Both the position numbers and the translations under genes were made by a program. Below are positions 1 to 64,000 of a stretch of 64,000 nucleotides of DNA, one piece after another; within the stretch, counting starts at the first letter, position 1; each line of letters starts with the position of its first letter. The notes beneath the pieces are model-generated. The model ran no database searches. It had not been told where the DNA came from and saw only the letters and a list, made by a program, of their open reading frames with translations. The stretch comes from an uncultured Gammaproteobacteria bacterium (GTDB lineage Bacteria; Patescibacteriota; Patescibacteriia; SBBC01; CAIJZX01), in assembly GCA_964397195.1 (NCBI GenBank), contig CAYNGY010000001.1:134586-198585 (forward strand), in the 5' to 3' direction.

Positions 1-425
1 AGCATCCCATAAATTTTCCATGGGCGGACGAGGCGCGATAATTGGTGGACAACGAACCAGCCAAGGAAACAGGCAATGAAAAGCGGAATCCATTCCTGGC
101 CTACCGAGTGCCACCAACGCACCAGTCCGATCGAACTATCTTCCTCTGGAAACCATCCGTTGTGCCATCGTCCCCATGATTGCAAAATCAGCCACCACGC
201 TACGAACGGCGTGATGAACATCCAGGTCACGCCACGCCAATACCCGAGATGCGTAATGGTGTAGGCGCGAGCGAGAACACGCGGATCGCCGAGTGTTCGC
301 TGGGGATCTGCGGTCGTATCGAGCTGATCGATGTGCGCCCGAAGTTCGGCGAGGATGCTGGCGCGGTTTTTCCCACCGACGCGCAGGTGCCGTTCGAAGC
401 GCTCAAGATATTCGACGTGGGTCAT
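1..425 (-). CDS. Partial CDS; the 3' end lies beyond the window. DUF1700/HAAS-like membrane protein of the kind usually co-transcribed with PadR regulators
   Basis: The reverse strand from the ATG at 425..423 (an ATGA overlap with the padR stop) translates as MTHVEYLERFERHLRVGGKNRASILAELRAHIDQLDTTADPQRTLGDPRVLARAY, followed by Trp-rich hydrophobic helices. The ORF stays open to position 1. It was not in the ORF track because it has no stop inside the window. Confidence 0.55.
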   Translation of the reverse strand, partial: MTHVEYLERFERHLRVGGKNRASILAELRAHIDQLDTTADPQRTLGDPRVLARAYTITHLGYWRGVTWMFITPFVAWWLILQSWGRWHNGWFPEEDSSIGLVRWWHSVGQEWIPLFIACFLGWFVVHQLSRLVRPWKIYGM

Positions 426-748
426 ACCGCCATCGAATGGACTAAGCGGCCGACGAGATTCGTCATCATCAACCACTCTTTTTTCTTGGCCGACAACTCT
501 TTACTGCCACGCTTCGTCAACGCGTAGACCCGACGATCGGCGCCGGCAAATGTCTCCCACCGGCCAACAATATACTTTTCTTTTTCCAGCTGGTGGAGGA
601 GCGGGTAAAGCATCCCGACCCCAAACTTAAAGGCCTCGGCCATTTCTTCTTTCAGGTACTCGGAGAGGGCGTAGCCATGCATTGGTCGCTTAGCCAGCGC
701 GGTCAGGATGAGGAGGCGAGAGGTGCCTTTGAGGAGTTGTTGGTTCAT
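422..748 (-). CDS. PadR-family transcriptional regulator
   Basis: 108 aa with a winged-HTH signature: LLKGTSRLLILTALAKRPMHGYALSEYLKE...GMLYPLLHQLEKEKYIVGRWE...RRVYALTKRG. Confidence 0.9.
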   Translation of the reverse strand: MNQQLLKGTSRLLILTALAKRPMHGYALSEYLKEEMAEAFKFGVGMLYPLLHQLEKEKYIVGRWETFAGADRRVYALTKRGSKELSAKKKEWLMMTNLVGRLVHSMAV

Positions 749-750
749 AT

Positions 751-792
751 ATATCGTGATGCGATATGGACACTCTATATCGCACTGCGATA
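751..792. promoter_or_regulatory. Two operator-like palindromes (ATATCG-N5-CGATAT type) immediately upstream of the padR start; candidate PadR autoregulatory sites
   Basis: 751-767 atatcgtgatgcgatat is a perfect 6-5-6 inverted repeat. 778-792 tatcgcactgcgata is a second, near-identical palindrome 10 nt away. Both sit within about 45 nt of the padR ATG at 748. Confidence 0.5.
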
Positions 793-805
793 CATGTCAA
801 GCAGT

Positions 806-831
806 CTAAAAAACCGGCCGTTCTGGCCGGT
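806..831 (-). terminator. Rho-independent terminator downstream of the 846..2402 minus-strand gene
   Basis: GC stem accggcc/ggccggt at 813-819/825-831 with a 5-nt loop. It is followed on the minus strand by a U-tract, the complement of the A6 run at 808-813. Confidence 0.6.
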
Positions 832-845
832 CATCCGGATGGCGA

Positions 846-2402
846 TTAGTACTTCACAACCACGGTCACGTAGCCCGGATCGCGGAAGAGCGCCGACAGC
901 TGGTAAGCGGTACTGGCCCGGCTGACGAGGGTCCAGCGTTTCGTGCGGAGCGAATAAAAGGCGATGCGTAACTGTGAGCGATCAGCGCCGAGATCATCAA
1001 TCGCCGATTTGTTGACGGTCATAATCACCTGATAGCGTGACGTCCAACGCGCAGCGTTCAGCTGATAGACGGCACTGACACGATCAACATCGCCGAGGTA
1101 ACTTGGGATACGAACGGCGCCTAATTTTTTCACCGTGAAATACGTATTATTGAGCGGCGAGGTGGCCGTCAATTCATTCGTCGGGCGGAAGGTGATCGAA
1201 CGCGGCCAATCAACAGTCGTAAACTGTCGGTCGAAGACGGTGATGTAGGCGACACGTTGGGTGCCAATGGTCAGGTAGTATGTTCCGGCGGGAACATAGA
1301 TGTCGGAATATCCGGCGTTGCCAGTGGTTTTTGATTTGACGATCGCGGTGCCAGGGATCGGCCGACCGAGGGCGTCCTTGAGTTGGGTCGCAAATGAGTA
1401 GCGCAGGGTTCGGGCCAAGTCGCCGTTCGCGCCGCGTAAAATAATGCGGGCGCCGCTCATGCGGAACGTTGCCACCTTGTATTCTTCGGTGTCGATGGAG
1501 TATCCGAAACTCTTATAGGCCGTGCCGCCCGTACCCATCACCCGAATCGCGTACGTGCCCGGCGGGAGGTAGGCGTCGTAGGATCCACCCTCCTTGGTCG
1601 AAAGTCCCGCGCCAACCAGATCGCCAAAGATGGCGGTCCCCCGAACGTCGGATGTTTGGCGGTAAATGTTAAAGGCCTGGTTTTTGACCACCTTCCCAAA
1701 TCCATTCTCAAAAACGAATCGCATCGTGGCGAGATGGTACTCAACCAAGCTCTCTTCTTCGGCGTTCACTTCCTGGTCCCAGAGGTAAAAATACGACGAC
1801 CCGGTGCCGTGGATGCGAATGACGTAGTGTCCGGGGTTCAAGAAGGCGCGGGTGGTGCCGAAGGCCTGGGTATTAAAGTCACTGGCGACGAGTTTGTCCG
1901 CGTTGAGCTTGGTGACGTCAATAATCGGCTCGCCATCGTAGTCGAATGATTGAATATAGACATCAAAGACGACGTTCTTCAGGAGTGTGCCCTGGGCATC
2001 GCGGAGGACGACCTGCAGTCCGCCGAGTTGGACGTCAACATTCGCTACGTCGAGCGGCCCGTTTTCAGAAATATCCCAATACGTAAAATACCCGAAGGTC
2101 GCGCTTTTTTGGTAGACCTTCACCGCATAGGGCGACTGTTTATTTGAAAGACAAAAAACGCCGGTTTGGCCACCAGCATCAGTGGTACCGGCGGTGATGG
2201 CGCTAGTTGCCAAGTACGGGTTGCCGTCCGGGTCAGTATTTTTGTGATAGACCGAAACATTCATCCCGGGCAACAACGTGCCCTCTGAATCGCGGGTGAT
2301 GACTCGCACGGCATTTGTATTACTGCCGCAGGCGGCGTCGGCATGAGGAATACGAAAAACCAGGCTGATGGTCAGCGCGGCAAGAAAAGTTCCGATGTAT
2401 TT
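846..2402 (-). CDS. Secreted protein with tandem prealbumin-like / carboxypeptidase-regulatory-like repeats (PGTYxI-type motifs)
   Basis: The ORF is 846..2450. The likely start is Met17 (MKYIGTFLAALTISLVFRIPHADAA), which gives a signal peptide. Repeated PGHYVIRIHG / PPGTYAIRVMG / PAGTYYLTIG / PGMNVSVY segments follow. A terminator lies downstream. Confidence 0.7.
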   Translation of the reverse strand, partial: KYIGTFLAALTISLVFRIPHADAACGSNTNAVRVITRDSEGTLLPGMNVSVYHKNTDPDGNPYLATSAITAGTTDAGGQTGVFCLSNKQSPYAVKVYQKSATFGYFTYWDISENGPLDVANVDVQLGGLQVVLRDAQGTLLKNVVFDVYIQSFDYDGEPIIDVTKLNADKLVASDFNTQAFGTTRAFLNPGHYVIRIHGTGSSYFYLWDQEVNAEEESLVEYHLATMRFVFENGFGKVVKNQAFNIYRQTSDVRGTAIFGDLVGAGLSTKEGGSYDAYLPPGTYAIRVMGTGGTAYKSFGYSIDTEEYKVATFRMSGARIILRGANGDLARTLRYSFATQLKDALGRPIPGTAIVKSKTTGNAGYSDIYVPAGTYYLTIGTQRVAYITVFDRQFTTVDWPRSITFRPTNELTATSPLNNTYFTVKKLGAVRIPSYLGDVDRVSAVYQLNAARWTSRYQVIMTVNKSAIDDLGADRSQLRIAFYSLRTKRWTLVSRASTAYQLSALFRDPGYVTVVVKY

Positions 2403-2471
2403 CATGTTCTGAAATATGTATTTGACTCCATGAGTGTACCACAAAATCACGCATTCGTCAATGTGTTGGAG

Positions 2472-3074
2472 TTATTGGAGAGCCAACTCGAGGTCGGTCA
2501 TGAATTGGTGGGGCGTGATCATTTGCAACACGCGCATCCCAAGTTCTCGCGCCGCCAACAGATTCTCCGGCTGGTCGTCGACGAAGAGGGTCTGTTCGGG
2601 GTTGGCGCTGAGCCGCTGCAACGCCGTGCTGAACATAATCCGTTCGGGTTTCAGGTGGCCGCGATGGAAGGAGTAGACTGCGTCATCAAAGAGCTGTTCA
2701 TAGTGAAACCGTTGTTCGCAATGCTCAATCCACTCGCGGGCGTGATTGGAGAGTAATCCGAGGCGGTACCCACGGCGGCGCAAATCAATGATTTGCGGTC
2801 GAACATGTTCAATTTCTTGAAAGTTTTGGCGGACGATGTCCATGGCGGTCGAGATCGGAATCCGCCAGCCGTGTTGTTGCTTCATTGCGTTCCAATACTC
2901 ACGTTCAAACAGTTGTCCGCGCATCAGACGATAAAAATCCGGTCCGGTCAGGTGACGATCAATCTCGGATGGTGAATATGGTAAAACACCAGCCAAACGG
3001 TCAGCGGTGCCGTGCAGTCCACGGAGGAGAACTTCCGACAGGTCGAAGATAATCGTCGTCACCTCGTTTCCCAT
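2472..3074 (-). CDS. HAD-superfamily hydrolase
   Basis: Motif I IIFDLSEVLL, motif II LGLLSN and motif IV LFVDDQPENL; 200 aa. Confidence 0.85.
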   Translation of the reverse strand: MGNEVTTIIFDLSEVLLRGLHGTADRLAGVLPYSPSEIDRHLTGPDFYRLMRGQLFEREYWNAMKQQHGWRIPISTAMDIVRQNFQEIEHVRPQIIDLRRRGYRLGLLSNHAREWIEHCEQRFHYEQLFDDAVYSFHRGHLKPERIMFSTALQRLSANPEQTLFVDDQPENLLAARELGMRVLQMITPHQFMTDLELALQ

Positions 3075-3137
3075 ATGCGTATTCTACGCGAAAAGAATGG
3101 AATTGTCAGATACGAGTCCGTTGTGGGCACCGATGAC

Positions 3138-3416
3138 CTAGATCGGTCGAAACCAAACCACCGACCACCACCCGGCGACGAGGATGGTGAGGATTGCTCC
3201 GAGGACGAGGAGGACGAGGTGATCATGATTATGTCGGCGATTGACGATCCCAGTGGTGATAATCGCGAGAATCCCGATAGCCACCGCTGCCGCGGAAAAG
3301 TTTTCACCGAGCGCAAAACCAAAGGCCACAGCCACGGTCCCGACGAAACCAATGACGGCCAGACAGAGCCAGGCCGCGAGGCGGTGTGGGCGAGGAAGAG
3401 CGATGGGTGTTTCCAT
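3138..3416 (-). CDS. Small hydrophobic membrane protein (hypothetical)
   Basis: 92 aa on the same strand as its flanking genes, with 2-3 predicted TM helices (LAAWLCLAVIGFVGTVAVAFGFAL ... LVLLVLGAILTILVAGWW). No homology recognised. Confidence 0.4.
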   Translation of the reverse strand: METPIALPRPHRLAAWLCLAVIGFVGTVAVAFGFALGENFSAAAVAIGILAIITTGIVNRRHNHDHLVLLVLGAILTILVAGWWSVVWFRPI

Positions 3417-3452
3417 ATACGTATCGTATACCTCTCACGCCCGTCGGGCAAT

Positions 3453-3848
3453 CTATGTCGTCGGGGCGGCGTCGAGGCTAAGCTTATGCCGAACTTGTTC
3501 CACAATTTCCGCTGGGGTGTAGTTCGCCTTCACAAGATAATCAAAAACCCCGTATTTCAAGCGGTCCGTTACCAACTGGACATCGCTCATATTGGTCAGG
3601 AGAATAACGAGGGCCTTGTCCCCCCAGCGATCCTTCCGAAGTTTTTTTAAAAATCCCCACCCATCAAGCACCGGCATATTCAGATCGAGGAGGATGCAGT
3701 CGGGATGTTCGCGGAGCGCTGTGTCATACCCTTCCTGACCGTTGGCCGCCGTTAGCGCCTGAAATCCGCTCATCGAAAACTTCGCCGCGTATGATCCGGC
3801 GATCAGTTTTTCATCTTCGATAATGAGAATTTTCTTTTGCTCAGACAT
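3453..3848 (-). CDS. CheY-like receiver-only response regulator
   Basis: KKILIIEDEKLI, phospho-acceptor Asp in ILLDLNMPVLDGWGFLKKLR, LVILLTNMSD and the conserved Lys. There is no output domain and no adjacent histidine kinase. Confidence 0.85.
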   Translation of the reverse strand: MSEQKKILIIEDEKLIAGSYAAKFSMSGFQALTAANGQEGYDTALREHPDCILLDLNMPVLDGWGFLKKLRKDRWGDKALVILLTNMSDVQLVTDRLKYGVFDYLVKANYTPAEIVEQVRHKLSLDAAPTT

Positions 3849-3903
3849 ACACCGTGCGTAACGTGTCTATCGTACCGCATTTTAAAAATCATGTCGACTC
3901 GCC

Positions 3904-5325
3904 TTACGAGAGAAGTCGCCAGGAAAAGTACCAGTAGAAGATCGTCGCCCCGGCTAAGGCGCATTGTGTGATGAGGCCTGGGCGGAGTTCGCGTGGGAGC
4001 CGGCGGGCATTGATGTACCACAGAAAGGGAACATAGAGTGCCATCGTCAGCCCGCCCAACACGCCGGACAGCACCAGTAATGCAAAAGGCTGTTTATATG
4101 GCAGGAGACTGGCCCCCAGCAACACGATAATAATAATGAGTCCGTAATACAAGACGTGGAGCGAGACAGTGCGGACGGGACGGAAGAGCGGGGCCAGCCG
4201 GCCGACTCGGGAATTCGTATAGATAATGTCACTAACAATGCGCGCAAAGGCATCAATGACCGTCCAAAGCACCGAGAACAACATCAGCGAGGCCATCGCC
4301 AGAAAGATTTTGGTCCCAATGATTCCAAGTTTGAGTCCGAAGATATCGGCTTGCGCGACAGCGATGTCGGCCCCGACCGGGTGCAGTCCGCGGGGAACAA
4401 GTACGGCGTGGGCGTTCAATGATAAGAGAAAGAGGGTGGTGAAGCCGAGGGCGAGAAAAATAAGGCCCTGGTCAATTCGAACGTAGCGCAGCCAGCCTCG
4501 CCAGCGGTGGTGCGTCTCTGGTCCCGGATGGAACGTGGCGCCGAGCGGAGAGATCGCAACAGGATGACCAGTGACCGGATTTTGGATCGACTCGACGTAG
4601 GCGCCCATGCCAAATCGTTTATCGCGGTACCATAACCCAATCACGAGGTTGAGCATGCCGCCGGCACCGGAAAAAACAATCGCACTGAGGAGTGTATCAG
4701 TGTCGATACCGCGAGGAATGTGCCCGAACGACATCAGGCCGCGAAGACCGTCACCGAAATCAGCCCAGGTCAGGTTGACGAAACTCATGACCACGAGCAG
4801 GACAAAAAAGGTCGGGACAATCACGCGCAGTCCGCGCTCTAACCCGGCGTAGGCCGCTCGGCCCGAGAACGTTAAGACAAGGACAAGACCGAGTCCAGCC
4901 CAGGCCCAGGCGAGATAGTTTCCAAATCCGAACAACGCAGTCAACATCGTGCCGAGTGCGCTGGCCCAGCCCGGCCAGATGTACAGCACCACGGCCGCAA
5001 ACATCCAGAGCAGTGGCGTCCAACTCAGGACGCGGGCAGATGACGTGAAAAAACTTTCGCCGGTCGCTAAGGCCAGGCGGGCGACCTCATGGTTGATGAC
5101 AAACTGAATCAGAATGCCGACGAGCGCCATCCAGAGTACCGACAATCCATGATTGACGACTAAACTTGGCCAAAGAATCAACTCGCCCGTGCCGATCGCT
5201 AGGCCCATGACGACGATGCCGACGCCGATCGCCTTCCGCCAGTGTGGTGGATCAGGCAGTTCGCGGAATTCGAGTGGCGGGAAACTCATAGCCATAGTGT
5301 ACCGCAAAACCGCGGTCAATGTCAT
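3904..5325 (-). CDS. Polytopic membrane transporter, Nramp-like fold (divalent metal transporter family; tentative)
   Basis: 473 aa with about 11 hydrophobic helices. The N-terminal block GVGIVVMGLAIGTGELILWPSLVVNHG resembles Nramp TM1, but the canonical DPGN motif is absent. Confidence 0.7.
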   Translation of the reverse strand: MTLTAVLRYTMAMSFPPLEFRELPDPPHWRKAIGVGIVVMGLAIGTGELILWPSLVVNHGLSVLWMALVGILIQFVINHEVARLALATGESFFTSSARVLSWTPLLWMFAAVVLYIWPGWASALGTMLTALFGFGNYLAWAWAGLGLVLVLTFSGRAAYAGLERGLRVIVPTFFVLLVVMSFVNLTWADFGDGLRGLMSFGHIPRGIDTDTLLSAIVFSGAGGMLNLVIGLWYRDKRFGMGAYVESIQNPVTGHPVAISPLGATFHPGPETHHRWRGWLRYVRIDQGLIFLALGFTTLFLLSLNAHAVLVPRGLHPVGADIAVAQADIFGLKLGIIGTKIFLAMASLMLFSVLWTVIDAFARIVSDIIYTNSRVGRLAPLFRPVRTVSLHVLYYGLIIIIVLLGASLLPYKQPFALLVLSGVLGGLTMALYVPFLWYINARRLPRELRPGLITQCALAGATIFYWYFSWRLLS

Positions 5326-5334
5326 TGTCTTCGG

Positions 5335-5709
5335 CTAGTCGTTCGATTCGTATAATTCGACCGGAAATCCGCTCGGATCAGCCACGAACGCATACCGTTT
5401 TACGGCCGTGCCAGTGGTAATTGGTTTGAGCATGCGCACCGGCAACGTGCCGAGTGCAGCGAGGGCATGGTCGAGATCATCGACCGCGATGCCGAGATGT
5501 TGGAGTTCCGGTACCGCAGTAAATGATATGCCCGCTGACTCTGGGTGTGACATGAGTTCCACAAAGAACGTGTCATCGCGTTTCATCCGGGTGATATGGA
5601 GATCACTGCCGGGCTTCGCGTAGTTCTGTTCAACCGAAAAACCGAGTCGCTCATAAAACGCGACTGATGATGCCACGTCAGTTGTGGGAATGGCGACGTG
5701 CGTGTTCAT
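5335..5709 (-). CDS. VOC/glyoxalase-family protein
   Basis: The start is taken at the internal Met (MNTHVAIPTTDVASSVAFYERLGFSV...). The glyoxalase/bleomycin-resistance fold signature is present. The longer ORF to 5811 would overlap the tRNA. Confidence 0.8.
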   Translation of the reverse strand: MNTHVAIPTTDVASSVAFYERLGFSVEQNYAKPGSDLHITRMKRDDTFFVELMSHPESAGISFTAVPELQHLGIAVDDLDHALAALGTLPVRMLKPITTGTAVKRYAFVADPSGFPVELYESND

Positions 5710-5767
5710 ACTTAAAGAGTATACCCGAAAAAAACCGAAGCCACACCTCGGGCAACCAAAATCTGGC

Positions 5768-5842
5768 TGGGGTGGCCAACGGGGATCGAACCCGTGATAA
5801 AGGCTCCACAAGCCTCTGTGTTACCACTACACCATGGCCACC
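5768..5842 (-). tRNA. tRNA-His (anticodon GTG), with encoded G-1 and CCA
   Basis: The reverse complement folds as G-1 + GTGGCCA/TGGCCAC acceptor, discriminator C73 pairing with G-1, D-stem GTGT/ACAC, anticodon loop TTGTGGA, T-arm ACGGG-TTCGATC-CCCGT and a 3' CCACCCCA end like E. coli tRNA-His. Confidence 0.9.
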
Positions 5843-5934
5843 ATGGTCGGAATGAAGTGTCTCAGCAGTGTTCCCGCGTTGTGAGGACGGAAAAACAGGC
5901 AACTTCAGCGAGAATATACGGGGAAATACTCACG

Positions 5935-5963
5935 TTGTCAATAGAATAGCAGCCTGTTAGGAT
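5935..5963 (+). promoter_or_regulatory. Candidate sigma70-type promoter for tRNA-Arg(TCT)
   Basis: ttgtca (5935-5940), 17-nt spacer, taggat (5958-5963); about 60 nt upstream of the tRNA. Confidence 0.3.
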
Positions 5964-6026
5964 GCAAAGGACGCCCGAAATGTCTGTGCGTCAGGCTCGA
6001 CGCATGTCCCGCCCGATTCGCCTCGT

Positions 6027-6101
6027 GGCCCCGTAGCACAACGGATAGTGCAGGGGACTTCTAAGCCCAAGATGTAGGTTCGACTCCTACCGGGGCCACC
6101 A
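6027..6101 (+). tRNA. tRNA-Arg (anticodon TCT), CCA encoded; atypical anticodon stem
   Basis: Acceptor GGCCCCG/CGGGGCC, D-arm GCAC-AACGGATA-GTGC, anticodon loop CTTCTAA (identical to the E. coli argU loop), T-arm GTAGG-TTCGACT-CCTAC, discriminator A. The anticodon stem GGGGA/GCCCA has only 3 central G-C pairs, with 27:43 G.A and 31:39 A.G mismatches. Confidence 0.75.
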
Positions 6102-6142
6102 GATGAATCAGGCGGGCGACCCAAGTCAAACAATATTCTACG

Positions 6143-6805
6143 ATGTCTTCTTTCCCCGACAAAAAACTATTACACGATATCGCTGATGCAGAATCCGCGA
6201 AAGTCGCGGCGTGGCAATCGGATACCGACCGGATTGTGACCGCCAGCGGCGCGCTTCTGAATTGGGTGGGCGATATCCTATCTGATGAAGGCTGGACGCG
6301 GGAAGAACAGGCGGTCGATGTCGACGCGTTGACGCTGACGGGCACTAACCCAGCGTGGAACGCCATTGTTATTGATCGTGCCGAACGTTCGCCCAAAAAA
6401 CTTCGTGAACTCTGGGCAACGGAGCGGGAGACGCGTCAACCATTTGAATCAATTGCGCACGACGCTCGTCCAATCCTTGTACGGCGGGAGGGGAACGAGT
6501 TAAAAGTATTTGACGGGATGCATCGGACACTCGCGGCCATCCGCGATGGCAAGCCAATCCTCGCCGCGCTGATTGGTACGCCGCCCAGCGTGCCCCGGCC
6601 TACGTGTGAAGCTCATGTGGTGTACGATCTCCTCCGGCCGTGGCAACAGCATCGTACGACCGACCGCGCCGGTCTACTGGCGGCGCTTCGATATTTACGT
6701 CGGACCTATGGAAATGTCGACTCCTTACTGGTCGAACGTTTTGGACCGGTTTGGATTCCAGACCAAGAACTACAGTCAATCATTCAAGAAGCATTACGGG
6801 ATTGA
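6143..6805 (+). CDS. Hypothetical protein (220 aa)
   Basis: Long ORF with a non-repetitive, protein-like composition. No recognisable motif. Overlapping minus-strand ORFs were judged spurious. Confidence 0.5.
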   Translation: MSSFPDKKLLHDIADAESAKVAAWQSDTDRIVTASGALLNWVGDILSDEGWTREEQAVDVDALTLTGTNPAWNAIVIDRAERSPKKLRELWATERETRQPFESIAHDARPILVRREGNELKVFDGMHRTLAAIRDGKPILAALIGTPPSVPRPTCEAHVVYDLLRPWQQHRTTDRAGLLAALRYLRRTYGNVDSLLVERFGPVWIPDQELQSIIQEALRD

Positions 6806-7024
6806 CACCACAAATGCCCGCCGCTATACTTCCGCCTACATGAAATCCTATTTCGTCCAACTCAGCTGGCTGATTACGACCTGTATGATGGGTCGCGAAC
6901 TGGGTATGGTCAGGTAGGCACGAATGCTTTCCCCGCTGACCGGCCCAGACGCCGGTCGTTTTGTTTCTTCCTCGTCACTGGTCGACCATCGTGGCCGATC
7001 AGTACCCGGGGAGGGACACCCACC

Positions 7025-7474
7025 ATGGCGGATCAGCGCACCTTCAACGATCGTTTGGCGAGCCTCATTTCCCAGCTCAGCTCGAAGCTCCAGCGGCCCG
7101 ATGCAGTGGTGCCGATGTGGGAGCGGCCGACTGCTCACCAGGTCACCCAGGCCAAGTGCTGGTTGCACGAGGAAGGGATCCTGACGTGGTCGATGCAGTC
7201 GGGGATCATTACTCCGGCGGAGCAGCTGACGCTATGCCGTGCCCTGACCAACTGGGAGCAGCTCGGACGCGATCCGCGGCATATCGGCTACAGCGTGATG
7301 AACGTCCTGTTCGTCATCAAGCGACGCTGTGCGAGCATGCCGTTCGATCGTTCCCGTTTCGCGGAGTACACGTTCTTGGAGAACTGTTTCCCGCGCGAGC
7401 GTCAGGTCCGTGAACGGCGGCGGCGCATGCAAGGGCGTCGCGAAGCCCATACCTTCGCCGAATACGCCGGCTGA
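7025..7474 (+). CDS. Hypothetical protein (149 aa)
   Basis: The ORF is followed directly by a hairpin plus T-tract terminator at 7492-7531. Competing overlapping frames (6924-7184, 6961-7413) lack such support. Confidence 0.5.
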   Translation: MADQRTFNDRLASLISQLSSKLQRPDAVVPMWERPTAHQVTQAKCWLHEEGILTWSMQSGIITPAEQLTLCRALTNWEQLGRDPRHIGYSVMNVLFVIKRRCASMPFDRSRFAEYTFLENCFPRERQVRERRRRMQGRREAHTFAEYAG

Positions 7475-7491
7475 AAGACGGCCCGAACGCA

Positions 7492-7531
7492 CCCGGGCGG
7501 CCCGCAACGCGGACCGCCCGAGTTTTCTTTG
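7492..7531 (+). terminator. Rho-independent terminator downstream of 7025..7474; possibly bidirectional with the 7566..9062 minus-strand gene
   Basis: GC-rich stem gggcggcccgc / gcggaccgccc with one mismatch and a 3-nt loop, followed by gagttttctttg. Confidence 0.5.
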
Positions 7532-7565
7532 TTACACCGAACGGACAGCCGTTCTGGTCGAGCGG

Positions 7566-9062
7566 TTACTTTCGCTTGAAAACTGTGGCCGGGCCTTGTT
7601 CGAACACGAGGATCCACTCGGGAGCAGTGCGCAGATACGTTTGGTAGGCTGCGACCTGTTCGGCAGTGTAGGGCCAGGCTGGTGCACGCGGGTCGAGGGC
7701 GATGTATGTGGTATCCTCATGAAGATTTGGAAAATGGTAGAGGGTAGTGCGGTGTGTTAGGTGCGGCGCAAAGGCATCTTGGGCGCTGACCACGGCATCG
7801 TTCGGGATAGATGCGACCAGGGTATTCCATGTCGCCACGGGGCGCGTGCGGAGTTGCTGGTCATGAAAAAAAGCGAGCGGTGTGACTCGGATGTAGACAA
7901 TCGATACGGCACCGACGCAAAAAACAGCGACACCATAGGCCAGACCGCGCGACCATTTCCATTTTGAAAAGTCAGCCAGGGCTAATAATGTCGCGATGAG
8001 GTAGACCGCCATCATCCCCACCTGATAGTGGAACTGAAACATCCACAAGCCGGTGTTCGTCGTCCAGAAACGTTCGCCTAACGTCAGCAGGGTCATCGGC
8101 CACATCGTCCAGGTCAAAAGTGGGAAATACAGAAACGAGCCCACTGTGTATTTTGTGGTCTCAATCTTTTCCGGTGCATCGCGGAGGAGGGTGAACGTGC
8201 GTTGTGGATGCAGGACAATATTTTTAACGACCGTCGCCGGGGTGTCGCCGATCTGATCATACTGATTCAGGTACACGTAACCCTGTCCATCGGACAAAGC
8301 GGGAATGATGAGTCGAGTAATCAGAAAAAAAGAAATCAAGCCAACGCCGAGCGTCGCGAGACCATGTCGGACGTCGATAGTTTTCCAATGCCACGGCCGT
8401 GCCCGCAATGCAATCGTCAGGCCGAGCAGGGCGGCATAGATGGCCATCGACTCTTTGGTCAGAATAAGTCCAACGACTGCCAACCAATACCATCGCCATT
8501 GTTTTCCGACGGCGAAGATGAGCATCAGCAACATGAACGCCGGTGCAAACGCGATCTCGTGAAAATCAAAGTTGATCGCGGCGAGGATGCCGGGGTGGAC
8601 CGCGGCCGCCAGACTGATCACGGCGACAGCCCAGGTTGGCAGACCAAGGCGACGCCCTAGGATGGTGCCGAGCGGAAAAATCAGACTCAGGAGACAGGCT
8701 TGGGCGACAAGGAGCACGATCGGTGATGACCAGATCCAGTAGAGCGGGACGAGGAGGAGAATAATTGGGTGAAAATGATCACCAAAAAGATTACCGATTC
8801 CGCGAATGGTGCTGGCTGGGGCGGAAAAGTGGCTGGCGTGCCAGAGCGCTTGGTCAAAAATGCCGAGGTCGAACGCGTGGGTTTCGAAATGAAGGTGTCG
8901 CCAGATCGCAATCCAGCTCAATCCGACGGCGAGCAGGACGGTGACTGTCCAAACAAGGGGCCAAAACCACCGCGGCGTCCGTTGCCAGCGTCGCCCGAAA
9001 TAGCTGAGCGTCACCGCTAAGAGTAACGCCCCGAGTCCGGTCCAAAATACCTCCGCGCTCAT
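7566..9062 (-). CDS. Large polytopic membrane protein (12 or more TM helices), DUF2079-like / possible GT-C-type glycosyltransferase; identity uncertain
   Basis: 498 aa, very hydrophobic, with the motif HAFDLGIFDQALWH near the N-terminus. Its start overlaps the recombinase stop by 4 nt. Confidence 0.75.
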   Translation of the reverse strand: MSAEVFWTGLGALLLAVTLSYFGRRWQRTPRWFWPLVWTVTVLLAVGLSWIAIWRHLHFETHAFDLGIFDQALWHASHFSAPASTIRGIGNLFGDHFHPIILLLVPLYWIWSSPIVLLVAQACLLSLIFPLGTILGRRLGLPTWAVAVISLAAAVHPGILAAINFDFHEIAFAPAFMLLMLIFAVGKQWRWYWLAVVGLILTKESMAIYAALLGLTIALRARPWHWKTIDVRHGLATLGVGLISFFLITRLIIPALSDGQGYVYLNQYDQIGDTPATVVKNIVLHPQRTFTLLRDAPEKIETTKYTVGSFLYFPLLTWTMWPMTLLTLGERFWTTNTGLWMFQFHYQVGMMAVYLIATLLALADFSKWKWSRGLAYGVAVFCVGAVSIVYIRVTPLAFFHDQQLRTRPVATWNTLVASIPNDAVVSAQDAFAPHLTHRTTLYHFPNLHEDTTYIALDPRAPAWPYTAEQVAAYQTYLRTAPEWILVFEQGPATVFKRK

Positions 9063-10021
9063 GACTCGTCCTTCTCGTCGGGGCGGGTCGTGCCGTGGAA
9101 CGCTTGATGGATTTCCTTCAACTGCTTATTTGTGACGTGGGTGTAGACCTGCGTTGTCTGAATAGATGAGTGGCCGAGCATGGCCTGGACACTCCGAATG
9201 TCCGCACCGTTTTGAAGAAGGTCGGTCGCATACGAGTGCCGCAATGTGTGCGGGGTGACGCGTTTCGTTAAACCGGCCGCTTTTGCATATTGATCAACGA
9301 GGCGCTCGATCGACCGAGGCGTGAGTGGGGTCACCTCGTTCGAACGCCGGCCGGCGCGATCGAGCCGAATAAACATGGCCTGATGATCATCGGTGCGGCG
9401 CTCAAGAAATTCCCCGAGCCACTTCTTCGCCATCGGCGAGAGGAAAACAACGCGGAGCTTGTCGCCTTTACCGCGGATGGTGAACTCGTCTTTTTTGAGA
9501 TTGATGTTATCTCGTTTCAGGCTGGCCAGTTCAGAGACGCGCAGGCCGGTCGAGAAGAGTAGTTCCAAGATCGCTTTGTCGCGTAACTCCAACAGTGATT
9601 GCCCATGCGCGATCGGCGCGTTCAAAAACCGCTGAAGATCGTCGCCGTCGAGGACGCTGACCTGGCGCTCGGCCACTTTCGCTAATTCGATTTTTTCCGG
9701 CGCCAATGTTTTTACGTCCTGCTTCTGTAAATATTTGAGGAATGAGCGCAGGGCGATGAGATAATAATTTTGGGTGGACTTCTTTAACGGCTGACCGCGG
9801 TGACTAATCTGACGATTCAGCCAGAGCCGAAAGTCTCGAACATCATCGAGCGTTAAGGCGCTGGGCGAGCTAACCTTACTGATCGCTAAGAAGCGGGTCA
9901 GGTACAGATCATAATTCCGGCGGGTCAACAGGCTCTTGCCACGCTCGACTTCAATATAGGTCAGGAATCGATCTTTCCAGCGGGTGAATTCATTGATGCT
10001 CATGTCAATATTGTACGACAC
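9059..10021 (-). CDS. Tyrosine site-specific recombinase, XerC/XerD-like
   Basis: N-terminal core-binding domain (FLTYIEVERGKSLLTRRNYDLYLTRF). C-terminal catalytic box LTPHTLRHSYATDLLQNGADIRSVQAMLGHSSIQTTQVYTHV with the R..HxxR..Y residues. Confidence 0.9.
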   Translation of the reverse strand: MSYNIDMSINEFTRWKDRFLTYIEVERGKSLLTRRNYDLYLTRFLAISKVSSPSALTLDDVRDFRLWLNRQISHRGQPLKKSTQNYYLIALRSFLKYLQKQDVKTLAPEKIELAKVAERQVSVLDGDDLQRFLNAPIAHGQSLLELRDKAILELLFSTGLRVSELASLKRDNINLKKDEFTIRGKGDKLRVVFLSPMAKKWLGEFLERRTDDHQAMFIRLDRAGRRSNEVTPLTPRSIERLVDQYAKAAGLTKRVTPHTLRHSYATDLLQNGADIRSVQAMLGHSSIQTTQVYTHVTNKQLKEIHQAFHGTTRPDEKDES

Positions 10022-10058
10022 TTCTGATAGGCCTTCAAGAGCCCTAAAACGGCCTAGA

Positions 10059-10087
10059 TTGACTTCTACGCCGTTCTCTGGTAATAT
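10059..10087 (+). promoter_or_regulatory. sigma70-type promoter of rpsO
   Basis: ttgact (10059-10064), 17-nt spacer, taatat (10082-10087). An 85-nt leader containing the GC hairpin gccctggccgggc follows. Confidence 0.6.
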
Positions 10088-10179
10088 CTCAGCGTTTTAC
10101 ATGACGACTAACCCCTGACGATTTCTTGGTTTCGCCCTGGCCGGGCCGACTCGGAATCGCCGCTTGAAAGGACGGCACC

Positions 10180-10449
10180 ATGCCACTCTCGAAAGACGAC
10201 AAGGACAAGATCATCAAGAAGTATAAGACCCATGAAGCTGACACGGGTTCTTCGGATGTCCAAATTGCGCTGCTGACAGCCGAGATTGAACAGCTGACTG
10301 AGCACCTGCAGACGCACAAGAAGGACTTTTCGTCGCGTCGTGGACTCTTGAAGAAAGTTGGACTGCGCCGACGGCTTCTGCGCTACCTGCAAAAAGACAA
10401 CCCAACCGGATTCGAGGAGATTACCAAGAAACTTAAACTCAAGGTCTAA
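10180..10449 (+). CDS. rpsO: 30S ribosomal protein S15
   Basis: 89 aa: ...GSSDVQIALLTAEIEQLTEHLQTHKKDFSSRRGLLKKVGLRRRLLRYL... Confidence 0.95.
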   Translation: MPLSKDDKDKIIKKYKTHEADTGSSDVQIALLTAEIEQLTEHLQTHKKDFSSRRGLLKKVGLRRRLLRYLQKDNPTGFEEITKKLKLKV

Positions 10450-10451
10450 AC

Positions 10452-11072
10452 ATGAACCATTCGCAACGCGTCGGCGTCTTCGTCGATGTGGCGAACATGT
10501 ACTACTCGGCCAAGAACATCCACGGCACGCGGGTGAACTTTGGGAAACTCCTAGAAGACGCTGTTGGTGACCGCGAATTGGTTCGCGCCTTAGCCTACGT
10601 GATCAAGGCCGACTCGCCTGACGAGAATCGTTTTTTTGAAGCGCTGGATAAGCAGGGATTCGAGCTCCACATGAAAGATCTTCAGGTCTTCGCCGGTGGG
10701 GCGAAGAAAGGCGACTGGGATGTTGGGATTACGGTTGATGCCATTGCTATGTCGTCGCGACTCGACATCGTCGTCTTAGTCACTGGTGACGGCGATTACA
10801 TCCCGCTTGTCCAGTATCTCAAAAGCGCCTCCGGGTGTCGCGTTGAAGTCATGGCCTTCGGCGAATCAACCTCGCAAAAACTCCGCGAGGTCTCCGATAA
10901 GTTTATCGACCTTTCGGCCGATAAGAAGAAGTATCTGTTCCCGATTCGGCCGGGACTTCGTCCAAATATTCCGCGCCCGCGATTCCTCGGCGGAAAGAAT
11001 CGCCAAGACCTGCCGCGCTATGAGTCACCGGCTACCCTACACGAACCGCCAACGGAGTATCATGCCGATTAG
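10452..11072 (+). CDS. NYN-domain (LabA/PIN-like) putative ribonuclease
   Basis: VGVFVDVANMYY...VLVTGDGDYIPLVQYL...VEVMAFG matches the NYN/LabA catalytic architecture. The gene starts 2 nt after the rpsO stop. Confidence 0.8.
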   Translation: MNHSQRVGVFVDVANMYYSAKNIHGTRVNFGKLLEDAVGDRELVRALAYVIKADSPDENRFFEALDKQGFELHMKDLQVFAGGAKKGDWDVGITVDAIAMSSRLDIVVLVTGDGDYIPLVQYLKSASGCRVEVMAFGESTSQKLREVSDKFIDLSADKKKYLFPIRPGLRPNIPRPRFLGGKNRQDLPRYESPATLHEPPTEYHAD

Positions 11073-11838
11073 TCAGATTACCCCAATTCCGGAACAACAG
11101 CCGCGCCCAGTGACGCCGGAATTCCTCCGTCCCCAATACATGGTCTTGCAACCGGTGAGTCGTGTCGAAGTCATCCAGATGCAGACGCGTCCAATCACTC
11201 CGGAAACGATGCCGGCGATCGTCGAACGCGACTACACCAACATCGGCGAAGCCTACCACGAGGCATTCGTCCAAGCCGATCAACTGCCAACTATGTTCAT
11301 CGAGCAGGATATGACCGAAGCGTCGGTGTATACCTCCGAGCGAGAAGTGCTCCACGAATTCATGGAGGCGGTCATGGACTACTTGAAAGAACAGCCGTCC
11401 TTCCAGCACCTAAAAACGCTGGCCGAGACCGACCCGGCGGCGATCACGAAATTCGATATTGATCCGGTCTTCGAAGCCTACGAGCGCGGGTTGCGGACAG
11501 CCTTCCGTGAAATCAAAATGGATCTGACCCGGCCACAACGGAGTGAGTTGCAGCAGGCGCTGGCGGAACTGAACTGGAGCTATAAGGATGTGATTGCCAA
11601 CCATGTCCTAGCCTTATCGGAAGGCGCATCCCAGCTCGAATACGACCCGATGGATATTTTTCTCTTGGTCAATCCCAAAGCGCGACGGATTGAGTACACC
11701 AGTACGAGCGAAGCGCGCCATCTCATTCAACATTTCGGCAGCACGATGACCAAGGATGTCATTACCCGCGACCTGCAGCGCGCCATTCCGGCGCACCTGG
11801 AGAGCGCGTTCGATGACACGCCGGCCATGGCCGCCTAG
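11062..11838 (+). CDS. Hypothetical protein (about 258 aa) between the NYN gene and pnp
   Basis: The 350-aa ORF from 10786 overlaps the NYN gene in another frame. The start was moved to the ATG at 11062, an 11-nt overlap with the NYN stop. An acidic, protein-like sequence follows. Confidence 0.5.
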   Translation: MPISQITPIPEQQPRPVTPEFLRPQYMVLQPVSRVEVIQMQTRPITPETMPAIVERDYTNIGEAYHEAFVQADQLPTMFIEQDMTEASVYTSEREVLHEFMEAVMDYLKEQPSFQHLKTLAETDPAAITKFDIDPVFEAYERGLRTAFREIKMDLTRPQRSELQQALAELNWSYKDVIANHVLALSEGASQLEYDPMDIFLLVNPKARRIEYTSTSEARHLIQHFGSTMTKDVITRDLQRAIPAHLESAFDDTPAMAA

Positions 11839-11947
11839 TCACGCCCCTTCGATTATTCACTGATGATGTTCGTCAGACACGTAGACTGACACGGCCCGAA
11901 ACCGTCAGGTCTAAAGTCTGGCGATCATCTTGAAAGGATTGCGTCCT

Positions 11948-14284
<2,337 letters not shown>

Positions 14285-14297
14285 ACCCGTTTCAAAA

Positions 14298-14327
14298 ACA
14301 CCTCCGCCAATCGGCGGGGGTGTTTTG
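14298..14327 (+). terminator. Rho-independent terminator after pnp
   Basis: acacctccgcc-aatc-ggcgggggtgt stem-loop followed by tttt. Confidence 0.8.
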
Positions 14328-14403
14328 ACACGCGCGACACAATGCCGTAAGGTCTGGTCGAATCCTTTGTACCTCCATTCTCCCTATCGACGACGAGGGC
14401 AAT

Positions 14404-15054
14404 ATGAGCGTCACGCGACGCATGCCGCATCCGGACGATCGTGAGCGTCGGGCGTGGGGCTGGGCCATCGGTCTCCAGCTTATCGTCGACATTCTCGAGG
14501 GAGTCATGGCCCCGCATACGCGGAGCCATGCGCTCTGGTCCGACTTCCTGCACAACGCGAACGATGTGGTGTTAATGGCTATTAGTGCCTGGCCCGTCTA
14601 CAGCGTCATGCTTCTCCACCATCGGGGATACGCCGATCGGAAATCACGCTGGCGGCATCTGGCATCGAAAATCAACATCGCTGCCTTGATGATCAGCGGC
14701 GCCGGCGCCTGTCTGCTCGGTGTACAGCGCCTGTTGGGGCACCCGGTCGACGTGAATTACGCCGCCGCCTGGCCGATCGCCGCCATTTCCGCGGTCGCCA
14801 ACATGATCATCTATTTGGCCATCAGGCCGTTCGGTGGTCATAGCCATATCCGCGTGCTTGGCTGGCACCAGCTCTGGGATGTCTTCAGTGCGCTGAGCAC
14901 GGTTGCCATCCTGATGCTCGGCACCTCCACCAGCGGGGCGCAACTCGACGCCACTGCCTCCATCCTGATCGGTCTCGGGATGATGCTCCACTGGCCGGCC
15001 CATCGCTTCTTCGGGCGCCAGGGTCGCCCCTGTACGCACCACCATGGCGCGTGA
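14404..15054 (+). CDS. Cation-diffusion-facilitator (CDF)-like transmembrane domain protein lacking the usual cytoplasmic C-terminal domain
   Basis: SHALWSDFLHNANDVV corresponds to the CDF TM2 metal-site motif, and a second H..D appears in LGWHQLWDVFS. The protein has 6 hydrophobic helices but is only 216 aa, ending in a His-rich tail (CTHHHGA). Confidence 0.6.
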   Translation: MSVTRRMPHPDDRERRAWGWAIGLQLIVDILEGVMAPHTRSHALWSDFLHNANDVVLMAISAWPVYSVMLLHHRGYADRKSRWRHLASKINIAALMISGAGACLLGVQRLLGHPVDVNYAAAWPIAAISAVANMIIYLAIRPFGGHSHIRVLGWHQLWDVFSALSTVAILMLGTSTSGAQLDATASILIGLGMMLHWPAHRFFGRQGRPCTHHHGA

Positions 15055-15093
15055 CGGCCTCGCCGTCACGCGCTTCATTCTATATAAACACTC

Positions 15094-15864
15094 GTGTATA
15101 CTGCGGCTATGGAGTATCGCGTCCCGAATCAACGAGGCCTCGAACTTGATGTCTTAGTCACCGGCGAGCCAACCGGAATCACCGTGCTCTGCGTCCATGG
15201 CTTTGGCACAGGCAAGCATGAGAACGGAGATCTCCTGCGGGATGTGGCGACGGAATTGCGGGAAACCGCGCAAGTCGTGCAATTTGATTTTTCGGGCTAC
15301 GGACAAAGTCAGGGCCACGATGTCGACGCCAGTATTGAGACCATGACCGCCGATGTGAATGCCATGGTCGCCTGGATAAAAGCGCAGTTCCCGGGACGGG
15401 CCATGATTCTCGCGCACTCGATGGGCTGTTTTGCGGTCGCCAACGCGGCGCCGGTGGGCATTGAACGATCTATCTTTAGTGGCATTCCGCGACCCAATAC
15501 CGACGAATCCATCCAAGCACTCCAACGGCGCCTCCTCCAGCGCGGCGGGACGCTCAATGTGGACGGAGTGAGCATCTACCCGCGCAAGGATGGACAGCGC
15601 CAGCGTCTCGGCCGACAGTACTGGTCATCGTTGGCCGCGCTCGACCCGCTTGGACTTGTTCAAAGCTACGCGCGGACTACCGAGCTCACCATCATTAAAC
15701 CGCTCGAGGACGAAATCATTGGTGGATCTGAGATTACCTCGGCCTATCGCCGCCTACCCGGCGTGACGATGGTCGAACTACACGGCGATCACGGTTTCAC
15801 GAAACCGAAGGATCGTCGTGCCTACCTTCGGAAGGTCCACGAGCTCATCGCCGAACGAGGATAA
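15094..15864 (+). CDS. Alpha/beta-fold hydrolase
   Basis: VLCVHGFGTG oxyanion region, nucleophile elbow LAHSMGC, and C-terminal His in ELHGDHGF. Confidence 0.8.
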   Translation: MYTAAMEYRVPNQRGLELDVLVTGEPTGITVLCVHGFGTGKHENGDLLRDVATELRETAQVVQFDFSGYGQSQGHDVDASIETMTADVNAMVAWIKAQFPGRAMILAHSMGCFAVANAAPVGIERSIFSGIPRPNTDESIQALQRRLLQRGGTLNVDGVSIYPRKDGQRQRLGRQYWSSLAALDPLGLVQSYARTTELTIIKPLEDEIIGGSEITSAYRRLPGVTMVELHGDHGFTKPKDRRAYLRKVHELIAERG

Positions 15865-15866
15865 TT

Positions 15867-16451
15867 ATGGCCACCTTTTTCAAACTGATAACCATTTCCG
15901 GGACGCCAGGCGCTGGGAAGGGAACAGCCGCCCAGTTGTTATCCCGAAAATTGAAAATCCCGGCCTACTCAATCGGCGATATTCGCCGAAGTTTAGCGAA
16001 AGACCGCGGGATGACCCTAGAGCAGTTTAATCGGTACGGTGAAACGTACCCGGAAACGGACCGCGATGTCGACCGCTGGCAAGGAACTATCGCCAAACGG
16101 AAAAAAGTCGGTATTTTTGACGGTCGGGTCTCGTATTATTTCATTCCACAGTCATTTAAGGTTTTTTTGCGCTGTGACAAGCGAGTCGGGGCCTGGCGGG
16201 TGATGCATGATCCGGCTAAAAAGCGGAAAAACGAGGCCGATCACTCAACCATCAAGAAAACCATGGCCTCCCTACGTCGCCGGGCGGCTAGCGACGCGCG
16301 ACGTTACCGCGCATTTTATGGGATCAGCATCTTTGACCGCTCACAATACGATCTTGTTCTTTCCACGACGAACAAAACCCCGGAACAGGTGGCCAGAGCG
16401 ATTATGGCGGCCCTGAAAAAATGGTCTTCGGGACGAAATGTGGGTAAATAA
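15867..16451 (+). CDS. Cytidylate kinase-like P-loop NMP kinase
   Basis: ITISGTPGAGKGTAAQLL P-loop, small size (194 aa) and an Arg-rich lid. Assignment to Cmk rather than another NMP kinase is tentative. Confidence 0.65.
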   Translation: MATFFKLITISGTPGAGKGTAAQLLSRKLKIPAYSIGDIRRSLAKDRGMTLEQFNRYGETYPETDRDVDRWQGTIAKRKKVGIFDGRVSYYFIPQSFKVFLRCDKRVGAWRVMHDPAKKRKNEADHSTIKKTMASLRRRAASDARRYRAFYGISIFDRSQYDLVLSTTNKTPEQVARAIMAALKKWSSGRNVGK

Positions 16452-16558
16452 CGGGTATGTGGACAACCGATATGTTGAAATATGGAGTTATCCACAGATT
16501 AGAAACAGCTGAGAAAAGGCTAACTTTAGCCAAATAGAGTCTCAGAAAGGGTCGATTC

Positions 16559-16587
16559 TTGACAAAAGCCATTTTTGGTGCTATACT
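16559..16587 (+). promoter_or_regulatory. Near-consensus sigma70 promoter (TTGACA-17-TATACT) heading a roughly 400-nt noncoding region upstream of lspA
   Basis: ttgaca (16559-16564), exactly 17-nt spacer, tatact (16582-16587). Confidence 0.65.
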
Positions 16588-16992
16588 CGTCGTGTAAGCT
16601 TTTTTCACAACAAAGTTGACTCCTAGTCAAGAAAGCAGTGTGACTCAAGAAATTGGGTCCCAGTACTGTCCCGACTATCCAATTGGCGACTGAGCGCCGC
16701 ATAAAATCAAAAACAAAATAACGGTTCGTTCTACATCGAGTGAAATCGATCGGGATAGAACCATGAGGACGGTCGCGACATGCTCCTTACCAAGCTCAGT
16801 ATTCGTAAGAGCCTCAGCAGAGGCGCTTCATATGGTTCGGTGCACATTCGCGCTCCCCGGGCGGATCCAGGGGACTGCGAACGTGCGCCGAAACATTGGC
16901 AACTCCGCTATTAGAGGGCTCCACGCCCTTATTCCCTATGAGTACGCGTTGGCAGCCCTCTTTTCTTTTACAAAAAATGTATACTAGAGGAG

Positions 16993-17430
16993 ATGAAGCA
17001 ACTATTTCCATGGCTAGTCAGCGGTTTCGCGCTTGGCCTCGACCAATGGCTGAAAGCGACTGCCGACTCCGGTTCCCAGGCCCATCTCGGCGGCATTTTT
17101 TTTCGACTCTACAAAAATTCGGGACTCGTCTTCTCTATTCCGGCGCCGGGTGTCATCATCGTCGGTTTAACGATGATGGCCTGTGTTTTGATTCTCTGGA
17201 TGCTTTGGTCACGGCGTCACGATCGATGGACGCAATGGCCGGCGGCGCTCTTTGCCGCGGGCGCAGTTAGTAATCTTGGGGACCGGCTCTGGCGCGGGTA
17301 TGTCGTTGATTATTTTTATGTTGGTGATCGAGCGCCGATTATCAATATCGCCGATGTGATGCTCTTCGTGGCTCTGGTGATGATGCTCTGGCCGCGGAAG
17401 GCGTTGACAGTCAAATCGCCGACGGTATGA
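16993..17430 (+). CDS. lspA: Lipoprotein signal peptidase (signal peptidase II)
   Basis: LYKNSGLVFSIP, AGAVSNLGDRLWRGYVVDYF and INIADVMLF match the conserved LspA boxes. AGGAG Shine-Dalgarno sequence 6 nt upstream. Confidence 0.9.
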   Translation: MKQLFPWLVSGFALGLDQWLKATADSGSQAHLGGIFFRLYKNSGLVFSIPAPGVIIVGLTMMACVLILWMLWSRRHDRWTQWPAALFAAGAVSNLGDRLWRGYVVDYFYVGDRAPIINIADVMLFVALVMMLWPRKALTVKSPTV

Positions 17431-17457
17431 TGTCAGTAGGGCTTGGCGTGACGATCT

Positions 17458-18957
17458 ATGCACGCCAGCGTCCCCAGCGCCGCCATCCACGGCATCGAGG
17501 CGGTCCTCGTCACCGTCGAAGTTGATATTTCACCCGGCTTACCGGCGGTGCATATTGTTGGCTTACCCGATGCCGCCGTTCAAGAAGCGCGCGAACGAAT
17601 TCGGGCGGCCATTCGGAACGCCGGGTTTGAGTTTCCACTCAGCCGACTAGCAATCAACCTTTCTCCGGCCGACCAACGAAAAGAAGGGGCGGCGTTTGAC
17701 CTGCCGATCGCGGTCGCGGTCCTTATCGCCACGCATCAAATACAGATGAAAGTGGACGACGGAATTTATGTCGGTGAGCTCACGCTCCACGGTGACTGTC
17801 GGGTTATTCCCGGGGCAATTGCCTACGCTCAACTCGCCCAGCGATTACGGCGACGGTTAGTCGTGCCGGAAGAAAATGCAATCGAGGCGAGTCTCATTCC
17901 CGACACGCGGATTTATACCGTGCGCCAACTCCGTGAGGTCTGCGCACCAACGTTCGTCGAGCCGCATCGAGTCACGCTGCCGAGCGCACCCGTGCGGACG
18001 TGGAATATGTGGCCGGCGATCCGTGGTCAAGCCGTGGCAAAACGGGCGGCAGAAATTGCCGTCGCCGGCGGTCACAACCTCTTGATGAGCGGCCCGCCCG
18101 GTACCGGGAAAACCATGATTGCCGAAGGGATGACGGAAATCATTCCGGACTTGGATGATGCCGCGGCGATTGAGGTACTCAATATTGCTAGTCTCGCCGG
18201 TCTGCGCCAAGGCGCGGCGCCATTCACGCGTCGGCCACCATTCCGTCATCCCCATCATAGCGCCTCGGTGGCTTCATGTGTTGGCGGCGGTCGGATCCCG
18301 CGTCCGGGAGAATTCACGGTTGCGCATCATGGCATTTTATTTATGGATGAATTTCCGGAGTTCAGCCGCGAGCATATCGAGTCACTTCGTCAGCCACTCG
18401 AGCAGGGGATGGTCGTGGTAAGCCGCGTCGCTGGCTCAATCGAATTTCCGGCGGCGTTTATGCTGGTGGCGGCGATGAACCCGTGTCCATGCGGGTACGC
18501 GGGCGATCGGACGCGCCCATGCGTGTGTGCGCAGAGCGCCATTCGGCGATATCGACAGCGTATTTCCGGGCCGATTCTTGATCGATTCGATCTGGCTGTG
18601 ACCTTGAATCGGGTCGAAGGGCGCGATGTATCGGTCAGTACTGACGATCCGCGACTGCGGGTGATAGCCGCGCGTGAACAGCAAAAACAACGCGGCCAAA
18701 AAATGGTAAATGCCTATCTCCGTGGGCGAACGTTGATGCAACAAGCACGGCTGACGATGGCCGCCGCCGTCTTTTTGCGAACCGCGCTTGATCGGTTGCA
18801 CCTGTCATTACGGGCGCACGATCGAGTGATTCGGGTCGCCCGAACGATTGCCGATCTCGCCGGAGAACTCGACGTAACCGAACATCATGTCGCCGAGGCG
18901 ATCCAGTACCGACCGCATGCGTTGCTGGACGGACCTAGTAGAACGATAGCGGGTTAA
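17458..18957 (+). CDS. comM: YifB/ComM-family Mg-chelatase-like AAA+ ATPase
   Basis: N-terminal Lon-like domain (IHGIEAVLVTVEVDISPGLPAVHIVGLPDAAVQEARERIRAAIRNAGFEFP), Walker A LMSGPPGTGKTM, GILFMDEFPEF, and C-terminal HHVAEAIQYR. Confidence 0.9.
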   Translation: MHASVPSAAIHGIEAVLVTVEVDISPGLPAVHIVGLPDAAVQEARERIRAAIRNAGFEFPLSRLAINLSPADQRKEGAAFDLPIAVAVLIATHQIQMKVDDGIYVGELTLHGDCRVIPGAIAYAQLAQRLRRRLVVPEENAIEASLIPDTRIYTVRQLREVCAPTFVEPHRVTLPSAPVRTWNMWPAIRGQAVAKRAAEIAVAGGHNLLMSGPPGTGKTMIAEGMTEIIPDLDDAAAIEVLNIASLAGLRQGAAPFTRRPPFRHPHHSASVASCVGGGRIPRPGEFTVAHHGILFMDEFPEFSREHIESLRQPLEQGMVVVSRVAGSIEFPAAFMLVAAMNPCPCGYAGDRTRPCVCAQSAIRRYRQRISGPILDRFDLAVTLNRVEGRDVSVSTDDPRLRVIAAREQQKQRGQKMVNAYLRGRTLMQQARLTMAAAVFLRTALDRLHLSLRAHDRVIRVARTIADLAGELDVTEHHVAEAIQYRPHALLDGPSRTIAG

Positions 18958-20212
18958 GGAAGCCGCCGCTGGTTCGGATTTCGAAGTGGAGGTGCGTGCC
19001 CGTCGAACGACCGGTCGAGCCGACCATAGCGATCGTTTGGCCTTTGGTCACGCGTTGACCATTATGAACAAAAATTTTACTGGCATGCCCGTAGAGCGTT
19101 TTGTAGCCGTTGCCATGATCAATAATGACGTGGAGCCCATATCCACTGCGGTTGTATGCGGCATACACAACTGTTCCGCTGGCGGCCGCGTAGATTGGTG
19201 AAGAGTAATCGCCGTCAATGTCGACGCCGGTGTGATATCGGCCGCGGTAGTATTGGTTGATGCGATGGCTGGAAGTCGGCCAAGCGAATTTCCCGCGCCC
19301 GAGCGGACCGCTTGGTGGAACAACGGTTGTGCTTGGTGGTGAGAATATCCCGCCCAGCAACGTTCGACGCGGGGTGACCGTCGGCACGGCGGCCGGCGGT
19401 TCACCGCCGGGAATAATAATTTCTTGCCCGACCTCAATCGCATCGGCGGCCGGTAAATCATTGGCGGTCAGAATTTCCTCGACGTCGCCTTTGTACTTTT
19501 TAGCGATAGCGGCGAGGGTGTCGCCTTTCTTGATGGTGTAGAGATAGCCGCTAAGGGGCGGAATTTTCAGGGACTGACCCGGTTTAATATAATCCGTCTC
19601 CGATAAGCCGTTCGCCCAAAGCACGGTCCGAATCGAAATCCCGAAGCGATCGGCGATGGTCGAAATAGTATCGCCATTCACGACGGTGTACGAGGTCGTT
19701 TCATCGCGGACGAGCGGATCGGACCCGTCGTCGGTATCCCCGATGTGATCTTGTCCGACCGCGGTGCTGGTTGTATTTTCCGTTGGCGTCAGGGCCAGGG
19801 CCGCGGTTGGCAATCCGCCGATGGCGAGCTGTGGAGCGCTCGTTAATTTTTTGGCCGGCGCGGTTTCGACAATCAGATCAGGCGTATCGCTCGACTGAAA
19901 CGAGGTCCAGATCGCGCCTTGGCCAACCTCGTCCGGTCGGATGGTCCGCGCAAATAGGTTGTTCCCGGCCACACTCACGCCCAAAACCACGAGGACGACA
20001 TAGAGCGAGTAACGCTGCATAAAATGGCCGACGTTCTCGATATCGGCGAAGATGGGACTTTTACGGGCGCGTTGCTTGAGCGGAACGTAGAGGCGATAGA
20101 GCGGCAAAATGGCCACCTGAAACAAAAAACGCCCGATCCATGCCGCCGGGCGACCAAGTCCGTATTGAAGTCCAAGACCGAAAAAACGGCCCAGCCCGCT
20201 GATGGCCGCCAA
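18935..20212 (-). CDS. LysM-domain peptidoglycan-binding M23-family metallopeptidase
   Basis: Two LysM repeats (YTVVNGDTISTIADRFGIS...; YTIKKGDTLAAIAKKYKGDV...) and a C-terminal M23 domain (HTGVDI...GYGLHVIIDHGNGYKTLYGHAS...GSTGRSTGTHLHFEI). The alternative start at 20020 gives a signal-anchor. Confidence 0.85.
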   Translation of the reverse strand: MAAISGLGRFFGLGLQYGLGRPAAWIGRFLFQVAILPLYRLYVPLKQRARKSPIFADIENVGHFMQRYSLYVVLVVLGVSVAGNNLFARTIRPDEVGQGAIWTSFQSSDTPDLIVETAPAKKLTSAPQLAIGGLPTAALALTPTENTTSTAVGQDHIGDTDDGSDPLVRDETTSYTVVNGDTISTIADRFGISIRTVLWANGLSETDYIKPGQSLKIPPLSGYLYTIKKGDTLAAIAKKYKGDVEEILTANDLPAADAIEVGQEIIIPGGEPPAAVPTVTPRRTLLGGIFSPPSTTVVPPSGPLGRGKFAWPTSSHRINQYYRGRYHTGVDIDGDYSSPIYAAASGTVVYAAYNRSGYGLHVIIDHGNGYKTLYGHASKIFVHNGQRVTKGQTIAMVGSTGRSTGTHLHFEIRTSGGFLNPLSFY

Positions 20213-20397
20213 GAGAGCGGTCGCACTACGAACAGCGAGCTGTTTAATGGAGAATGGAATAGCGAAGGTTCCGTATCCGATCGACCCGCACTCACGCCGT
20301 ACCCGTCACCGTGTGTGAGCAGAGAAAACGACCAAATTCAGCCAGAAAAGGCGACGAAGAATATACCATGTTGGAGGGATTTGGTCAATTGCGGCGC

Positions 20398-20427
20398 TTG
20401 CCTAAGGGGCGAAAATATTGGTATGCT
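20398..20427 (+). promoter_or_regulatory. Candidate promoter of leuS, giving a short leader without a Shine-Dalgarno sequence
   Basis: ttgcct (20398-20403), 18-nt spacer, tatgct (20422-20427); about 20 nt before the leuS ATG. Confidence 0.35.
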
Positions 20428-20447
20428 CATACTCTTACCGATACGAT

Positions 20448-23279
20448 ATGGCCTCGAATTACGATCATCGCGACATTGAAGCGAAGTGGCAGCAACGCTG
20501 GACGGACGAACGAATTTTTTCTGCTGCTGAAAAACCCGGATCGAAAAAAGCCTACGTGCTCGACATGTTTCCGTATCCCTCAGGTGATGGGCTCCACGTC
20601 GGCCATCCGGAAGGGTATACCGCGACCGATATTTACTCGCGCTTCTTGCGGATGAACAACGTGTCGGTGCTCCACCCGATGGGCTGGGACGCCTTTGGCT
20701 TGCCGGCCGAGAACTACGCGATTAAGATGGGCGTCCACCCGGCTGAGGTGACCAACAAGAATATTGCCAACTTCAAGCGGCAAATCCAAAGTCTCGGATT
20801 TTCGTACGACTGGGATCGCGAGGTCAACACCACCGACCCGGCATACTACAAGTGGACCCAGTGGATTTCTCTTCAACTCTTCAAGCGTGGCCTGGCCTAC
20901 GAAAAAGAGTCGGCGATTTGGTGGTGTCCGAAAGATAAGACCGGATTAGCGAATGAAGAGGTGGTGAACGGGAAGTGCGATCGCTGTGGGACGACCGTGG
21001 AAAAGAAAATGCTGAAGCAGTGGATGTTAAAGATTACGGCCTACGCCGACCGACTGCTTGATGGGTTAGAGAAACTCGATTGGCCGGAGTCGATCAAGGC
21101 TCTCCAACGGAACTGGATTGGGAAGAGCGAGGGGGCGGAAGTCGACTTCATGATCGGTGACCAGAAAGTAACGGTATTCACCACTCGTCCGGACACGCTC
21201 TTCGGCGCGACGTATCTCGTGTTATCACCGGAACATGAACTTGTGCCGCAAATCACGGCGAAGGAGCAGAAAAAAGCTGTCGAGAAATATGTAAAATCGG
21301 TGGCGGCGAAATCTGATCTCGAGCGCACCTCGCTCGAGAAAGAAAAAACCGGTGTCTTCACCGGCGCGTATGCGATGAATCCGGTCAACAATGAAAAGAT
21401 CCCAGTGTGGATCGCGGACTACGTGCTGTCGAGTTATGGCACGGGAGCGATTATGGCCGTCCCGGCGCATGATGAGCGGGACTGGGAATTTGCGAAGAAG
21501 TTTGAACTACCGATTCGTCAGGTGATTGCACCATTCTATAAAAACACCACCGACCTCGCCGTGAAAGCAGGCGCGCCGGTGGTTCGCCGCCCGGTAGCCT
21601 ATGGAATAATCCATCGAAAACAAGACGACCATTACTTGTGTCTCCGCTGGAAAGAGCACGGCTGGGGCTCTTTCGTGACTGGCGGTATTGAAGCTAGCGA
21701 AAAACCAGTTGATGCAGCCAAGCGCGAGATTCTTGAAGAAGCCGGATACACACATGTGAAACACGTGTCCACCATCGATTGGCAGGTGCACACCGAATTT
21801 TTTGCCGCACACAAACAAGAGAACCGATATGGGATAGCGACTGGTGAGATATTCGAGTTGATTGACGATGAGAAAGTACCTATCTCTAGCGAAGAACAGG
21901 ACAAGCATGAGCTAGTATGGGTACCGGCGAACAAAGTGCGCGATTTCGTGACACACGGGAACGCGAAGTACATCTGGGATTGTTATCGAACCCCAAGTGC
22001 GTTCGTTGGCGAAGGGGTAGCCGTGAACTCGGGCGAAGTTAATGGCATGAATAGCGCCGACGCTCAAACTAAGCTTATTGAGAGTCTCTCTCAACAAGGA
22101 AAAGCGTCAGCCAAAACCCAATACAAACTTCGCGACTGGGTCTTTTCCCGTCAGCGCTACTGGGGCGAGCCGATCCCGTTGGTGCATTGTCAGAAATGTG
22201 GTGTCGTCGCCGTACCTGAAAACGAATTACCACTCAAGCTTCCCGACGTCGAAAAATATGAACCAACCGGGACTGGTGAATCGCCACTGGCTGGCATCAC
22301 CGAGTGGGTGAATACGAGCTGTCCGCAGTGCGGCGGTCCGGCGAAGCGCGAAACAAACACCATGCCGCAATGGGCTGGGTCGTGCTGGTACTATCTGCGG
22401 TATCTCGATCCGAAAAATGAAACCGCCCTAGCGAGTGCGGACGCCATGAAAACATGGCTCCCGGTCGATATGTATGTCGGTGGCGCCGAACACGCGGTGC
22501 TTCATCTCCTCTACGCCCGGTTCTGGCACAAGGTCTTGTTCGATGCGGGCGTCATCCCGGCCGAAGTCGGGGACGAGCCGTTCATGAAGTTAAAAAATCA
22601 GGGTTTGATTCTCGGTCCTGACGGCGAGAAGATGTCGAAGTCGCGGGGAAACGTCATTAATCCCGACGAATTAGTTGAGAAGTTCGGCGCTGACACGTTT
22701 CGGATGTATGAAATGTTCATGGGCCCGTTCGAAGACGCGAAACCGTGGGATACGAATGGGATGATTGGGGTGCGCCGATTCTTGGATAAAGTGTGGCGGG
22801 CCGCCGAGCGAGTTGTAGAAATACCGCCGAACGATCGATGGCACCGGTACGCAAAATCAATCACCGAATCAATCCCCCAGTTCCGACTCAACACCTGCGT
22901 CAGCGATTTGATGAAGTGGGTCAATGAATTCGGTCCGGGCGAAGTTTCGAAAGACGAATTTCAGGCGTTCTTAAAACTCCTAGCACCGTTCGCGCCGCAC
23001 ATCGCCGAAGAACTCTGGTCGCGATTAGGACATACCACATTGCTCATCACAGAGTCATGGCCGAGCTTTGATGTGCAAAAAATCACCGACGCCACTGCGA
23101 CGATCGTTATCCAAGTCATGGGGAAACTCCGCGGCACCATTTCCATGCCAGCGGGAACCGATCAAGCCACGGCTATCGCGGCAGCGAAAGCCGAACCGAA
23201 CGTGGCAAAATTTTTAACCAGGGAACCGAAGAAAACTATCTTCGTCAAAGACAAGCTGATAAATTTCGTGGTCTCATGA
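20448..23279 (+). CDS. leuS: Leucyl-tRNA synthetase carrying a Nudix hydrolase domain inserted in the editing (CP1) region
   Basis: HVGH-type signature PYPSGDGLHVGHPEGY. Editing-domain start TTRPDTLFGATYLVLSPEH and GTGAIMAVPAHDERDWEFAKKFELPI. KMSKS as EKMSKSRGN. ATG 20448 is used; TTG 20418 was rejected. A complete Nudix box GGIEASEKPVDAAKREILEEAGY sits about 21.68-21.75 kb, inside an insertion of about 155 aa that E. coli LeuS lacks. Confidence 0.95.
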   Translation: MASNYDHRDIEAKWQQRWTDERIFSAAEKPGSKKAYVLDMFPYPSGDGLHVGHPEGYTATDIYSRFLRMNNVSVLHPMGWDAFGLPAENYAIKMGVHPAEVTNKNIANFKRQIQSLGFSYDWDREVNTTDPAYYKWTQWISLQLFKRGLAYEKESAIWWCPKDKTGLANEEVVNGKCDRCGTTVEKKMLKQWMLKITAYADRLLDGLEKLDWPESIKALQRNWIGKSEGAEVDFMIGDQKVTVFTTRPDTLFGATYLVLSPEHELVPQITAKEQKKAVEKYVKSVAAKSDLERTSLEKEKTGVFTGAYAMNPVNNEKIPVWIADYVLSSYGTGAIMAVPAHDERDWEFAKKFELPIRQVIAPFYKNTTDLAVKAGAPVVRRPVAYGIIHRKQDDHYLCLRWKEHGWGSFVTGGIEASEKPVDAAKREILEEAGYTHVKHVSTIDWQVHTEFFAAHKQENRYGIATGEIFELIDDEKVPISSEEQDKHELVWVPANKVRDFVTHGNAKYIWDCYRTPSAFVGEGVAVNSGEVNGMNSADAQTKLIESLSQQGKASAKTQYKLRDWVFSRQRYWGEPIPLVHCQKCGVVAVPENELPLKLPDVEKYEPTGTGESPLAGITEWVNTSCPQCGGPAKRETNTMPQWAGSCWYYLRYLDPKNETALASADAMKTWLPVDMYVGGAEHAVLHLLYARFWHKVLFDAGVIPAEVGDEPFMKLKNQGLILGPDGEKMSKSRGNVINPDELVEKFGADTFRMYEMFMGPFEDAKPWDTNGMIGVRRFLDKVWRAAERVVEIPPNDRWHRYAKSITESIPQFRLNTCVSDLMKWVNEFGPGEVSKDEFQAFLKLLAPFAPHIAEELWSRLGHTTLLITESWPSFDVQKITDATATIVIQVMGKLRGTISMPAGTDQATAIAAAKAEPNVAKFLTREPKKTIFVKDKLINFVVS

Positions 23280-23836
23280 TTTCACTCCGCCAAGCCGCTC
23301 GAGCCTTACTCGCCGGTGAGATCATCGCTTTTCCGACGGAGTCGTTCTGGGCCCTTGGGGTCTTAGCCACTAAATCCGATGCAATCGATCGGCTCTTTCG
23401 GGCAAAGTACCGTGAAAAAAATAAGCCGATTGCCCTGATTGCCGCTAGCCGCGCCCAAGTCGAAGCGTTTTTTCATCTCTCCGCGACCGAAAAAGTCCTC
23501 GCTGACCGATTCTGGCCGGGATCGCTAACTATTCTTCTTAAGCCGAAAGCAAGCATTGCCGCCAAATCGCTTGGTGCACGGTATATTGGGGTCCGCGTTC
23601 CGGCCCACGCCGCTTCCCGGAAGCTCGCCGCCATCGCTGGCGCACCGATCACGGCCACGAGCGCGAACGAAAGCGGCCAACCAGCAACGAAATCCGGCCG
23701 CGTCGTCGCCCGCGCCTTTCCCGACATTGAGCGGCTCAGCGGTGCCTGCGGTCGTCAGCGCCTCCCATCGACCATTGTCCGTTTCCGCGGGCGGCACATG
23801 ACGCTTATCCGTCAGGGTGCCGTGCCGATGATCTGA
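23276..23836 (+). CDS. tsaC: L-threonylcarbamoyladenylate synthase (YrdC/TsaC/Sua5 family)
   Basis: IIAFPTESFWALGVLA...KNKPIALIAAS...GVRVPAH...ITATSANESGQPA; 4-nt overlap with the leuS stop. Confidence 0.8.
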   Translation: MISLRQAARALLAGEIIAFPTESFWALGVLATKSDAIDRLFRAKYREKNKPIALIAASRAQVEAFFHLSATEKVLADRFWPGSLTILLKPKASIAAKSLGARYIGVRVPAHAASRKLAAIAGAPITATSANESGQPATKSGRVVARAFPDIERLSGACGRQRLPSTIVRFRGRHMTLIRQGAVPMI

Positions 23837-23838
23837 GT

Positions 23839-25002
23839 ATGATGAATCGCCTGACCCACCACTTGCCGCACTATTTCAAGCACCGCCTCGGTCGGCAACT
23901 TGAAGAGCTCTATATTACTGTCGGGATACAGGACTTTGCGCTGGCGATGATGATCCTGTTCGAACCAGTCTACCTGTTTCAACTAGGCTACACCATCTCG
24001 CATATCGCCTGGTACTACGCCATCGTCTACGCCGCCTATATCCTCCTCATTCCGATTGGCGGGAAAGTTGTATCGCGCTACGGTCCGCAACGTGCCATCG
24101 CCGTCAGTACGTTTTTTCTTGTCGCCTATTACATTAGCGTGCTCCTGATTAGCGTCTCGGCGCCGATGTTCTGGGTGGCCCCGCTGTTACTGGCTCTCCA
24201 AAAAAGCTTCTATTGGCCGGGGTACCATACTGACTTCATCGCCACTTCGGATCAGGGCGACCGCGGAAAAGAGTACGCGGCGCTATATTCGGTCACGACC
24301 ATCATGTACATTATCGGTCCGATTATCGGCGGCGTTCTGATCAATGTCCTCGGTTTCGCGGCGCTGTTTATCGTCGGTTCGTTGCTAATCTTCGTCTCCA
24401 ACATCCCGCTCCTGATCGATCGCCCACAGTCCATCGCCTACCGCTATTCATACTGGGACGCATTTCGTCAGCCATTTACCAAACGTCACCGTCGCTCGGT
24501 TCTCGGCTACCTCGGATTTGGCGAAGGTGTGCTGTTAATGTATATTTGGCCGATCTTTTTGTATCAAACATTCAAAACAGTCCTCGACTTGGGTTGGCTC
24601 TCGGCCTTGGCGACACTCCTGACCACGTTGGTGACGCTGGCGGTGGGAAAACTTGTCGACAATGGACGATGGCGAATGGTCTGGCGGGCGGGCGGAGCCT
24701 TGGCGGCCGTCAACTGGGTGACGCGTTTGGCACTGAATGGAATTGGCGCAGTATTTGTGAGCGACACCATTGGAAAAGTTGCCGAAAACATGACCGTCGT
24801 GACATCCACGGATATCACTTATGAACGTGCGATTGCCGAACGCGATCCGTTACGCCGGGCGATGGTCTACGAACAAGGTCTTTCATTTGGAAAAGTTCTC
24901 GCCGCCACCCTCTTAGCTATTGCCGCCATGTTTTTTCCGGCCTTCCCCGCCGCCTTCATTATCGCCGGCATATTCTCACTCCTCTTTTTCATTTTTAAAT
25001 GA
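23839..25002 (+). CDS. MFS-like polytopic membrane transporter
   Basis: 387 aa with about 12 hydrophobic helices and a GGKVVSRYGPQR loop typical of MFS motif A. Confidence 0.7.
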   Translation: MMNRLTHHLPHYFKHRLGRQLEELYITVGIQDFALAMMILFEPVYLFQLGYTISHIAWYYAIVYAAYILLIPIGGKVVSRYGPQRAIAVSTFFLVAYYISVLLISVSAPMFWVAPLLLALQKSFYWPGYHTDFIATSDQGDRGKEYAALYSVTTIMYIIGPIIGGVLINVLGFAALFIVGSLLIFVSNIPLLIDRPQSIAYRYSYWDAFRQPFTKRHRRSVLGYLGFGEGVLLMYIWPIFLYQTFKTVLDLGWLSALATLLTTLVTLAVGKLVDNGRWRMVWRAGGALAAVNWVTRLALNGIGAVFVSDTIGKVAENMTVVTSTDITYERAIAERDPLRRAMVYEQGLSFGKVLAATLLAIAAMFFPAFPAAFIIAGIFSLLFFIFK

Positions 25003-25814
25003 CCATTCCCGGCATTCAGAAACAGATTCGTGATTCCGGGCTGCAACCATCGCGAGCCGCTGGGCAACATTTTTTGCTTGATGAATCAGTGGTCGAGCGG
25101 ATGTGTGATGCCGCGAAGATCACCGCTAAAGATACGGTACTCGAGATTGGCCCCGGTTTCGGGATATTAACGAACGCACTTGTTGCTCGCGGAGCCAAGG
25201 TCATTTCTATTGAGCTCGATCAACGACTAGCCGCGTATATGCGTCGCACGATGAGCGCGGCGACGAACCTGACCGTGGTTGAAGGGGACGTGTTTCGCGT
25301 CCGCCTCGACGAATACGTCAAAGACTTCGGGTATAAACTCGTCGCCAACCTGCCGTATAGTTCAACCTCGCTCATTTTTCGACAGTTCCTGACCCGCGCA
25401 CCCCGTCCGACCGAAATGTGCGTCTTAATCCAAAGAGAAGTAGCTGAGCGGATCACCGCTCCAGCCGGTCAGCACAGTCTATTAAGTCTATCAGTCCAAT
25501 ATTACGGCCAACCGTCGGTCTTGTTTGAGGTTCCGAACACTGACTTCTACCCAGCCCCAGAGGTTACGTCGGCGGTACTTCAAGTCAAAAAAATTGCCGA
25601 TAAATCGCCAGAGTTAGCCAAAAAAATGTTTCGGCTAGCAAAAATGGGGTTCGCCGGGAAACGAAAACAGCTCAAAAAGTCGTTAGCCGCCGGTTTGCAC
25701 GAAGAAATGGCTAATGTTAGCCAAGTAATGCTTGAGTGTGGGATTGCGCCGGAAATTCGTCCACAGGAACTTGAAATTAATAGTTGGCTAACCTTAGCGG
25801 AGAAGCTGGGCTAG
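24999..25814 (+). CDS. rsmA: 16S rRNA (adenine1518/1519-N6)-dimethyltransferase RsmA/KsgA
   Basis: GQHFLLDESVVERM, SAM motif VLEIGPGFGILT, NLPYSSTS. Confidence 0.9.
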   Translation: MTIPGIQKQIRDSGLQPSRAAGQHFLLDESVVERMCDAAKITAKDTVLEIGPGFGILTNALVARGAKVISIELDQRLAAYMRRTMSAATNLTVVEGDVFRVRLDEYVKDFGYKLVANLPYSSTSLIFRQFLTRAPRPTEMCVLIQREVAERITAPAGQHSLLSLSVQYYGQPSVLFEVPNTDFYPAPEVTSAVLQVKKIADKSPELAKKMFRLAKMGFAGKRKQLKKSLAAGLHEEMANVSQVMLECGIAPEIRPQELEINSWLTLAEKLG

Positions 25815-25866
25815 CCGAGCCAGAAACCGATTTACACTGTGGATAAGTTGTTAGCCTGTGGATTTG

Positions 25867-25895
25867 TTGACTTCTTGGGTTTTCTGTGCTATAGT
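25867..25895 (+). promoter_or_regulatory. Strong sigma70-type promoter heading the 25.9-57.9 kb plus-strand gene train
   Basis: ttgact (25867-25872), 17-nt spacer, tatagt (25890-25895). A perfect DnaA-box 9-mer tgtggataa at about 25838-25846 and a hairpin cggcga-ctgaaa-tcgccg in the leader. Confidence 0.6.
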
Positions 25896-25994
25896 AAGGC
25901 CACGTTTTCCCGAAGGAATGACGAAAAATACTGAACAATTCTACGTGTAGAAATCGGCGACTGAAATCGCCGCTTTTGCGTTAAAAACACATCC

Positions 25995-26831
25995 ATGGGT
26001 TGGGCCGGTCGAGTTACAAAAACGAGTGCTGATACGCTCGTCAAAATAGCATCTGGGGAGCAGCCGATTCGAGCGCTCGACGAGTCCAAAACAGCTTTTC
26101 GGATTGTGATTGGCATTTCGGCCATCACCATTCTCACCACCGGTGTATTTATGTGGCGCCTGATCGTCAATTCCGCCAAGCTGCCGGTCGCCAAGAAATC
26201 GAACACGAATGTCTCGTCGACGCTCGTGGCGCTCAAGGAAAAAGATACCGACGCCGACGGGCTCAACGACTACGAAGAGCTCTACGTCTACGGCAGCAGT
26301 CCATATCTCTTTTCATCAGCCAGTGATGGCGTTGCCGATGGTGAAAAAGTAAAGCAGGGTGTTAATCCAAATTGTCAGATCGGAAAATCATGTACAGTTC
26401 CGACGCTGACCGTTGGTACCAACTCCAACGGTGATACGAATAGTTCCGTCAGTGTCAGCTTCCTTCGTCAGGCCCTCGTCGCTTCTGGTGCCTCTGCCTC
26501 GGTAGTCCAAGCGGCTGATGACGCGACCATTCTTGAAATGTACGAGCAAGCAACGCAAAACGGTTCCAGCACAAACACCAACACCGCGGTGACCAACACG
26601 TCTACCACCAACACGAGTACAACGGGGAACACGAATGTGGCCAGCAACGCCAACTCGACGGTCACGAATACCTCGGACACGAGCAGCCTGACATACGCCG
26701 ATCTCGAATCTCTGTCCGGTGCCGAAATTCGTTCGTTACTGACCTCATACGGTATCGACGCTTCAAACCTCACGCAGGTTGATGACGCAACGCTCAAAGC
26801 AATTTTTTCCGAAGCCATTTCCGGCAACTAG
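25995..26831 (+). CDS. Membrane-anchored/secreted protein with a thrombospondin-type-3-like Ca-binding motif and a Thr/Asn/Ser-rich tract
   Basis: N-terminal TM (FRIVIGISAITILTTGVFMW), DTDADGLNDYEE, and low-complexity NTNTAVTNTSTTNTSTTGNTNVASNANSTVTNTS. Confidence 0.7.
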   Translation: MGWAGRVTKTSADTLVKIASGEQPIRALDESKTAFRIVIGISAITILTTGVFMWRLIVNSAKLPVAKKSNTNVSSTLVALKEKDTDADGLNDYEELYVYGSSPYLFSSASDGVADGEKVKQGVNPNCQIGKSCTVPTLTVGTNSNGDTNSSVSVSFLRQALVASGASASVVQAADDATILEMYEQATQNGSSTNTNTAVTNTSTTNTSTTGNTNVASNANSTVTNTSDTSSLTYADLESLSGAEIRSLLTSYGIDASNLTQVDDATLKAIFSEAISGN

Positions 26832-26837
26832 ATTTTC

Positions 26838-29800
26838 ATGACTAAAACACGACGAGTTTTACGGAAACCAGTCATCGCCTTCATCGTTGGGGTGATTGCG
26901 CTTTCGTCGTTCAACGCCCAGCCGGTACGCGCATTATTTTTTATCCCTGAGGTAACCTTCAGCACGACAGTCCAAGATATTCCACGCTCGGTATCTGAGG
27001 CGGTGACGAAAGCGACCGATGCGGTTAAGGCCCGAGTCAAAGACTCAATCGCCATCGCCTTTAAGCAGGCGGCTCGTCAATTCCTTGGGAATGCCGTGCA
27101 ACAAATGGCACTCTCGCTTGCGACCACCCAGCCCGGACAGCTGCCACTTTTCTTACAAAGTCCGCGCACGTACCTCCGTGACGTGGCCGATGCGGCCGCC
27201 GGTGATTTCATCGACGGGTTTACCAAAGGTGTGACCGGCAGTTCGCAGTGTACCAGCCCCGACCCGGTCGTTCGTCAGCGCTGTCTCGAACAAACCGGCA
27301 CGACCGGCGGGAGCGATCCGACCAGTGGTCAACGTGGGCGATTTATCATCTCCCGTCTTTTGCGCGCCGGTTCCGACGCGACGTACCAAGCCTGTCTCCA
27401 AGGGGCACAGGAAAAGCATGGTATCGGGGACGCAAAAAAACTGACACTGACGTCGGTCCCGACCAACTCGATTACCAGCCTTGAAGACATGGATCGCTGG
27501 GGGAAATATACCAACGACTACCAGCGCGGGGTGGCGCTGCTGCTCAGCTTCAAAAAGTACTATCTCGACGTAGCCATTGCTTCCGGTGATCGGGAGATTA
27601 ACTGTATGCACGTCGCGCCACGGCCGGACGTGTCGACCGATCTACAGTGGGACATCGCGCCGGAAGCGTGTGTTGACTCGCCGTGCATGGTGACGCCGAC
27701 CGAGTGTTTGGCGCATGTCCAAGATGCCATCAACTACAACATCGCCGCCTCGCAAAAAGAAGAACAGGACGCACGGACGCAATGTAAGACCGGGCTGGGC
27801 GGTGACGTTCGAAATTATGTCACTCAAGCGACGGCGACCGATGTCTTCGCGGCCGCGGACAACTTTGATATTCGCACCTCGCCGAAACTCATTTCGGCGC
27901 GATTTCAGAATAATAGCGACATCAGTCAGTACTTCCAGGCCGCTGCGCTGTTAACATCGTCGGTCCAGTCAAAGTTGACTGGTGAGGATACCTATCTTAA
28001 TTCCGGGCTCCTGCCGCGGACCTCACGAGTCGGTGACAAAACGCTTGCCCCAAAAGAAGCGGCCTCGGCCCTCTTCGGTATTCCGTTCTACAACAACAAC
28101 GGTGAGTTAACGTATACCGGGACTGGCGCCGCCGACATTATTCGTGGCCTGGCGTCATTTGTGAACAGCCCGGTTGGAAAAGCACTCTTTACGTATTTCC
28201 GAAGCCAGTGTGGCTTGAACCCGAACGCCTGTAAGGGGCCGACGAATACGCAATCAGAAATTGGACGGATGCTCTTTGGTACTGGTGGGGCGACCGGGAT
28301 TGCGGCGGCGCAAGTCCAGTATGCCTCGATCGGTCAAACCGACACTATTACCGGTAGTCCGGGGAAAAATGACATTGATATCCTCGGCCAGCTGACCTCC
28401 TCGGGGATTATTGACCAAGCATTGCGCACCGCCGTCGACGAAGGTCTGACGGTCCAAGAAGCGCTGGACCGGAATTTGCTGAGCAAGAAGAAAATTGTTG
28501 GATTTGATCGGAATGGGATCGAGCCGACAAATGGCTATCCGTACCGGACGCTCCAATATCTCCGCAAGTACCGAATTATTTCGGTCGGGTGGGAACTCGC
28601 GGCGAAGTATGCCTATCAGTTTGCCTCCAATGAGCTCACCCTAGACACGCTAACGAAACAATATAGTCTCTGCGCCCAAGATACTGCCCATAAAGTCTGT
28701 TCTGACTCTCTCGTTGCCTGCACCGATTCGAGTCAATGTAATCAAGACGACGGTGAAACCTGCGGCGCGTCACCATACTGTGGCCTCGTCGATCCAAACT
28801 GGGTCCTGAAAGCACCGCAAACATTTTGCCGACGTCAGGGGGCGGGCGAAGAAATAGTCACCAAGGAATTTGTGTGTGACGTCAATAACGTCGACAAGAC
28901 TACCGGCGATGTTATTCCGACTGGCACGGTCTGCGACGACGGGACAAACGCGAATGCGGTCTGCCACGACACCGCCGCGCCGAACTGTGTTGAGAACGAG
29001 GACAACAATCAGTTTCCAGACATCGGACGCTGGGTTATTTCCCGCAACACCGACACCTGTGCCGATAGTCAATCATGTTTGGCTGAAGATGAAGACGGGA
29101 CATGTCTAGCCTATGGGTACTGCGTGCAAGAGCGTCAGACATTCAAATTTGGTGGGACGTCCTGCGAGGCTCAGAATATCAGCTGTACATCCTATACTGA
29201 TTCCTCCGGGGCAGCCGTCTCATACTTAGCAAAAAACCTCGACACGAATTGTAACGCCGACGATGTCGGATGTCAGTGGTACTGCGCCAAGCCGAGTTAT
29301 AATGACACCAATAAGCAGTGGCAGTGCACGGCGACCACCGGAACAAAAGTTCACCTAACCGCCAAGGCTGACGATTGTAAGGCCGGTGACGCTGGCTGTC
29401 GTCAGTTTATTCGTCTGACGCCGGGCACGAACTTCCTGCAAAATGGCGGCTTCGAATACTATAACGGGAATCGGATTGATGTCGATCCGGCCACCTTTAA
29501 TGGCTGGACCGCACCGGTGGCTCGCCTCACGCCAATCACGTCTACCGACAGCGACAACACGGTTGGCAACACCGTTGCCGCCCGGGCACAATTTACCCTG
29601 GCCTCGGACACGATCCGACAGACGGTGAACATCGGTGCATCCCCGAACGGTCGGGTTTTCACTTTCTCCCTTCGCGCACAAGCGGCGACCAGTTGTTCGG
29701 CGGAAATCACCCTTTGCACCGGGAGCGATTGCCAAACATCGGCCGTCCACCCGAGCGCCACGTTTACGGCGACACCGAGTTGGGAAACGTATGCGGTGAC

Positions 29801-32486
29801 CATGGCTGTCCCGAGCGCCGATATCACGCCGATCAGTTCAACGCTACTCACGGCGGTCATCCGTCCGGATGGTTGTCATGATGCTGGATTTGCGGTCGAC
29901 AGCGCTCAGGTCAAAGAGTCGAGCGAGACCTCAACCTTCAGCGAATACGGCACGACCAATGTTGTCCATCTGAACGGTCAACGCCGTACGTGTGAGGCGG
30001 CCGATATTGGGTGCGAACGGTACACTCCAGTGGCGGGTGGCGCCGTGGTCAACGGTATTCTCGCCTCGGAAAATCTGTGCACCCGCGATCAGGTCGGCTG
30101 TCAACAATACGAGCGTCAACCGATTACCTCGGTTCCGTATCGTGACGCACGTCCGAATCAACCCGCAACGGGCGTTGATGTCACGATTGTCGCCGCCCAA
30201 GGAAAGCTCTGCTCGGCAGCGGAAGTCGGCTGTGAAGAATATACCAACCTCGACGCGGTCAAAGCCGGTGGCGAGGGGAAAGAGTATTACCAAACGGCGC
30301 GACAGTGTGTACCAACCACATCAACGGTGGCGAAAAAAACCTATTACACATGGATTGGTGATCCGGAAAAAGGATTTGTCCTGCAATCCCAGCAACTCGT
30401 GGTCTCGAATTTGAATGGTGGTCCATGTGCCCAGATGGGACTTGGTCGAAGTGATGGTACGCTACCGACCTGCCGCGATACGGCCGCTACAATCAATGCA
30501 GCCGCTTGTCTTCAGGGCGACCTCGCGTCTGACCCGGATTGTGCGGAGTTCTATGATTCCGATCTGAACGTCTACTACATGCATCGCTCGGCGACTGTCC
30601 CGGTCAGTGCCGACTGTCATCCGTATCGAAATACAATCGACAGCACCGAGCCAACGTGTCAGGCGGGTCTCTGCTCAAGCGGTGGCTTCGCTGGCCAAGC
30701 ATGCTCGGCTGACAACGACTGCCGCAACGGCGTCTACTACATGGCCAAGAAGCAAAACACCTCGTGTTCTGCTGCTGCCGCTGGCTGTCGCGAATTCATT
30801 GGGAATAGCGGCCGGGCCTCACGACAGATTTTCCAGGACACGATGGAGAAGTCGAGCCTCTCGAACTGGGTCGGTGGATCGTGGAGCGCATCTTCTCCAA
30901 ACGCTTCCGGTCACTCCATCCGTATCGATCCGCCAAATAGTTCCACCAAGGGCGTGGCCTTTACCGTTACCAGCGCCTTGAAGGGGAAGGTGGCGACTGG
31001 AAAATCGTATCTTCTGACTGTCACCGCCGCGGCGGCCACGCCGGGTGATGATATTCGGTTGCGAGCCTTCTTCGGTCGCGGGAACGATGTCAGCGGCTCG
31101 TTCGATGAGCTCGGGGGTGTCGCCTTCCAGCAAAATGCGGGTGCCCAGCTAGTGTGGAACGAATCCATTACGCCGGCCGGCCCCGAGTGGCATTCATACA
31201 CGCTTGGTCCGATTTCTCTTTCCAACGCGGTCGATCCGGACTGGCGCCTCGGCCTCGTGGTTGAGGGTGGCTCAGGGTATGTCGACAATGTGAAGCTGAC
31301 TGAGATTAATGATCGAACGTACGTCGTCAATAATTCTGCGCCGCTCTGTCCGGCTTCCGCCATTGGCTGTCAGGCTTACCGTGATCGCGCCGGGTCGTTA
31401 AACTACGCCACTTCATTCGCCCGACTCTGTAATGATAAAGTTGTCGGTTGTGAAGCGATGATTGACACACAAAACAGCACCACGCCGTTCGAGCAAACGG
31501 TCAAAGGTGTGACGACGCCGGCCGATCGAATCGTAACCGTAGTGAATGATAGCGCCAATTACTGCAACGCCAGCGCGAAAGCCTGTGAAATGGTGGGCGA
31601 GCCGGTCTATGGCCGCGATGACACCATTGCGAGTTTCAAAACCGTGTATAAGATCATTGATCCAGACCAATTCTCGACGGATCTGTGCTCAGCTGAAGCG
31701 GTGAGTTGTGAGGCGTATACGACACAAGAAGGGACAACCGTTTACTTCAAGGACCCACGCGGGCGGACCTGCGAGTACCGGAGTGGCGGTTCCATCACCG
31801 GCGGCTGGTTCATTACCGGTACCTCCTATCGGTGTCCAACAGTGACGCCGCCAACCGTCAGTCAACCAATTGGTGCATCATGTACACCGGTCTGTGCCGG
31901 CGGAACGCGGGACGGGAAAGCGTGCAAAACGGTTGGATCGTCAGCTGAGTGTCCGGGAAGCCCGGCGGGTGTTTGCACGGGGAATGCCGCTACGACCGGA
32001 AAGATAGTGGTCGATGGGAATCCCGTTGTCGGTTCGTGTACGACTGATACGCAGTGTGGAACGAACAAGTGTCGATACTTGGTTGGGGTGTGTCCGAGCA
32101 CCGAAAACGGATGCACGGAATACCGTGACCCGACCGAGCCCGTGAATTGTCGTGCTGAATGTCCACTTGAGTTGATGGGCGGTACTCCATTGTATGTCGA
32201 CGCGAGCTGTACGAAAACGGTTTGCGCGAGCTCGGACCCGGCCAACAAGCGGATCGGTCAAAACTGCCAAACCAGTGATCAGTGTACATATGCCGGTATC
32301 CCGGGAACGTGTGTCGGAGCTGATAATAATGTGACGACCGGGGCGCCGGGCTGTCGCGCCTATACCTTAATTCGGCAATCGGTTGAAGACACCGCCAGCG
32401 ATTGTAATGGTCAGATTAATACCGCCACCGGCTGCCGGCCGTTCTATGATACGTCGAATTCGTCCCTTAACTTCCGCGGCCAATGA
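26838..32486 (+). CDS. Giant (1882 aa) secreted/surface protein with at least 13 copies of a C-x4-5-[GAS]-C-x2-[YF] cysteine repeat
   Basis: N-terminal signal-anchor MTKTRRVLRKPVIAFIVGVIALSSF. Repeats include CNADDVGCQWY, CKAGDAGCRQF, CEAADIGCERY, CTRDQVGCQQY, CSAAEVGCEEY, CSAAAAGCREF, CPASAIGCQAY, CNDKVVGCEAM, CNASAKACEMV, CSAEAVSCEAY and CPSTENGCTEY, spanning 29.06-32.45 kb. Confidence 0.85.
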   Translation: MTKTRRVLRKPVIAFIVGVIALSSFNAQPVRALFFIPEVTFSTTVQDIPRSVSEAVTKATDAVKARVKDSIAIAFKQAARQFLGNAVQQMALSLATTQPGQLPLFLQSPRTYLRDVADAAAGDFIDGFTKGVTGSSQCTSPDPVVRQRCLEQTGTTGGSDPTSGQRGRFIISRLLRAGSDATYQACLQGAQEKHGIGDAKKLTLTSVPTNSITSLEDMDRWGKYTNDYQRGVALLLSFKKYYLDVAIASGDREINCMHVAPRPDVSTDLQWDIAPEACVDSPCMVTPTECLAHVQDAINYNIAASQKEEQDARTQCKTGLGGDVRNYVTQATATDVFAAADNFDIRTSPKLISARFQNNSDISQYFQAAALLTSSVQSKLTGEDTYLNSGLLPRTSRVGDKTLAPKEAASALFGIPFYNNNGELTYTGTGAADIIRGLASFVNSPVGKALFTYFRSQCGLNPNACKGPTNTQSEIGRMLFGTGGATGIAAAQVQYASIGQTDTITGSPGKNDIDILGQLTSSGIIDQALRTAVDEGLTVQEALDRNLLSKKKIVGFDRNGIEPTNGYPYRTLQYLRKYRIISVGWELAAKYAYQFASNELTLDTLTKQYSLCAQDTAHKVCSDSLVACTDSSQCNQDDGETCGASPYCGLVDPNWVLKAPQTFCRRQGAGEEIVTKEFVCDVNNVDKTTGDVIPTGTVCDDGTNANAVCHDTAAPNCVENEDNNQFPDIGRWVISRNTDTCADSQSCLAEDEDGTCLAYGYCVQERQTFKFGGTSCEAQNISCTSYTDSSGAAVSYLAKNLDTNCNADDVGCQWYCAKPSYNDTNKQWQCTATTGTKVHLTAKADDCKAGDAGCRQFIRLTPGTNFLQNGGFEYYNGNRIDVDPATFNGWTAPVARLTPITSTDSDNTVGNTVAARAQFTLASDTIRQTVNIGASPNGRVFTFSLRAQAATSCSAEITLCTGSDCQTSAVHPSATFTATPSWETYAVTMAVPSADITPISSTLLTAVIRPDGCHDAGFAVDSAQVKESSETSTFSEYGTTNVVHLNGQRRTCEAADIGCERYTPVAGGAVVNGILASENLCTRDQVGCQQYERQPITSVPYRDARPNQPATGVDVTIVAAQGKLCSAAEVGCEEYTNLDAVKAGGEGKEYYQTARQCVPTTSTVAKKTYYTWIGDPEKGFVLQSQQLVVSNLNGGPCAQMGLGRSDGTLPTCRDTAATINAAACLQGDLASDPDCAEFYDSDLNVYYMHRSATVPVSADCHPYRNTIDSTEPTCQAGLCSSGGFAGQACSADNDCRNGVYYMAKKQNTSCSAAAAGCREFIGNSGRASRQIFQDTMEKSSLSNWVGGSWSASSPNASGHSIRIDPPNSSTKGVAFTVTSALKGKVATGKSYLLTVTAAAATPGDDIRLRAFFGRGNDVSGSFDELGGVAFQQNAGAQLVWNESITPAGPEWHSYTLGPISLSNAVDPDWRLGLVVEGGSGYVDNVKLTEINDRTYVVNNSAPLCPASAIGCQAYRDRAGSLNYATSFARLCNDKVVGCEAMIDTQNSTTPFEQTVKGVTTPADRIVTVVNDSANYCNASAKACEMVGEPVYGRDDTIASFKTVYKIIDPDQFSTDLCSAEAVSCEAYTTQEGTTVYFKDPRGRTCEYRSGGSITGGWFITGTSYRCPTVTPPTVSQPIGASCTPVCAGGTRDGKACKTVGSSAECPGSPAGVCTGNAATTGKIVVDGNPVVGSCTTDTQCGTNKCRYLVGVCPSTENGCTEYRDPTEPVNCRAECPLELMGGTPLYVDASCTKTVCASSDPANKRIGQNCQTSDQCTYAGIPGTCVGADNNVTTGAPGCRAYTLIRQSVEDTASDCNGQINTATGCRPFYDTSNSSLNFRGQ

Positions 32487-35400
32487 TGACCTCGCGCCGC
32501 CATTTGCAACAGCGATTAGCGCTCGGTTTCGGCGGGATCATTTTTGGGGCCCTGGTGGCTACTATGCTCACCCAACACGCCATTGCCGCCAGTGCCTTAG
32601 CAGTCTGTCTCGGACCACAAACTCGTGGGAATGGTGAGGACTGTTTAACGGGGTTAGTCTGTGTTGGCGGAGTGAATCTCGGCGAGTGCACCGATTTTGT
32701 GACCACCGTGACCAACTCGGTGTCGGGGGTAAACTCGATCCAAGTTACGATCAACGCGAATGCTGAGGTGCCCCCGAGTTTCTCATCCTCGTATTGTCTG
32801 GGTACCACCACATCGTGTGGGACGCCGACAACCAAACCGACATTGTGGAGTGCACCGATCAATGGTGTTGGTGGTCGGACCTTGACGATCAACGGTCTTC
32901 GTCCGGGGCGAGCCGTTAACCTCTCATTTACTGGTGTATTCCAATCAACGACCAGCATCATCGACTATTCTAGCTACACTATCCCGGGGTTAAAACCAAC
33001 GGGTGTCAACGTGACGAACCTTGCCTCAGGGTCACCGACCCTCGCCTGGACAACGCAAACGCCGGGAACCACACAGGTCACTTATTCCGAGAGCGCTCCG
33101 GCGTGGACGAATGAGAGCCTAACCCTGCCAAGTTCGGAGACAATGATGGCCATGACCGCGCTCCCGAACCGTTCGGCGTGGGCAGTGACCAACAACGGGA
33201 AAGTGTTTGGAACAACGGGTACCACCTGGAGCGCCGCTCAATATACGGATTCGGCCTCTCGCGTTATCCGTGGCGTGGATGCGGCGAGCCAAAACTGGGT
33301 CTGGGCCGTCGGCGAGCTGGGCGGCACGCCAGCCCGGCCGATTATTCTGCAAAGTACGAACGGTACGAGTTGGACGAGTATCACACCTTCTATTTCTATT
33401 GCGAACCACCTCTACGCGGTTTCAACGCCGACGACAAACTCCGTCTGGATGGCTGGTGACGGTCAAAAAGTCTACGCCTTACAAAATGGTGTTTGGTCGG
33501 ATAAAACGCCAAACAACCTAGCGTCATCACAGCACTTCTTTGCAATTCTGGCTTTGAATAACCTTGATGTTTGGGCGGCCGGGAGCGGCGGCCAAGTGGC
33601 GCATACCACCGATGGCGGTGCGACATGGAATTATACGACCCTGCCAAACGGAAGCGGCGTCGGGGTAGCCTCGCTCGCCTCGGTTGATGGGAAAACCATT
33701 TGGGCCGGCGGATCGAGTGGCCACCTCTGGAAGTATCCAGTCAGTCCCACGAATCTGACCTGGCAGCAAGTCAGTTTACCGTCCGCCTCGAATATCGTGA
33801 ACGTTGCCCTCTCGGCTCCTGATGATGTCTGGTTTAGCCAGGGTGGCTTCGTGGTTCATATCCCATCCGGCTCAAGTACGCCGGTGTACGATCCGCAACC
33901 AGCGAGTGCGCTCGGTGACTCGTTGATACAGGCGGTGGCGCCGATTAGTGCCACGCGTGTTTATGCGGCCACGAATAACCACACGGCTCTCTACGGCCTG
34001 ACGGGGACTACCATCCCAGACTCCTTATCGACGACGACGCATGCCATAAGTATTCCGTCGACGTCGCTGGTCCGGAATCAATTGTATTATGCTGCCCTCG
34101 AATCGTGGAACTCTGGGTATGTGACCGGGGCTTTTACGACGTTCTTGACGCCGTTACCGGATACTGAGCCGCCAACAATCACGTTTACCTCTCCCGCGAG
34201 CGGCGATACAGTCTATACGCACGGCACGGGCGCTGATACACAATATCTCGTTCGCGGGACAATCGCTGATAATATCTCACTGCAAGACATGTGGATGTGT
34301 GATCCGTTTGTATCATGTTGGCCGCGGCCGGATGCATATCATTTAACGAATATTGCGCCGAGCCTCCCAATCTCAGGAACAAATGTGAACGCCATATGGA
34401 ATCAGACGGTGGTCGCAAATTCGGCGACCGGCAGCAAAGACGAAGAATTCAGAGTTTTTGATGGACAGAATTACGCTACCAAAACCCTTCATGTCATATA
34501 CGATGGCACGGCACCCGCCGTAGACTTCAGTCCCGAGTCTTGGGCCTATCTTGGATCATTCGGCACCGTTCGCGTCAGTAGTTTACCGTTTACCGTCACC
34601 GGAACTGTGTCGGACACGAACCCAATTACCCGTTTAGAATATCAGTTGAATGGCGGGGCGGCGCAGTCGTTGACCATCCCGACGCTGCCGGCCACGAACT
34701 GGAGCATCACCTTCCCGGTGAACTCATTGATCGCGGGGGATGCGGGGAATGAAATCATCGTTCGGGCTTTTGATGCCGCCGGAAATGTCGGCGTATCGAA
34801 TGCAGGGTATCTCTATTACGATGCACCAACATTCACCCTCTCGGCGAACCCGTCTACTGTGCAACGCGCGCCACAAGGTCAGTCGGTCACATATACTGTT
34901 GATGTGCACCCGCTCTACGGTTTTAATCAGCCCGTTACATTTACCTCGAATAACGCCAACGGCCTAGTGGCAACGTTTTCACCAAGTACCATAACTAGTC
35001 CGTATACCGGTGGGGTGACGATGACGGTGGCAACTTCCGCGGCCGCTCCGACGGCCGGCACATATCGTCTGACGGCCACGGGCACCGGCGACGGTCAATC
35101 AGCCGATGTGGCTGTCGATATTGGGGTTGATGTCGCGCGAAACTACACGCTCTCGGCCGCTCCAAATAGTCCGCTACCGAATCTTATCGCTGGGAACACC
35201 GGGTCATATGCGTTGACGATGAAAGCGAATGAATCATTTGCCGGTACGGTTGCTTTAAGTGTGACCGGGTTGCCGTCTGGGGTCACATCTCGCTTTATCC
35301 GTGGTGGCGTCGCGGTCACCACCGCCACATTTGCCGCCAACGAACTCATTGACGATGTGGCACTCGAAGTCACGGCCGCCGCGAGTGCTCCAGCCGCTAC

Positions 35401-36742
35401 GGCCGCTCTCGTGATTCGCGGGGTGACGCCGGGCCTAACCGATCGAACGGCGAATGTAACGCTCGTCCTCTCCGCGCAACCCGACTTTGATTTGACAATC
35501 ACGCCGCCCGCTCAAAATCTAACCGCCGGTGGTGCGGATACGTTTTTTGAGGCGACGTTAAGCAGTATCAACAACTTTAGCGGACAGGTCAGCGTCGGAT
35601 ACTCGGTGAATAATGAAACCGGGATTGTTATTCCGCAACCACAGCAGTTCAACGTCAGTCCAACGAGTTCGCCGACCTTCCAAATTCATGTTCAAGCATT
35701 GAATACGGCTCGGACCGGTGTCTACCCGCTCATCATCACGACTAGCCAACTTCCACTCACCCACGAAACACGAGTGAACCTGAATGTCACCGGTGATACA
35801 ACCAACCCGGTGATCACAAACATTCAGGCCATGCCCGGTTGGGACTCTGTCACCATTTCATGGGACGTGAATGAGCCGGCCGATGGTTCGGCGATTGTCG
35901 GGGGAATTGGCGCTCTCGGTTCGGCTGCCTGCGCCACGATGCCATGTCACCACTCTATCAACTTCCCGTCGGGACTATCACCGAGCACAACCTATTCGTA
36001 CTCGGTCGTCTCGCATGACATTTCACCGCAGCGGAACACAACGACGGTTTCAACCAAATCAGATGGCACGCCACTCCAATTCACGACCGCGGCCGCACCG
36101 GATGCAGTTCCGCCGAGACTAGAGTCAGTCGATAACCCGGCGGCGGCGATCGACCCGCCAGTCATCATTGGTTCAATTACCATGACTGGTTTGGCGACGG
36201 ACAATGTGGCCGTTACCCGCGTCCAGGCAAAAATTATTTCGTTGTCTAATCCGGCCTACACCGTCGTCCGCACCCAAGATTGTAATACGACGTCGTGTGC
36301 CTTCGCCATCCAGTGGGTGACTGACCGGAACACACCGAATGGTCTCTACACCATCGAATTCCAAGCCTTCGACAGTGACAATGCAAGCAACATCGTGACC
36401 CGACAAGTCGATGTTGAAAATGACTTTAATGCTCCCGAAATCTTTAACGGACCCAATATTGAGGTCGCCCCAACCTGCGGCACAGGCGAATGCTATGCCA
36501 TAATCACCTGGCAGACGAACTCGTTAGCGACCTCGCAGATTGATTACGGGGCCTCGGCCTCATGTTCAGTAGATGACGGTACCTGTTTATATCCACTCGG
36601 TCCGGTCTACGATGACGCGGCGAGCACCAATCCAAGCTATCGGACGCGGACCCACACCGTGACCCTCCGGAATCTTGAAGATCATCAGATCTATCACTAT
36701 CAGATTACCAGCTGTAATGGAAATAATATCTGTGCGTACTAA
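32483..36742 (+). CDS. Giant (1419 aa) surface protein: N-terminal signal-anchor, BNR/Asp-box beta-propeller-like region, and multiple Ig-like/beta-sandwich segments
   Basis: ATGA overlap with the upstream gene. Asp-box motifs STNGTSWTS (about 33.35 kb) and TTDGGATWNYT (about 33.61 kb). A long Thr/Ser/Val-rich beta-strand-like region follows. Confidence 0.85.
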   Translation: MMTSRRHLQQRLALGFGGIIFGALVATMLTQHAIAASALAVCLGPQTRGNGEDCLTGLVCVGGVNLGECTDFVTTVTNSVSGVNSIQVTINANAEVPPSFSSSYCLGTTTSCGTPTTKPTLWSAPINGVGGRTLTINGLRPGRAVNLSFTGVFQSTTSIIDYSSYTIPGLKPTGVNVTNLASGSPTLAWTTQTPGTTQVTYSESAPAWTNESLTLPSSETMMAMTALPNRSAWAVTNNGKVFGTTGTTWSAAQYTDSASRVIRGVDAASQNWVWAVGELGGTPARPIILQSTNGTSWTSITPSISIANHLYAVSTPTTNSVWMAGDGQKVYALQNGVWSDKTPNNLASSQHFFAILALNNLDVWAAGSGGQVAHTTDGGATWNYTTLPNGSGVGVASLASVDGKTIWAGGSSGHLWKYPVSPTNLTWQQVSLPSASNIVNVALSAPDDVWFSQGGFVVHIPSGSSTPVYDPQPASALGDSLIQAVAPISATRVYAATNNHTALYGLTGTTIPDSLSTTTHAISIPSTSLVRNQLYYAALESWNSGYVTGAFTTFLTPLPDTEPPTITFTSPASGDTVYTHGTGADTQYLVRGTIADNISLQDMWMCDPFVSCWPRPDAYHLTNIAPSLPISGTNVNAIWNQTVVANSATGSKDEEFRVFDGQNYATKTLHVIYDGTAPAVDFSPESWAYLGSFGTVRVSSLPFTVTGTVSDTNPITRLEYQLNGGAAQSLTIPTLPATNWSITFPVNSLIAGDAGNEIIVRAFDAAGNVGVSNAGYLYYDAPTFTLSANPSTVQRAPQGQSVTYTVDVHPLYGFNQPVTFTSNNANGLVATFSPSTITSPYTGGVTMTVATSAAAPTAGTYRLTATGTGDGQSADVAVDIGVDVARNYTLSAAPNSPLPNLIAGNTGSYALTMKANESFAGTVALSVTGLPSGVTSRFIRGGVAVTTATFAANELIDDVALEVTAAASAPAATAALVIRGVTPGLTDRTANVTLVLSAQPDFDLTITPPAQNLTAGGADTFFEATLSSINNFSGQVSVGYSVNNETGIVIPQPQQFNVSPTSSPTFQIHVQALNTARTGVYPLIITTSQLPLTHETRVNLNVTGDTTNPVITNIQAMPGWDSVTISWDVNEPADGSAIVGGIGALGSAACATMPCHHSINFPSGLSPSTTYSYSVVSHDISPQRNTTTVSTKSDGTPLQFTTAAAPDAVPPRLESVDNPAAAIDPPVIIGSITMTGLATDNVAVTRVQAKIISLSNPAYTVVRTQDCNTTSCAFAIQWVTDRNTPNGLYTIEFQAFDSDNASNIVTRQVDVENDFNAPEIFNGPNIEVAPTCGTGECYAIITWQTNSLATSQIDYGASASCSVDDGTCLYPLGPVYDDAASTNPSYRTRTHTVTLRNLEDHQIYHYQITSCNGNNICAY

Positions 36743-36749
36743 CTCGCTC

Positions 36750-39700
36750 ATGACCAACGCCCTGCGCCATCTCCGATCGGTAACCTTCCTGCTTACAGCG
36801 GTTGTCCTGAGCTTGACGATCTCATCAGGAGCGCAGCCAACGATTGCTCAAACGACCAGCGTGAAAATCACATCTATCTCGGTGACCGGCTGGACCGCTC
36901 ACACGGCATCAATTTCATTTTCAGCGAATACGACGGAGGATTTTGAAGCCCAGCTCGACTACGGGCCAACCAAAAACTATGGCCTCACCTACCCGGAAGG
37001 GAATTATTCGCGAGTGACAAGCGGACATCGGTTTGACCTCGCTGGCCTCGATGCGGGTACGACCTATCATTTCCGGCTTCGGGTACGACCGCTCAATGGC
37101 GTTAACCCGACCGATACGAGCGCGGATCGGACATTTACGACGCGATCATCGGATCAACCGACAACGCCGGTGGTAACGTTAATGAACGTTGAGTGTACGA
37201 ATGACGCCTGTACGGTTCAATTTTCAACCGCCACCGAAGCCAATGTAAAAATTGGTTGGGGGACAGAATTGCGTAATCCAGTTCTTGCCTCTGCGCTGTG
37301 TGATGAAGCGGGTGGCGGGTATCCAAACTGCGCCGGGGAAACACCCGATCAGTACCGAGCAACGGTGCGCACATTGCGTATGACTGGGTTGACGGCTTCG
37401 ACCGAATACCACTTCCGATTAGCCGCTACCAACCAGGCCGGGTTTGCCTCGATGTCGGGTGCGGCCGGATCGGATTCGACAGTGACCACCGCCGCGAGTA
37501 GTCGTGACCGAACCTTTAGTACCGGAAATTGTACCGGGATTGATAATCGATCGTATCCGATTGGGTCGTGTATGCCGGGAGGCGAGTATTGCAGTCCAAC
37601 GGGTGTTGATCGGCATTGTACAAATAGATGCGGCGCGAGCTGTGCGGCTGGTGAAACCTGTAATATTGCCGGTGGGGAGTGTGTCCAAGATCCGGCCTTA
37701 ACGAATTCGCCCTACCAGTGCAATAAGCCGGCCTGTTACAACAATGGAAACTTCATCTCGCCGGCCTCCGCCGGGTGCTACGCGACATGGCCAAAGTGTA
37801 GCGCCAACACGATCCTGAAGGTGCAGAAAGATCGTGGGTGTAATGTCTGGCTAACCTGCAGCACGAGTATTCAAACGGTTGCCTCAAAAACCGCTCCGGC
37901 CGAGACATTGTGTTTATCGCTGGCGGCCTGTAACCAACTGGGCAAAAACGGATCCTGTACGCATTATTTGCCGCAAGGTCAATGTGATAACGACCCGCTC
38001 CGTTTTTGCGGAAATGATACCGATTGTCTTGCGGGAGGGTCGTGCGTGATTGCCGCGACGAGCGCCAGTCAAAATCCGAGCCTGCAAGACCTCACCTTCA
38101 GATCACCACAGGAAGTATCGACTATCGCGAATTTGTCGGGAAATGTTATTGCCGGGCTCGACTGGACGCAGCAAGGCGGAAATCGGATCATTCAGGGGCA
38201 ACTGCCATGGCAACTGATGCGCCAAATTGGTGGGAACGTCTCACTCCGAAATACGGATTTTGAAACAAACCCGCCGAACCCGTCGCCATGGATTGGAGTG
38301 CCAGTTTCACAGACGCCAATGAGTGCGCTCCAGGTTGAATTTGAAGACAAGGACGTCAGCATCAACCACGTCTTAAAAGTCTCACCGGTAACTCAAGCCG
38401 GGTCTGCCGGTCGATCGTGCGCTGACCCGATCAATCAACAAAATCCAAATATTGGCAAAGCCTGTACCGGCGAGGCAGATGAAACGACCTGTCTGACGAG
38501 CGCATCGACCTGTAACGGACACTTCTTCTGTGCCGCACAAACATCACGATCATGTGTTGTCGATGGAGATTGCCAAGATGCCGACCACCCGACTGATACC
38601 TGTAACACCGGCGGGTATACACTGACTGGTATTAGTTGTACTGAACATGCCGAAACGGCAACGCCGGATTCTGATTGTACCACCCAGTTTGGAGTTGGCC
38701 ACTGTTCTGATAATGCCGCCGTTACCTGCCGCGTGGCCGGTGATTGCGCGGACCCGGCTGCCACGTGTGACGGGTTAAGTAGCAATACTAGTTTCCCGAA
38801 CGCGACCTGTGATCAACGTTCTACTGGGATTTGCTCGAACGAATCATTTGCGGTCGCTCGCGTTCGATTCTCCGGCGCCGCCAGCGGTGAATTCCAGACT
38901 CAGCCAACCGAATACTATTACGCGGAAGCGAGAATTCGCGCTGAATCGGGTGACCCGCTTGTTCGATTCGAACTCGGACATGATGGGTTTACGAAGTTTG
39001 ATGCGACTGATCCGGATACGCGAATCAATAAAAAGACCTATATTGATGTCGTCGCGACGAGCGCTTGGCAGACGGTGAGTATCGGTCCAATTCGTGGACT
39101 TTCCGGCGGAACGCGCGTGGCCGCTGTTTGTGCGGACGCCTCCCAATGCAGTACGTTCTATATTGATGATATTCAGGTCAAGCCGGTTCTCCAGACGACA
39201 ACCAATCCGGACTATGTAACGCCGTCATGTCGTCTCTATCCGAAAGAGGATTCCCCGTCCTGTGACTACACCGATACGTCGGGCGTAACCTACAAGGGCT
39301 GGAAAGGCTACTGTCTGGAGAATGATAGTGTCTCTGGGTCGTGCTTATCGTGGTGGCCGGTTGATATTATTCGCGGGGAGTCGAGTGTCTTTGGCTCCGA
39401 TAAAGTGGCCGGGTATCAAGACCGTACGCCGCTGTATTACTGCGCTGAAGCGGCGGGCTGGAATGGTCGTAACGATTTTAGCTCACAGGCCTATACAGTT
39501 GCCGTTGCCCATAATGCTTCAAATGCTAACGGAAACTGCGAACGCGGCGCGTCGGGATCTTGGACGGTCTCGTCATGCAGTACGAATGGTGGAGCCTGGT
39601 CAACGTACACCATTACACCAAACGATAAGGACTACGGCTTAACTGAAGATCAGATCACCACCGCGACGTGGGATCCAAAGGGCGGGTCGCCAATGGATTG

Positions 39701-42149
39701 GGAAAAGCCGACCTTCTATTTCTACAATACATCAGACTTCCAATCTTCGAGTCCGTCGAATCCGTGGTTGACCGGCCAGCACTGGCAGCACAGCATCAGC
39801 ATGTACCGCGAAGTCGACGAGGTGAATCGCTATATTTACTGGCGCCTGTCCGTGACCAGTTGTTCACCGGGCGCGAATGGAAATTGTGTTGATGCCTACT
39901 TACGATTTAATTTGGACAGCAAAATCCTTGAACAGTATGGTGTCAACGAGAACGACCAAACCGGAGATGAAACAGAAGCCGCAGCGTACCGAGTGTATCT
40001 CAAAGTAAAAGAACAGTGCACAAAGATCGTCGAAGTCGTTGATCCGAGCGGTCAGAATACGGCTTTCGCCGAGCGGGTCAATTCCAAGTCATATACAGTG
40101 CCTGAACTGGGGTATAAGCGAAACACAGACGGCATTCCGTTTGGTGGGATCTCCACACCGGTGACGTCGGAAAATCCGATTGACTGGCCGGCGCTTGATG
40201 TGGCTTCATCTACAGCTGGTAATCAGGCGCGGAGCGGCCCAGCCTATGCGTGTAATGGGGATTGTAGCCAGAACATCTGCCGGGTCACCAATTCCGGCGG
40301 CCAGGTCAAAGATGGAGCAACCTGTCCAAAACTCCTCTCGCAGGCGCGATCGAATTCATGTGGCGGTATTGACTCCGACCTCGATGGCGTCAACGACGAC
40401 ATGTGTACTGGCGGGACAAAGCCGGCCAGTAAGAAGAGCGTACAACTTTTCGATAATAGCCGTTGCGATGTGGCACATGGATACTGTTACGGCACGAATG
40501 AATGTTTAACCTCACCAGTGACCCAAATTTGTGACCAAACATTGGCGGTGACCGCGACCGGGAAGACCAAGCAAGAGGCGATGACGAATTCGACCGCCTG
40601 TCAAGAAACCCGCTTGGCCTGCCGCGATGTGAACGGATCGCTCGTCTTCTCCCCAACGACCTGCCTCGCTGAGAACCAAGACTGCGGAACCGCCACCCGA
40701 CCGGCCAAGTGTAAAGCCGAGCCGAGCGGCACCATGCGCGTGGCCTGTAACGGTTCCTGCGGTGCGAACCAGAGCGTCGTGCGGTATACCACCTTCCAGC
40801 CGGATGAGTCGACGATGACCTGCTACAAGACTGACAAGCAGGATCGCTGTACGAACGCGCCGCAGACCTCATACTACTGTCCGGTCAATGCAACCTATTA
40901 TGTCTCATCAACGCAGTGTCGCAATAGTCCGTGTGGGATGTTTGGTTGTCAGGCGGTACAACGGAAGTTCTGCCAACGGAACGTAAATTTGACCTGTTCG
41001 ACTGACCAGGATTGCTGGACGACGACCACCATCGACCCAAATCTCTGCTCTAACCGTAACGCCGGGTGTACGTGCGAAGTTGCCGGAACGTGTACCGTTG
41101 CGCCGGCACAGCAGTCCTACAATTCCTACGGAACGGCGCCGAAGACCTGTGCCAATGACGCCGAATGTTCATATGACCCGGCCGATTCCCAAGACGCCAA
41201 TCGATTCTACGCGCAAGAAAAAATTAAGCGGTTATTCGCCCGTTCCTACGGTATCTGGGATTGGAATCCGGCCGCTGGAAAATATGAATTGGTCACGGGG
41301 TCGGATCTAGACGCCGAGACGGATGCTGGATTTGTCGGCTGGCGGCCGCCAACAAAAATCTGTCCGACCGAGCCGGTGCGCACCGTCCAATCCTGTACAA
41401 CGAAAACACAGGCCTGCACCGCCTCGCTTGAAATGACCGGCGCCACGAAGAGTACGGTTGAACTGGCGAAGAAAGACGCCGCCGATCGCTGCCGCAATAC
41501 GGTGGCCTGTGACGGTCGTGACTCGCTGTGCAGCGGCGGCACGAGCGTCAAGTACGAAGATTTCCAGGGGACCTGTAATCAAACGGCGGCTGGTTGGACC
41601 TGTAAGGGGCGATGTAGTACTACCTTGGACTACACACTCGCCGCGAATAGTCAGGCGACTCCGCCCAAAACGGAGCCGGTCCGCCCAACAACCACTCCGG
41701 CGGATTACTGCGCGATTCCGCCGACCGTGAAGAATGCCACCTTCACCACCGGGACGAGCATGACCGCCATTATTGACGGCGGGAACGGGAGTATCGGCCT
41801 CAAGTTTAATACGGCCGCCGATCCACAGCAGGTCCCGTTACAGACGATCTCCGTTGATTGGGGGGATGGGTCGCCGGAAACATTCAGCTACCCGTATGCC
41901 CCGCGCACCGACCCGAAAAAGCCGCACATCTTCAGCCACGTCTACACCTACAATAAGTCGGATTCACAGCACTGTAATCCGGCCACCGGTGTCTGTACCT
42001 ACCCAATTAAAATTCAGGTGCAAGATAATTGGGGGTGGTGCTCCGCGGCTCGCTCGAGCGGAAATCCGGCAACGGCGGATACCAAAGGTTGTGATCTTCC
42101 GCCGTCACAATGGTATGATTCCGGCCTGAAGGTGTTGCTCATCCCATAA
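36750..42149 (+). CDS. Giant (about 1800 aa) Cys-rich surface protein with N-terminal FN3-like repeats and a C-terminal PKD-like domain
   Basis: Start moved to Met at 36750, just after the upstream stop. Signal-anchor LRSVTFLLTAVVLSLTISSGA. FN3-like TTYHFRLRVRP and TEYHFRLAATNQAG. A very Cys-rich core. PKD signature ISVDWGDGS...HVYTY at about 41.86-41.95 kb. Confidence 0.8.
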   Translation: MTNALRHLRSVTFLLTAVVLSLTISSGAQPTIAQTTSVKITSISVTGWTAHTASISFSANTTEDFEAQLDYGPTKNYGLTYPEGNYSRVTSGHRFDLAGLDAGTTYHFRLRVRPLNGVNPTDTSADRTFTTRSSDQPTTPVVTLMNVECTNDACTVQFSTATEANVKIGWGTELRNPVLASALCDEAGGGYPNCAGETPDQYRATVRTLRMTGLTASTEYHFRLAATNQAGFASMSGAAGSDSTVTTAASSRDRTFSTGNCTGIDNRSYPIGSCMPGGEYCSPTGVDRHCTNRCGASCAAGETCNIAGGECVQDPALTNSPYQCNKPACYNNGNFISPASAGCYATWPKCSANTILKVQKDRGCNVWLTCSTSIQTVASKTAPAETLCLSLAACNQLGKNGSCTHYLPQGQCDNDPLRFCGNDTDCLAGGSCVIAATSASQNPSLQDLTFRSPQEVSTIANLSGNVIAGLDWTQQGGNRIIQGQLPWQLMRQIGGNVSLRNTDFETNPPNPSPWIGVPVSQTPMSALQVEFEDKDVSINHVLKVSPVTQAGSAGRSCADPINQQNPNIGKACTGEADETTCLTSASTCNGHFFCAAQTSRSCVVDGDCQDADHPTDTCNTGGYTLTGISCTEHAETATPDSDCTTQFGVGHCSDNAAVTCRVAGDCADPAATCDGLSSNTSFPNATCDQRSTGICSNESFAVARVRFSGAASGEFQTQPTEYYYAEARIRAESGDPLVRFELGHDGFTKFDATDPDTRINKKTYIDVVATSAWQTVSIGPIRGLSGGTRVAAVCADASQCSTFYIDDIQVKPVLQTTTNPDYVTPSCRLYPKEDSPSCDYTDTSGVTYKGWKGYCLENDSVSGSCLSWWPVDIIRGESSVFGSDKVAGYQDRTPLYYCAEAAGWNGRNDFSSQAYTVAVAHNASNANGNCERGASGSWTVSSCSTNGGAWSTYTITPNDKDYGLTEDQITTATWDPKGGSPMDWEKPTFYFYNTSDFQSSSPSNPWLTGQHWQHSISMYREVDEVNRYIYWRLSVTSCSPGANGNCVDAYLRFNLDSKILEQYGVNENDQTGDETEAAAYRVYLKVKEQCTKIVEVVDPSGQNTAFAERVNSKSYTVPELGYKRNTDGIPFGGISTPVTSENPIDWPALDVASSTAGNQARSGPAYACNGDCSQNICRVTNSGGQVKDGATCPKLLSQARSNSCGGIDSDLDGVNDDMCTGGTKPASKKSVQLFDNSRCDVAHGYCYGTNECLTSPVTQICDQTLAVTATGKTKQEAMTNSTACQETRLACRDVNGSLVFSPTTCLAENQDCGTATRPAKCKAEPSGTMRVACNGSCGANQSVVRYTTFQPDESTMTCYKTDKQDRCTNAPQTSYYCPVNATYYVSSTQCRNSPCGMFGCQAVQRKFCQRNVNLTCSTDQDCWTTTTIDPNLCSNRNAGCTCEVAGTCTVAPAQQSYNSYGTAPKTCANDAECSYDPADSQDANRFYAQEKIKRLFARSYGIWDWNPAAGKYELVTGSDLDAETDAGFVGWRPPTKICPTEPVRTVQSCTTKTQACTASLEMTGATKSTVELAKKDAADRCRNTVACDGRDSLCSGGTSVKYEDFQGTCNQTAAGWTCKGRCSTTLDYTLAANSQATPPKTEPVRPTTTPADYCAIPPTVKNATFTTGTSMTAIIDGGNGSIGLKFNTAADPQQVPLQTISVDWGDGSPETFSYPYAPRTDPKKPHIFSHVYTYNKSDSQHCNPATGVCTYPIKIQVQDNWGWCSAARSSGNPATADTKGCDLPPSQWYDSGLKVLLIP

Positions 42150-42151
42150 TC

Positions 42152-45100
42152 ATGCGTCGTCTTCCCTCATTTATTTCACGAAAACGAGCGGTTGCTCTGG
42201 TAGCACTGCTCGGTTTCGTGGCGCCGCTTACCGCTTTTGCCCAGTCCTCCACCGATGACACCCGGGTCAAGATATACCAGTTCTTTGGGAATATTCTCCT
42301 TGGTATTTTGCAGACAGTTGCTCAGTTGGTGGCGATGGTCACCCATTTCTTAATCATCATCGCCCAGTACAGCGATTTCACGCGAAATGAGGTAGTGACC
42401 AAGGGCTGGGACATTGTCATCAGCGTGGCCAACATGTTCTTTGTGATCGCACTGCTCGTGATTGCCTTAGGCACGGTCCTGCGAGTCCAAAACTATCGCT
42501 ATAATCGATTACTCGGCAATGTCATCGTCATGGCCTTCCTGACGAACTTCTCGAAGACGATTGCCGCCTTCTTCATCCAATCGTCCCAGGTGGTCATGCT
42601 GACCTTTGTCAACGCCTTCAAGGACGCCGCGTTTGGGAACTTTGCCACCATGTTTGGGCTGGACAAGGTACTAACGTTTTCAACCATTGAGCCGAGCGGG
42701 GCGATTGATGTGCTCGCGGCGGTCCTGATCGGACTTTTTTTCCTAACCGTTGCTCTCATCACCATCCTGGCCTTAGCCGTCGTGTTGGCGGTGCGGATTG
42801 TCATGCTCTGGATCCTCGTGATCCTTTCGCCGTTTGCCTACGCCATGCGGGTGATTCCAAATACGGAAAAATGGGCCACGCAGTGGTGGGGCGAATTTGG
42901 AAAATGGGTCACGAACGGTCCGGTTATCGCCTTCTTTTTATGGTTGGCACTGGCCATTTTGTCGCAATCAAATCAAGCTGGCGGAAGCCCGGCCAGTTTC
43001 ATTACCTCGCAGGCCTCAGTGAAGAAAGCGATTGAAGCTATTCCGCCGTCAGAAACAGCGCTCTTTTTCGGAAAAACGGAACTGCTCGATTTGAATAATT
43101 TTGTTGGCTTCATCGTGTCCATAATTTTCCTCTGGATGGGACTCCAGATGGCTATTTCAACCGGCGGTGTGGCTGGAAAATGGGCCGGAAAAATCGCCGG
43201 CGCGGGCTTAGCCGCCTACGGCACCGTTTCACTCCTCAATGCGGTGCGTGATCGTACCGTTGCCCCAATTCAGGGCTACCTCAGCCAACGTGAACAGCGT
43301 CGCAAGCAGGCGATAACCGAGCGGACCGCCGGACTGACGGCGCGCGTCGACCAAGCCTCGTCACTAACCGTGGGAAATGTGGGCCGAGTCGGGGCCGCCG
43401 CCGGGGCGGGTATCCGTTCAATCGGCAGTGCAGTTAAAGCCGGGGACGCCGGAGTCATTACTGATGCCATGATGTCCGGGTTACGGACCGGAACTCGCGG
43501 TGAACAGCAGCGCCAACAGCGCATGGAAGAATTCCAGCAAGGGCGAGCCGCTCGGCGGGCTGGCGAGATGGACATTGCTAATCTTGATACCCAAGCCGTG
43601 CTCGGGAAGGCCGCTTCCGGATCAGACGAAGACAAGTATGCCGCCACGCAGGAGCTCATTCGGCGAAACGCCTTAAATGCGGATGACTCTTATCACCAGA
43701 GCCTTGTTCAGGGGGCGGCGCAGTATGCCGGCGACCGCAAGATGGGATCGGAGTTCCGTCAGAATCTTGAGAAGCTTAGTCCGGAGCTGGCTAAGCAGGT
43801 GCTCTATCATAACTTTGCCGGTCAAGCCGACCGCGACAAGTATCTGGAGCACGTCCAGCAACGTTCGGCTGCGCTTAAGCTAGAAAAGGGAGATGTAGAG
43901 TCGTTTGGTGGAACACTCGGAAACGAGATGGTTAAATATGCGCGGAATCGAGAGGATCTCGAGAAGATGTCCGGACTATTAGCCGACACGAGCGCGAAAG
44001 AGGAGGCATTCAAATCGCTCGACCTGTCGTCGGTTGCACCAAATGCGACCATTCGGGAGAGACGGAATATCGCCGAAGTGACCGGCCGGTATATGGCGGC
44101 GTTCCGCAATAATGATGGGACGCACATGGAGGATGAAATGAAGCAATGGGTTGAGGCGACGGGAAGTGATACGGTCGCAAAAACAGCTTCGCATACGGAT
44201 CTTTCGAGTAGCGAGGGTGTCCAAGCTCTGAAGAAGTCCGGATTAAAATTCTCCGGTTGGATTGCTATTCGAAAACGTGATAAAAAAACTGCTCAAGCCG
44301 TGAGCGCTGGTCTCAAGGGATGGCAAGATGAAATGGATAGTGCCACACCTGAAGGCGGTGATGTCCAAGCGAATGAGGATTGGCAGTTTGCGGCCGCTCA
44401 ACGATTTGCGGCAAATAATGGCGAGGTTATTGATTACAACTTTGGCACTGCGAAGGGACGGGAGCTGTTTGAGGGTGTCCTCGAAAATGCCAAAGCGGAG
44501 GACGTGAAGTCCATTGATAAATCTGACTTCTACAAGAAGGCAACCGCGGAAGAGAAAGCCTATATCCACCGGGCCATGGCGTTCAACATGCCAAACCCAC
44601 AATTAAGCGCCTTGTTGCTTGATGAAAATAAGACCCTCTCCAAGAGTGTCTTGGCCGAAGCACAGGACGTGTTGGATAATAAAGAAAAGAGCGCGGAAAA
44701 GATACCGAGTACGATTGCGAATAAACTGATTAGCATGAATTCGAACCCGGTGCTTGGGCGGTTTATGAATGCCGAAAAGGCCCGAGTGAACAAGATCAAA
44801 GATGACAAGGCGGCCATGAAGGCACAGGGCTTTGCTGGGCTCCCAACCGACCCGCCAGGGAAGCCAACCCCGGCCAAGCCACTCATGGATGTTGACCGCG
44901 ACACGTTCAATCGAACGAAAAAAGCGATTGCCGAATATACGGCCCTGACCGGTAACGCGGCCGGATTCTGGCTCGATAAAAACGGTGGATATAATGCCGC
45001 TTCGGGTGTCTATCTCGACCGCGCGACGTTCGAGGCTGCAAATCAAGTGGCCGGCTATCAAGCAGCACACGGTATTTCCCGCGTCAGTGGATTAAAGGGA

Positions 45101-47158
45101 TTAAGCGGTGCGACGGGGAAGAAAGCAAATCGTCTTGGCACTGACTTCCGGTCGATGCTCGGTGGGCGCTACGCGGACCGGGCCGCTATTCGCATGACCG
45201 ATCCAAAAGAGATTCAAGAGTTTGCGACCGAGTACGTTGGCGTCTTGGATGAGGAGTATCAGGCCATTGAATCGAAGATTGACAAGACGGCTGGTGATCA
45301 AGTGCGCATGGCCCAACTGAAATCAGCGCGTGAACGCATGGCGAAGGTCGTGTCCGATCCGAGCAGTATGCCGGAGCTGAAGATTTTGAATACCGCTCGC
45401 GTTGGCCAGCGCGCGAAGACCGCCCTCGCTCACGAAGCGACCCACGGCAAGCTCGATCGAATCGATCCAAACGGGGAGCTGCGCCGTCAGCATCTCGAAG
45501 CATTGTCGCCGAAAGATCGTCAGGCCTTAGTGGCTGAGTATCGTACCAAGCTCAAGAACCCACAACTCACCGACGAACAAGCATTTGACGAATACCTGAC
45601 GGAAGGGTTAACAAACGCCTTCCGACCATGGGCCGATCGCTCTGCCTCAGCCGTCACGCTCAGTCCGGAGACGATTGAGGCCTTCCAGGATCAGGCCCTC
45701 GCCGCCGGGGAGAAACCATTCATGACCTCCGGAGTCATGCTCGGTGGGTATGGCAAGAATGCGAAGCAAGTCCAGACCGCGTTAGCCGCCGCCGGATACG
45801 CCGGGGTGGCGAAGGGGAAGGGCTGGCTCAATACGCTCGTCGCGAGCACGAAGGCCACCGCCGGCTCGTTGAAAGAAAACGCGATTATCGCCGGGATGAT
45901 GGGCAAAGAAATGGTTGGTGAAGGCGCCCGAGCGGTTGTCGGCGGCGCCAAGTCGGTGATTGGCGGCGCACAATCCATCGGTCAGGATGTGGCCATGGGT
46001 GCTAAAATGAGCGCCGACGATATCGCGAAACTCCCGATGCTTCAGCGGATTGGTCTGAGTCTCGGCGAGCGCTCTCAGCGTATTCGCACCGACCGCCAAG
46101 CGAGCAAAGAGCGAAAGACCGCTGCCCGTGCCGAAAAAGAGAAGGTCTCCGCGATGTGGGATGAGGCCAAGGCGATGGATGCACAGTTTGACGAACAAAA
46201 ACGTATCGCCAAGCTGGATGAGCGAGCCGCCAAGGCGCAAGAGCAGTATGAAAAGGCCCGGGCCCGCAGCGCGCGGTGGCAGGATGATCGGGTCGGTACG
46301 GATTCATTAGCCAAAGAAGAAGATGATCGGCTAGCGAGCCGGGTGACCCATCTGTCGACCAAGCGCGATGCGCGCGTGAAGCAAGGTAAGGTGGCTGAAG
46401 CGAACGCGTTCGCCACCAAGATTGCCGAACTAGAAACGCGTCGCGAAGGATTACGTCAGGACCAAGCCATCGAACGTCGGAACTATCAAGTCATCGCCGC
46501 AAAAGAAGAGGAACAGGCGCGAATCGCTGCGGAAAAAGCCGTGACCAAGGCCGCTGACGCGCGTCGTGCTAACGCGGCCAAGCAGTCGAAACCCTCGTCA
46601 CCAGTCGCTGTCACAACACCAACGCCAGCTTCGGCCACTCCAGCCGCCACCGTAGCTTCACCACAGCCAACCGCTATTCCGGAACCTCCAACCGCGAAGT
46701 CAGCCGGCCCGACCGCGGCGCCGAAAAACCGGACGCGCCGTGAAGAGCGCAAAGATCAGGTTACGCAAGAGCGGGCGGATCGTGAAGCGCGACGCGATGA
46801 ACAGCGACGAACCGGATCGGCTCCGCGAAAGCAGGTCGTCCGCACCGAAAACGTCGCTACCGCCCGCGTCCCGGAAGTTGACCGAATGATTAGCGAGCTG
46901 GAATCATCGGTCGCGTCCTCCATTGACTCACTGGGACTCCGGTTAGAAGGCGTCATGAGTCAGTTGGCGAGCAAGGCCCCGGAGATGCAATCACAGATTG
47001 AAGAAGTTCAGCGCAATCTTCGGACTGAAATGCAGTCGGCCCGAACCGATCCGAAATCATCAGCGGCGAACGTTGAGCGTATCCAGCGTGAAATGCTCGA
47101 ACAGCTGAAAAAACTGAACAAGAAAGAAGAAACGCGCTCGTCAACGTTTGAAATATAA
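42152..47158 (+). CDS. VirB6/TrbL-like polytopic membrane protein (N-terminal roughly 350 aa) fused to a roughly 1300-aa hydrophilic coiled-coil and Pro/Ala-rich extension
   Basis: Signal peptide (VALVALLGFVAPLTAFAQ) followed by 6-7 TM helices (FLIIIAQY..., FFVIALLVIALGTVL, VIVMAFLTNF, LFFLTVALITILALAVVLAVRIVMLWILVILSPFAY, VIAFFLWLALAIL, FVGFIVSIIFLWMGL). A long charged K/E/A/R-rich region and a PTPASATPAATVASPQPTAIPEPP tract follow. Confidence 0.8.
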   Translation: MRRLPSFISRKRAVALVALLGFVAPLTAFAQSSTDDTRVKIYQFFGNILLGILQTVAQLVAMVTHFLIIIAQYSDFTRNEVVTKGWDIVISVANMFFVIALLVIALGTVLRVQNYRYNRLLGNVIVMAFLTNFSKTIAAFFIQSSQVVMLTFVNAFKDAAFGNFATMFGLDKVLTFSTIEPSGAIDVLAAVLIGLFFLTVALITILALAVVLAVRIVMLWILVILSPFAYAMRVIPNTEKWATQWWGEFGKWVTNGPVIAFFLWLALAILSQSNQAGGSPASFITSQASVKKAIEAIPPSETALFFGKTELLDLNNFVGFIVSIIFLWMGLQMAISTGGVAGKWAGKIAGAGLAAYGTVSLLNAVRDRTVAPIQGYLSQREQRRKQAITERTAGLTARVDQASSLTVGNVGRVGAAAGAGIRSIGSAVKAGDAGVITDAMMSGLRTGTRGEQQRQQRMEEFQQGRAARRAGEMDIANLDTQAVLGKAASGSDEDKYAATQELIRRNALNADDSYHQSLVQGAAQYAGDRKMGSEFRQNLEKLSPELAKQVLYHNFAGQADRDKYLEHVQQRSAALKLEKGDVESFGGTLGNEMVKYARNREDLEKMSGLLADTSAKEEAFKSLDLSSVAPNATIRERRNIAEVTGRYMAAFRNNDGTHMEDEMKQWVEATGSDTVAKTASHTDLSSSEGVQALKKSGLKFSGWIAIRKRDKKTAQAVSAGLKGWQDEMDSATPEGGDVQANEDWQFAAAQRFAANNGEVIDYNFGTAKGRELFEGVLENAKAEDVKSIDKSDFYKKATAEEKAYIHRAMAFNMPNPQLSALLLDENKTLSKSVLAEAQDVLDNKEKSAEKIPSTIANKLISMNSNPVLGRFMNAEKARVNKIKDDKAAMKAQGFAGLPTDPPGKPTPAKPLMDVDRDTFNRTKKAIAEYTALTGNAAGFWLDKNGGYNAASGVYLDRATFEAANQVAGYQAAHGISRVSGLKGLSGATGKKANRLGTDFRSMLGGRYADRAAIRMTDPKEIQEFATEYVGVLDEEYQAIESKIDKTAGDQVRMAQLKSARERMAKVVSDPSSMPELKILNTARVGQRAKTALAHEATHGKLDRIDPNGELRRQHLEALSPKDRQALVAEYRTKLKNPQLTDEQAFDEYLTEGLTNAFRPWADRSASAVTLSPETIEAFQDQALAAGEKPFMTSGVMLGGYGKNAKQVQTALAAAGYAGVAKGKGWLNTLVASTKATAGSLKENAIIAGMMGKEMVGEGARAVVGGAKSVIGGAQSIGQDVAMGAKMSADDIAKLPMLQRIGLSLGERSQRIRTDRQASKERKTAARAEKEKVSAMWDEAKAMDAQFDEQKRIAKLDERAAKAQEQYEKARARSARWQDDRVGTDSLAKEEDDRLASRVTHLSTKRDARVKQGKVAEANAFATKIAELETRREGLRQDQAIERRNYQVIAAKEEEQARIAAEKAVTKAADARRANAAKQSKPSSPVAVTTPTPASATPAATVASPQPTAIPEPPTAKSAGPTAAPKNRTRREERKDQVTQERADREARRDEQRRTGSAPRKQVVRTENVATARVPEVDRMISELESSVASSIDSLGLRLEGVMSQLASKAPEMQSQIEEVQRNLRTEMQSARTDPKSSAANVERIQREMLEQLKKLNKKEETRSSTFEI

Positions 47159-47163
47159 CCATC

Positions 47164-47859
47164 ATGATTCCTCTCGACGCGTATCTCGATAAAGTCCGGG
47201 CCCTCCCACCGTTGATGAAAACCATCATTAATAATGATGCGCTGGGTGATGCGCTGGGTGAACTCGAGGATAAATACCTCTTGTCCGGGGAGCAGGCAAA
47301 AGCGTTACTACTCATTGAGTCCTCAATTATCGGTCAAGAATATGCGCCTGACCAGGTGTATGTGCACATCAAAGAGCTTTTAAAACTCAGCGACCCGATT
47401 GCCCAGCAATTAACCGTCGACTTTCTCGGGAAGATTGTCATGCCCATGCAGTGGTTTGTCGGAAATGTCGAGCAAATCATCCGCGGATTTGGCGGTGACC
47501 CGTCGTCGTTCGCGCACGACATGCAACGCCGATTCCCAGAATTGTCAGCCAGCCCAAGCGGAACGGATGGCAGCGTTCAACAAACGACCGCCGAAAAAAT
47601 CCTCGACCACTTCGCTGAGCATCTCGAAACATTTCCGGGGCGCGCAGAAATTTTATTGCGACTCACTGGCCTCAGCGCGACCGTTGAAGCTCTCGTCGGA
47701 CGACAACACATGAGTCACGAAGAGGGGGAACGAGCGCTCGCCGAGCTCGAGTCGATCAGTGCGGCCATTAATACCCGTGATTTGAACGCGTTTGAGGTCC
47801 AATCTGTTCAGCGCCGCGTAAAACGAATCGTTGATGCGGTGAGTGAGGCCGGCGAATGA
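47164..47859 (+). CDS. Hypothetical soluble protein (231 aa)
   Basis: Tightly packed in the operon, 5-nt gap. No recognisable motif. Confidence 0.65.
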   Translation: MIPLDAYLDKVRALPPLMKTIINNDALGDALGELEDKYLLSGEQAKALLLIESSIIGQEYAPDQVYVHIKELLKLSDPIAQQLTVDFLGKIVMPMQWFVGNVEQIIRGFGGDPSSFAHDMQRRFPELSASPSGTDGSVQQTTAEKILDHFAEHLETFPGRAEILLRLTGLSATVEALVGRQHMSHEEGERALAELESISAAINTRDLNAFEVQSVQRRVKRIVDAVSEAGE

Positions 47860-48152
47860 CCATTACCGTCCCGGCCGCTCGCGTTCACCCGCGTGTCGCC
47901 ATGCAACAGGTCGGCTATGTACCGTTTGGTGAAGGTCGGGGCAATGAGCTCTCGTTTATTCGCCGACTGGGATCACAGTTCTATCCGCGATTTCATATTT
48001 ACCTGACGCCATCCGCCGCGCAGTGGCGTCTGACGCTTCATCTTGACCAAAAGCAGGCTTCCTACCAAGGGAGTCACGCCCATAGCGGCGAGTATGATGG
48101 GGAGTTAGTTTTGGCCGAGGGTCAGCGTATCCGAGGCCTGTTCGGCGTCTAG
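47856..48152 (+). CDS. Hypothetical protein (98 aa)
   Basis: 4-nt overlap with the upstream gene, consistent with translational coupling. No recognisable motif. Confidence 0.5.
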   Translation: MTITVPAARVHPRVAMQQVGYVPFGEGRGNELSFIRRLGSQFYPRFHIYLTPSAAQWRLTLHLDQKQASYQGSHAHSGEYDGELVLAEGQRIRGLFGV

Positions 48153-48193
48153 TTATTCACAGGGGGTAATGATTTTGTTTTTGGGCGGATTTA

Positions 48194-48202
48194 TGATATA
48201 AT
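48194..48202 (+). promoter_or_regulatory. Extended -10 promoter element (TGaTATAAT) in the only sizeable gap (72 nt) of the gene train; a candidate internal promoter for the T4SS-like sub-operon
   Basis: tgatataat at 48194-48202. An AGAGGA Shine-Dalgarno sequence precedes the ATG at 48225. Confidence 0.45.
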
Positions 48203-48224
48203 CACGGCCTCAAAACAAAGAGGA

Positions 48225-49706
48225 ATGGAAGATATTTGGCAACAATTTCATCGACTCCCGAAGGTGATTCGGGATGCAGTAGCCTCTCCTGAGGCGCTGA
48301 CTGCGATTAATCGGATAGAAGCAGCTCACCCAGGCCTCGATTTGGCCGGTTTTGTGATGCGGGTAATGGTTCGTGAGCTGTCGGTCGAGCATCTTCCCGC
48401 AGAACTGATGAAGGCGGGAAATCTTGATGAATCCGCCGCGAAAGACGTAGTCGAAGATTTGACCGTAACGGTGTTCCGTACCGTTAGTGAATACCTAGGT
48501 CTCGCACCGGTAAAACCAGCTAGCGCCACGGCAGTCACTCCGAAGGCCACTCCGCCTATCACGACCCCGGTGACCGAAAACCCGCCGACCATGACACCAC
48601 GTGTTGCCCCTGCTCCGCCGAATGTCCCACTGGCCTCGCCGTCTCCCGTCCAAGCTGCGCCATCGTCGCCGCTAGCCCAGCCGAATGTACCCATCGGCAA
48701 CATCTCCCCGGCGCCAACACTTTCGACCGAGGATGACGCCGAAATTGCCGCGCATTCCGAAAAACTCCGCGCCATGACGTCCGCCGTCGGGCCGGCTGAT
48801 TTTGATACCATCGCCCAGTCCATTCTTGACCAGCACCATCTCGCCTTCCAAGATGACTTGTTGACCAAGCGCGCCGTTGCGGTAATCAAAGCCCGATTGA
48901 AGGGAATCCGCTCGAATGACGACACGAAAGCCATGCTGATGCGACCTCCGAAAGTCGGCGGTCTCGGTCTTGATGGAGACATCGTGACCGCTGTCATGCG
49001 CACAATTGAAGATCAAGCCTCACACGCTCATGCGCAGGGCATGACAGCCCGACCGGCCGCACCGGTTCCGCCGCCCCCACCACGAGTCCCGGCCCCGCAA
49101 ACACAAGTCCCGGCCGCAATCCCACCGTTGACCCGTGATTTTTCGACCATGAAACCCGATCAGCCGAGCGCTTCGGTAACAGAACAGCCGCGGGCGAGCC
49201 GACCAATCATTCGCCCGGTCGATATTCCGCCGCCACCAGCCATGCCAACCGCCGCGCCGGCCACCCCGGCTAAGCCGAAAGCCGTGCCAATCCCGGTTGC
49301 TGTTCCGACGCCAGCTCCAGCGGTCCAACGAGCTCGCGGCTCAGATCGTCCGTCTGTGTCGGATATCACCCTCCCGACGACCACGCTCGGACCGGCGGAA
49401 GAGATGCAGAGCTTCACCCTAGCGCAATTTCGACGTCTCGGGCAAGGTGCGGCCGAATCGGCAAAAAAGATACTGGATAAATTAAAGCATTTAGAAGAAG
49501 AATCTTTTTCGCTCTGGGCCGAAGCGGTCGCTGGATGGCGTCAGAGCGAGGTGTATTCCCTCTACCTTGATATGGGACGCCAGTGTCTCGATCAGAATAT
49601 TTCCATCGATCAGGTTATCCAGCGTCGCGCGAGCGCCGGTCAACTCTATCTATCAGAACATGAGTTCAATGTGCTCGCCGACATGAATCGTCAGCTCCAA
49701 CTCTAG
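48225..49706 (+). CDS. Pro/Ala-rich hypothetical protein (493 aa)
   Basis: A central PPITTPVTENPPTMTPRVAPAPPNVPLASPSPVQAAP... low-complexity region between ordered N- and C-terminal segments. A VirB10/TrbI-like role is only speculation. Confidence 0.7.
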   Translation: MEDIWQQFHRLPKVIRDAVASPEALTAINRIEAAHPGLDLAGFVMRVMVRELSVEHLPAELMKAGNLDESAAKDVVEDLTVTVFRTVSEYLGLAPVKPASATAVTPKATPPITTPVTENPPTMTPRVAPAPPNVPLASPSPVQAAPSSPLAQPNVPIGNISPAPTLSTEDDAEIAAHSEKLRAMTSAVGPADFDTIAQSILDQHHLAFQDDLLTKRAVAVIKARLKGIRSNDDTKAMLMRPPKVGGLGLDGDIVTAVMRTIEDQASHAHAQGMTARPAAPVPPPPPRVPAPQTQVPAAIPPLTRDFSTMKPDQPSASVTEQPRASRPIIRPVDIPPPPAMPTAAPATPAKPKAVPIPVAVPTPAPAVQRARGSDRPSVSDITLPTTTLGPAEEMQSFTLAQFRRLGQGAAESAKKILDKLKHLEEESFSLWAEAVAGWRQSEVYSLYLDMGRQCLDQNISIDQVIQRRASAGQLYLSEHEFNVLADMNRQLQL

Positions 49707-49707
49707 T

Positions 49708-50220
49708 ATGGCCACCCAGTTTACTGTTCCACAATTCACGAATGAGCCGGATAAGATCATCGGTCCGATCGTTGTTCGGCAATTCATCATCCTGCTCGTC
49801 GGTGCCGGGCTGGTGGTTGGGGCCTATCAGCTTTTTTATCGACTGATAAACTCGTCGGTTGGGTTTCTTTTCTCGGCGGTAATCATTTTAAGTCTGACGG
49901 CGGCTTTCGCCTTCATTCGAGTTAACGGTCGCCCGTTTCATCTTTTTATCTTGAATGTGATTGAGTCGTTACGCGTGCCGTCGATGCGTCTCTGGAACAA
50001 CATGGCAGCCGAGCGAATTCAGTACCGCCGTGAACCGCCGCCGCCGGCTCCGCCGCCGACAAAAGCCCCGCTCGTGCAAACGAATTTGGCCCGCCTAGCT
50101 ATGTTAGTGGATACCGGCGGAGCGTTCCACGAAGATGAGGATATCCTCTACTGGGGTGAGACATTACCGAAAGCTACTCGCCAAGCCGAGGTGCTTACCA
50201 ATCAGGTTGATCGCGAATAA
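49708..50220 (+). CDS. PrgI/VirB3-like small two-TM membrane protein
   Basis: 170 aa. Two adjacent hydrophobic helices (IVVRQFIILLVGAGLVVGAY / VGFLFSAVIILSLTAAFAFI). It sits immediately upstream of the VirB4 gene, as in Gram-positive T4SS. Confidence 0.55.
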   Translation: MATQFTVPQFTNEPDKIIGPIVVRQFIILLVGAGLVVGAYQLFYRLINSSVGFLFSAVIILSLTAAFAFIRVNGRPFHLFILNVIESLRVPSMRLWNNMAAERIQYRREPPPPAPPPTKAPLVQTNLARLAMLVDTGGAFHEDEDILYWGETLPKATRQAEVLTNQVDRE

Positions 50221-50226
50221 TTCCGT

Positions 50227-50952
50227 ATGGCCACACCGTCACAAAAAACGCCCCCACGACCGAAAAAAGTTGCGCCTTCAACGCAGCAGTATTTGGATAT
50301 CATGGAAATTCGCGACGATGCTGTAGTGATGAAGAACGGCGGATTAGTAGCGGTGCTCCTCGTGTCGTCAATCAATTTCTCGCTCAAATCAGAAGAAGAA
50401 CAAGAAGCGGTGATTGGGGCGTACGTCTCGTTCCTGAATACCATCGATTTTCCGCTTCAAATCGTCATCCAGTCCCGTCGCCTCGATATTGATGCCTATC
50501 TTGAAGTCCTCAAAGGTGTCGAGAAACAACAAACGAACGAACTGCTCAAGACGCAGACACAGGATTATCGTCGCTTTGTGAACGAGCTCGTGCAGATGAA
50601 CGCGATTATGTCGAAGCGTTTCTATGTGGTCATTCCTTTTTCACCAAAAGTAGATCGTCCGGGCAAATTCTTTAGCCGCCTGCTCGATGCCTTTGCGCCG
50701 ACGGAAACTATTCATTTGAAACAGAAGCAGTTTGAAAAATACCGCCTTGAATTATTTAAGCGGGTCGATAACGTCATGAACGCGCTATCGGCGGCCGGAC
50801 TCCAGTCACAGCCCTTACGGACGCAGGAACTGATCGAGCTGTACTACAATTCCTATAATCCCGAAACTGCCCGTCAAGAAAAACTCGACGACGTCCGAAA
50901 ATTGTCTTTAGAGGAAGTGTCATCTATCAAGCCCGACAATGCCCGAAGTTAA
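50227..50952 (+). CDS. VirB4/TrsE N-terminal domain encoded as a separate ORF
   Basis: YLDIMEIRDDAVVMKNGGLVAVLLVSSINFSLKSEEEQEAVIGAYVSFLNTIDFPLQIVIQ resembles the N-terminal (CagE/TrbE) region of VirB4. Its stop overlaps the ATG of the ATPase ORF by 14 nt, a +1 frame change. Confidence 0.6.
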   Translation: MATPSQKTPPRPKKVAPSTQQYLDIMEIRDDAVVMKNGGLVAVLLVSSINFSLKSEEEQEAVIGAYVSFLNTIDFPLQIVIQSRRLDIDAYLEVLKGVEKQQTNELLKTQTQDYRRFVNELVQMNAIMSKRFYVVIPFSPKVDRPGKFFSRLLDAFAPTETIHLKQKQFEKYRLELFKRVDNVMNALSAAGLQSQPLRTQELIELYYNSYNPETARQEKLDDVRKLSLEEVSSIKPDNARS

Positions 50953-52861
50953 TCTCTTCCGCCCAAACGAATTCCGTAGCGCCCCCCAAGCGAGTGGTGG
51001 TGGCACGACCCCAAAACTCCCCGAGGACGAGCGGGAGCTCCTTGAGGCTGAGCGCATCTACCGCCAAGGCGTCGTTCGAGAACTCGATCTTATCGCCCCG
51101 GCCGCCTTTAAGGTTGACCCGAGATTTCTGATGCTCAACGGTCGCTACGTTCGGACGCTCTTCGTTATTTCCTATCCGCGATACATCTCCGTTGGCTGGT
51201 TCGCGCCAATCATTAATTATAGCGCTCCGTTAGATGTCTCGATGTTCTTCTACCCGATTCCCTCGGACATCATCCTGAGGCAGTTAAAAAATAAGGTCGG
51301 CGCCCTCGAAGCCCAGCTGATTACTGACCAGGAAAAAGGCGCCCCGCGTGATCCGATGCGTGAAACAGCGCTTCGTGATATCGAAAAACTCCGCGACGAT
51401 TTAACGCAGGGGACCGAGAAGTATTTCCAGTTCGCCCTTTATGTTTCCTTTTACGCGGATTCGCTCAAAGAACTGGACGAACTGACAAACCGTATGGAGG
51501 CCCTCTTCGGCTCTCGTCTCGTGTACTCAAAGCGCTCCTTTTTCCAGTCCGAGCAGGGATTCACCTCAACCATGCCGCTTGGCCTTGATCGGCTTCAGGT
51601 CGCGTTCAACATGAACTCGTCCCCAATCGCCTCAAGTTTTCCGTTTATGTCGGCGGACCTGTCGAGTGATAATGGGATTTTGTACGGTATCAACCGTCAT
51701 AATAACTCGCTTATTCTCTTCGACCGTTTCTCCCTGCCAAACCCAAACTATACCGTCTTCGCTACCGCCGGTGCCGGTAAGTCATTCGCCGTCAAGTTAG
51801 AAATTATTCGGTCGATGATGTTCGGGACTGATATTATCGTCGTCGATCCGGAGCATGAATATAAATATCTATCTGATGCGGTCGGCGGGACGTATATTAA
51901 TATCTCCCTGAACTCCGATACGAAGATTAATCCCTTTGATCTCCCGCGCGGGATTGGCGGCGATGAAACCCCGGCCGATATTATTCGGTCCGCGGTTATT
52001 ACGCTCAAGTCCATGTTGCGCCTGATGCTGGGCGACGTGACTCATGAGGAAGATTCTATCCTCGATCGGGCGCTCCTCGAAACCTACGCCAAGAAAGATA
52101 TTACGCCGGATGCGGACTTAGCGAATATCGAGCCGCCCGTCATGTCAGATTTTCAAGAAGTATTGAGCGGTATGACCGGCGCCGAGAGTCTAGCGGAACG
52201 GTTGAAAAAATATACCGAAGGTACGTTCTCGGGGCTTTTTAACAGTCGGACGAACATTGAGCTGAACAATCAACTCGTCGTCTTCTCGGTCCGCGATCTT
52301 GAGGATGAACTTCGCCCAATCGGGATTTCGATTATTATTTCTTATATTTGGAATATCGCTCGTTCGCAGCTCAAGCGCCGCATTCTCGTCATTGATGAAG
52401 CGTGGTGGTTAATGCAACATGAAGACTCGGCAAAATTCGTTTACGGCCTCGTAAAACGATCGCGGAAATATTATCTGGGCGTTACGACGATTACCCAAGA
52501 CGTGAATGATTTCTTGCTCAGTCCATATGGTCAGGCCATCATCAATAACTCAGCACTTCGGCTGCTGATGAAACAATCGCCGGCGGCGATTGAGATTGTT
52601 ACCAAAACCTTCCTCCTGACCCAACAAGAACGGTATTTGTTACTTGAGGCGGGCGTCGGCGAGGGAATCTTCTTCGCCGGTACAAAACATGCCTACATGC
52701 AAGTCGTCGCCTCGCCGACAGAAAATCAGATCGTCACGACGAATCCAGAAGAGGTACTTCGCTTGGAAGAAGCGAAGCGCGAATTTGAAGACTCAATTGC
52801 CTCTGGGACGGCGACGAATGCCGGAGCGGCCGTCACCAACCCCGAAGATTTAACATCATAA
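50939..52861 (+). CDS. VirB4/TraC/TrsE-family type IV secretion ATPase (C-terminal ATPase portion)
   Basis: Walker A FATAGAGKSFAVK at about 51.77 kb, Walker B ILVIDEAWWLM at about 52.39 kb, and characteristic YISVGWF..., LDRLQVAFNMNS and GVTTITQD blocks. Confidence 0.9.
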   Translation: MPEVNLFRPNEFRSAPQASGGGTTPKLPEDERELLEAERIYRQGVVRELDLIAPAAFKVDPRFLMLNGRYVRTLFVISYPRYISVGWFAPIINYSAPLDVSMFFYPIPSDIILRQLKNKVGALEAQLITDQEKGAPRDPMRETALRDIEKLRDDLTQGTEKYFQFALYVSFYADSLKELDELTNRMEALFGSRLVYSKRSFFQSEQGFTSTMPLGLDRLQVAFNMNSSPIASSFPFMSADLSSDNGILYGINRHNNSLILFDRFSLPNPNYTVFATAGAGKSFAVKLEIIRSMMFGTDIIVVDPEHEYKYLSDAVGGTYINISLNSDTKINPFDLPRGIGGDETPADIIRSAVITLKSMLRLMLGDVTHEEDSILDRALLETYAKKDITPDADLANIEPPVMSDFQEVLSGMTGAESLAERLKKYTEGTFSGLFNSRTNIELNNQLVVFSVRDLEDELRPIGISIIISYIWNIARSQLKRRILVIDEAWWLMQHEDSAKFVYGLVKRSRKYYLGVTTITQDVNDFLLSPYGQAIINNSALRLLMKQSPAAIEIVTKTFLLTQQERYLLLEAGVGEGIFFAGTKHAYMQVVASPTENQIVTTNPEEVLRLEEAKREFEDSIASGTATNAGAAVTNPEDLTS

Positions 52862-52864
52862 CTC

Positions 52865-53419
52865 GTGCGTCGGTATCTCCTCATCTCCATCATCGGACTT
52901 CTCGCCATCGTCATTATCGGCGGCGGCGTCATACTGTTGGTTGACCGGACGCCCGCTCTACAAAATGCGATCAATGGGGAAAAAAATAATTCGATCATCA
53001 ATACCGCGATTGTGACAAACACGGCGAATACGAACACGAAGCCGAACACGGACAAAGCCGATGTGCTTCTTGTCGCCCGGGTTTTTACGGAACGGTACGG
53101 AACCGGATCGAGTGACGACGCGTTTGCCGGGTACCTGGCAGCCGTACCATATGCCACGACCGCGCTCGGTAATCAACTTGAGGCGAATGTTCGGGCGCAG
53201 AAACCAGCCACCGATGTCAATTATCGAGGTTTCGTAACGCACGTCGTGTCCTTAACGATCGATCAAGCGTCGTCCACGGTCGCCACCGTTCGAGTCGGAA
53301 CCCAGCGTACCGAGACAATTGCCACGACGGCCAAACAATATAATCAATCCATCACGCTGCTGGTAGTGAAGGAGTCAACCGGGTGGAAGGTCTCCTCCGC
53401 GCAGTGGCAGGCGCTCTAA
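52865..53419 (+). CDS. Membrane-anchored periplasmic protein, VirB8-like / NTF2-like fold candidate
   Basis: N-terminal TM (LLISIIGLLAIVIIGGGVILLV) followed by a roughly 150-aa domain with an alternating beta-strand pattern (VVSLTIDQASSTVATVRVGTQRTETIATTAKQYNQSITLLVVKESTGWKV). Confidence 0.5.
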   Translation: MRRYLLISIIGLLAIVIIGGGVILLVDRTPALQNAINGEKNNSIINTAIVTNTANTNTKPNTDKADVLLVARVFTERYGTGSSDDAFAGYLAAVPYATTALGNQLEANVRAQKPATDVNYRGFVTHVVSLTIDQASSTVATVRVGTQRTETIATTAKQYNQSITLLVVKESTGWKVSSAQWQAL

Positions 53420-53420
53420 T

Positions 53421-54263
53421 ATGGCCGATGCTATGTCAGTCACAATGACGCCAGAAGAACGCGCGAACAGTGCGGCCTGGGCCAAGGCGCGATTGCAGCA
53501 ACTGAAATCAACGCGTCGTGGTGCGGCGCGTACGGAATATGCCAGTGCCCTGAACGCCGACACGGCGGCGGGTCGTGATGCCTACCAGCGTAACGTCGGG
53601 ACGCCAATGCAGTCGGGGATTAATCGACAACTTAACCGGCTCCCGTCGTCAGTACGAAGCGTGGTCCAACCGTTTGCCGATCAGTATCTGCAAGCCCAAG
53701 AAAATTTGAATGATCGCCGATTGCGTGTTGGGGCGGCTACCCAAGCGTTGATGGCGAACGGCGAGCTGGCTCAAACGGCGGCCGCCCGATCGGCCCGCGC
53801 CGCGACACTCCGCGGCCTACGGAAGGCCGCTCGAGGTGAGGCTAGTCCTACTGAGGCGGAGAATGAAGCCCTAGCGAGTATTCAGCCCTTGGCCGAACAG
53901 GCGTGGGCCCGTTTGTGGGACATTCTTCAGTCGACCTTAGCCGCGCTGGGCACGGCATTTTGGGGGGTACTATCGACGGTCACACTCGTCCCAGTAGTCG
54001 CTGTCTTTTTTGCCAGACTCCTTGGTCGCATGTCATTCCGTATCGGTTTTCGGGGCGCTAAAGTCCATTTCGTGTCACCATATTCCGGTGCGGGGATGAT
54101 GACCCATGTGGTCAGCCTCCTGATGAATGTCGGCTGGGCTATCATATGGCTATCGGTCATGATTTTCCTGGTCTATCTCTATATTGAAGCCCAAGACAAA
54201 GTGTGTTGGGCGAGTTGGGTTGTCAATTTTTTCCGCGCTGGTTTTTGTCCATCCTCATCATGA
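53421..54263 (+). CDS. Hypothetical membrane protein (280 aa) with a C-terminal multi-TM region
   Basis: Soluble Ala/Arg-rich N-terminal half, then the hydrophobic helices LAALGTAFWGVLSTVTLVPVVAVFF and WAIIWLSVMIFLVYLYI. Confidence 0.65.
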   Translation: MADAMSVTMTPEERANSAAWAKARLQQLKSTRRGAARTEYASALNADTAAGRDAYQRNVGTPMQSGINRQLNRLPSSVRSVVQPFADQYLQAQENLNDRRLRVGAATQALMANGELAQTAAARSARAATLRGLRKAARGEASPTEAENEALASIQPLAEQAWARLWDILQSTLAALGTAFWGVLSTVTLVPVVAVFFARLLGRMSFRIGFRGAKVHFVSPYSGAGMMTHVVSLLMNVGWAIIWLSVMIFLVYLYIEAQDKVCWASWVVNFFRAGFCPSSS

Positions 54264-55399
54264 TACAGAAGGTGTTTCTACCGCTGGTTGTTGGACTTAC
54301 CCTGATCGGGGCATCGTTTGTATTTGTGCCTAGCCCGGTGCATGCGGTCGATGTCACCAAAGAAAAGCAGTACTTTATCCCTGACATCATCCTGCCGGGA
54401 CAGTTTGAGCGCGTGGAGATCGATAGTAGCCTGATGTCGAAGTACTTCCGGGCACTGTACGTCTACATGGTCTACATCGTCAGCATTATTGCGGTGGTGA
54501 TGATTATCTATGGTGGTTTGAAATGGGTCGCGGCGGCCGGAAATTCCGCCCAAATTAATGATGCGAAAGACGTGATAACTAATGCGGTTATCGCTATCGT
54601 GATCGGCCTGACCTCATATGTTTTGCTGTACGTCATCAATCCAAAACTCCTAAATCTGTCCTTACCACTCGGCGACACCGTCACCCAACACGCTCTCGGC
54701 ACACTCTGGAATGAGCAATTGGGCTGTTTTGAACAGTTAAGCTGTCCGCCGGGGTCAACACAAGTTCTTGGAGCAACGTGTGGGAGCAACTACACGACCG
54801 TAAATCCGGGTGAAAATGCCTGTACAGCGGCGGCTGCCGGCGGGAAAGGGATTTGTTGTCAGGCGGGTGATAAGTGTTATCGGTACTCTGCCTACGATGG
54901 GTCGCTTACCTCGAAGCTGCCGTATACCTGTAGTGCGGTCGATTCCGGCGATGAGTCGAAACGCCCATATTGTAAAGACGCGACGCCGTGTGGGACAACG
55001 ACGAAAGACTGCAGTGGTCTGACCTGTGGCGGTGGAAACAGTTGCTTGCTCATGTTTGTGAAGGAGCCGGACGGGTACAAAAACCGCTCCAAGTGTGTGA
55101 CCAGCAATGGCCTAGTAACCGAGAATGCCCTCAGCTGTGCCTCGGCATTATCCGGTGTCGATACGAAATTCACGATTCAGACCGATGCGAATCGAAACTG
55201 TGGGTGGGCGGCAAAAGGGGAAAGGTATTTGCACGCCGGGACCGATCCGCGTACCTGTTCAGCCGATCAAGTGTGTGTCATCATCCCGCCGAATATCTAT
55301 ACATCGGCCGAAGGAAAGGACATGTGTGTCTATCGTCAAACCGATGCGCAAGGGCTTGTCTATGACCCGATGCCATCCAAATGCATAACTATCCGCTAA
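54260..55399 (+). CDS. Pilin-like (TrbC/VirB2-like) two-helix module fused to a C-terminal disulfide-rich domain of about 230 aa (24 Cys)
   Basis: Start set at Met 54260 (MIQKVFLPLVVGLTLIGASFVFVPSPVHA signal). The module YMVYIVSIIAVVMIIYGGLKWVAAAGNSAQINDAKDVITNAVIAIVIGLTSYVLLYVINPKLLNL is shared with two paralogs. Confidence 0.7.
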   Translation: MIQKVFLPLVVGLTLIGASFVFVPSPVHAVDVTKEKQYFIPDIILPGQFERVEIDSSLMSKYFRALYVYMVYIVSIIAVVMIIYGGLKWVAAAGNSAQINDAKDVITNAVIAIVIGLTSYVLLYVINPKLLNLSLPLGDTVTQHALGTLWNEQLGCFEQLSCPPGSTQVLGATCGSNYTTVNPGENACTAAAAGGKGICCQAGDKCYRYSAYDGSLTSKLPYTCSAVDSGDESKRPYCKDATPCGTTTKDCSGLTCGGGNSCLLMFVKEPDGYKNRSKCVTSNGLVTENALSCASALSGVDTKFTIQTDANRNCGWAAKGERYLHAGTDPRTCSADQVCVIIPPNIYTSAEGKDMCVYRQTDAQGLVYDPMPSKCITIR

Positions 55400-55403
55400 G
55401 TGT

Positions 55404-56648
55404 ATGAATGAACGTCTCAAGCGCGCGTTGATCATCACTGGGTTTGTTTTAGTTGTCATTGGGATGTTCGTGGTGATTTATTTTGTGTTCTTTCGTTCCA
55501 CTGACCAACTGAACGGAAACACGAACCAGCCGGGCAATATCAATGGTCTGCCGAACGCGAACAACGGAAACCGTAATGCCTCGACAGGTAGTAATGTAAA
55601 CAGTCTGCCAGTCACAAATACCTCGGCGTCTGGCCCGAGTAAATATGCTGATGGAGGCGCGACCTTGGTTGAAACGGTCGTCAACACGCCGGTCGCCGGT
55701 CAAACCGTCAGCAACACCGGGAGTTTACAATACTACGATCGCCAAACCGGAAAGTTCTTCCAAGTTTCCGCCGATGGGATGTCAACCAAGGTGATGACGG
55801 ATGCGATCTACAAGGATCTCGATACTGTCACCTGGGATCCATCCGGCACGAAAGCCATCCTCCAATTTCCGGACGGGTCGAAGGTTCTCTATAACTTCGC
55901 CACCAAGAAACAGTCGACCCTACCGCGGGAACTCGATAATTTCTCATTCTCACCAACGGGCAGCCAAATTGTTTCGAAATATCTTGATGCCAAACATCTC
56001 GACAACCAGTGGCTGATGGTTTCAAACCCGGATGGCACCGGTTCACAATCAGTTGAACAACTCGCCGAGAATGCCGATAAGGTCATTGCTGCGTGGTCAC
56101 CCAACAATGCGGTGGTTGGCACCTACGAACGATCGTCGACGAGTAGTTCATCCGATATTATTTTCCTCGGGAAAAACAATGAAAATTACCCACTCGTCAC
56201 AGTTGACGGGAAAGGTTTTACGCCAAACTGGTCACCGGATGGATCGAAGATTCTCTATAGCGTCTACAGCGACGACACAAACAACGCCGCTCACCTCTAT
56301 ATTATGAATGGCGATGTTAACACCTTAGGGCAAAATATCATCGATCTCAATCTGAACACGAGCGCCAATAAATGTGCGTTCTCGCAGGACAATTACACTA
56401 TCTACTGCGCTGTTCCGTACTACACGGTGGAGAACTCGGGACCGATACCTTCGCTCGGGTATAGTGTTCCGGACAATCTCTATGCCATTGATATGCTCCG
56501 TGGGACGACGACCCTTCTCGCCCGGCCGGTGGATGAGCACAGTCTCCAGCAGTATTCGGTCGGGAGCATTCGACTCTCCGGTGATGAGTCGGCTATATAC
56601 TTTACGGACGCTAATACCGGCAAGCTTCATCGGATCTTGCTCCCATGA
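55404..56648 (+). CDS. Membrane-anchored TolB-like (PD40/WD40-like beta-propeller) protein
   Basis: N-terminal TM (ALIITGFVLVVIGMFVVIYFVFF). Repeated PD40-like blades WDPSGTKAILQFPDGS, FSPTGSQIVSKYLD, WSPNNAVVG and WSPDGSKILYS. Confidence 0.75.
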   Translation: MNERLKRALIITGFVLVVIGMFVVIYFVFFRSTDQLNGNTNQPGNINGLPNANNGNRNASTGSNVNSLPVTNTSASGPSKYADGGATLVETVVNTPVAGQTVSNTGSLQYYDRQTGKFFQVSADGMSTKVMTDAIYKDLDTVTWDPSGTKAILQFPDGSKVLYNFATKKQSTLPRELDNFSFSPTGSQIVSKYLDAKHLDNQWLMVSNPDGTGSQSVEQLAENADKVIAAWSPNNAVVGTYERSSTSSSSDIIFLGKNNENYPLVTVDGKGFTPNWSPDGSKILYSVYSDDTNNAAHLYIMNGDVNTLGQNIIDLNLNTSANKCAFSQDNYTIYCAVPYYTVENSGPIPSLGYSVPDNLYAIDMLRGTTTLLARPVDEHSLQQYSVGSIRLSGDESAIYFTDANTGKLHRILLP

Positions 56649-57877
56649 TCGCTCGCCCGTCACGATGGTTTTTCCTCGCGGTGTTCGGGGCGTTTCTCCT
56701 GCCCTTGATGGTGTCCGCGGAGGCGTTTACCGTCACATGCGAAACGGGCGATGATACGAGCAAGGTCGCGGGGACACCAGCGATGGTCTACGTTCCCGAT
56801 ATCACCATTCCGGGATTCACGGCCAGTCAAAAAGTGACGATTTCCGGCGACACACTTGGACTCTATATCCGCGGCCTCTTTGTGGTTATGGTCTGGACCG
56901 TGAGTGTCCTAGCGGTGGTGATGATCATCTACGGCGGGATCAAGTGGGTGGCAGCAGCAGGAGACGCGGGTCGGATCAATGATGCAAAAGATGTGGTCAT
57001 GAACTCAGTCATCGGGCTGGTGATTGCCCTCACATCGGTCGTACTTCTGCAAATCATAAATCCACAGCTGATAAATCTCACGGACCTGACCAACCTCGTT
57101 AAGCCGGTGAATAAGTGCTCACTCTCCGTCCTGCAACAATTGGTGGAAAAGAGCGGCAAGCTCGAGGCGAAATGTGCTTCGGGGCTCGGGACGCCGGAGC
57201 CCGATACCGTGTGCTTTGCGACGCCTGGGGTACCGTGCATTACGGGATTGAACCAGCTGATCAAACAGGCCGCCAGTTACACGCGGAGTGACGGCCACCT
57301 CGTCAGCGTCGACCCGATCATGATGAAGGCCATATTGTTAGGTGAGGCCGCCAACCAAGGTAAAACGACCTTGGTGTCAGGGCCAACCGCTGGACGGGCG
57401 TGTAAGCAAGATACGCCACGCTGTAAGTTGAAGGGCTCAGCCTATGGGATTATCCAAATGACCCATGCGACGATGATCGCAAATTGGGAACGGGTCAGCG
57501 GTTCAGTGCCCGCGGCCTGCGGGAGCGAAAATGAGGCGGTCTGGCGACAATCGTCGGGGTCATTAGCGGCCGATTGCGCGCGCATCCTCGATAATGGAAA
57601 GGAAGGCATACTCCTACAACTTAAAATGATGGCCAGCGAAATATCCGAGGTGGCGACGAAGAAAATATTAAATGACAATCCCACCTATATTGCCGGCGCG
57701 TACCATCTTGGCTCCGGAGGGATTGAAGAGTATCTCCGAACCGGAGAAGCGCGGAGCGAGTCCAGCTCAGCCTCGGTCGCCTACCTCAAAGCATTTAACG
57801 AGCGTTTCCATTCTATTTGTATTGAGTCGGCCGTTCAGAACTACGAAAACGATCGACCGGGGACCGCGCGAGAATAA
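56645..57877 (+). CDS. Pilin-like (VirB2-like) module fused to a lytic transglycosylase (SLT/VirB1-like) domain
   Basis: The N-terminal module VVMVWTVSVLAVVMIIYGGIKWVAAAGDAGRINDAKDVVMNSVIGLVIALTSVVLLQIINPQLINL is a paralog of the 54260 gene. The C-terminal domain carries SLT-like blocks LLGEAANQG, SAYGIIQM and AGAYHLGSGG at about 57.34-57.72 kb. Confidence 0.7.
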   Translation: MIARPSRWFFLAVFGAFLLPLMVSAEAFTVTCETGDDTSKVAGTPAMVYVPDITIPGFTASQKVTISGDTLGLYIRGLFVVMVWTVSVLAVVMIIYGGIKWVAAAGDAGRINDAKDVVMNSVIGLVIALTSVVLLQIINPQLINLTDLTNLVKPVNKCSLSVLQQLVEKSGKLEAKCASGLGTPEPDTVCFATPGVPCITGLNQLIKQAASYTRSDGHLVSVDPIMMKAILLGEAANQGKTTLVSGPTAGRACKQDTPRCKLKGSAYGIIQMTHATMIANWERVSGSVPAACGSENEAVWRQSSGSLAADCARILDNGKEGILLQLKMMASEISEVATKKILNDNPTYIAGAYHLGSGGIEEYLRTGEARSESSSASVAYLKAFNERFHSICIESAVQNYENDRPGTARE

Positions 57878-57880
57878 TCT

Positions 57881-59239
57881 ATGGCTAAATCAACAACCGT
57901 TTTTACCTGCAGCCACTGCGATGGGCAGTTTCCCAAATGGACTGGTCGCTGTCCTGAATGTGGGCAATGGGGAACCCTGAAAGAAGAACGGGTGTCGGCG
58001 ACGGCTGCGGCCGCGCCGCGGGCCGCTAGTGGCGACGTGGTGTCGCTAAATGACCTGACCGCCGAACCGCTTGTTCGATACGCGACCGGCTCACAGGAGC
58101 TCGACCGAGTATTAGGGGGTGGTGTTGTGCCAGGCTCACTGATTCTGTTGGGGGGTGACCCCGGGATCGGGAAATCTACGCTGGCCCTCGAGGCCGCGCA
58201 CAGCCTAGCCGTCAGTGGTTCAAAGGTGCTCTATGTCAGTGGCGAGGAATCGGCCGCCCAGGTCGCGGTGCGACTACGACGTATTGCGCCTGCCGGTACC
58301 AAGATGGACTTCATGGCGGAAACGTCTCTGCCGCGTATCCTAGCCACTGTCAAAAAAATAAAACCGCACGTGGTCGTGATTGACTCCATCCAAACGATCA
58401 GCACGCCGGAAGCTGCGGTCGAAGCTGGAAGTGTTCAACAGGTTCGGTTGGCGGCCGCCACACTCCTCCAAGAAGCGAAGACGAAGAACTTCGCCTGTAT
58501 TATTGTCGGGCATGTGACCAAAGAGGGATCAATGGCCGGCCCGCGCACACTCGAGCATCTCGTCGACGTCGTCATGTACCTCGAAGGTGATCCGCTCTCC
58601 AGCTACCGTCTGCTCCGGGCGGCTAAGAACCGATTCGGCTCAACGAATGATACCGGTGTTTTTATGATGGGTGATCGCGGGCTCCGCGATGTCGCCGAAC
58701 CATCGCGGGTATTCCTAGCCGACCGTCACGATGGCTCGGGGACGGTGGCCACGCTGGTGCTCGAGGGAACACGCCCGTTTGCGATTGACATCCAAGCACT
58801 CACGTCGCCAACCGCCTTTGGGAATCCGCGTCGTGCTGCGGTCGGGATCGATCAAACGCGATTGCAATTACTCTTGGCGGTCCTCACCCGCCGAGCCGGA
58901 TTAAAGACCATTGGTGCCCAGGATGTCTTCGTCAATATCGTTGGCGGCCTCACGGTGCGCGAACGATCGGTCGATGCGGCTGTCTGTGTGGCGGTGGCTT
59001 CATCTATTTCCGATGTGGCGGTGGCTTCGACCACCGCGGTGCTCGGTGAAGTAGGCTTAGGCGGTGAGTTACGTCGAGTCAGTGATATCGACCGGCGCGT
59101 CAAAGAACTCGCGCGCCTCGGATTTAAAGAGATTTGGCATCCAGTCCAGCCCACGGCAAAAATGCCGGCTGGGGTGATCAGCCGTCCAATGAAGTCGATT
59201 GAGATGGCCGTGGCGTTACTTCAAAAACCGCGACGATAA
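57881..59239 (+). CDS. radA: DNA repair protein RadA/Sms
   Basis: N-terminal C4 zinc ribbon (CSHCDGQFPKWTGRCPECGQWG), RecA-like Walker A LLGGDPGIGKSTL, KNRFG, and a C-terminal Lon-protease-like domain. It starts 3 nt after the previous gene. Confidence 0.95.
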   Translation: MAKSTTVFTCSHCDGQFPKWTGRCPECGQWGTLKEERVSATAAAAPRAASGDVVSLNDLTAEPLVRYATGSQELDRVLGGGVVPGSLILLGGDPGIGKSTLALEAAHSLAVSGSKVLYVSGEESAAQVAVRLRRIAPAGTKMDFMAETSLPRILATVKKIKPHVVVIDSIQTISTPEAAVEAGSVQQVRLAAATLLQEAKTKNFACIIVGHVTKEGSMAGPRTLEHLVDVVMYLEGDPLSSYRLLRAAKNRFGSTNDTGVFMMGDRGLRDVAEPSRVFLADRHDGSGTVATLVLEGTRPFAIDIQALTSPTAFGNPRRAAVGIDQTRLQLLLAVLTRRAGLKTIGAQDVFVNIVGGLTVRERSVDAAVCVAVASSISDVAVASTTAVLGEVGLGGELRRVSDIDRRVKELARLGFKEIWHPVQPTAKMPAGVISRPMKSIEMAVALLQKPRR

Positions 59240-59240
59240 C

Positions 59241-61310
59241 CTACTCGCGGTGGTAAACGCCGCTCGGCGCTTTCCAGGTATCATCCATCATGATGGCGCG
59301 ATCTTGGCCGTGTTCACGGAGATAGAGCGCAGTTTCACGGGCGGCAATAATGAGCTCACGGTCGCTCAGGGTGGCCATCCGCCAGCTCGGCCAGCCCGAC
59401 TGCCGGATGCCATACATATCGCCCGCCCCGCGGGTTTGTAAGTCAAATTCGGCTAAGGCTAAGCCGTCGTCGGTGGAGGCGACGCGTTCCACGCGCGTCC
59501 GTGCTTCTGCGGCATCGGTCGTCAGGACGAAGATACAGGTGCTTTGGACGGAACTGCGACCGACGCGCCCGCGCAGTTGGTGCAGCTGCGCGAGCCCAAA
59601 TCGTTCCGCCCCATCAACTACCATCAGCGTCGCTTCGGGCACATCGACACCAACCTCAATCACGGTCGTGCCGACTAAAACGGTGATGCGTCCCGATCGG
59701 AAATCATCCATTACGGCTACCCGATCGTCGGCCGACAGTTCCCCATGGATGAGGCCGATGTGTGGTGCGAGGTCGGGTAGTGTCTGCTTGAGGCGCTCGT
59801 ACTCAACCGTGGCCGCATGGGCGCCAAAATGGTCTGATTCATCAATCAACGGCGTAATGTAGTAGACCCGTTGTCCCGCTGTCACAGTCGCTTGGATCTG
59901 TTGGTCAATAGCGGCGACATCTGCCACGGTTTTAACCTCCGAACGGATCGGTTGGCGGCCCGCCGGTTTGGTTCGGAGTCGTGAAATCTGCAGCTCACTC
60001 CCGAGAAACAAGGCTAATGTTCGCGGGATCGGCGTGGCGGTCAAACTGAGGAAGTGTGGTGTGTGGAGTCCGGAGGTGGCCATCTGTGCCGACAAGCCGG
60101 CGCGTTGGGTGACGCCAAAGCGCTGTTGCTCATCGACAATAGTAAAGCCTAGTTGCGCCCAGGGCAACGGCGTCTCGAGAATCGCCTGGGTCCCCACCAC
60201 CAGATGTACCTCGCGATCGCGTATTGCTTGGTCAAGCCCGGCTCGTGAAAAATCGGCGGCGGTGTTGGACCGAATACGCTGGCCGGTGACGAGCGCTAGG
60301 ACGATGTCGGTTCCGGCGAATAGTGTTGAGAGGGTGGCGAAATGCTGCTCAGCTAACACCACCGTCGGGACAAGAAACGCGACTTGTCCACCCTGGCGCG
60401 CGACGTTATAGGCGGCAATGGCCGCGACAATCGTTTTTCCTGAACCGACATCGCCCTGAAGCAACCGGGACATTGGGGCCGTCGTTCCGAGTGACTGTAG
60501 AATCTCCCAGGCCGCTTGGCGCTGGTCATTGGTTAGTTCATAGGGAAAACGCTGGACAAACGAGCGCACCGCCGTCTCAGAAAACGGATAGGCCACCGCG
60601 GCCGGCTGGCTCCGGGAATCTGTGTCAATTTGCCAACGCAGCTGCCAGAGCAAGAGCTCGTCAAATTGCATGCGCCGAACACCGGCCGCCGCGACGTCAT
60701 GATTCTCCGGGAGGTGAATCGCGCGCAAGGCGTCAGCTCGTGGCAAGAGTTGCCATCGCTCTGTTATCTCGGTCGAGAGATGATCGGGAATTAGGTTGGC
60801 AAACTCGAGGGCCTGCGCGATGACCGATCGTATCTGTCGCTGCGACAGGCCATCAATTGACGGGTAGACGGGGACAAGTCGTTGGTGGGTCGGGTCGGCC
60901 GTCTGACGTTCAAACGTCGGATTAACCATCTGGAAGCTCTCGCCTTTGGTCTCAATTCGGCCGGATATAAAGTACCGTTGGCCGATGGCGAGTGTTTTCT
61001 GGAGGTACGGTTGGTTGAACCAGATCAGGGGAATAGATGCGGTCTCATCCTCAAGTCGCGCCTCCGTGATTGCCGATACACGCCGACGAAAAAGTTTGCG
61101 AGTGCGGAGGGCGGTCAATTCGCCGGCCAGGGTGACCATATCACCCGCGTGAACATTTTTAATGTCGATCTGGGTCCGCCAGTCTTCATGGCGAAGGGGA
61201 AAATACAATAACGCGTCCTCGAGCGTCTCGAGGCCAAGGCGGGAAAATTTTCCTGCTAACGCCGGACCGATTCCGTGCAAACTCTTGATGGGCGTCAACA
61301 GGGAATGCAT
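59241..61310 (-). CDS. recG: ATP-dependent DNA helicase RecG
   Basis: Wedge/OB N-terminal domain, helicase motif I GDVGSGKT, motif II IVDEQQRFGV, and TATPIPRTLAL. Convergent with radA; the stops are 1 nt apart. Confidence 0.95.
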   Translation of the reverse strand: MHSLLTPIKSLHGIGPALAGKFSRLGLETLEDALLYFPLRHEDWRTQIDIKNVHAGDMVTLAGELTALRTRKLFRRRVSAITEARLEDETASIPLIWFNQPYLQKTLAIGQRYFISGRIETKGESFQMVNPTFERQTADPTHQRLVPVYPSIDGLSQRQIRSVIAQALEFANLIPDHLSTEITERWQLLPRADALRAIHLPENHDVAAAGVRRMQFDELLLWQLRWQIDTDSRSQPAAVAYPFSETAVRSFVQRFPYELTNDQRQAAWEILQSLGTTAPMSRLLQGDVGSGKTIVAAIAAYNVARQGGQVAFLVPTVVLAEQHFATLSTLFAGTDIVLALVTGQRIRSNTAADFSRAGLDQAIRDREVHLVVGTQAILETPLPWAQLGFTIVDEQQRFGVTQRAGLSAQMATSGLHTPHFLSLTATPIPRTLALFLGSELQISRLRTKPAGRQPIRSEVKTVADVAAIDQQIQATVTAGQRVYYITPLIDESDHFGAHAATVEYERLKQTLPDLAPHIGLIHGELSADDRVAVMDDFRSGRITVLVGTTVIEVGVDVPEATLMVVDGAERFGLAQLHQLRGRVGRSSVQSTCIFVLTTDAAEARTRVERVASTDDGLALAEFDLQTRGAGDMYGIRQSGWPSWRMATLSDRELIIAARETALYLREHGQDRAIMMDDTWKAPSGVYHRE

Positions 61311-61426
61311 GGTACTAGTATATCACGCGATAGCGGTATCTGACCCCGGAGTGTCAAGGCGGATACAAAAAGATAGCGGGTACGTCGTTCGGTCCGCTCG
61401 TGCTGTTCGATAGTTTGTACGCGCTT

Positions 61427-61504
61427 TGGTGCGCCCGGCAGGATTTGAACCTACGACCCTCAGCTCCGCAAGCTGATGCTCTATCCAGGCTGAGCTACGG
61501 GCGC
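61427..61504 (-). tRNA. tRNA-Arg (anticodon GCG), CCA encoded
   Basis: The reverse complement folds as GCGCCCG/CGGGCGC acceptor, GCTC-AGCCTGGATA-GAGC D-arm, anticodon stem TCAGC/GCTGA with loop TTGCGGA, T-arm GTAGG-TTCAAAT-CCTGC, and discriminator A. There is no G3:U70, so it is not Ala. Confidence 0.7.
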
Positions 61505-61735
61505 ACGAGAGCGCGTACAAATGTGCTAGGACAGTATTCCACTGTTCCAAGTCTCGGGCCTTAACAGGCGAGGAGAGTCGTACATCATCGGGACAGGAGT
61601 ACTGTGCCGGATGAGAATACCCGATTTATGGATATTCTGCAAGGGTTGAGCGCAACTCACCATCATGGAATACGAAACTGAAAAAATGCTGAAAAAATCG
61701 TTTTTTACGGTAATATTAGCCAAAAAAAATATGGG

Positions 61736-61764
61736 TTGCTCGAACCCGCTGAACAACGTATGCT
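61736..61764 (+). promoter_or_regulatory. Candidate promoter giving a leaderless transcript for the 61771 pilin-like gene
   Basis: ttgctc (61736-61741), 17-nt spacer, tatgct (61759-61764). The ATG lies 7 nt downstream of the -10 element, with no Shine-Dalgarno sequence. Confidence 0.4.
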
Positions 61765-61770
61765 ACGACT

Positions 61771-62100
61771 ATGTTTGTCGCCACCGCGCTTACGACGGCC
61801 ACGATTGCTAATGCGAATATTGGCCAATCAATTGGCCTACAAGATACCGACCTTGTGACGGTTGTGTACCGAGTTGTTCAGTTAGCGCTCGGCTACTTAC
61901 CGCTGATCGCGGTCGTCTTTGTCATTCTCGGTGGGTTCCAATGGCTGACATCGGCCGGTGATGAAGAACGACTCTCGCGCGCCAAGCGGACGCTCTCCGG
62001 CGCCTTTATTGGGCTTCTGATTGTGTTGTTCGCCTGGGCGATCGTCCACTACACCGCCGGCACAGTCCTCAACGTGAGTAATACAAACACCGGCCAATAG
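61771..62100 (+). CDS. Stand-alone pilin-like (TrbC/VirB2-like) two-helix protein, a paralog of the modules at 54260 and 56645
   Basis: 109 aa. LPLIAVVFVILGGFQWLTSAGDEERLSRAKRTLSGAFIGLLIVLFAWAIV aligns with ...MIIYGGLKWVAAAGNSAQINDAKDVITNAVIAIVIGL.... Confidence 0.65.
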   Translation: MFVATALTTATIANANIGQSIGLQDTDLVTVVYRVVQLALGYLPLIAVVFVILGGFQWLTSAGDEERLSRAKRTLSGAFIGLLIVLFAWAIVHYTAGTVLNVSNTNTGQ

Positions 62101-62121
62101 GCCGGTTGACCGTCCCGCGTA

Positions 62122-62610
62122 TTACATCTTGAACATCCGAAGTAACTGGTCGCTCGCGGTCTCGCTTTCTTGAGCGATATTTTCCGGCAAAAACTCATTC
62201 AACGCTTCGCGGACCTTCAGCGGGTTCTGATTCATCAGGTCAATGGAAAACGGCTGACGGAGCGTTGTCTTAAACGTGATGTAGAGTTTTTTGATCTCTG
62301 GGGGCCGATAGACAATCCAGAACTCACGTAGCTCTTCCCAGCGAATATTCATGTCGGCCACCTCGAGACCGAGATCGGTGATCCGGGCGGTAATTTCTGT
62401 CGGTCGGCGACGGAATCGGAGAATTAAAATCAGGGTGATTAAGACAATCACCGGAATGGCCGTGTACACCCGACCAAGAACGGCTAAGCCAGCCATAATG
62501 GCCGCTAATACAAAGAATCCGAGATACCAAGCTCGTCCGCGGGGGTAGTCCGCAAACTCCGGGAAGCTCCATTCGAGGATAGTATTGCCGTGTGGGGCCT
62601 GCTCAGCCAT
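62122..62610 (-). CDS. Hypothetical membrane protein (two TM helices plus a roughly 100-aa cytoplasmic, bPH/DUF304-like domain; tentative)
   Basis: Start moved to the internal Met (MAEQAPHGNTILEWSF...) to avoid an overlap with the upstream gene. Helices WYLGFFVLAAIMAGLAVLG and IPVIVLITLILIL. Confidence 0.5.
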   Translation of the reverse strand: MAEQAPHGNTILEWSFPEFADYPRGRAWYLGFFVLAAIMAGLAVLGRVYTAIPVIVLITLILILRFRRRPTEITARITDLGLEVADMNIRWEELREFWIVYRPPEIKKLYITFKTTLRQPFSIDLMNQNPLKVREALNEFLPENIAQESETASDQLLRMFKM

Positions 62611-62648
62611 ACCTAGATAGTATAGCACAATCGGCTCAGCACCGCTGA

Positions 62649-64000
62649 TTAGCGGGAAAAGCCGTACGGATAAGGCGGGAACTGTGGGGTCGTAATCATG
62701 ATGCTCCCACGCCGATCGTTGATCGCCGAAGCGGTGTAGATGGTGCTCTGACTGACCGCCACATCGAAGCCGCTCATCCACCAGCGCTCAAACACGTCTC
62801 GCTCGACGATGATGTTCCCGCTTTGGTCGTGTTGGCGGATGATACCGTGGCCGTGACTCATGGGGACGGTGTAGATGCTCGCCTCGTTGGTAGTCGGGCT
62901 GATGCTCGTCGTGACGCGTAATCCGCCGCGGAAGGTCGCGTCACCCGAGAGGAATGCCGCAGTCAGATTCCCGTGCATGGTGAAGACGCGAACCTGTGGC
63001 TCACTGCCCGCCCCCGGCGTCACCACAATCAATCCGGTCTGCGTCGCGGACGCGCTGATCCCGGCGACATCAACACCGCCATGAAAACTATTCGGGTAAG
63101 CGTCAAAAACCGAGACGATATCGCCGTTCATCCGAAAAACGCGCACTTCCGGACCGCCACCACGTCCGGCGCCGGTAATAATTTCGTCTACGCCGTCACC
63201 GTCCAGGTCAGCAGTGCTAACGCGGACGCCGCCGCGGAAGGCTTTGCCGTAGGCGAGGAAGCTCGCGAGGACTGTGCCATGGCGGTCGACCACTTGAACC
63301 AGCGGATCATTTTTCGGTCCGAGGCCGGTCACAATCTCTTTCACCCCGTCGCCGTTCACGTCGCCGATTGCGACATCGACGCCGCCGCGGCCTTTTCGCT
63401 GGCTCAAGAAAAATCCGCCGATATCAAATCCCGCTGGGGTCATAATCCGAACTTGTGGCGGTGAACCGACGCCAGCCCCGACCACGATTTCGTCGCCGTC
63501 ATATTCAGGTGCAATATCACCCATGGCGATGTTCGATCCGACGCGAAATTGCGCGAACGGAAGAATTTCAAACGAAAGGGTCGGCGCAATAGCGGCGCGC
63601 GTTATTTTCTTCGCCGCTTTGAGGCTATCGTACGGGTTGATGGCGGTATCGTCGGGTTTTCGGATTTCAAAATGGAGGTGGGGCGACGTGCTCTCGGCAT
63701 TTCCGCTATCGCCCATGTAGGCGATCACCTGGCCAGCAACGACTGGCCAACTACGTTCAACGCCCGGCGCGTAGGCGAGCGTCGCGCCGCCGCGACCATT
63801 GTCGGTTCCCGGTGTATCGTTGTTGATATGGATGTAGGAGTACGTGTACCCATCCGCGTCGACAATCCGAATGTACCAGCCATAACTTGGTTCCGGGTAG
63901 GCGACGAATTCAAGCGTCCCATCAACCGCGGCGACGAGCGGTTGCATCTTTTTTCCAAAAATGTCGTTTCCGGCGTGGGTATGACCGACGCGGGGGTTTC
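62649..64000 (-). CDS. Partial CDS; the 5' end lies beyond the window. M23-family peptidase domain fused to FG-GAP/VCBS-type beta-propeller repeats
   Basis: The reading frame stays open upstream of the listed Met to the window edge (...VGHTHAGNDIFGKKMQPL...). M23 motifs HTHAGND and SPHLHFEI. FG-GAP-like repeats GDVNGDGVKEIVTG, ADLDGDGVDEIITGAGRGG and NGDIVSVFDAY. Confidence 0.8.
   Translation of the reverse strand, partial: NPRVGHTHAGNDIFGKKMQPLVAAVDGTLEFVAYPEPSYGWYIRIVDADGYTYSYIHINNDTPGTDNGRGGATLAYAPGVERSWPVVAGQVIAYMGDSGNAESTSPHLHFEIRKPDDTAINPYDSLKAAKKITRAAIAPTLSFEILPFAQFRVGSNIAMGDIAPEYDGDEIVVGAGVGSPPQVRIMTPAGFDIGGFFLSQRKGRGGVDVAIGDVNGDGVKEIVTGLGPKNDPLVQVVDRHGTVLASFLAYGKAFRGGVRVSTADLDGDGVDEIITGAGRGGGPEVRVFRMNGDIVSVFDAYPNSFHGGVDVAGISASATQTGLIVVTPGAGSEPQVRVFTMHGNLTAAFLSGDATFRGGLRVTTSISPTTNEASIYTVPMSHGHGIIRQHDQSGNIIVERDVFERWWMSGFDVAVSQSTIYTASAINDRRGSIMITTPQFPPYPYGFSR

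Follow-up and report, generated by a model that had tools for sequence, protein, structure and literature searches.

A type IV secretion machine preceded by giant exported proteins in a Kerfeldbacteria-like Patescibacterium

A long one-strand block of genes, within the 64 kb stretch of DNA analysed here (the window), encodes a type IV secretion system (T4SS) together with giant exported proteins. On balance, we consider it probable that this block is a chromosomal, vertically inherited, non-conjugative T4SS of a Kerfeldbacteria-like (ABY1) Patescibacterium, with the giants as its surface module. The core of the machine is not new: Wang 2023 and Quinonero-Coronel 2025 have described it as the Patescibacteria T4SS, the ABY1 radA/recG context included, and the T4SS of this clade descends from conjugation machines of the monoderm MPF-FATA class. 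What is new is the family of giant, Cys-rich exported proteins, conserved and unannotated, that lies directly beside it. A preliminary description had compared the architecture with that of host-dependent ultra-small bacteria, and this holds for a T4SS-derived membrane machine whose components were confirmed directly, by orthologues or by structure. It had also stated that the combination matches no characterised system; in fact it matches the Patescibacteria T4SS clade (PMC12102498; PMC10633639; PMC12857230).

The gene train and the core of the machine

The ORF listing and the spacing confirm a train of 16 consecutive genes (g01 to g16, all on the plus strand) at 25995-57877, or 17 if RadA, which starts 3 nt past the end of g16, is counted; the run is long, but shorter than the "about 20" genes first proposed. 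Neighbouring genes lie at most 7 nt apart or overlap by 4-14 nt, except for 180 nt between KsgA and g01 and, within the train, 72 nt between g07 and g08. Tight packing alone does not delimit the unit, because four upstream housekeeping genes on the same strand (LeuRS, Sua5, MFS and KsgA, 20418-25814) lie just as close together. The only sizeable intergenic gap ahead of the train, 25815-25994, contains a promoter-like site on the plus strand (25867..25895; TTGACT-17 nt-TATAGT with a TG extension, that is, TTGACT-17-TGcTATAGT), which has 10/12 matching positions with an extended -10. This site, previously called a strong promoter, is the top plus-strand match in 36 kb, but the scan counts were not clearly above those of shuffles. 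From gene spacing we infer that the block is an operon; the site would act as its promoter, so that the whole block would be transcribed from about 25867, probably together with RadA. An internal start had been placed near 48200, where the promoter scan found no promoter-like site.

The ATPase of the machine consists of a TrsD-like protein and VirB4, and the split VirB4 noticed at the outset was borne out. The separate 241-aa ORF g10 (50227..50952), which overlaps g11 by 14 nt, is the TrsD-like equivalent of the VirB4 N-terminal domain. It matches the NCBIfam models TrsD (7e-8), VirB4_plasma (2e-11) and CD1110 (9e-6) at N-terminal profile positions, all below curated cut-offs, and a gene of this type is present in 80/80 loci. 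The 640-aa g11 (50939..52861) is the C-terminal P-loop part of a VirB4 of CD1110/MPF-FATA type, with matches to NF045971 (conju_CD1110; 1.1e-105, 354.6 bits against a cut-off of 325, profile positions 186-729) and PF19044 (2.7e-29).

Membrane and cell-wall parts of the channel are supplied by PrgI/VirB3, the extended VirB6-like protein and the VirB8-like protein, all three of which had been recognised in the preliminary description. The PrgI/VirB3-like g09 (49708..50220), with 2 TM segments, matches Pfam PF12666 above cut-off (1.1e-8, 35.9 bits against 27), and PrgI is present in 77/80 loci. The VirB8-like g12 (52865..53419) was assigned by structure and comprises an N-terminal TM segment, a linker and one NTF2-like domain. 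The VirB6-like g05 (42152..47158; 1668 aa) exceeds in length all 37 orthologues found, which span 784-1292 aa. A signal-like N-terminus opens the protein, its first 360 aa contain about 7 TM segments, and a Cys-free, A/R/E/K-rich C-terminal tail of about 1300 aa follows. By the positive-inside rule this tail is probably cytoplasmic; its HExxH module, at residue 1094, is common to six orthologues. No direct match of g05 itself to TrbL/VirB6 models was obtained, and its identity is established through orthologues, 9/36 of which match PF04610 TrbL/VirB6 (best 3.3e-7), with weak TrbL/TrbL_3 matches in others. The extended VirB6 proteins of Rickettsiales and Tn916-type Orf15 (700-900 aa; PMC12857230) likewise join a polytopic, VirB6-like N-terminal region to a large hydrophilic C-terminus; g05 differs from this group in its 1668 aa and its HExxH module.

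Four further genes lie among these. The 493-aa soluble protein g08 (48225..49706), in which a Pro-rich linker joins conserved N- and C-terminal domains, had no match in Pfam or the PDB; its gene is upstream of prgI in 70/80 loci, and immediately so in the window. The 231-aa soluble protein g06 (47164..47859) occurs in close relatives only (10 loci), the 98-aa g07 (47856..48152) in 12 loci, and g13 (53421..54263), a fast-evolving 280-aa membrane protein with 2-3 C-terminal TM segments, has just 3 positional orthologues, all weak.

Pilin fusions and known systems

Two genes at the end of the train encode VirB2-like T4SS_pilin hairpins fused to C-terminal domains, as first described: g14 (54260..55399; PF18895, 3e-6) and the 410-aa g16 (56645..57877; PF18895, 8e-7), both above cut-off. 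Between them lies g15 (55404..56648), an N-terminally anchored TolB/PD40-like beta-propeller found in 26 loci at 30-54% full-length identity; the earlier TolB-like assignment stands on weak NCBIfam matches (TolB 3e-6, Dpp5 3e-7, both far below cut-offs). The C-terminal domain of g14 has 21 Cys in about 240 aa. Cys-rich C-terminal domains are found on about 90% of the pilin modules of the clade, 44/49 of which extend C-terminally by at least 150 aa (median 10 Cys). That of g16 is probably lytic-transglycosylase-like. It gave no direct match in Pfam or the PDB, and the VirB2-SLT fusion proposed earlier is supported by orthologues rather than by detection of SLT in the 410-aa protein: the domain is 32% identical to an orthologue (L005) that itself matches SLT at 0.0056, and other positional orthologues carry SLT (L015, 9e-18) or Peptidase_M23 (L002 and L009), giving two SLT and two M23 peptidoglycan-hydrolase domains among those scanned. 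A hydrolase-like domain on the g16 hairpin would open peptidoglycan, a candidate VirB1 role. No report of Cys-rich or peptidoglycan-hydrolase pilin fusions was found in the literature searched. Outside the range first flagged, 3.9 kb downstream, the window also contains a stand-alone VirB2-like T4SS pilin of 109 aa (61771..62100, plus strand; PF18895, 2.5e-12, 47 bits), and in locus L001 its 110-aa orthologue adjoins recG.

The Patescibacteria T4SS has the same component set, lacks a nearby relaxase or T4CP and occurs in ABY1 in a radA/recG/comF context (PMC12102498). In this clade, which includes the system of Southlakia epibionticum (SEML1_0006-0019) and those surveyed by Quinonero-Coronel et al. 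2025, PrgI/VirB3, TrsD plus VirB4, VirB6 and VirB2-like pilins are shared with our block, as is the VirB8-like protein, there mostly in class ABY1 (PMC12102498; PMC10633639). Both systems are chromosomal, without a nearby relaxase or coupling protein, and ABY1 loci adjoin radA/recG as here. In contrast to the system as described, most pilin modules here are Cys-rich fusions, with peptidoglycan hydrolases in some positional orthologues, and the giant-protein family precedes VirB6. In the survey of Quinonero-Coronel et al. 2025, PrgB-type adhesins were undetected and the giants and pilin fusions are unmentioned.

The MPF-FATA prototype, the Prg/Pcf system of Enterococcus faecalis pCF10, shares the order VirB6 (PrgH)-VirB3 (PrgI)-VirB4 (PrgJ), and after VirB4 it has a VirB8-like PrgL and a membrane-anchored peptidoglycan hydrolase, PrgK, whose relative order is reversed here. 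In pCF10, prgA/B/C lie upstream in the same operon. pCF10, however, is conjugative: the plasmid carries a relaxase and T4CP, lacks pilins and has an LPxTG-anchored PrgB with a polymer-adhesin domain, whereas our block has no relaxase or T4CP, a split VirB4, pilin-like hairpins and giants that are unrelated in sequence to PrgB and lack LPxTG. The prgH-prgI-prgJ order, the PrgB adhesin, the VirB8 classes and the extended VirB6 subclass have been reviewed, as has the cooperation of PrgB, a large surface adhesin, with the machine (PMC12857230).

The giant exported proteins

The train opens with a small protein, g01 (25995..26831; 278 aa), which has one N-terminal hydrophobic segment, an S/T/N-rich tail and a thrombospondin-type-3-like Ca-binding motif, DTDADGLNDYEE; its orthologues, with faint PF18884 TSP3_bac matches, always lie ahead of a giant gene. 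Three exported giants follow, with confirmed sizes of 1882, 1419 and 1799 aa: g02 (26838..32486), g03 (32483..36742) and g04 (36750..42149). They had been called Cys-rich, which is true of g02 (4.5% Cys) and g04 (5.5%) but not of g03 (1.3%). Likewise, the repeats attributed to the giants belong to g02, where C-x5-6-[GSA]C-xx-[YFM] occurs in 11 copies against 0.15 expected in shuffles, with 0 occurrences in g03 and g04. Read by eye, the C-x5-6-GC-xx-Y/F repeats of g02 flank "NGGFE"-type CBM-like modules. The protein had no match in Pfam or the PDB, and its full-length homologues (39-57% identity, about 10 clusters) include some with weak CBM_4_9. In g03 we recognised a BNR/Ycf48-like propeller and Ig/FN3-like domains; its orthologues contain PSII_BNR, Big_7, Glucodextran_B and BACON_2 domains. 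It is missing where g02 and g04 are fused, and in one relative examined a single 2778-aa protein joins g02-like and g04-like parts.

The g04 family is large, unannotated and conserved across many species, with 580 cluster representatives at E<=1e-3, 205 at E<=1e-30 and lengths of 1200-3400 aa. In g04, N-terminal FN3-like domains are followed by a core conserved at about residues 760-910 (CRLYP...GYCLE...WWPVD), and the C-terminus is PKD-like (IDWGD...DNWGWC). No recognisable adhesin domain or LPxTG was found in g02 or g04. Among the 34 VirB4-anchored loci having the VirB6-like gene, 26 have a g04-family gene upstream of and near it, "near" meaning immediate or with one small gene between; 3 more loci lack upstream sequence. 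No mention of such giants upstream of VirB6 was found in the literature searched.

It is possible, though we think it rather unlikely, that the giants belong to the ordinary envelope or surface layer, have kept their ancestral place in the gene order and stand functionally outside the T4SS. The g01-giant pair also always follows Sua5-KsgA, in one locus (L083) about 6 kb with unrelated genes parts the giant from the VirB6-like gene, and the giants use Sec rather than the T4SS. Because Sua5, KsgA and LeuRS are also conserved neighbours of the giants, and the genomes are small, gene-order synteny is weaker evidence of function than it might seem. Against this reading, adjacency of the g04-family and VirB6-like genes is kept in these 26/34 loci over deep divergence (VirB4 identity 65-70%), and in the window only 2 nt separate the two. 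In the reverse direction, 4/4 sampled g04-family genes were closely followed by a VirB6-like gene, three of them directly and the one in L084 after an intervening 141-aa gene, even where PrgI/VirB4 genes were not seen after the VirB6-like gene within the available sequence (L084, L085).

Inheritance, substrate and the role of the giants

Downstream of the train lie RadA/Sms (57881..59239, plus strand; TIGR00416, 5.8e-153) and, convergent with it, RecG (59241..61310, minus strand; identified from translation), and a ComM-like gene is near the block. RadA is downstream of the T4SS in 19/39 loci, being absent there in the closest Kerfeldbacteria relatives, and RecG in 26/39. The g11 VirB4 has 447 relatives in species-representative genomes, and the matches listed are mostly Patescibacteria at 64-83% identity. 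The closest of those listed (80-83%) include Candidatus Kerfeldbacteria MAGs, the remaining records in this band having generic or probably mis-assigned titles. Across species representatives the order g04-VirB6L-g08-PrgI-TrsD-VirB4-VirB8L-pilin-propeller-pilin-(RadA)-RecG is kept. Complete LeuRS-to-VirB6L synteny in two Kerfeldbacteria-like contigs and the uniform GC across the window together speak for vertical chromosomal inheritance.

The transported substrate is the least certain step of this explanation. Tentatively, we place contact-dependent, ComB- or Ced-like import or exchange of nucleic acid ahead of protein export, because import needs neither a relaxase nor a coupling protein and because the operon closes with RadA and has RecG and a ComM-like gene close by. 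Helicobacter ComB and crenarchaeal Ced are T4SS-derived and work without relaxase, VirD4 and VirB11 (PMC12857230), and the recombination genes adjoining our block recall such DNA-uptake systems. ComB, however, is a diderm system with VirB7/9/10, unlike the one here, and the CedB and CedD models scored far below cut-offs (30.7 bits against 700 and 14.2 against 600). In Southlakia epibionticum, natural transformation depends on ComEC, and the essentiality of the T4SS is independent of ComEC (PMC12857230), so that these data lend no support to a DNA-uptake role. We are more doubtful that the machine exports effectors or toxins into or onto a host, with the giants as adhesins only. The absence of a nearby relaxase or T4CP would suit such export, which Wang et al. 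propose, as one option beside an alternative role, for the homologous saccharibacterial system, which is essential (PMC10633639), and the 1300-aa VirB6 tail with its conserved HExxH could be a dock or processing domain for substrates. Yet the block encodes no candidate effector without a Sec signal, a coupling protein for substrate selection is absent, and the recombination genes lie where they do.

That the block is an integrative conjugative element, or the remnant of one, with its relaxase and coupling protein elsewhere, is very improbable. In its favour, the VirB4 belongs to the conjugative CD1110 type, T4CP homologues of Patescibacteria are often far from virB4 (PMC12102498), and the window holds a tyrosine recombinase gene (9059-10021) and a tRNA-Arg (61427-61504). 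But the block is flanked by the same set of housekeeping genes in different species, GC is uniform, and the ORFs scanned in the 64 kb window included no relaxase or VirD4; moreover, only 109 relaxases were detected in 103 Patescibacteria genomes, just 15 of them near virB4 (PMC12102498). The initial judgement that this is not a classical conjugative element, made on the lack of VirD4, VirB11 and a relaxase, is upheld for a chromosomal locus.

The suggestion that the giants are cargo of the T4SS can be largely set aside: their genes share the orientation and the tight spacing of the machine genes, but each of the three proteins starts with a Sec-type signal or anchor (a basic stretch, then a hydrophobic segment and an AxA-like site), Sec export in a monoderm already delivers them outside the cell, and their Cys richness is as expected of extracellular disulfide-bonded proteins. 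Export through Sec would extend to g01-g04, the pilin fusions, the propeller and the VirB8-like protein, and the distribution of Cys fits this, with 0 in every cytoplasmic or membrane part, 4.5-5.5% in g02, g04 and g14 and 2.4% in g16. A role as adhesins or surface modules is the better reading of the giants. As we infer the functions of giants and machine, the CBM-like, BNR-propeller, Ig/FN3/PKD-like and disulfide-rich modules would form a host-binding surface module, paralleling the PrgB adhesin of pCF10 without homology to it. The giant Cys-rich family beside the T4SS may be the missing host-contact part of the machine.

The secretion core and its relation to known systems

The preliminary description proposed a membrane machine resembling a type IV secretion system (T4SS), and this reading is right; VirB4, TrsD, PrgI, a VirB8-like protein and pilins are all present. 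The product of g11 matches NF045971, the CD1110-type VirB4 model, at 1.1e-105 (354.6 bits against a cut-off of 325) and PF19044 at 2.7e-29. Its alignment to the VirB4 profile begins only at position 186, and g10, which overlaps g11 by 14 nt, matches positions 2-119 of the same model as well as TrsD (7e-8), in each case below the curated cut-offs. Since g10 thus supplies the N-terminal part missing from g11, it was correct to speak of a split VirB4. TrsD-like proteins are found in 80 of 80 related loci, and g10 corresponds to the TrsD homologue of Quinonero-Coronel et al., the commonest T4SS component in Patescibacteria (PMC12102498). The assignment of g09 as PrgI/VirB3 likewise held: it adjoins the virB4 genes, possesses two transmembrane segments and matches PF12666 at 1.1e-8, above the cut-off. 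A T4SS_pilin hairpin (PF18895) is present above the cut-off in both g14 and g16, and g15, which lies between them, gives a weak TolB/PD40-like match. For g12, a homologue search with the single sequence returned g12 alone and the AF2 model from the single sequence was unusable (pLDDT 39); its VirB8-like assignment comes from a search with a profile built from the orthologues in the related loci.

The case of the VirB6-like protein (VirB6L, g05) is less direct. The window protein itself has no match to PF04610 (TrbL/VirB6), but 9 of 36 orthologues do match this family, with a best value of 3.3e-7, and weak TrbL or TrbL_3 signals appear in two more relatives, which makes VirB6 a probable label by way of the orthologues. 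About seven transmembrane segments are followed by a strongly basic stretch and then by the long tail that had been described, some 1300 Cys-free residues rich in A, R, E and K. Based on the positive-inside rule, this tail is probably cytoplasmic. At 1668 aa g05 is the longest of 38 orthologues, the rest of which measure 784-1292 aa. An HExxH motif at residues 1094-1098 (45431-45445) lies within a module (approximately 44771-45793) that is common to g05 and six distant orthologues, with N...HExxH invariant, and that may be a zincin-like domain. Neither this module nor the g08 orthologues nor the members of the g04 family matched a Pfam family on scanning, and profile or sequence searches of the PDB gave no match for VirB6L, g08, g02, g04 or the C-terminal domain of g16. 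Upstream of prgI, 70 of 80 loci carry g08 (48225-49706, plus strand), a gene without a Pfam or PDB match. Read by eye, the start of the g06 protein (47164-47859, plus strand) looks like the conserved domain at the g08 N-terminus (LP..., LE.KY...). There is no cysteine in VirB6L, g06, g07, PrgI, TrsD, VirB4 or VirB8L, and cysteine makes up 4.5-5.5% of g02, g04 and g14.

It had been supposed that this combination matches no characterised system, and here we differ, because the same core has been published. The T4SS of Patescibacteria have the same component set, are chromosomal and, as among the scanned ORFs of the window, lack a nearby relaxase or coupling protein (PMC12102498). The VirB4 of g11 is of the monoderm CD1110/FATA type, as expected for this MPF-FATA-derived clade, and the window also holds a separate TrsD-like protein, PrgI/VirB3, a VirB8-like protein (a transmembrane segment plus an NTF2-like domain) and VirB2-like pilins. 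In the class ABY1, T4SS loci have radA, recG and comF in their neighbourhood (PMC12102498), and the extended VirB6 class is established, as is that of VirB8 proteins with a single NTF2 domain (PMC12857230). In S. epibionticum the saccharibacterial T4SS is indispensable to epibiotic growth (PMC10633639; reviewed in PMC12857230). Component set and context being already published, the core represents one more instance of a known system. What this analysis adds is the g02/g04 giant module beside VirB6L, the clade-wide pilin fusions and the extended VirB6 bearing HExxH. Scores for the Ced components fall far below their cut-offs (CedB 30.7 bits against 700, CedD 14.2 against 600), a result that concerns membership of the Ced/ComB systems and says nothing on mechanism. 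An integrative or other conjugative element was rejected, because the same housekeeping genes flank the block in several species and neither a relaxase nor a VirD4-type coupling protein was found among the scanned ORFs of the 64-kb window, the latter absence as the preliminary description had it; GC content is uniform at 51-60%.

Organization of the gene train and its surroundings

The ORF listing of the window contains 16 plus-strand ORFs between 25995 and 57877, with radA starting 3 nt further on, so that the train is dense and one-stranded, as described, but comprises 16 genes, or 17 with radA, rather than about 20. The junctions range from -14 to +7 nt, with the exceptions of KsgA to g01 (180 nt) and g07 to g08 (72 nt). 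The genes upstream, encoding LeuRS, a Sua5/TsaC-type protein, an MFS protein and KsgA, lie on the same strand with equally tight spacing, and close packing therefore characterizes the genome no less than the block. A sigma-70-like site at 25867 (TTGACT, 17 nt, TATAGT preceded by TG), the promoter that had been called strong, lies in the one real intergenic gap. Within 36 kb no plus-strand match scores higher, although the scan as a whole is not clearly above shuffled sequence. An internal start near 48200 had also been suggested; the promoter scan there is empty. Terminator-like sites are no more frequent than in shuffles in the first 20 kb of the train, and number 28, compared with 17.6 (SD 4.4) in shuffles, between 45800 and 62200, an interval that includes downstream sequence. 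Downstream of the promoter-like site and ahead of the start codon of g01, a GC-rich hairpin with a T-rich stretch after it (25955-25972, plus strand) is a possible attenuator or leader structure.

Among species-representative genomes VirB4 (g11) has 447 relatives. The best 80 of these share 64-83% identity and are by title mostly from Patescibacteria MAGs, though some of the titles are generic or were probably mis-assigned; among the matches listed, many of the closest (80-83% identity) are titled Candidatus Kerfeldbacteria. NCBI taxonomy places Kerfeldbacteria within the Patescibacteria/Parcubacteria group, and we infer that these relatives belong to GTDB class ABY1, the class discussed in the 2025 survey.

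Several neighbouring genes recur in related loci of other genomes. An ATPase gene at 17458-18957 (plus strand), which we take from its Mg-chelatase architecture to be of the ComM/YifB type, and a LysM-M23 peptidase gene at 18935-20212 (minus strand) are upstream neighbours in L081, L082 and L084 too. The LeuRS (20418-23279, plus strand) has an inserted NUDIX domain at residues 391-516, as in L082; the LeuRS of L084 and L085 carry a Ser_hydrolase/abhydrolase signal instead. Downstream, a second M23 protein, with FG-GAP repeats, is encoded at 62649-63947 (minus strand), and a small membrane protein at 62122-62781 (minus strand) has a core of about 165 aa that is conserved near the T4SS in 23 of 80 loci.

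Giant, probably exported proteins upstream of the VirB6-like gene

Of the three giants described as Cys-rich, g02 (4.5% Cys) and g04 (5.5%) are so and g03 (1.3%) is not, and the repeat attributed to them all, C-x5-6-GC-xx-Y/F, is specific to g02, where 11 copies occur compared with 0.15 expected. All three N-termini show a basic stretch followed by a hydrophobic segment and then an AxA-like site. These Sec-type features suggest that g02, g03 and g04 are probably exported by Sec, and the idea that they are giant cargo of the T4SS was accordingly rejected. Searches with g02 and g04 yielded no Pfam, NCBIfam or PDB relative, and their homologues give only weak CBM_4_9, PA14, PKD or FN3 signals. 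The g04 family is large, numbering 580 cluster representatives at E<=1e-3 (205 at E<=1e-30), mostly of 1200-3400 aa.

The linkage of this family to the secretion genes was examined from both directions. Of 50 VirB4-anchored loci in which the upstream sequence extends for 9 kb or more, 34 contained VirB6L. In 26 of the 34, VirB6L is preceded by an ORF of the g04 family, directly or across a single small gene; among the other eight, three offer no upstream sequence to examine. Conversely, each of four arbitrarily chosen g04-family proteins proved to be encoded shortly before a VirB6-like gene (about 1000-1200 aa), the two being adjacent in three cases and a 141-aa gene intervening in L084. In this last locus one protein of 2778 aa joins an N-terminal part resembling g02 to a C-terminal part resembling g04, a fusion that points to joint action of the two. 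In many family members, of 2400-3400 aa, the g04 core falls near residue 2000-2600, and from this the fused form would seem to be common; both parts have been demonstrated in a single long protein only for L084. A single protein of 2800-3100 aa takes the place of the separate giants in L084 (10001-18337) and L085 (10001-19345). In these two loci VirB6L is followed by phosphoribosyltransferase (ComF-like) genes instead of PrgI and VirB4, neither of which occurs after VirB6L within the sequence seen.

Besides that absence in L084 and L085, two caveats bear on this linkage. Sua5-KsgA and the small TSP3-motif protein (g01 in the window) are conserved neighbours of the giants as well, and in L083 unrelated genes intervene between the giant and VirB6L. 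On balance we consider it probable that the giants are functionally part of the T4SS machine. In pCF10, prgA/B/C, which include the gene of the PrgB adhesin, lie upstream in the same operon as the secretion genes. PrgB itself has a polymer adhesin domain and a C-terminal LPxTG, whereas g02 and g04 show neither, with no Pfam or NCBIfam match and no LPxTG at their C-termini. Our literature search, with most subscription journals outside its reach, found no paper tying giant Cys-rich proteins or pilin fusions to the Patescibacterial T4SS.

Pilin fusions and a model of host contact

In 27 related loci we found 49 pilin-module ORFs, usually two per locus, and where both exist, in the window and its nearest relatives, one lies on either side of the propeller gene. 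At least 150 aa follow the hairpin in 44 of the 49, with a median of 10 Cys. The fusion of VirB2 to a Cys-rich domain that had been described is borne out by g14, which is Cys-rich. The VirB2-SLT fusion is seen in part: g16 has the hairpin, but its own C-terminal domain gives no direct match to SLT, M23 or any other family. In its positional orthologues the domain after the hairpin is SLT (9e-18 in L015, 0.0056 in L005) or Peptidase_M23 (L002 and L009), and g16 aligns with the L005 orthologue over residues 49-397 at 32% identity. By eye, the stretch LLGEAAN in the C-terminal domain of g16 has a putative catalytic Glu. By analogy with the known topology of VirB2, a hairpin together with a cleaved signal peptide would place the C-terminal domain outside the cell, and the fusions are therefore best read as putative wall hydrolases and binding domains that are VirB2-anchored or pilus-displayed. 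Most VirB2-bearing Patescibacteria genomes have no recognisable VirB1 (PMC12102498), and putative hydrolase domains fused in this way could explain part of that absence. Outside the range first flagged, beyond RecG and a tRNA-Arg, lies a stand-alone 109-aa T4SS_pilin (61771-62100, plus strand; PF18895, 2.5e-12), of all the pilin genes the likeliest to encode a conventional short pilin; in L001 its 110-aa orthologue adjoins recG.

These components may be assembled as follows. Sec would export the giants, g01, VirB8L, the propeller and the pilin fusions, and the putative hydrolase domain of g16 would open the wall. The channel would consist of VirB6L, PrgI and VirB8L, powered by TrsD and VirB4, and the giants and Cys-rich pilin domains would bind the host surface, in parallel with the PrgB adhesin of pCF10 (PMC12857230). 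As to the substrate, we tentatively favor import or exchange of nucleic acid by analogy with ComB or Ced, a possible reading because import needs no relaxase or coupling protein and because radA is the last gene of the presumed operon, with recG convergent to it and a gene of the ComM type near. Several points tell against this reading: the closest relatives have no RadA at this position, the conserved neighbours in these genomes include plain housekeeping genes, and transformation of S. epibionticum depends on ComEC, the T4SS being essential independently (PMC12857230). The main rival, that the channel exports protein, seems to us rather unlikely.

With nucleic acid import as the substrate reading, the ABY1 T4SS may have been rebuilt as an organelle of host contact. 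Its disulfide-rich giants of the g02/g04 type would be the extracellular part that binds or penetrates the host, and its VirB2 hairpins would be membrane or pilus anchors displaying peptidoglycan hydrolases and Cys-rich binding domains. Through a channel operating with neither relaxase nor coupling protein, host nucleic acid would be taken up to serve recombination and nucleotide supply, and this import would be coupled to RadA, RecG and ComM. That giants, anchors and import channel should all hold jointly is improbable.

Among bacteria not yet in culture a large fraction are Patescibacteria, and in the only member of the group amenable to genetics the T4SS is essential for growth on the host. 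Since the core machine was already known, the gain is incremental, the system being of a known kind. No adhesin was detected in the 2025 survey (PMC12102498), and the conserved giants encoded directly upstream of VirB6, together with the pilin hairpins that carry hydrolase or Cys-rich domains, are concrete candidates for the missing surface module of the large class ABY1.

Follow-up and report, generated by a model that had tools for sequence, protein, structure and literature searches.

Locus and layout of the Cys-loop protein

The stretch of DNA analysed here (the window, 64 kb) contains a giant ORF for a Cys-rich protein, referred to below as the Cys-loop protein, which is preceded by a gene for a small partner protein and followed by further giant genes and a type IV secretion-like module (Table 1). 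The ORF lies where the first-pass annotation had placed it, with the same strand and length, and is identical to database protein P0001, for which no name is recorded in public databases; the range 29059-32450 highlighted by that annotation covers aa 741 to 1870, the Cys-rich part. The protein begins with a basic stretch followed by a hydrophobic stretch of 17 aa, and the sole 19-aa window with a Kyte-Doolittle hydropathy above 1.6 lies at this N-terminus. With this signal or anchor and no other hydrophobic segment, the surface location that had been assigned to the protein is plausible. No LPxTG-type sorting signal ([LIV]Px[TSA]G) occurs anywhere in the sequence, Pfam adhesin domains were not found, and the C-terminus is a conserved LNFRGQ.

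Pfam and PDB profile searches with the N-terminal 740 aa of 46 diverse family members returned nothing, including no catalytic family. Within this region, aa 561-700 form the most conserved non-Cys segment of the protein (GYPYR..LRKYR..PVGWELA..LVDPNWVLKAPQTFC664RR), with 47% identity to distant members, a conservation equal to that of the loops described below. Cys664 is invariant and has no covarying partner; a thioester-like reading of C664-x-x-Q667 was rejected, as Q667 is kept in the closest relatives only. The four Cys residues of the adjoining mini-domain (aa 736-770) are each kept in at least 99% of 187 homologues. Cys residues make up 4.5% of the whole protein (85/1882), rather than the 7% given earlier, and 5.85% of aa 601-1882. 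CxxC, CxC, and CxxCH motifs are all absent from the 1882 aa, which removes haem and CxxC redox motifs as candidates, and none of the 13 His residues lies inside or adjoins a loop.

Table 1. Positions of the Cys-loop protein, its parts, and neighbouring genes in the window
Feature	Position (nt)	Strand	Remarks
Upstream partner, 278 aa; TM segment and TSP3-like DTDADGLNDYEE motif	25995-26831	+	Stop 6 nt before start of Cys-loop protein
Giant Cys-loop protein	26838-32486	+	1882 aa, 85 Cys; Pfam/NCBIfam none
Putative signal peptide or membrane anchor, N-terminal (MTKTRRVLRKPVIAFIVGVIALSSFNAQPVRA)	26838-26936	+	Read from sequence
Orphan N-terminal region, aa 34-735	26937-29042	+	Pfam/PDB searches of 46 diverse members negative
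Four-Cys mini-domain, aa 736-770 (C741-x5-C747-x8-C756-x5-C762)	29043-29147	+	Each Cys kept in at least 99% of 187 homologues
Module T1, aa 771-860	29148-29417	+	Loops aa 776-786 (29163-29195), 805-815 (29250-29282), 847-857 (29376-29408)
Predicted CBM4/9/22-like beta-sandwich 1 (CBM1), aa 861-1040	29418-29957	+	pLDDT 70-89; Foldseek
Module T2, aa 1041-1140	29958-30257	+	Loops aa 1052 (29991-30023), 1081 (30078-30110), 1125 (30210-30242)
Conserved middle region, aa 1141-1300	30258-30737	+	Invariant C1157, C1235, C1260; pLDDT <50
Single Cys loop, aa 1310-1320 (30765-30797)	30738-30812	+	Directly 5' of CBM2
Predicted CBM4/9/22-like beta-sandwich 2 (CBM2), aa 1326-1495	30813-31322	+	pLDDT 66-91; paralogue of CBM1
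Module T3 and fourth loop, aa 1496-1640	31323-31757	+	Loops aa 1504 (31347-31379), 1531 (31428-31460), 1576 (31563-31595), 1617 (31686-31718)
Cys-rich C-terminal region, aa 1641-1882	31758-32483	+	Contains 12th loop; remaining Cys variable, paired
12th loop, aa 1752	32091-32123	+	Within Cys-rich C-terminal region
g1419, BNR/fn3 giant ORF	32483-36742	+	Start overlaps stop of Cys-loop protein by 4 nt
g1824, fn3 giant ORF	36675-42149	+	
g1668, giant ORF	42152-47158	+	
Type IV secretion-like module	48225-57877	+	Starts with 493-aa protein; Pfam above gathering thresholds
PrgI/VirB3-like	49708-50220	+	PrgI 35.9 bits
VirB4/TraG ATPase	50939-52861	+	TraG P-loop/VirB4 102 bits
Two T4SS_pilin proteins	54203-55399, 56645-57877	+	27.7 and 29.5 bits
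RadA	57881-59239		Directly after type IV secretion-like module
RecG	59241-61310	-	Opposite strand

A two-Cys loop repeat and its three-loop modules

The C-terminal 1100 aa of the protein carry 12 copies of the motif C-x5-[GAS]-C-x2-[YF/MV], always as C-x6-C, starting at aa 776, 805, 847, 1052, 1081, 1125, 1310, 1504, 1531, 1576, 1617, and 1752. All 11 motif strings listed in the first-pass annotation are in the translation where it had read them; it had overlooked CEAQNISCTSY at aa 776, and of its pattern C-x4-5-[GAS]-C only the x5 form exists in the 1882-aa protein. The copies are 27 to 205 aa apart, a wider range than the 40 to 200 aa estimated before. Scored with a repeat HMM derived from 781 copies of the family, the 12 copies reach 9 to 22 bits, and across the six-frame ORFs of the whole window this HMM matches the Cys-loop ORF only; the neighbouring giant proteins therefore lack the motif by this measure. 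GC1839RAY and GC1866RPFY, the two proposed degenerate copies near the C-terminus, reach about 0 bits; their Cys residues covary instead with C1791 (phi 0.93) and with C1856 (phi 0.92, in a C-x9-C loop with C1866). Because both candidates fail in these two respects, the total is 12 copies and not the "at least 13" claimed earlier.

The number of copies greatly exceeds what shuffling produces. In 5000 whole-protein shuffles, the mean was 0.13 strict and 0.28 loose matches, with maxima of 2 to 3, against 10 and 12 observed, and the excess over shuffled sequence that the first-pass annotation had presupposed is thus borne out. Adjacent C-x6-C pairs within aa 601-1882 number 15, compared with 3.1 expected (shuffle maximum, 11), and when the Cys positions are held fixed, 10 of the 15 pairs combine [GAS] at +6 with [YF] at +10, versus 0.29 expected (maximum, 4). 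As the counts lie far above all three kinds of shuffle, chance or composition as the source of the motif is ruled out.

Nine of the 12 copies group into three paralogous three-loop modules of about 100 aa. HHalign places T1, T2, and T3 in register (probability, 95 to 96%; E, 1e-8 to 1e-9), with six invariant Cys residues, and the distance from loop A to loop B is constant at 27 to 29 aa. PDB profile searches with the repeat unit and with the module gave chance-level matches only. The motif would represent the invariant core of an eight-residue loop (Cys, six residues, Cys), probably followed by a short strand that opens with the conserved aromatic (C-x-x-[YF]-[TR]-[DN]).

Structure prediction and covariation bear on the earlier proposal that each copy marks a disulfide-stapled hairpin. 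An AlphaFold2 model of aa 700-1882 (1183 aa, 10 sequences) has a mean pLDDT of 48.9 and is usable at the carbohydrate-binding module (CBM)-like domains only, the loop regions scoring 22 to 35 throughout; a model of a single module from a 29-row alignment of orthologues and paralogues has a mean pLDDT of 45.5 and is unusable, so that across both runs the loops stay at 22 to 45. Covariation pooled over the 12 copies gave an antiparallel ridge (i+j=3) of 0.15 against 0.17 for random anchors, which is not significant and no better than random for a strand-loop-strand arrangement. In a mean-field DCA of 498 module copies, the Cys-Cys couplings were rejected as artefacts of invariant columns, paralogue classes dominating the signal, and the mutual information computed per class pointed to a single coupling that recurred, between positions -7 and +10 of loop C (z = 3.1 to 5.4). 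The hairpin thus emerged from neither approach, whereas pairing within a copy receives the indirect support described below.

A family confined to Patescibacteria

The repeat is absent from the resources that were searched. Against Pfam-A (2025 copy) at E<=10, the protein gave only a chance match to At5g52880_ARM at aa 576-636, outside the copies; NCBIfam 20.0, including TIGRFAM, returned 0 families; and in 10 homologues Pfam recognised CBM_4_9 only, lying between the copies. A description of the repeat was likewise not found in the literature. The claim that it was previously unrecognised therefore holds as far as Pfam-A, NCBIfam, PDB profiles, and the literature were checked, as does its distinctness from EGF, TNFR, furin-like, and CXXCH motifs. 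Together with GCC2_GCC3 and the Myxococcus repeat TIGR02232/DUF4215, the EGF, TNFR, and furin-like repeats are also short, extracellular, defined by Cys spacing with a Gly/aromatic signature, and presumed to be stabilised by disulfides. They differ in having four to eight Cys residues per unit and forming contiguous arrays, whereas the present repeat has two Cys residues per unit, with units 27 to 205 aa apart and complete domains lying in the gaps.

Searching 1.84 billion representatives exhaustively with a unit HMM of 33 columns gave 1072 matches. Among the best 150 of these together with proteins from earlier searches (160 checked), nearly all carry the other regions of the family, the exceptions being short fragments and P0013, an unrelated CBM protein of Cohnella that a previous search had returned. 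On the basis of these 160 proteins, a mobile repeat common to many architectures was rejected; the HMM search proposed with the first reading retrieves instead a large family that shares regions beyond the repeat. A word-indexed search found 12 family proteins and one unrelated CBM protein. The family comprises at least 733 clusters at 50% identity and is confined to Patescibacteria, mostly Ca. Kerfeldbacteria, where the Cys-loop protein is maintained as a single-copy orthologue alongside giant partners. The repeat is the core of a scaffold that is absent from the curated domain libraries searched (Pfam-A and NCBIfam).

Conservation and probable pairing of the loop cysteines

For 11 of the 12 copies, both Cys residues are retained by at least 185 of the 187 non-identical homologues, at identities down to about 25%, and the first Cys is kept at all 12 aligned positions in 187/187. 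In an alignment of 55 sequences reaching about 27% identity, the motif Cys residues are invariant or at least 90% conserved. The twelfth case is copy 1081, where in 82 of the 187 homologues the second Cys lies at +4 instead of +7 (CPAECVGY), the Cys at +7 being replaced by Tyr or Phe and the first Cys remaining invariant. A shift of the second Cys inside its own loop argues for pairing within the copy, and since every possible partner column elsewhere stays fixed while this Cys moves, the pattern is difficult to explain by a partner outside the loop; the argument is available from this one copy. The loop partners cannot be read from covariation because the loop Cys residues are invariant. The variable Cys columns co-occur as local pairs (816/830, phi 0.99; 612/648, 0.95; 1696/1705, 0.92; 1856/1866, 0.92), and this local coming and going in pairs resembles, indirectly, the behaviour of disulfides. 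On these sequence patterns, the most probable closure of each loop is a disulfide that joins its own two Cys residues. The odd total of 85 means that not all Cys residues can be in intramolecular disulfides.

That odd number is one of the observations that would fit inter-loop or intermolecular disulfides, by which copies of the protein, alone or with the giant neighbours, would be linked covalently into a lattice or fibre at the surface. The gene is co-transcribed with four giant neighbours that contain Cys, and the very invariance of the loop Cys residues leaves their partners unassignable by covariation. The relocation within copy 1081 with other partner columns fixed, and the lack of the motif in the neighbouring giant proteins, make such cross-linking highly improbable in our judgement.

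Metal binding is the other way in which the loops could staple the scaffold: two nearby C-x6-C loops, either those flanking each CBM-like domain or loops A and B, would together form a Cys4 site for Zn or Fe. The 12 copies, an even number, would allow pairing two by two, the spacing of A and B is constant, loops stand at both ends of each inserted CBM-like domain, and absolute invariance would be expected of ligands no less than of structural disulfides. The alternative C-x3-C spacing of copy 1081 characterises metal knuckles more than it does disulfide loops, and a metal site would suit an anoxic habitat. We nevertheless regard metal ligation as improbable. Each module holds an odd number of loops (three), no conserved His, Asp, or Glu ligands lie nearby, only 13 His residues are present in the protein, and the variable Cys residues elsewhere come and go strictly as nearby pairs, in the manner of disulfides. 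To our knowledge, C-x6-C with Gly before the second Cys corresponds to no zinc-knuckle geometry. The protein is, moreover, predicted to be exported, and CPR bacteria encode MdbA and VKOR; an MdbA-like oxidoreductase and VKOR are in fact enriched in these bacteria (bioRxiv 10.1101/335083). An oxidoreductase gene was not found within the 64-kb window, and many of these organisms inhabit anoxic groundwater, both of which count against disulfides.

CBM-like domains between the loops

Two domains between the repeats are confidently predicted to adopt the CBM4/CBM22 beta-sandwich (jelly-roll) fold. Foldseek comparison of the models with the PDB gave CBM22 4xuo_A (TM score, 0.66), 4xup_E (0.69), and CBM4 1gui_A (0.57), each with a probability of 1.0; the two domains match each other with an HHalign probability of 93%, and the family profile matches the CBM4 structure 1gui_A with an E value of 0.0036. 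Pfam CBM_4_9 (PF02018) recognises 6 of 10 homologues, with a best E value of 1.9e-9, and the window protein stays below every Pfam CBM threshold. Four loops directly bracket the two domains, with loops at both ends of each, so the earlier placement of the copies between beta-rich segments applies to these four and not to the remaining copies. The fold is that of CBM4, CBM9, and CBM22 (PF02018; 1gui, 4xuo) and is shared with the two inserted domains, not with the repeat. Compared with distant members, the scaffold retains 38 to 52% identity and the CBM-like domains 24 to 26%; the scaffold is conserved and the CBM-like domains diverge fast. These domains are putative glycan-binding modules.

CBM4/9/22 modules are usually appended to glycoside hydrolases, and the PDB folds matched here are xylanase and laminarinase CBMs. 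The Cys-loop protein might then be primarily an enzyme, or a structural protein of the cell envelope, with the loops as a stabilising decoration; its real activity could reside in the unannotated N-terminal 700 aa, as a new catalytic domain that the CBM-like domains would target, for example, to a polysaccharide of the host or of its own cell wall. The loop-like conservation of aa 561-700, with its invariant Cys664, would fit such a domain. Against it, the Pfam and PDB profiles of the 46 diverse N-terminal regions gave no catalytic family. In the Cys-loop protein, unlike in typical CBM4/9/22 proteins, no recognisable glycoside hydrolase is attached and each CBM-like domain is bracketed by Cys loops, and as a single-copy orthologue with giant partners it also differs from typical secreted hydrolases. 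The gene neighbourhood bears on the same question from both sides, and taking it into account we consider this reading unlikely.

Gene neighbourhood and the type IV secretion-like module

The order Sua5, KsgA, small protein, Cys-loop protein, giant proteins is kept across 77 species loci, and the 278-aa partner gene lies upstream in 71 loci; homologues of this partner show a faint Pfam match to TSP3_bac. A homologue of g1824 is fused to the Cys-loop protein in 44 of 68 genomes, while g1419 and g1668 are tied to it by operon position only. The fusion and the translational coupling with the giant neighbours point to a multiprotein surface structure and thereby argue against a solitary enzyme.

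Type IV secretion genes are encoded 16 to 25 kb downstream of the Cys-loop protein on the same strand. Family members often stand directly upstream of a VirB4/PrgI/pilin module: type IV secretion genes come after the giant genes both in the window and at loci L021, L035, L055, L061, L074, and L081. At L080, which carries the most distant member, none occur in the 10 kb downstream. The window holds the elements by which a monoderm-type T4SS locus of Patescibacteria is recognised, namely VirB4, another MPF component, and VirB2-like pilins, and RadA and RecG adjoin the module, as reported for class ABY1 (Quinonero-Coronel 2025). Synteny is equally tight with the housekeeping genes for KsgA, Sua5, and LeuRS and with the type IV secretion genes, and gene order alone is for this reason weak functional evidence. 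If the protein were mainly an enzyme, adjacency to the T4SS would be a relic of gene order frozen in a very small genome and not a sign of function, as the equally strict housekeeping synteny and the L080 locus would allow.

The nearest systems differ in informative ways. PrgB, PrgA, and PrgC of pCF10 are likewise large exported proteins, encoded in an operon with VirB3-, VirB4-, and VirB6-like genes of a monoderm-type T4SS. The likeness is positional only, as the Cys-loop protein has no sequence or domain similarity to the Prg adhesins and lacks their LPxTG, polymer-adhesin, and Ig-like domains; by this analogy, it is possible that it serves as a functional counterpart in target-cell contact. 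Large extracellular proteins rich in Cys have been described in another CPR bacterium, Ca. Peribacter riflensis (Anantharaman et al. 2016, PMC4736985). Like the Cys-loop protein, they are giant (about 1650 aa on average), clustered, and Cys-rich, with a signal peptide; they are largely without functional predictions (two FG-GAP repeat proteins and one lactonase) and have a proposed role in attachment. As judged by comparing descriptions, they differ in belonging to Peregrinibacteria, in a Cys content of 7.2%, in strain variation, and in a weak likeness to Myxococcus Cys-rich repeats, and no C-x6-C loop, three-loop module, CBM pair, or T4SS linkage has been described for them.

A proposed surface scaffold for host contact

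Patescibacteria (CPR), ultra-small and host-dependent, account for much of bacterial diversity and live fixed to other microorganisms, and their T4SS is essential for epibiotic growth in the one genetically tractable lineage. Our combined results are consistent with the Cys-loop protein being a surface scaffold that is stapled by disulfides and presents glycan-binding modules to make contact with a host, a model to which we assign a probability of about one-half. The giant protein would be exported by the Sec pathway of an ABY1-class Patescibacterium (Ca. Kerfeldbacteria-like) and either anchored at its N-terminus or released. Its loops would be oxidised after export, for which an MdbA/VKOR-type system is common in CPR bacteria, and would then rigidify the conserved scaffold, which in turn would present two fast-evolving glycan-binding modules at the cell surface. 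Acting jointly with the fn3-bearing g1824, the protein would probably make contact with the host cell envelope beside the type IV secretion or pilus apparatus encoded downstream.

The first-pass annotation did not include the three-loop module, the CBM-like domains, the invariance across the family, or the proximity to type IV secretion genes. Twelve invariant C-x6-C loops, three three-loop modules, and two CBM-like domains constitute a diagnostic signature of the family, which offers annotators a repeat that can be captured by an HMM and makes the CBM-like domains and the module concrete experimental targets. Should the loops prove to be merely a stabilising motif in another giant surface protein, the value would lie mainly in annotation. 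A 2025 survey concluded that the T4SSs of Patescibacteria are of the monoderm type and that "no adhesins such as PrgB were detected" (PMC12102498), and particularly strong host attachment has been reported for Kerfeldbacteria (PMC7906910). We speculate, as a tentative and somewhat doubtful extension of the scaffold model, that the three-loop module is a new extracellular fold and that the Cys-loop protein and its giant neighbours are the missing host-contact or adhesin part of the T4SS/pilus. They would then form a conserved surface organelle whose CBM-like modules recognise glycans of the host envelope and which may underlie the strong attachment of Ca. Kerfeldbacteria.

Results

A regular-expression scan of the giant ORF encoding the Cys-loop protein revealed 12 matches to C-x5-[GAS]-C-x2-[YFMV], 10 of them in the strict [YF] form (see table). 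All 11 motif strings read from the translation in the first-pass annotation were recovered; that reading had overlooked the copy at aa 776 (CEAQNISCTSY), put the total at 13 or more, and allowed an x4-5 spacing variant, whereas the spacing is C-x6-C in every copy. The repeat is real and highly nonrandom: 5,000 whole-protein shuffles gave means of 0.13 strict and 0.28 loose matches (maximum, 2 to 3) compared with the 10 and 12 seen, far above chance. Cysteine makes up 4.5% of the whole protein and 5.85% of its C-terminal two thirds, rather than the 7% first estimated. Neighboring C-x6-C pairs numbered 15 in aa 601 to 1882 (3.1 expected) and, with the cysteines fixed in place, 10 of these 15 carried both [GAS] at +6 and [YF] at +10 (0.29 expected). 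A repeat HMM trained on 781 family copies scored each of the 12 copies at 9 to 22 bits and found nothing beyond them in all frames of the 64-kb window; GCRAY and GCRPFY, C-terminal sequences previously listed as degenerate copies, scored about 0 bits. The unit consensus, C-[SPT]-A-x-x-[VA]-G-C-x-x-[YF]-[TR]-[DN] with low-information flanks, is absent from the curated domain libraries searched.

Features of the Cys-loop locus, with nucleotide positions in the window and residue positions in the Cys-loop protein
Feature	Position (nt)	Strand	Position (aa)	Details
tRNA-His/tRNA-Arg	5768-6101			divergent pair
Tyrosine recombinase	9059-10021	-		Phage_integrase, XerC/D-like
Leucyl-tRNA synthetase (LeuRS)	20418-23279	+		NUDIX hydrolase domain at LeuRS aa 391-516 (Pfam E = 5.1e-11), the next Pfam match after the editing domain (LeuRS aa 231-376)
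278-aa protein	25995-26831	+		transmembrane segment
Cys-loop protein	26838-32486	+	1-1882	uninterrupted ORF, 1882 aa
Motif copies (first Cys)			776, 805, 847, 1052, 1081, 1125, 1310, 1504, 1531, 1576, 1617, 1752	regular-expression scan
T1, T2, T3			765-870, 1040-1145, 1495-1600	three-loop modules
CBM1, CBM2			~869-1029, ~1329-1489	beta-sandwiches
Cys664	28827-28829		664	LVDPNWVLKAPQTFCRRQGAGEE
g1419, g1824, g1668	32483-47158	+		giant ORFs of 1419, 1824 and 1668 aa
T4SS_pilin protein	54203-55399	+		VirB2-like, ~400 aa
T4SS_pilin protein	56645-57877	+		VirB2-like, ~400 aa

The copies are not independent, since T1, T2, and T3 align mutually in register (HHalign probability, 95 to 96%; E, 1e-8 to 1e-9) with six invariant cysteines in common, so that a three-loop module of about 100 aa occurs three times; outside these modules, T3 is followed by a fourth loop, and two more lie singly at aa 1310 and 1752. 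An AlphaFold2 model of aa 700 to 1882 was confident only for CBM1 and CBM2, both of which have Foldseek matches to structures of CBM22 and CBM4 (TM, 0.57 to 0.69; probability, 1.0) and are paralogous according to HHalign. PF02018 was found in 6 of 10 homologues, and the family profile matched 1gui with an E value of 0.0036. Loops stand directly at both ends of each sandwich (847 and 1052 for CBM1, 1310 and 1504 for CBM2). Identity to distant members is highest, at 38 to 52%, in the loop modules, a four-Cys mini-domain (aa 736 to 770), and the segment at aa 561 to 700, and lowest in the CBMs (24 to 26%) and the first 340 aa (23%).

A word-indexed search yielded ten full-length homologues at 39 to 57% identity, plus two fused ones. 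None of the 24 loop cysteines varies among the ten close homologues, and each is fully conserved or kept in at least 90% of sequences in a set of 55 that extends down to about 27% identity. In an alignment of the C-terminal region, both cysteines are retained in 185 to 187 of 187 sequences for 11 of the 12 copies; in copy 1081, position +7 is Y or F in 82 of the 187, which carry a cysteine at +4 instead (C-P-A-E-C-V-G-Y), with the first cysteine invariant. As the partner shifts inside the loop with all else fixed, the two cysteines of one copy appear to belong together, and pairing within a copy best explains the relocation. Variable cysteines outside the loops are gained and lost as nearby pairs (816/830, phi of 0.99; also 612/648, 1696/1705, 1796/1810, 1791/1839, and 1856/1866), the behavior expected of disulfides; pairs 1791/1839 and 1856/1866 give the two supposedly degenerate copies partners further off. 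The loop cysteines may instead form metal-binding Cys4 sites or intermolecular cross-links. No CxxC, CxxCH, or LPxTG motif was found in the protein, which has only 13 histidines. Total cysteine is odd (85), and Cys664 is 98 to 100% conserved yet without a covarying cysteine partner. Cys664 sits in the most conserved nonrepeat segment; a C-x-x-Q thioester-like reading of it was dropped because Q667 is not kept across the wider family.

The proposal that each copy marks a disulfide-stapled hairpin is reasonable but unproven, given that the loops had pLDDT values of 22 to 35 in the AlphaFold2 model of aa 700 to 1882, that profile searches of solved structures with the unit and with the module found nothing similar, and that pooled covariation for antiparallel pairing of flanking strands was no better than at random anchors. 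A second AlphaFold2 run, on a single module with a 29-row orthologue-plus-paralogue alignment, reached a mean pLDDT of 45.5; DCA and MI were dominated by artifacts.

With each GTDB species represented by one genome, a scan found 77 loci of the family, nearly all from Patescibacteria and mostly titled Ca. Kerfeldbacteria; a few are titled Falkowbacteria or Uhrbacteria. Many species-representative MAG records with the locus (L003, L006, L016, L017, and others) are titled "uncultured Gammaproteobacteria bacterium," probably a placeholder name; the labels of single records titled "Pirellulales" and "Microgenomatus" may reflect misbinning. When 1.84 billion representatives were searched exhaustively with the unit profile, 1,072 proteins had E values of ≤1e-3 (733 of ≤1e-10). 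The best 150 of the 1,072 have 6 to 13 copies each, and almost all of them also contain the family's other regions, which argues that the repeat marks one orthologous family, not a shuffled module. The repeat ranks with the best-conserved features of a large family specific to Patescibacteria.

The gene lies in a long codirectional cluster of, in order, LeuRS, Sua5, MFS, KsgA, the 278-aa transmembrane protein, the Cys-loop protein, g1419 (BNR/fn3), g1824 (fn3), g1668, and small proteins, followed by a PrgI/VirB3-like protein, a VirB4/TraG ATPase, two T4SS_pilin proteins, and RadA, with RecG on the opposite strand. A gap of 6 nt separates it from the upstream stop codon, and its own stop and the start of the next gene share 4 nt. 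Essentially all 77 loci keep the order Sua5-KsgA-small protein-Cys protein-giant proteins. The 278-aa gene lies directly upstream in 71 related loci and is thus an obligate partner; its product combines the transmembrane segment with a thrombospondin-type-3-like acidic motif (DTDADGLNDYEE) and has no above-threshold Pfam match. A Rosetta-stone fusion joins the Cys region to the g1824 homologue as one ORF of about 2,400 to 4,500 aa in 44 of 68 genomes; in the window's clade the two are separate, with g1419 inserted. The three downstream giants show only weak fn3/BNR signals and lack the Cys-loop motif. The g1824 start (TTG) is uncertain, as the annotated g1419 and g1824 starts overlap by 68 nt (36675-36742); g1668 homologues in other lineages are about 1,000 aa, followed by extra ORFs of about 440 to 490 aa.

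Where the sequence extends far enough, the last giant gene is followed by type IV secretion genes, as in the window, L021, L035, L055, L061, L074, and L081; none lie within 10 kb downstream in L080, the most distant member, and other loci stop short of this region. Ordinary VirB2 pilins would be expected to be several times smaller than the two T4SS_pilin proteins, whose pilin domain covers only aa ~70 to 145. Elsewhere in the window, the tyrosine recombinase gene is about 3 kb from the tRNA pair. At least 15 related loci have the NUDIX insert in their LeuRS as well (listed for L002, not for L001).

Discussion

[quoted passage not shown] Large Cys-rich extracellular proteins, possibly for attachment, are described for Peregrinibacteria (PMC4736985), an MdbA-like oxidoreductase and VKOR are enriched in CPR bacteria (bioRxiv 10.1101/335083), and Ca. 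Kerfeldbacteria are notable for strong physical host attachment (PMC7906910). None of these sources describes the repeat or the family, and the protein has no name in public sources. CPR bacteria are already known to have giant, Cys-rich surface proteins, and the Cys-loop protein is a variant of these newly defined here.

The N-terminus is a predicted signal peptide or anchor, with no second hydrophobic segment elsewhere in the protein. The N-terminal 740 aa, compared across 46 members, have no relative in Pfam or the PDB, and the real function may be that of an enzymatic domain there. The best-supported reading is that each copy would be an eight-residue loop closed by a disulfide, and that the loops would form a conserved, rigid scaffold from which two variable CBM-like modules are displayed at the cell surface, where they may bind glycans, contribute to host attachment, and be linked to type IV secretion.

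What the first reader, a model, noticed from the sequence alone, without database searches (positions are those of the whole stretch)
42152..47158. VirB6-like channel subunit with a 1300-aa coiled-coil/Pro-rich extension
The first roughly 350 aa have the signal peptide plus multi-TM layout of VirB6/TrbL. The remaining roughly 1300 aa are hydrophilic, K/E/A/R-rich with long predicted helices, and end in Pro/Thr/Ala tracts. Extended VirB6 proteins of this kind are rare. The tail could project through the envelope toward a partner cell or act as a scaffold for the giant proteins.
Basis: partly seen in the sequence, partly recalled or inferred. Interest (0 to 1): 0.65.

Follow-up and report, generated by a model that had tools for sequence, protein, structure and literature searches.

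The report
Long-tailed VirB6-like channel protein, Patescibacteria
This gene encodes the VirB6-type membrane subunit of the type IV secretion-like machine of an ultrasmall (CPR/Patescibacteria) bacterium; its long tail is normal for this clade, probably faces the cytoplasm, and contains a previously undescribed, conserved domain with a zinc-protease-like HExxH…E signature.

Summary
The ORF is real: 42152..47158, + strand, 1668 aa, the same in two assemblies. Residues 1-362 are a signal peptide plus about 7 TM helices. This domain is best read as a divergent TrbL/VirB6 domain. Pfam TrbL passes its cutoff in three clear homologs but not in the query. The three best PDB fold matches are R388 TrwI/VirB6, though weakly. 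The gene sits in a conserved CPR T4SS operon: giant surface proteins, this gene, PrgI/VirB3, TrsD-like, VirB4, pilin-like genes.

All 72 complete genes from GTDB species genomes are 821-2056 aa, each with at least 472 aa of tail.

"1300-aa coiled coil" is also too broad. The tail is modular, and only about 1306-1480 is a long charged helix. The Pro/Thr/Ala tract (1478-1525) is not at the end.

The new result is a compact domain at 943-1195. It carries H1094-E-x-x-H1098 and E1147/E1151. It occurs in 145 protein clusters, almost only in these tails, and matches no known family or solved fold. H1094E always co-occurs with E1151K.

Charge bias and composition favour a cytoplasmic tail (about 70%), against the idea that it reaches a partner cell.

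Verdict: a new variant of the known "extended VirB6" class, of moderate interest.

The parts
42152..47158 (+). Whole gene: extended VirB6/TrbL-like protein, 1668 aa plus stop codon
   Evidence: Single ORF. Identical protein in NCBI and Logan assemblies. 294 homologs, all from Patescibacteria.
42152..42241 (+). aa 1-30: Sec-type signal peptide or N-terminal anchor (basic n-region, hydrophobic core, AFA|QS)
   Evidence: Hydropathy. Family N-terminus has net charge +3.6 and A30 is at least 90% conserved. Cleavage itself is inferred.
42242..43237 (+). aa 31-362: polytopic TrbL/VirB6-like membrane domain (6 certain and 2 ambiguous TM segments). Invariant residues: F76, Q146, F152, R215, W220, P227, G256, P257, F261, W264.
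   Evidence: Conserved in all 119 homologs. Alignments A1 and A2. AF2 pLDDT 83. Top 3 PDB matches are TrwI/VirB6. Pfam TrbL on homologs.
43238..43411 (+). aa 363-420: strongly basic juxtamembrane helix (family mean 15 K+R). This is the main determinant of the predicted cytoplasmic orientation of the tail.
43412..44839 (+). aa 421-896: hydrophilic region shared only with close relatives (about 10-30 of 119); no known domain. Helical character is assumed from composition, not modelled.
   Evidence: BLAST coverage map. No Pfam or PDB sequence hit.
44840..44887 (+). aa 897-912: short Pro-rich linker (PTDPPGKPTPAKP)
44978..45736 (+). aa 943-1195: conserved alpha/beta 'HExxH...E' module, a putative gluzincin-like domain specific to CPR VirB6 tails
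   Evidence: Family alignment. AF2 pLDDT 82, pTM 0.73. 145 representative clusters among 1.84 billion proteins. 132 of 158 carriers have the VirB6-like N-domain. No Pfam, NCBIfam, PHROGs, PDB or BFVD match.
45431..45445 (+). H1094-E1095-A-T-H1098 motif on the predicted active-site helix
   Evidence: Translation. Conservation across 84 full-length modules: H 83% (otherwise E), E 99%, H 99%.
45590..45616 (+). E1147-Y-L-T-E1151-G-L-T-N1155: conserved downstream helix. E1147 is 99% conserved. E1151 is the putative third metal ligand and co-varies with H1094.
   Evidence: Translation. Conservation. Co-variation: H with E/D in 66 of 70, E with K in 14 of 14.
45737..46051 (+). aa 1196-1300: Gly/Ala-rich, low-charge segment unique to this protein
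   Evidence: Composition. No homolog coverage.
46067..46591 (+). aa 1306-1480: long Pro/Gly-free, 40-48% charged segment (single helix or coiled coil). This is the only part that fits the 'coiled-coil' description.
46583..46726 (+). aa 1478-1525: Pro/Thr/Ala/Ser-rich linker
46727..47155 (+). aa 1526-1668: Arg/Glu/Ser-rich C-terminal region, unique to this protein
   Evidence: Composition. No homolog coverage. Only a sub-threshold Pfam hit (Baculo_PEP_C, E = 0.2).
26838..42149 (+). Three upstream giant Cys-rich proteins with Sec-type N-termini (1882, 1419 and 1824 aa; fn3 / Pur_ac_phosph_N-like), in the same operon
   Evidence: A homolog of the third lies upstream in 48 of 80 related loci.
47164..49706 (+). 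Downstream conserved genes with no known family (231, 98 and 493 aa), without signal peptides
   Evidence: The 493-aa protein lies downstream in 42 of 80 loci.
49708..52861 (+). PrgI/VirB3-like (49708-50220), TrsD/TraC-like (50227-50952) and VirB4-type ATPase (50939-52861)
   Evidence: Pfam PrgI, P-loop_TraG and AAA_10. TraC-like PF26593 at the same position in L002. Synteny in 40, 39 and 29 of 80 loci.
54203..57877 (+). Two T4SS_pilin (PF18895) domain proteins of about 400 aa (54203-55399, 56645-57877), flanking a 414-aa ORF

Best explanation
The gene encodes the VirB6/TrbL-family polytopic membrane subunit of the chromosomal T4SS-like machine of a Patescibacteria (CPR) bacterium related to Kerfeldbacteria.

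Shown or strongly supported: the N-terminal ~360 residues (signal peptide plus about 7 TM helices) are a divergent TrbL/VirB6 domain. It is encoded in a conserved operon with PrgI/VirB3, TrsD-like, VirB4 and pilin-like genes, and presumably forms the membrane translocon with them.

Shown: a long hydrophilic C-terminal tail is a universal feature of this CPR family. Here it is unusually long (about 1300 aa) and modular. In order it has a basic juxtamembrane helix, a clade-specific hydrophilic region, a Pro linker, a compact alpha/beta domain, a Gly/Ala-rich segment, a ~175-aa highly charged helix, a Pro/Thr/Ala linker and a unique C-terminal region. The alpha/beta domain has a near-invariant HExxH...E...E signature.

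Inferred (about 70%): the tail stays on the cytoplasmic side, next to the VirB4 ATPase.

Inferred (about 30%): the tail works there as a docking or processing platform for whatever this machine moves, since the machine lacks a locus-encoded coupling protein. The HExxH domain would be a gluzincin-type metal site with ligands H1094, H1098 and E1151 and catalytic base E1095. It would be active in most members. In the sub-clade where His-to-Glu and Glu-to-Lys changes replace the metal site with a salt bridge, it would be a structural pseudo-enzyme.
For: VirB6 assignment.
- Pfam TrbL scores 30.6, 29.4 and 29.0 bits (cutoff 25.9) on homologs P0004, P0056 and P0059, covering profile positions ~21-184 of 215 in the region equivalent to query aa ~110-280. 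These homologs match the query at E = 1e-132 to 1e-64.
- The AF2 model of aa 1-420 (pLDDT 83.3) has R388 TrwI/VirB6 chains as its top three hits among 350,542 PDB chains.
- hhalign aligns the family's most conserved motif to the TrwI core at P = 0.011, against 0.34-0.52 for decoys.
- Operon order is conserved in L002 and across 80 GTDB loci.
- VirB6 homologs near virB4 in Patescibacteria, and the essentiality of virB6 in Southlakia, are published (PMC12102498).

The tail is universal: 72 of 72 complete genes have at least 472 aa after the TM domain.

The module.
- Conservation: N1080 94%, H1094 83%, E1095 99%, H1098 99%, E1147 99%, N1155 88%.
- H1094/E1151 co-variation is perfect (66 + 14).
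- The confident AF2 model has a 3-stranded sheet, with the HExxH on helix 154-170 and both Glu residues on helix 207-222.
- 145 clusters carry it, nearly all inside VirB6-like proteins.

Cytoplasmic tail.
- K+R bias is +6.8 and +16.3 for the tail-in models against -15.9 and -6.3 for the tail-out models. The tail-in models hold in 94-100% of 85 members.
- Tail composition is 29.8% charged, 0 Cys. Cytoplasmic proteins of the window have 21-25% and 0-1.3%. Secreted proteins have 10-18% and 1.3-5.4%.
- No hydrophobic segment occurs beyond aa 335.
- A. tumefaciens and Brucella VirB6 and ComB6 have cytoplasmic C-termini (as cited in PMC7648143).

No coupling protein: none in the window's locus. T4CP is rarely near virB4 and is non-essential in Southlakia (PMC12102498, PMC10633639).
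Against: - The query itself has no Pfam or NCBIfam hit.
- The Foldseek E-values are only 0.02-0.08, with TM-scores of 0.26-0.37.
- The profile-profile test is not significant on its own (HHalign probability 3.8%).
- The co-variation may stem from a single ancestral event.
- The topology call rests mostly on the basic cluster after the last TM, because the internal loops alone are uninformative. It also depends on the status of two ambiguous hydrophobic segments.
- Experimentally studied extended VirB6 tails (Anaplasma VirB6-3 and -4, F TraG) are extracytoplasmic (PMC7648143).
- Only 10 of 80 GTDB loci (37 of the 120 closest homologs) carry the module, so it is accessory to the machine.
Confidence: 0.6

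Rival explanations
1. Same VirB6-like channel subunit, but the tail is extracytoplasmic, as in Anaplasma VirB6-3/-4 and F-plasmid TraG. It would extend through the thin CPR wall and S-layer towards the host cell. The HExxH domain would act outside as a peptidase on the bacterium's own or the host's peptidoglycan or surface proteins, substituting for the VirB1-type hydrolase missing from this locus. This is essentially the first reader's idea.
For: Surface exposure of extended VirB6 C-termini was shown in Anaplasma, and the F TraG C-domain acts outside the cytoplasm (PMC7648143). No VirB1-like hydrolase was recognised in the window's locus, and VirB1 homologs are mostly not linked to virB4 in Patescibacteria (PMC12102498). 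Pro/Thr/Ala linkers are common in wall-spanning proteins. Mapping onto the 5-TM A. tumefaciens model with one extra TM would put the tail outside. The internal loops alone do not discriminate.
Against: Both tail-out models give a strongly inverted K+R bias (-15.9 and -6.3), with 0-6% of 85 family members positive. About 15 K+R residues sit directly after the last TM. The composition is unlike the secreted proteins of the same operon, with no Cys and 30% charged residues. The module is absent from most family members, so it cannot be the system's general wall hydrolase.
Confidence: 0.25
2. The tail has no specific catalytic or docking role. It would be a fast-evolving, largely flexible spacer or steric element attached to an essential VirB6 core, for example to tune assembly or spacing from VirB4. 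The HExxH domain would be a structural relic (pseudo-enzyme) throughout the family.
For: The tails diverge very quickly. Homolog coverage drops from 119 to fewer than 30 within 150 residues of the TM domain, and aa 1200-1668 is unique. Tail lengths vary from 472 to 1687 aa. 14 of 84 modules have lost the first His. No known domain is found in any tail, including those of 2000-2300-aa relatives.
Against: 99% conservation of E1095, H1098 and E1147 across modules only about 30% identical overall indicates strong selection on a specific site, not a relic. A tail of at least 472 aa is retained in every one of 72 genes in genomes under severe reduction.
Confidence: 0.1
3. The N-terminal domain is not a VirB6/TrbL homolog at all. 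It would be an unrelated polytopic membrane protein that merely sits in the T4SS-like operon.
For: The query has no direct Pfam or NCBIfam hit. The HHalign probability is only 3.8%. The Foldseek TM-scores are below 0.4.
Against: Three homologs pass the Pfam TrbL gathering cutoff, and others give sub-threshold TrbL hits over the same region. TrwI/VirB6 takes all three top ranks among 350,542 PDB chains. The position directly upstream of VirB3- and VirB4-type genes matches monoderm T4SS operons. A published analysis finds VirB6 in these loci (PMC12102498).
Confidence: 0.05

Closest known systems
Patescibacteria (CPR) T4SS VirB6 homologs (Quinonero-Coronel et al. 2025, PMC12102498; Se T4SS of Southlakia epibionticum, Wang et al. 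2023, PMC10633639)
   Same: Same phylum. Same operon context: PrgI/VirB3, TrsD-like, VirB4 and VirB2-like pilin genes, with no relaxase or locus-encoded coupling protein. The polytopic protein is recognised through the MPF_T VirB6/TrbL profile.
   Different: Those papers list the homologs but, in the text searched, say nothing about the universal long tail or any HExxH domain. This member has one of the longest tails (top 3 of 72). I did not compare it directly with the Southlakia protein, because no sequence was available.
'Extended-VirB6' proteins (Alvarez-Martinez & Christie 2009 class, as summarised in PMC12857230): Rickettsiales VirB6 paralogs, F-plasmid TraG
   Same: A TrbL/VirB6 polytopic domain plus a large C-proximal hydrophilic domain. 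The function of the extra domains is acknowledged as unknown.
   Different: Anaplasma extensions are built of tandem repeats and are surface-exposed (PMC7648143). This tail has no tandem repeats, is modular with a conserved HExxH domain, and is predicted to be cytoplasmic. There is no detectable sequence similarity between the tails.
R388 TrwI / A. tumefaciens VirB6 (canonical MPF_T VirB6, 279-420 aa)
   Same: Best structural match of the N-domain. The core motif region (two TM helices, L-S/G-P-L, a Trp-containing loop, then another TM helix) aligns. N-terminus outside and C-terminus inside, if my topology is right.
   Different: All 120 TrwI relatives are of canonical size with no tail. Sequence similarity to the CPR family is at the limit of detection (P = 0.011). 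The CPR domain has a cleavable-looking signal peptide and more TM segments.
Monoderm VirB6-like proteins with long C-terminal regions (pCW3 TcpH, 832 aa; ICEBs1 ConG and Tn916 Orf15 from my own knowledge)
   Same: Monoderm T4SS. Multi-TM N-terminal domain followed by several hundred hydrophilic residues. The CPR T4SS is phylogenetically closest to monoderm (MPF_FATA) systems (PMC12102498).
   Different: There is no detectable profile similarity between the CPR N-domain and TcpH (hhalign P = 0.076, the same as the controls). The TcpH tail lacks the HExxH module.
Gluzincin metallopeptidases (clan MA(E): HExxH plus a downstream Glu ligand, e.g. thermolysin M4, neprilysin M13, minigluzincins)
   Same: HExxH on a helix that follows a small beta-sheet. 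There is a conserved Glu in an 'E-G' context on a later helix, 53 residues after the second His, which is within the family range from my own knowledge. There is also a conserved Tyr and Asn nearby. The H-to-E / E-to-K co-variation links the two putative ligand positions.
   Different: No sequence-profile or Foldseek match to any peptidase. No similarity to the R388 ArdC zincin. Metal binding and activity are untested. 17% of members lack the first His.

Membership tests
TrbL/VirB6 (Pfam PF04610) | Significant match of the protein itself to the family profile | tested here: not met
   The query has no Pfam or NCBIfam hit at E <= 1.
TrbL/VirB6 (Pfam PF04610) | Match of unambiguous homologs to the family profile over the same region (transitive homology) | tested here: met
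   P0004, P0056 and P0059 score 30.6, 29.4 and 29.0 bits against a cutoff of 25.9. P0034, P0097, P0063, P0028 and P0165 give sub-threshold hits. All cover profile positions ~21-190 of 215. These proteins match the query N-domain at E <= 1e-64.
TrbL/VirB6 (Pfam PF04610) | Profile-profile similarity to canonical VirB6 (TrwI family) | tested here: inconclusive
   hhalign gives P = 0.011 over 89 columns with probability 3.8%. Reversed decoys give P = 0.34-0.52. The TrwI profile is shallow, since all members are at least 51% identical.
TrbL/VirB6 (Pfam PF04610) | Fold similar to a solved VirB6 | tested here: inconclusive
TrbL/VirB6 (Pfam PF04610) | Polytopic inner-membrane protein with at least 5 TM helices | tested here: met
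   6 certain and 2 ambiguous hydrophobic segments after the signal peptide. The AF2 model is all-helical.
TrbL/VirB6 (Pfam PF04610) | Encoded with VirB3/VirB4-type genes in a T4SS locus | tested here: met
   PrgI, TrsD-like, VirB4 and T4SS_pilin genes lie downstream. The order is conserved in L002 and in 29-42 of 80 loci.
'Extended-VirB6' subtype | At least 5 hydrophobic helices plus a large central or C-proximal hydrophilic domain (definition quoted in PMC12857230) | tested here: met
   The TM domain spans aa 31-362 and the hydrophilic tail aa 363-1668, with no further hydrophobic segment.
'Extended-VirB6' subtype | Extracytoplasmic or surface location of the extension (shown for Anaplasma and F TraG; not part of the formal definition) | tested here: inconclusive
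   Positive-inside scoring and composition favour a cytoplasmic tail. There is no experimental or dedicated-predictor test.
Gluzincin / zincin metallopeptidase (for the aa 943-1195 module) | HExxH motif with conserved catalytic Glu and both His residues | tested here: met
   H 83%, E 99%, H 99% across 84 modules. 108 HExxH, 16 EExxH and 4 with no motif among the 128 carriers that span it.
Gluzincin / zincin metallopeptidase (for the aa 943-1195 module) | Third ligand Glu on a downstream helix | tested here: inconclusive
   E1147 (99%) and E1151 (E/D in 66 of 70 HExxH members) lie on model helix 207-222. E1151 co-varies perfectly with H1094. The geometry could not be measured because no coordinates were accessible.
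Gluzincin / zincin metallopeptidase (for the aa 943-1195 module) | Zincin fold detectable by structure or profile comparison | tested here: not met
   Foldseek against the PDB gives best E = 1.9 and against BFVD best E = 1.3, with no peptidase among the hits. Pfam, NCBIfam, PHROGs and the PDB profile search give nothing. hhalign against the ArdC zincin gives P = 0.067.
Gluzincin / zincin metallopeptidase (for the aa 943-1195 module) | Zinc binding and peptidase activity | not testable with these tools
   Requires biochemistry.
Coiled-coil protein (for the tail) | Extended heptad periodicity above chance | tested here: not met
   A home-made heptad score finds 34 residues, against 14 +/- 15 in shuffles (maximum 37). 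Only 1347-1380 is flagged. This is not a validated predictor. COILS, Marcoil and DeepCoil were not available.

The most novel reading that the evidence does not exclude
CPR/Patescibacteria T4SSs, which are essential for the epibiotic lifestyle and lack a dedicated coupling protein, would use the cytoplasmic tail of VirB6 as their substrate receptor. In a subset of lineages, including this one, that tail carries a previously unrecognised and structurally novel active zinc metallopeptidase. It would sit at the channel entrance and process cargo or machine subunits as they enter. This would be a protease built into a T4SS translocon subunit, which has no described precedent.
Probability: 0.15. 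Interest if true: 0.75.

Novelty: new variant of a known kind. Interest (0 to 1): 0.45.

Why it matters
The Patescibacteria T4SS is the first T4SS shown to be essential for its bearer's survival (PMC10633639, PMC12857230). What it transports, and how substrates are recognised without a coupling protein or relaxase, is unknown. A 2025 review states that the role of the hydrophilic domains of extended VirB6 proteins 'is not yet known' (PMC12857230).

This analysis adds three things.
1. A long tail is a universal, defining feature of the CPR VirB6 family. It is not a rarity.
2. The tail probably faces the cytoplasm, which argues against the intuitive 'reaches the host' idea.
3. It defines a compact, conserved HExxH...E domain found essentially only in these tails. 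The domain has specific residues (H1094, E1095, H1098, E1147, E1151) that can be mutated in the genetically tractable Saccharibacteria/Southlakia system or tested in vitro.

For the window itself the gene is otherwise an expected component of a known kind of locus.

Tried and rejected
1. Direct Pfam and NCBIfam scans of the query and of its N-terminal 383 aa gave no hit.
2. A PDB sequence-profile search with the full-length family alignment A1 was swamped by coiled-coil proteins (dynactin, kinesin, SMC) matching the low-complexity tails. It is uninformative for the TM domain.
I rebuilt the alignment as A2.
4. The search for homologous proteins with the module alignment A3 returned nothing, not even known members. 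This was a failure of the word-based candidate step, not a biological negative. The exhaustive representative search replaced it.
6. My first hhalign run used a wrong flag (-glob) and is void. I repeated it correctly.
7. The GenBank accessions for R388 and pCW3 were not in the collection. The RefSeq accessions worked.
8. TcpH (pCW3) as a monoderm VirB6-like comparator showed no signal above the controls.
9. The R388 ArdC zincin and the pCW3 metal-dependent hydrolase as comparators for the module showed no similarity.
10. Pfam scans of the longest-tailed relatives and of module carriers without an N-domain, looking for compartment-diagnostic domains, found nothing.
11. A tandem-repeat origin of the tail, as in Anaplasma, is rejected: 0 repeats.
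12. Internal promoters or terminators that would split the gene are not enriched over shuffles.
Full report
**1. The observation**

The window contains one uninterrupted ORF at exactly the stated coordinates: 42152..47158, + strand, ATG start, 1668 aa. It begins 3 nt after the stop of an 1824-aa upstream gene and lies in a long co-directional gene array running from about 26 kb to 59 kb. The identical protein is recorded from NCBI and from an independent Logan assembly of SRR12487045. It is therefore not an assembly or frameshift artefact.

Hydropathy shows a Sec-type N-terminus (basic MRRLPSFISRKR, a hydrophobic core, then AFA|QS). Hydrophobic segments follow at about 45-70, 85-107, 124-142, 184-206, 210-232, 253-271 and 317-335. 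There are none beyond that point. The remainder is Ala/Glu/Lys/Arg-rich and contains no Cys.

**2. What the tail really looks like**

A BLAST map of the query against 119 homologs shows the following:

- aa 1-360 is conserved in all of them.
- aa 360-880 is shared with only about 10-30 close relatives.
- A separate block at aa ~960-1200 recurs in about 25-30 homologs.
- aa 1200-1668 is unique to this protein.

A crude heptad score is no higher than in shuffled tails: 34 residues against 14 ± 15. Only aa 1306-1480 is a long Pro/Gly-free stretch with 40-48% charged residues.

The Pro/Thr/Ala tract is real but short (aa 1478-1525), and about 140 more residues follow it. A second small Pro linker sits at 897-912.

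The tail has no tandem repeats, unlike the Anaplasma VirB6 extensions. '1300-aa coiled coil ending in Pro/Thr/Ala tracts' is therefore an over-generalisation. The tail is modular.

**3. Is the N-terminal domain VirB6/TrbL?**

The query itself gets no Pfam or NCBIfam hit. The case rests on four indirect lines.

- **Pfam on homologs.** The family is large: 294 hits, all from Patescibacteria. Several members carry precomputed TrbL annotations. When re-scanned, three homologs pass the PF04610 gathering cutoff (30.6, 29.4 and 29.0 bits against 25.9). Others give sub-threshold hits. All fall on the region equivalent to query aa ~110-280 and cover about 160 of 215 profile positions.
- **Structure.** An AF2 model of aa 1-420 built on 85 sequences is confident (pLDDT 83.3, pTM 0.72). 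Its three best Foldseek matches among 350,542 PDB chains are all TrwI/VirB6 of the R388 T4SS, with probability 0.94-0.98. The E-values are only 0.02-0.08 and the TM-scores 0.26-0.37.
- **Profile-profile comparison.** Comparison with a TrwI-family profile aligns the family's most conserved motif (R-I-x-x-L-W-I-L-V-x-L-S-P-L-A-Y…W-W) with the TrwI core. P = 0.011, against 0.34-0.52 for reversed decoys. This is not significant on its own.
- **Context.** PrgI (VirB3-like), a TrsD/TraC-like protein, a VirB4-type ATPase and two T4SS_pilin proteins lie downstream. The same order is found around a 33%-identical homolog. Across 80 loci from GTDB species representatives, a homolog of the upstream giant is present in 48, the 493-aa protein in 42, PrgI in 40, the TrsD-like protein in 39 and VirB4 in 29. 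These counts are limited by the flank length.

A 2025 survey reports VirB6 homologs next to virB4 across Patescibacteria. It notes that virB6 is essential in Southlakia epibionticum (PMC12102498).

Taken together I put the VirB6-family assignment at about 0.9.

**4. 'Rare' is wrong for this clade**

Loci retrieved from GTDB genomes by N-domain peptide motifs alone form a sample that does not depend on the tail. They gave 72 complete genes:

- Length ranges from 821 to 2056 aa, median 929.
- Every gene has at least 472 aa after the TM domain.
- None is of canonical size.

By contrast, all 120 TrwI relatives are 279-420 aa.

They span Kerfeldbacteria, Falkowbacteria, Uhrbacteria, Veblenbacteria, Microgenomates and Paceibacterota.

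The query's ~1310-aa tail is among the longest; 3 of 72 reach 1300 aa or more. 'Extended-VirB6' is itself a named class, and the function of its hydrophilic domains is acknowledged as unknown (PMC12857230).

**5. A new conserved domain in the tail**

The aa 943-1195 block aligns across family members, with a striking pattern. Across 84 full-length copies the conservation is:

| Residue | Conservation |
|---|---|
| N1080 | 94% |
| H1094 | 83% (otherwise Glu) |
| E1095 | 99% |
| H1098 | 99% |
| E1147 | 99% |
| Y1148 | 83% |
| N1155 | 88% |

The motif coordinates were verified by translation.

AF2 on 23 sequences gives a confident compact model (pLDDT 82, pTM 0.73). It has three short strands. 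The HExxH lies on helix 154-170, and E1147 and E1151 lie on helix 207-222. This layout is compatible with a minimal gluzincin.

Residue 1151, in an 'E-G-L' context, co-varies perfectly with residue 1094:

- 66 of the 70 HExxH members have Glu or Asp at 1151, and none has Lys or Arg.
- All 14 EExxH members have Lys at 1151.

This is what one expects if His-1094 and Glu-1151 are neighbouring metal ligands that were jointly replaced by a Glu-Lys salt bridge. The 14 may form a single clade, so the nominal Fisher p-value of 7e-16 overstates independence.

An exhaustive HMMER search of 1.84 billion representative proteins finds the domain in only 145 clusters. It almost always sits at position ~570-1300 of proteins 830-3271 aa long. 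Of the 158 carriers in hand, 132 have the VirB6-like N-domain. Most of the rest are short fragments.

The domain matches nothing in:

- Pfam, NCBIfam or PHROGs
- PDB sequences
- Foldseek against the PDB (best E = 1.9) or BFVD (best E = 1.3)
- the R388 ArdC zincin

I therefore call it a putative gluzincin-like domain with an undemonstrated fold relationship. It is present in 37 of the 120 closest homologs and in 10 of 80 GTDB loci. It is therefore an accessory part of the machine, not a universal one.

**6. Which side of the membrane?**

I scored four topology models. They differ in whether the two ambiguous segments (124-142 and 346-364) span the membrane. The K+R bias was computed across 85 family members.

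| Model | K+R bias (inside minus outside) | Family members with positive bias |
|---|---|---|
| Tail-in, 346-364 spans | +6.8 | 94% |
| Tail-in, 124-142 spans | +16.3 | 100% |
| Tail-out, neither spans | -15.9 | 0% |
| Tail-out, both span | -6.3 | 6% |

The signal comes mainly from about 15 Lys/Arg residues directly after the last TM. The internal loops alone are uninformative.

Composition points the same way:

| Protein set in this window | Charged residues | Cys |
|---|---|---|
| The tail | 29.8% | 0% |
| Cytoplasmic proteins | 21-25% | 0-1.3% |
| Secreted giants and pilin-like proteins | 10-18% | 1.3-5.4% |

A. tumefaciens and Brucella VirB6 and ComB6 also have cytoplasmic C-termini. However, Anaplasma VirB6-3/-4 and F TraG extensions are extracytoplasmic (PMC7648143).

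I put the cytoplasmic orientation at about 70%. The giant neighbours have Sec-type N-termini. A cytoplasmic tail would not scaffold them.

**7. Mechanism proposed**

Shown: this is a VirB6-family translocon subunit in a conserved CPR T4SS operon. It has a universal, modular tail that carries a conserved HExxH…E domain.

Inferred: the tail hangs into the cytoplasm beside VirB4. In a machine whose locus lacks a coupling protein or relaxase (PMC12102498; PMC10633639), it offers a docking or processing platform. The charged helix and the Pro-rich linkers would act as spacers.

Inferred: the HExxH domain is a metal-dependent hydrolase in most lineages and a pseudo-enzyme in the EExxH/K sub-clade.

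Rivals:
- An extracytoplasmic tail with a wall- or host-directed peptidase (0.25).
- A non-specific spacer with a relic domain (0.10).
- An N-domain that is not VirB6 at all (0.05).

**8. Novelty and verdict**

The gene is an expected component of a published kind of locus, and 'extended VirB6' is a known class.

New here:
- The extension is universal in the CPR family.
- The tail is probably cytoplasmic.
- An apparently undescribed, family-specific HExxH…E domain is defined. Literature searches for VirB6 with HExxH, and for 'extended VirB6', found nothing relevant.

I classify the finding as a new variant of a known kind, with interest 0.45.

Noticed in passing
window 20418-23279 (+): The leucyl-tRNA synthetase carries a NUDIX hydrolase domain (PF00293, aa 391-516, E = 5e-11) inserted right after the editing domain. 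This is an unusual fusion for LeuRS.
   Followed up: no
window 26838-42149 (+): Three consecutive giant proteins (1882, 1419 and 1824 aa) have Sec-type N-termini, 1.3-5.4% Cys and weak fn3 / Pur_ac_phosph_N / BNR-like hits. They lie directly upstream of the VirB6-like gene. A homolog of the third is upstream of the VirB6-like gene in 48 of 80 related GTDB loci, so the giant-protein/T4SS linkage is conserved.
   Followed up: partly
window 54203-55399 and 56645-57877 (+): The two proteins with the T4SS_pilin domain (PF18895) are about 400 aa long and contain Cys. Classical VirB2 pilins are about 100 aa, and the pilin domain occupies only aa ~70-145 of each.
   Followed up: no
window 47164-49706 (+): Three genes with no known family (231, 98 and 493 aa; the last has long Pro/Ala-rich stretches) separate the VirB6-like gene from PrgI. 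The 493-aa protein is conserved downstream in 42 of 80 loci, and the same 237/99/473-aa trio is present in L002. They have no signal peptide and a cytoplasm-like composition, which makes them candidate partners of the tail.
   Followed up: partly
window 50227-50952 (+): The 241-aa ORF between PrgI and VirB4 overlaps the VirB4 start by 14 nt. It has no Pfam hit here, but its positional equivalent in L002 is annotated TraC-like (PF26593). It is probably the 'TrsD' component reported as the most abundant CPR T4SS gene (PMC12102498).
   Followed up: partly
window 36675 (start of the 1824-aa ORF): The listed TTG start overlaps the preceding gene by 68 nt. The signal-peptide-like sequence (MTNALRHLRSVTFLLTAVVLSLTISSGAQPTIAQ) begins about 26 codons later, and the Logan gene call gives 1805 aa. 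The true start is probably downstream of 36675.
   Followed up: no
L006, L009, L013 and many other loci (record titles): Many GTDB-representative MAGs carrying this CPR-specific gene are titled 'uncultured Gammaproteobacteria bacterium' (TPA assemblies), and one is titled 'Planctomycetota'. These are likely placeholder or wrong taxonomic labels in the records.
   Followed up: no
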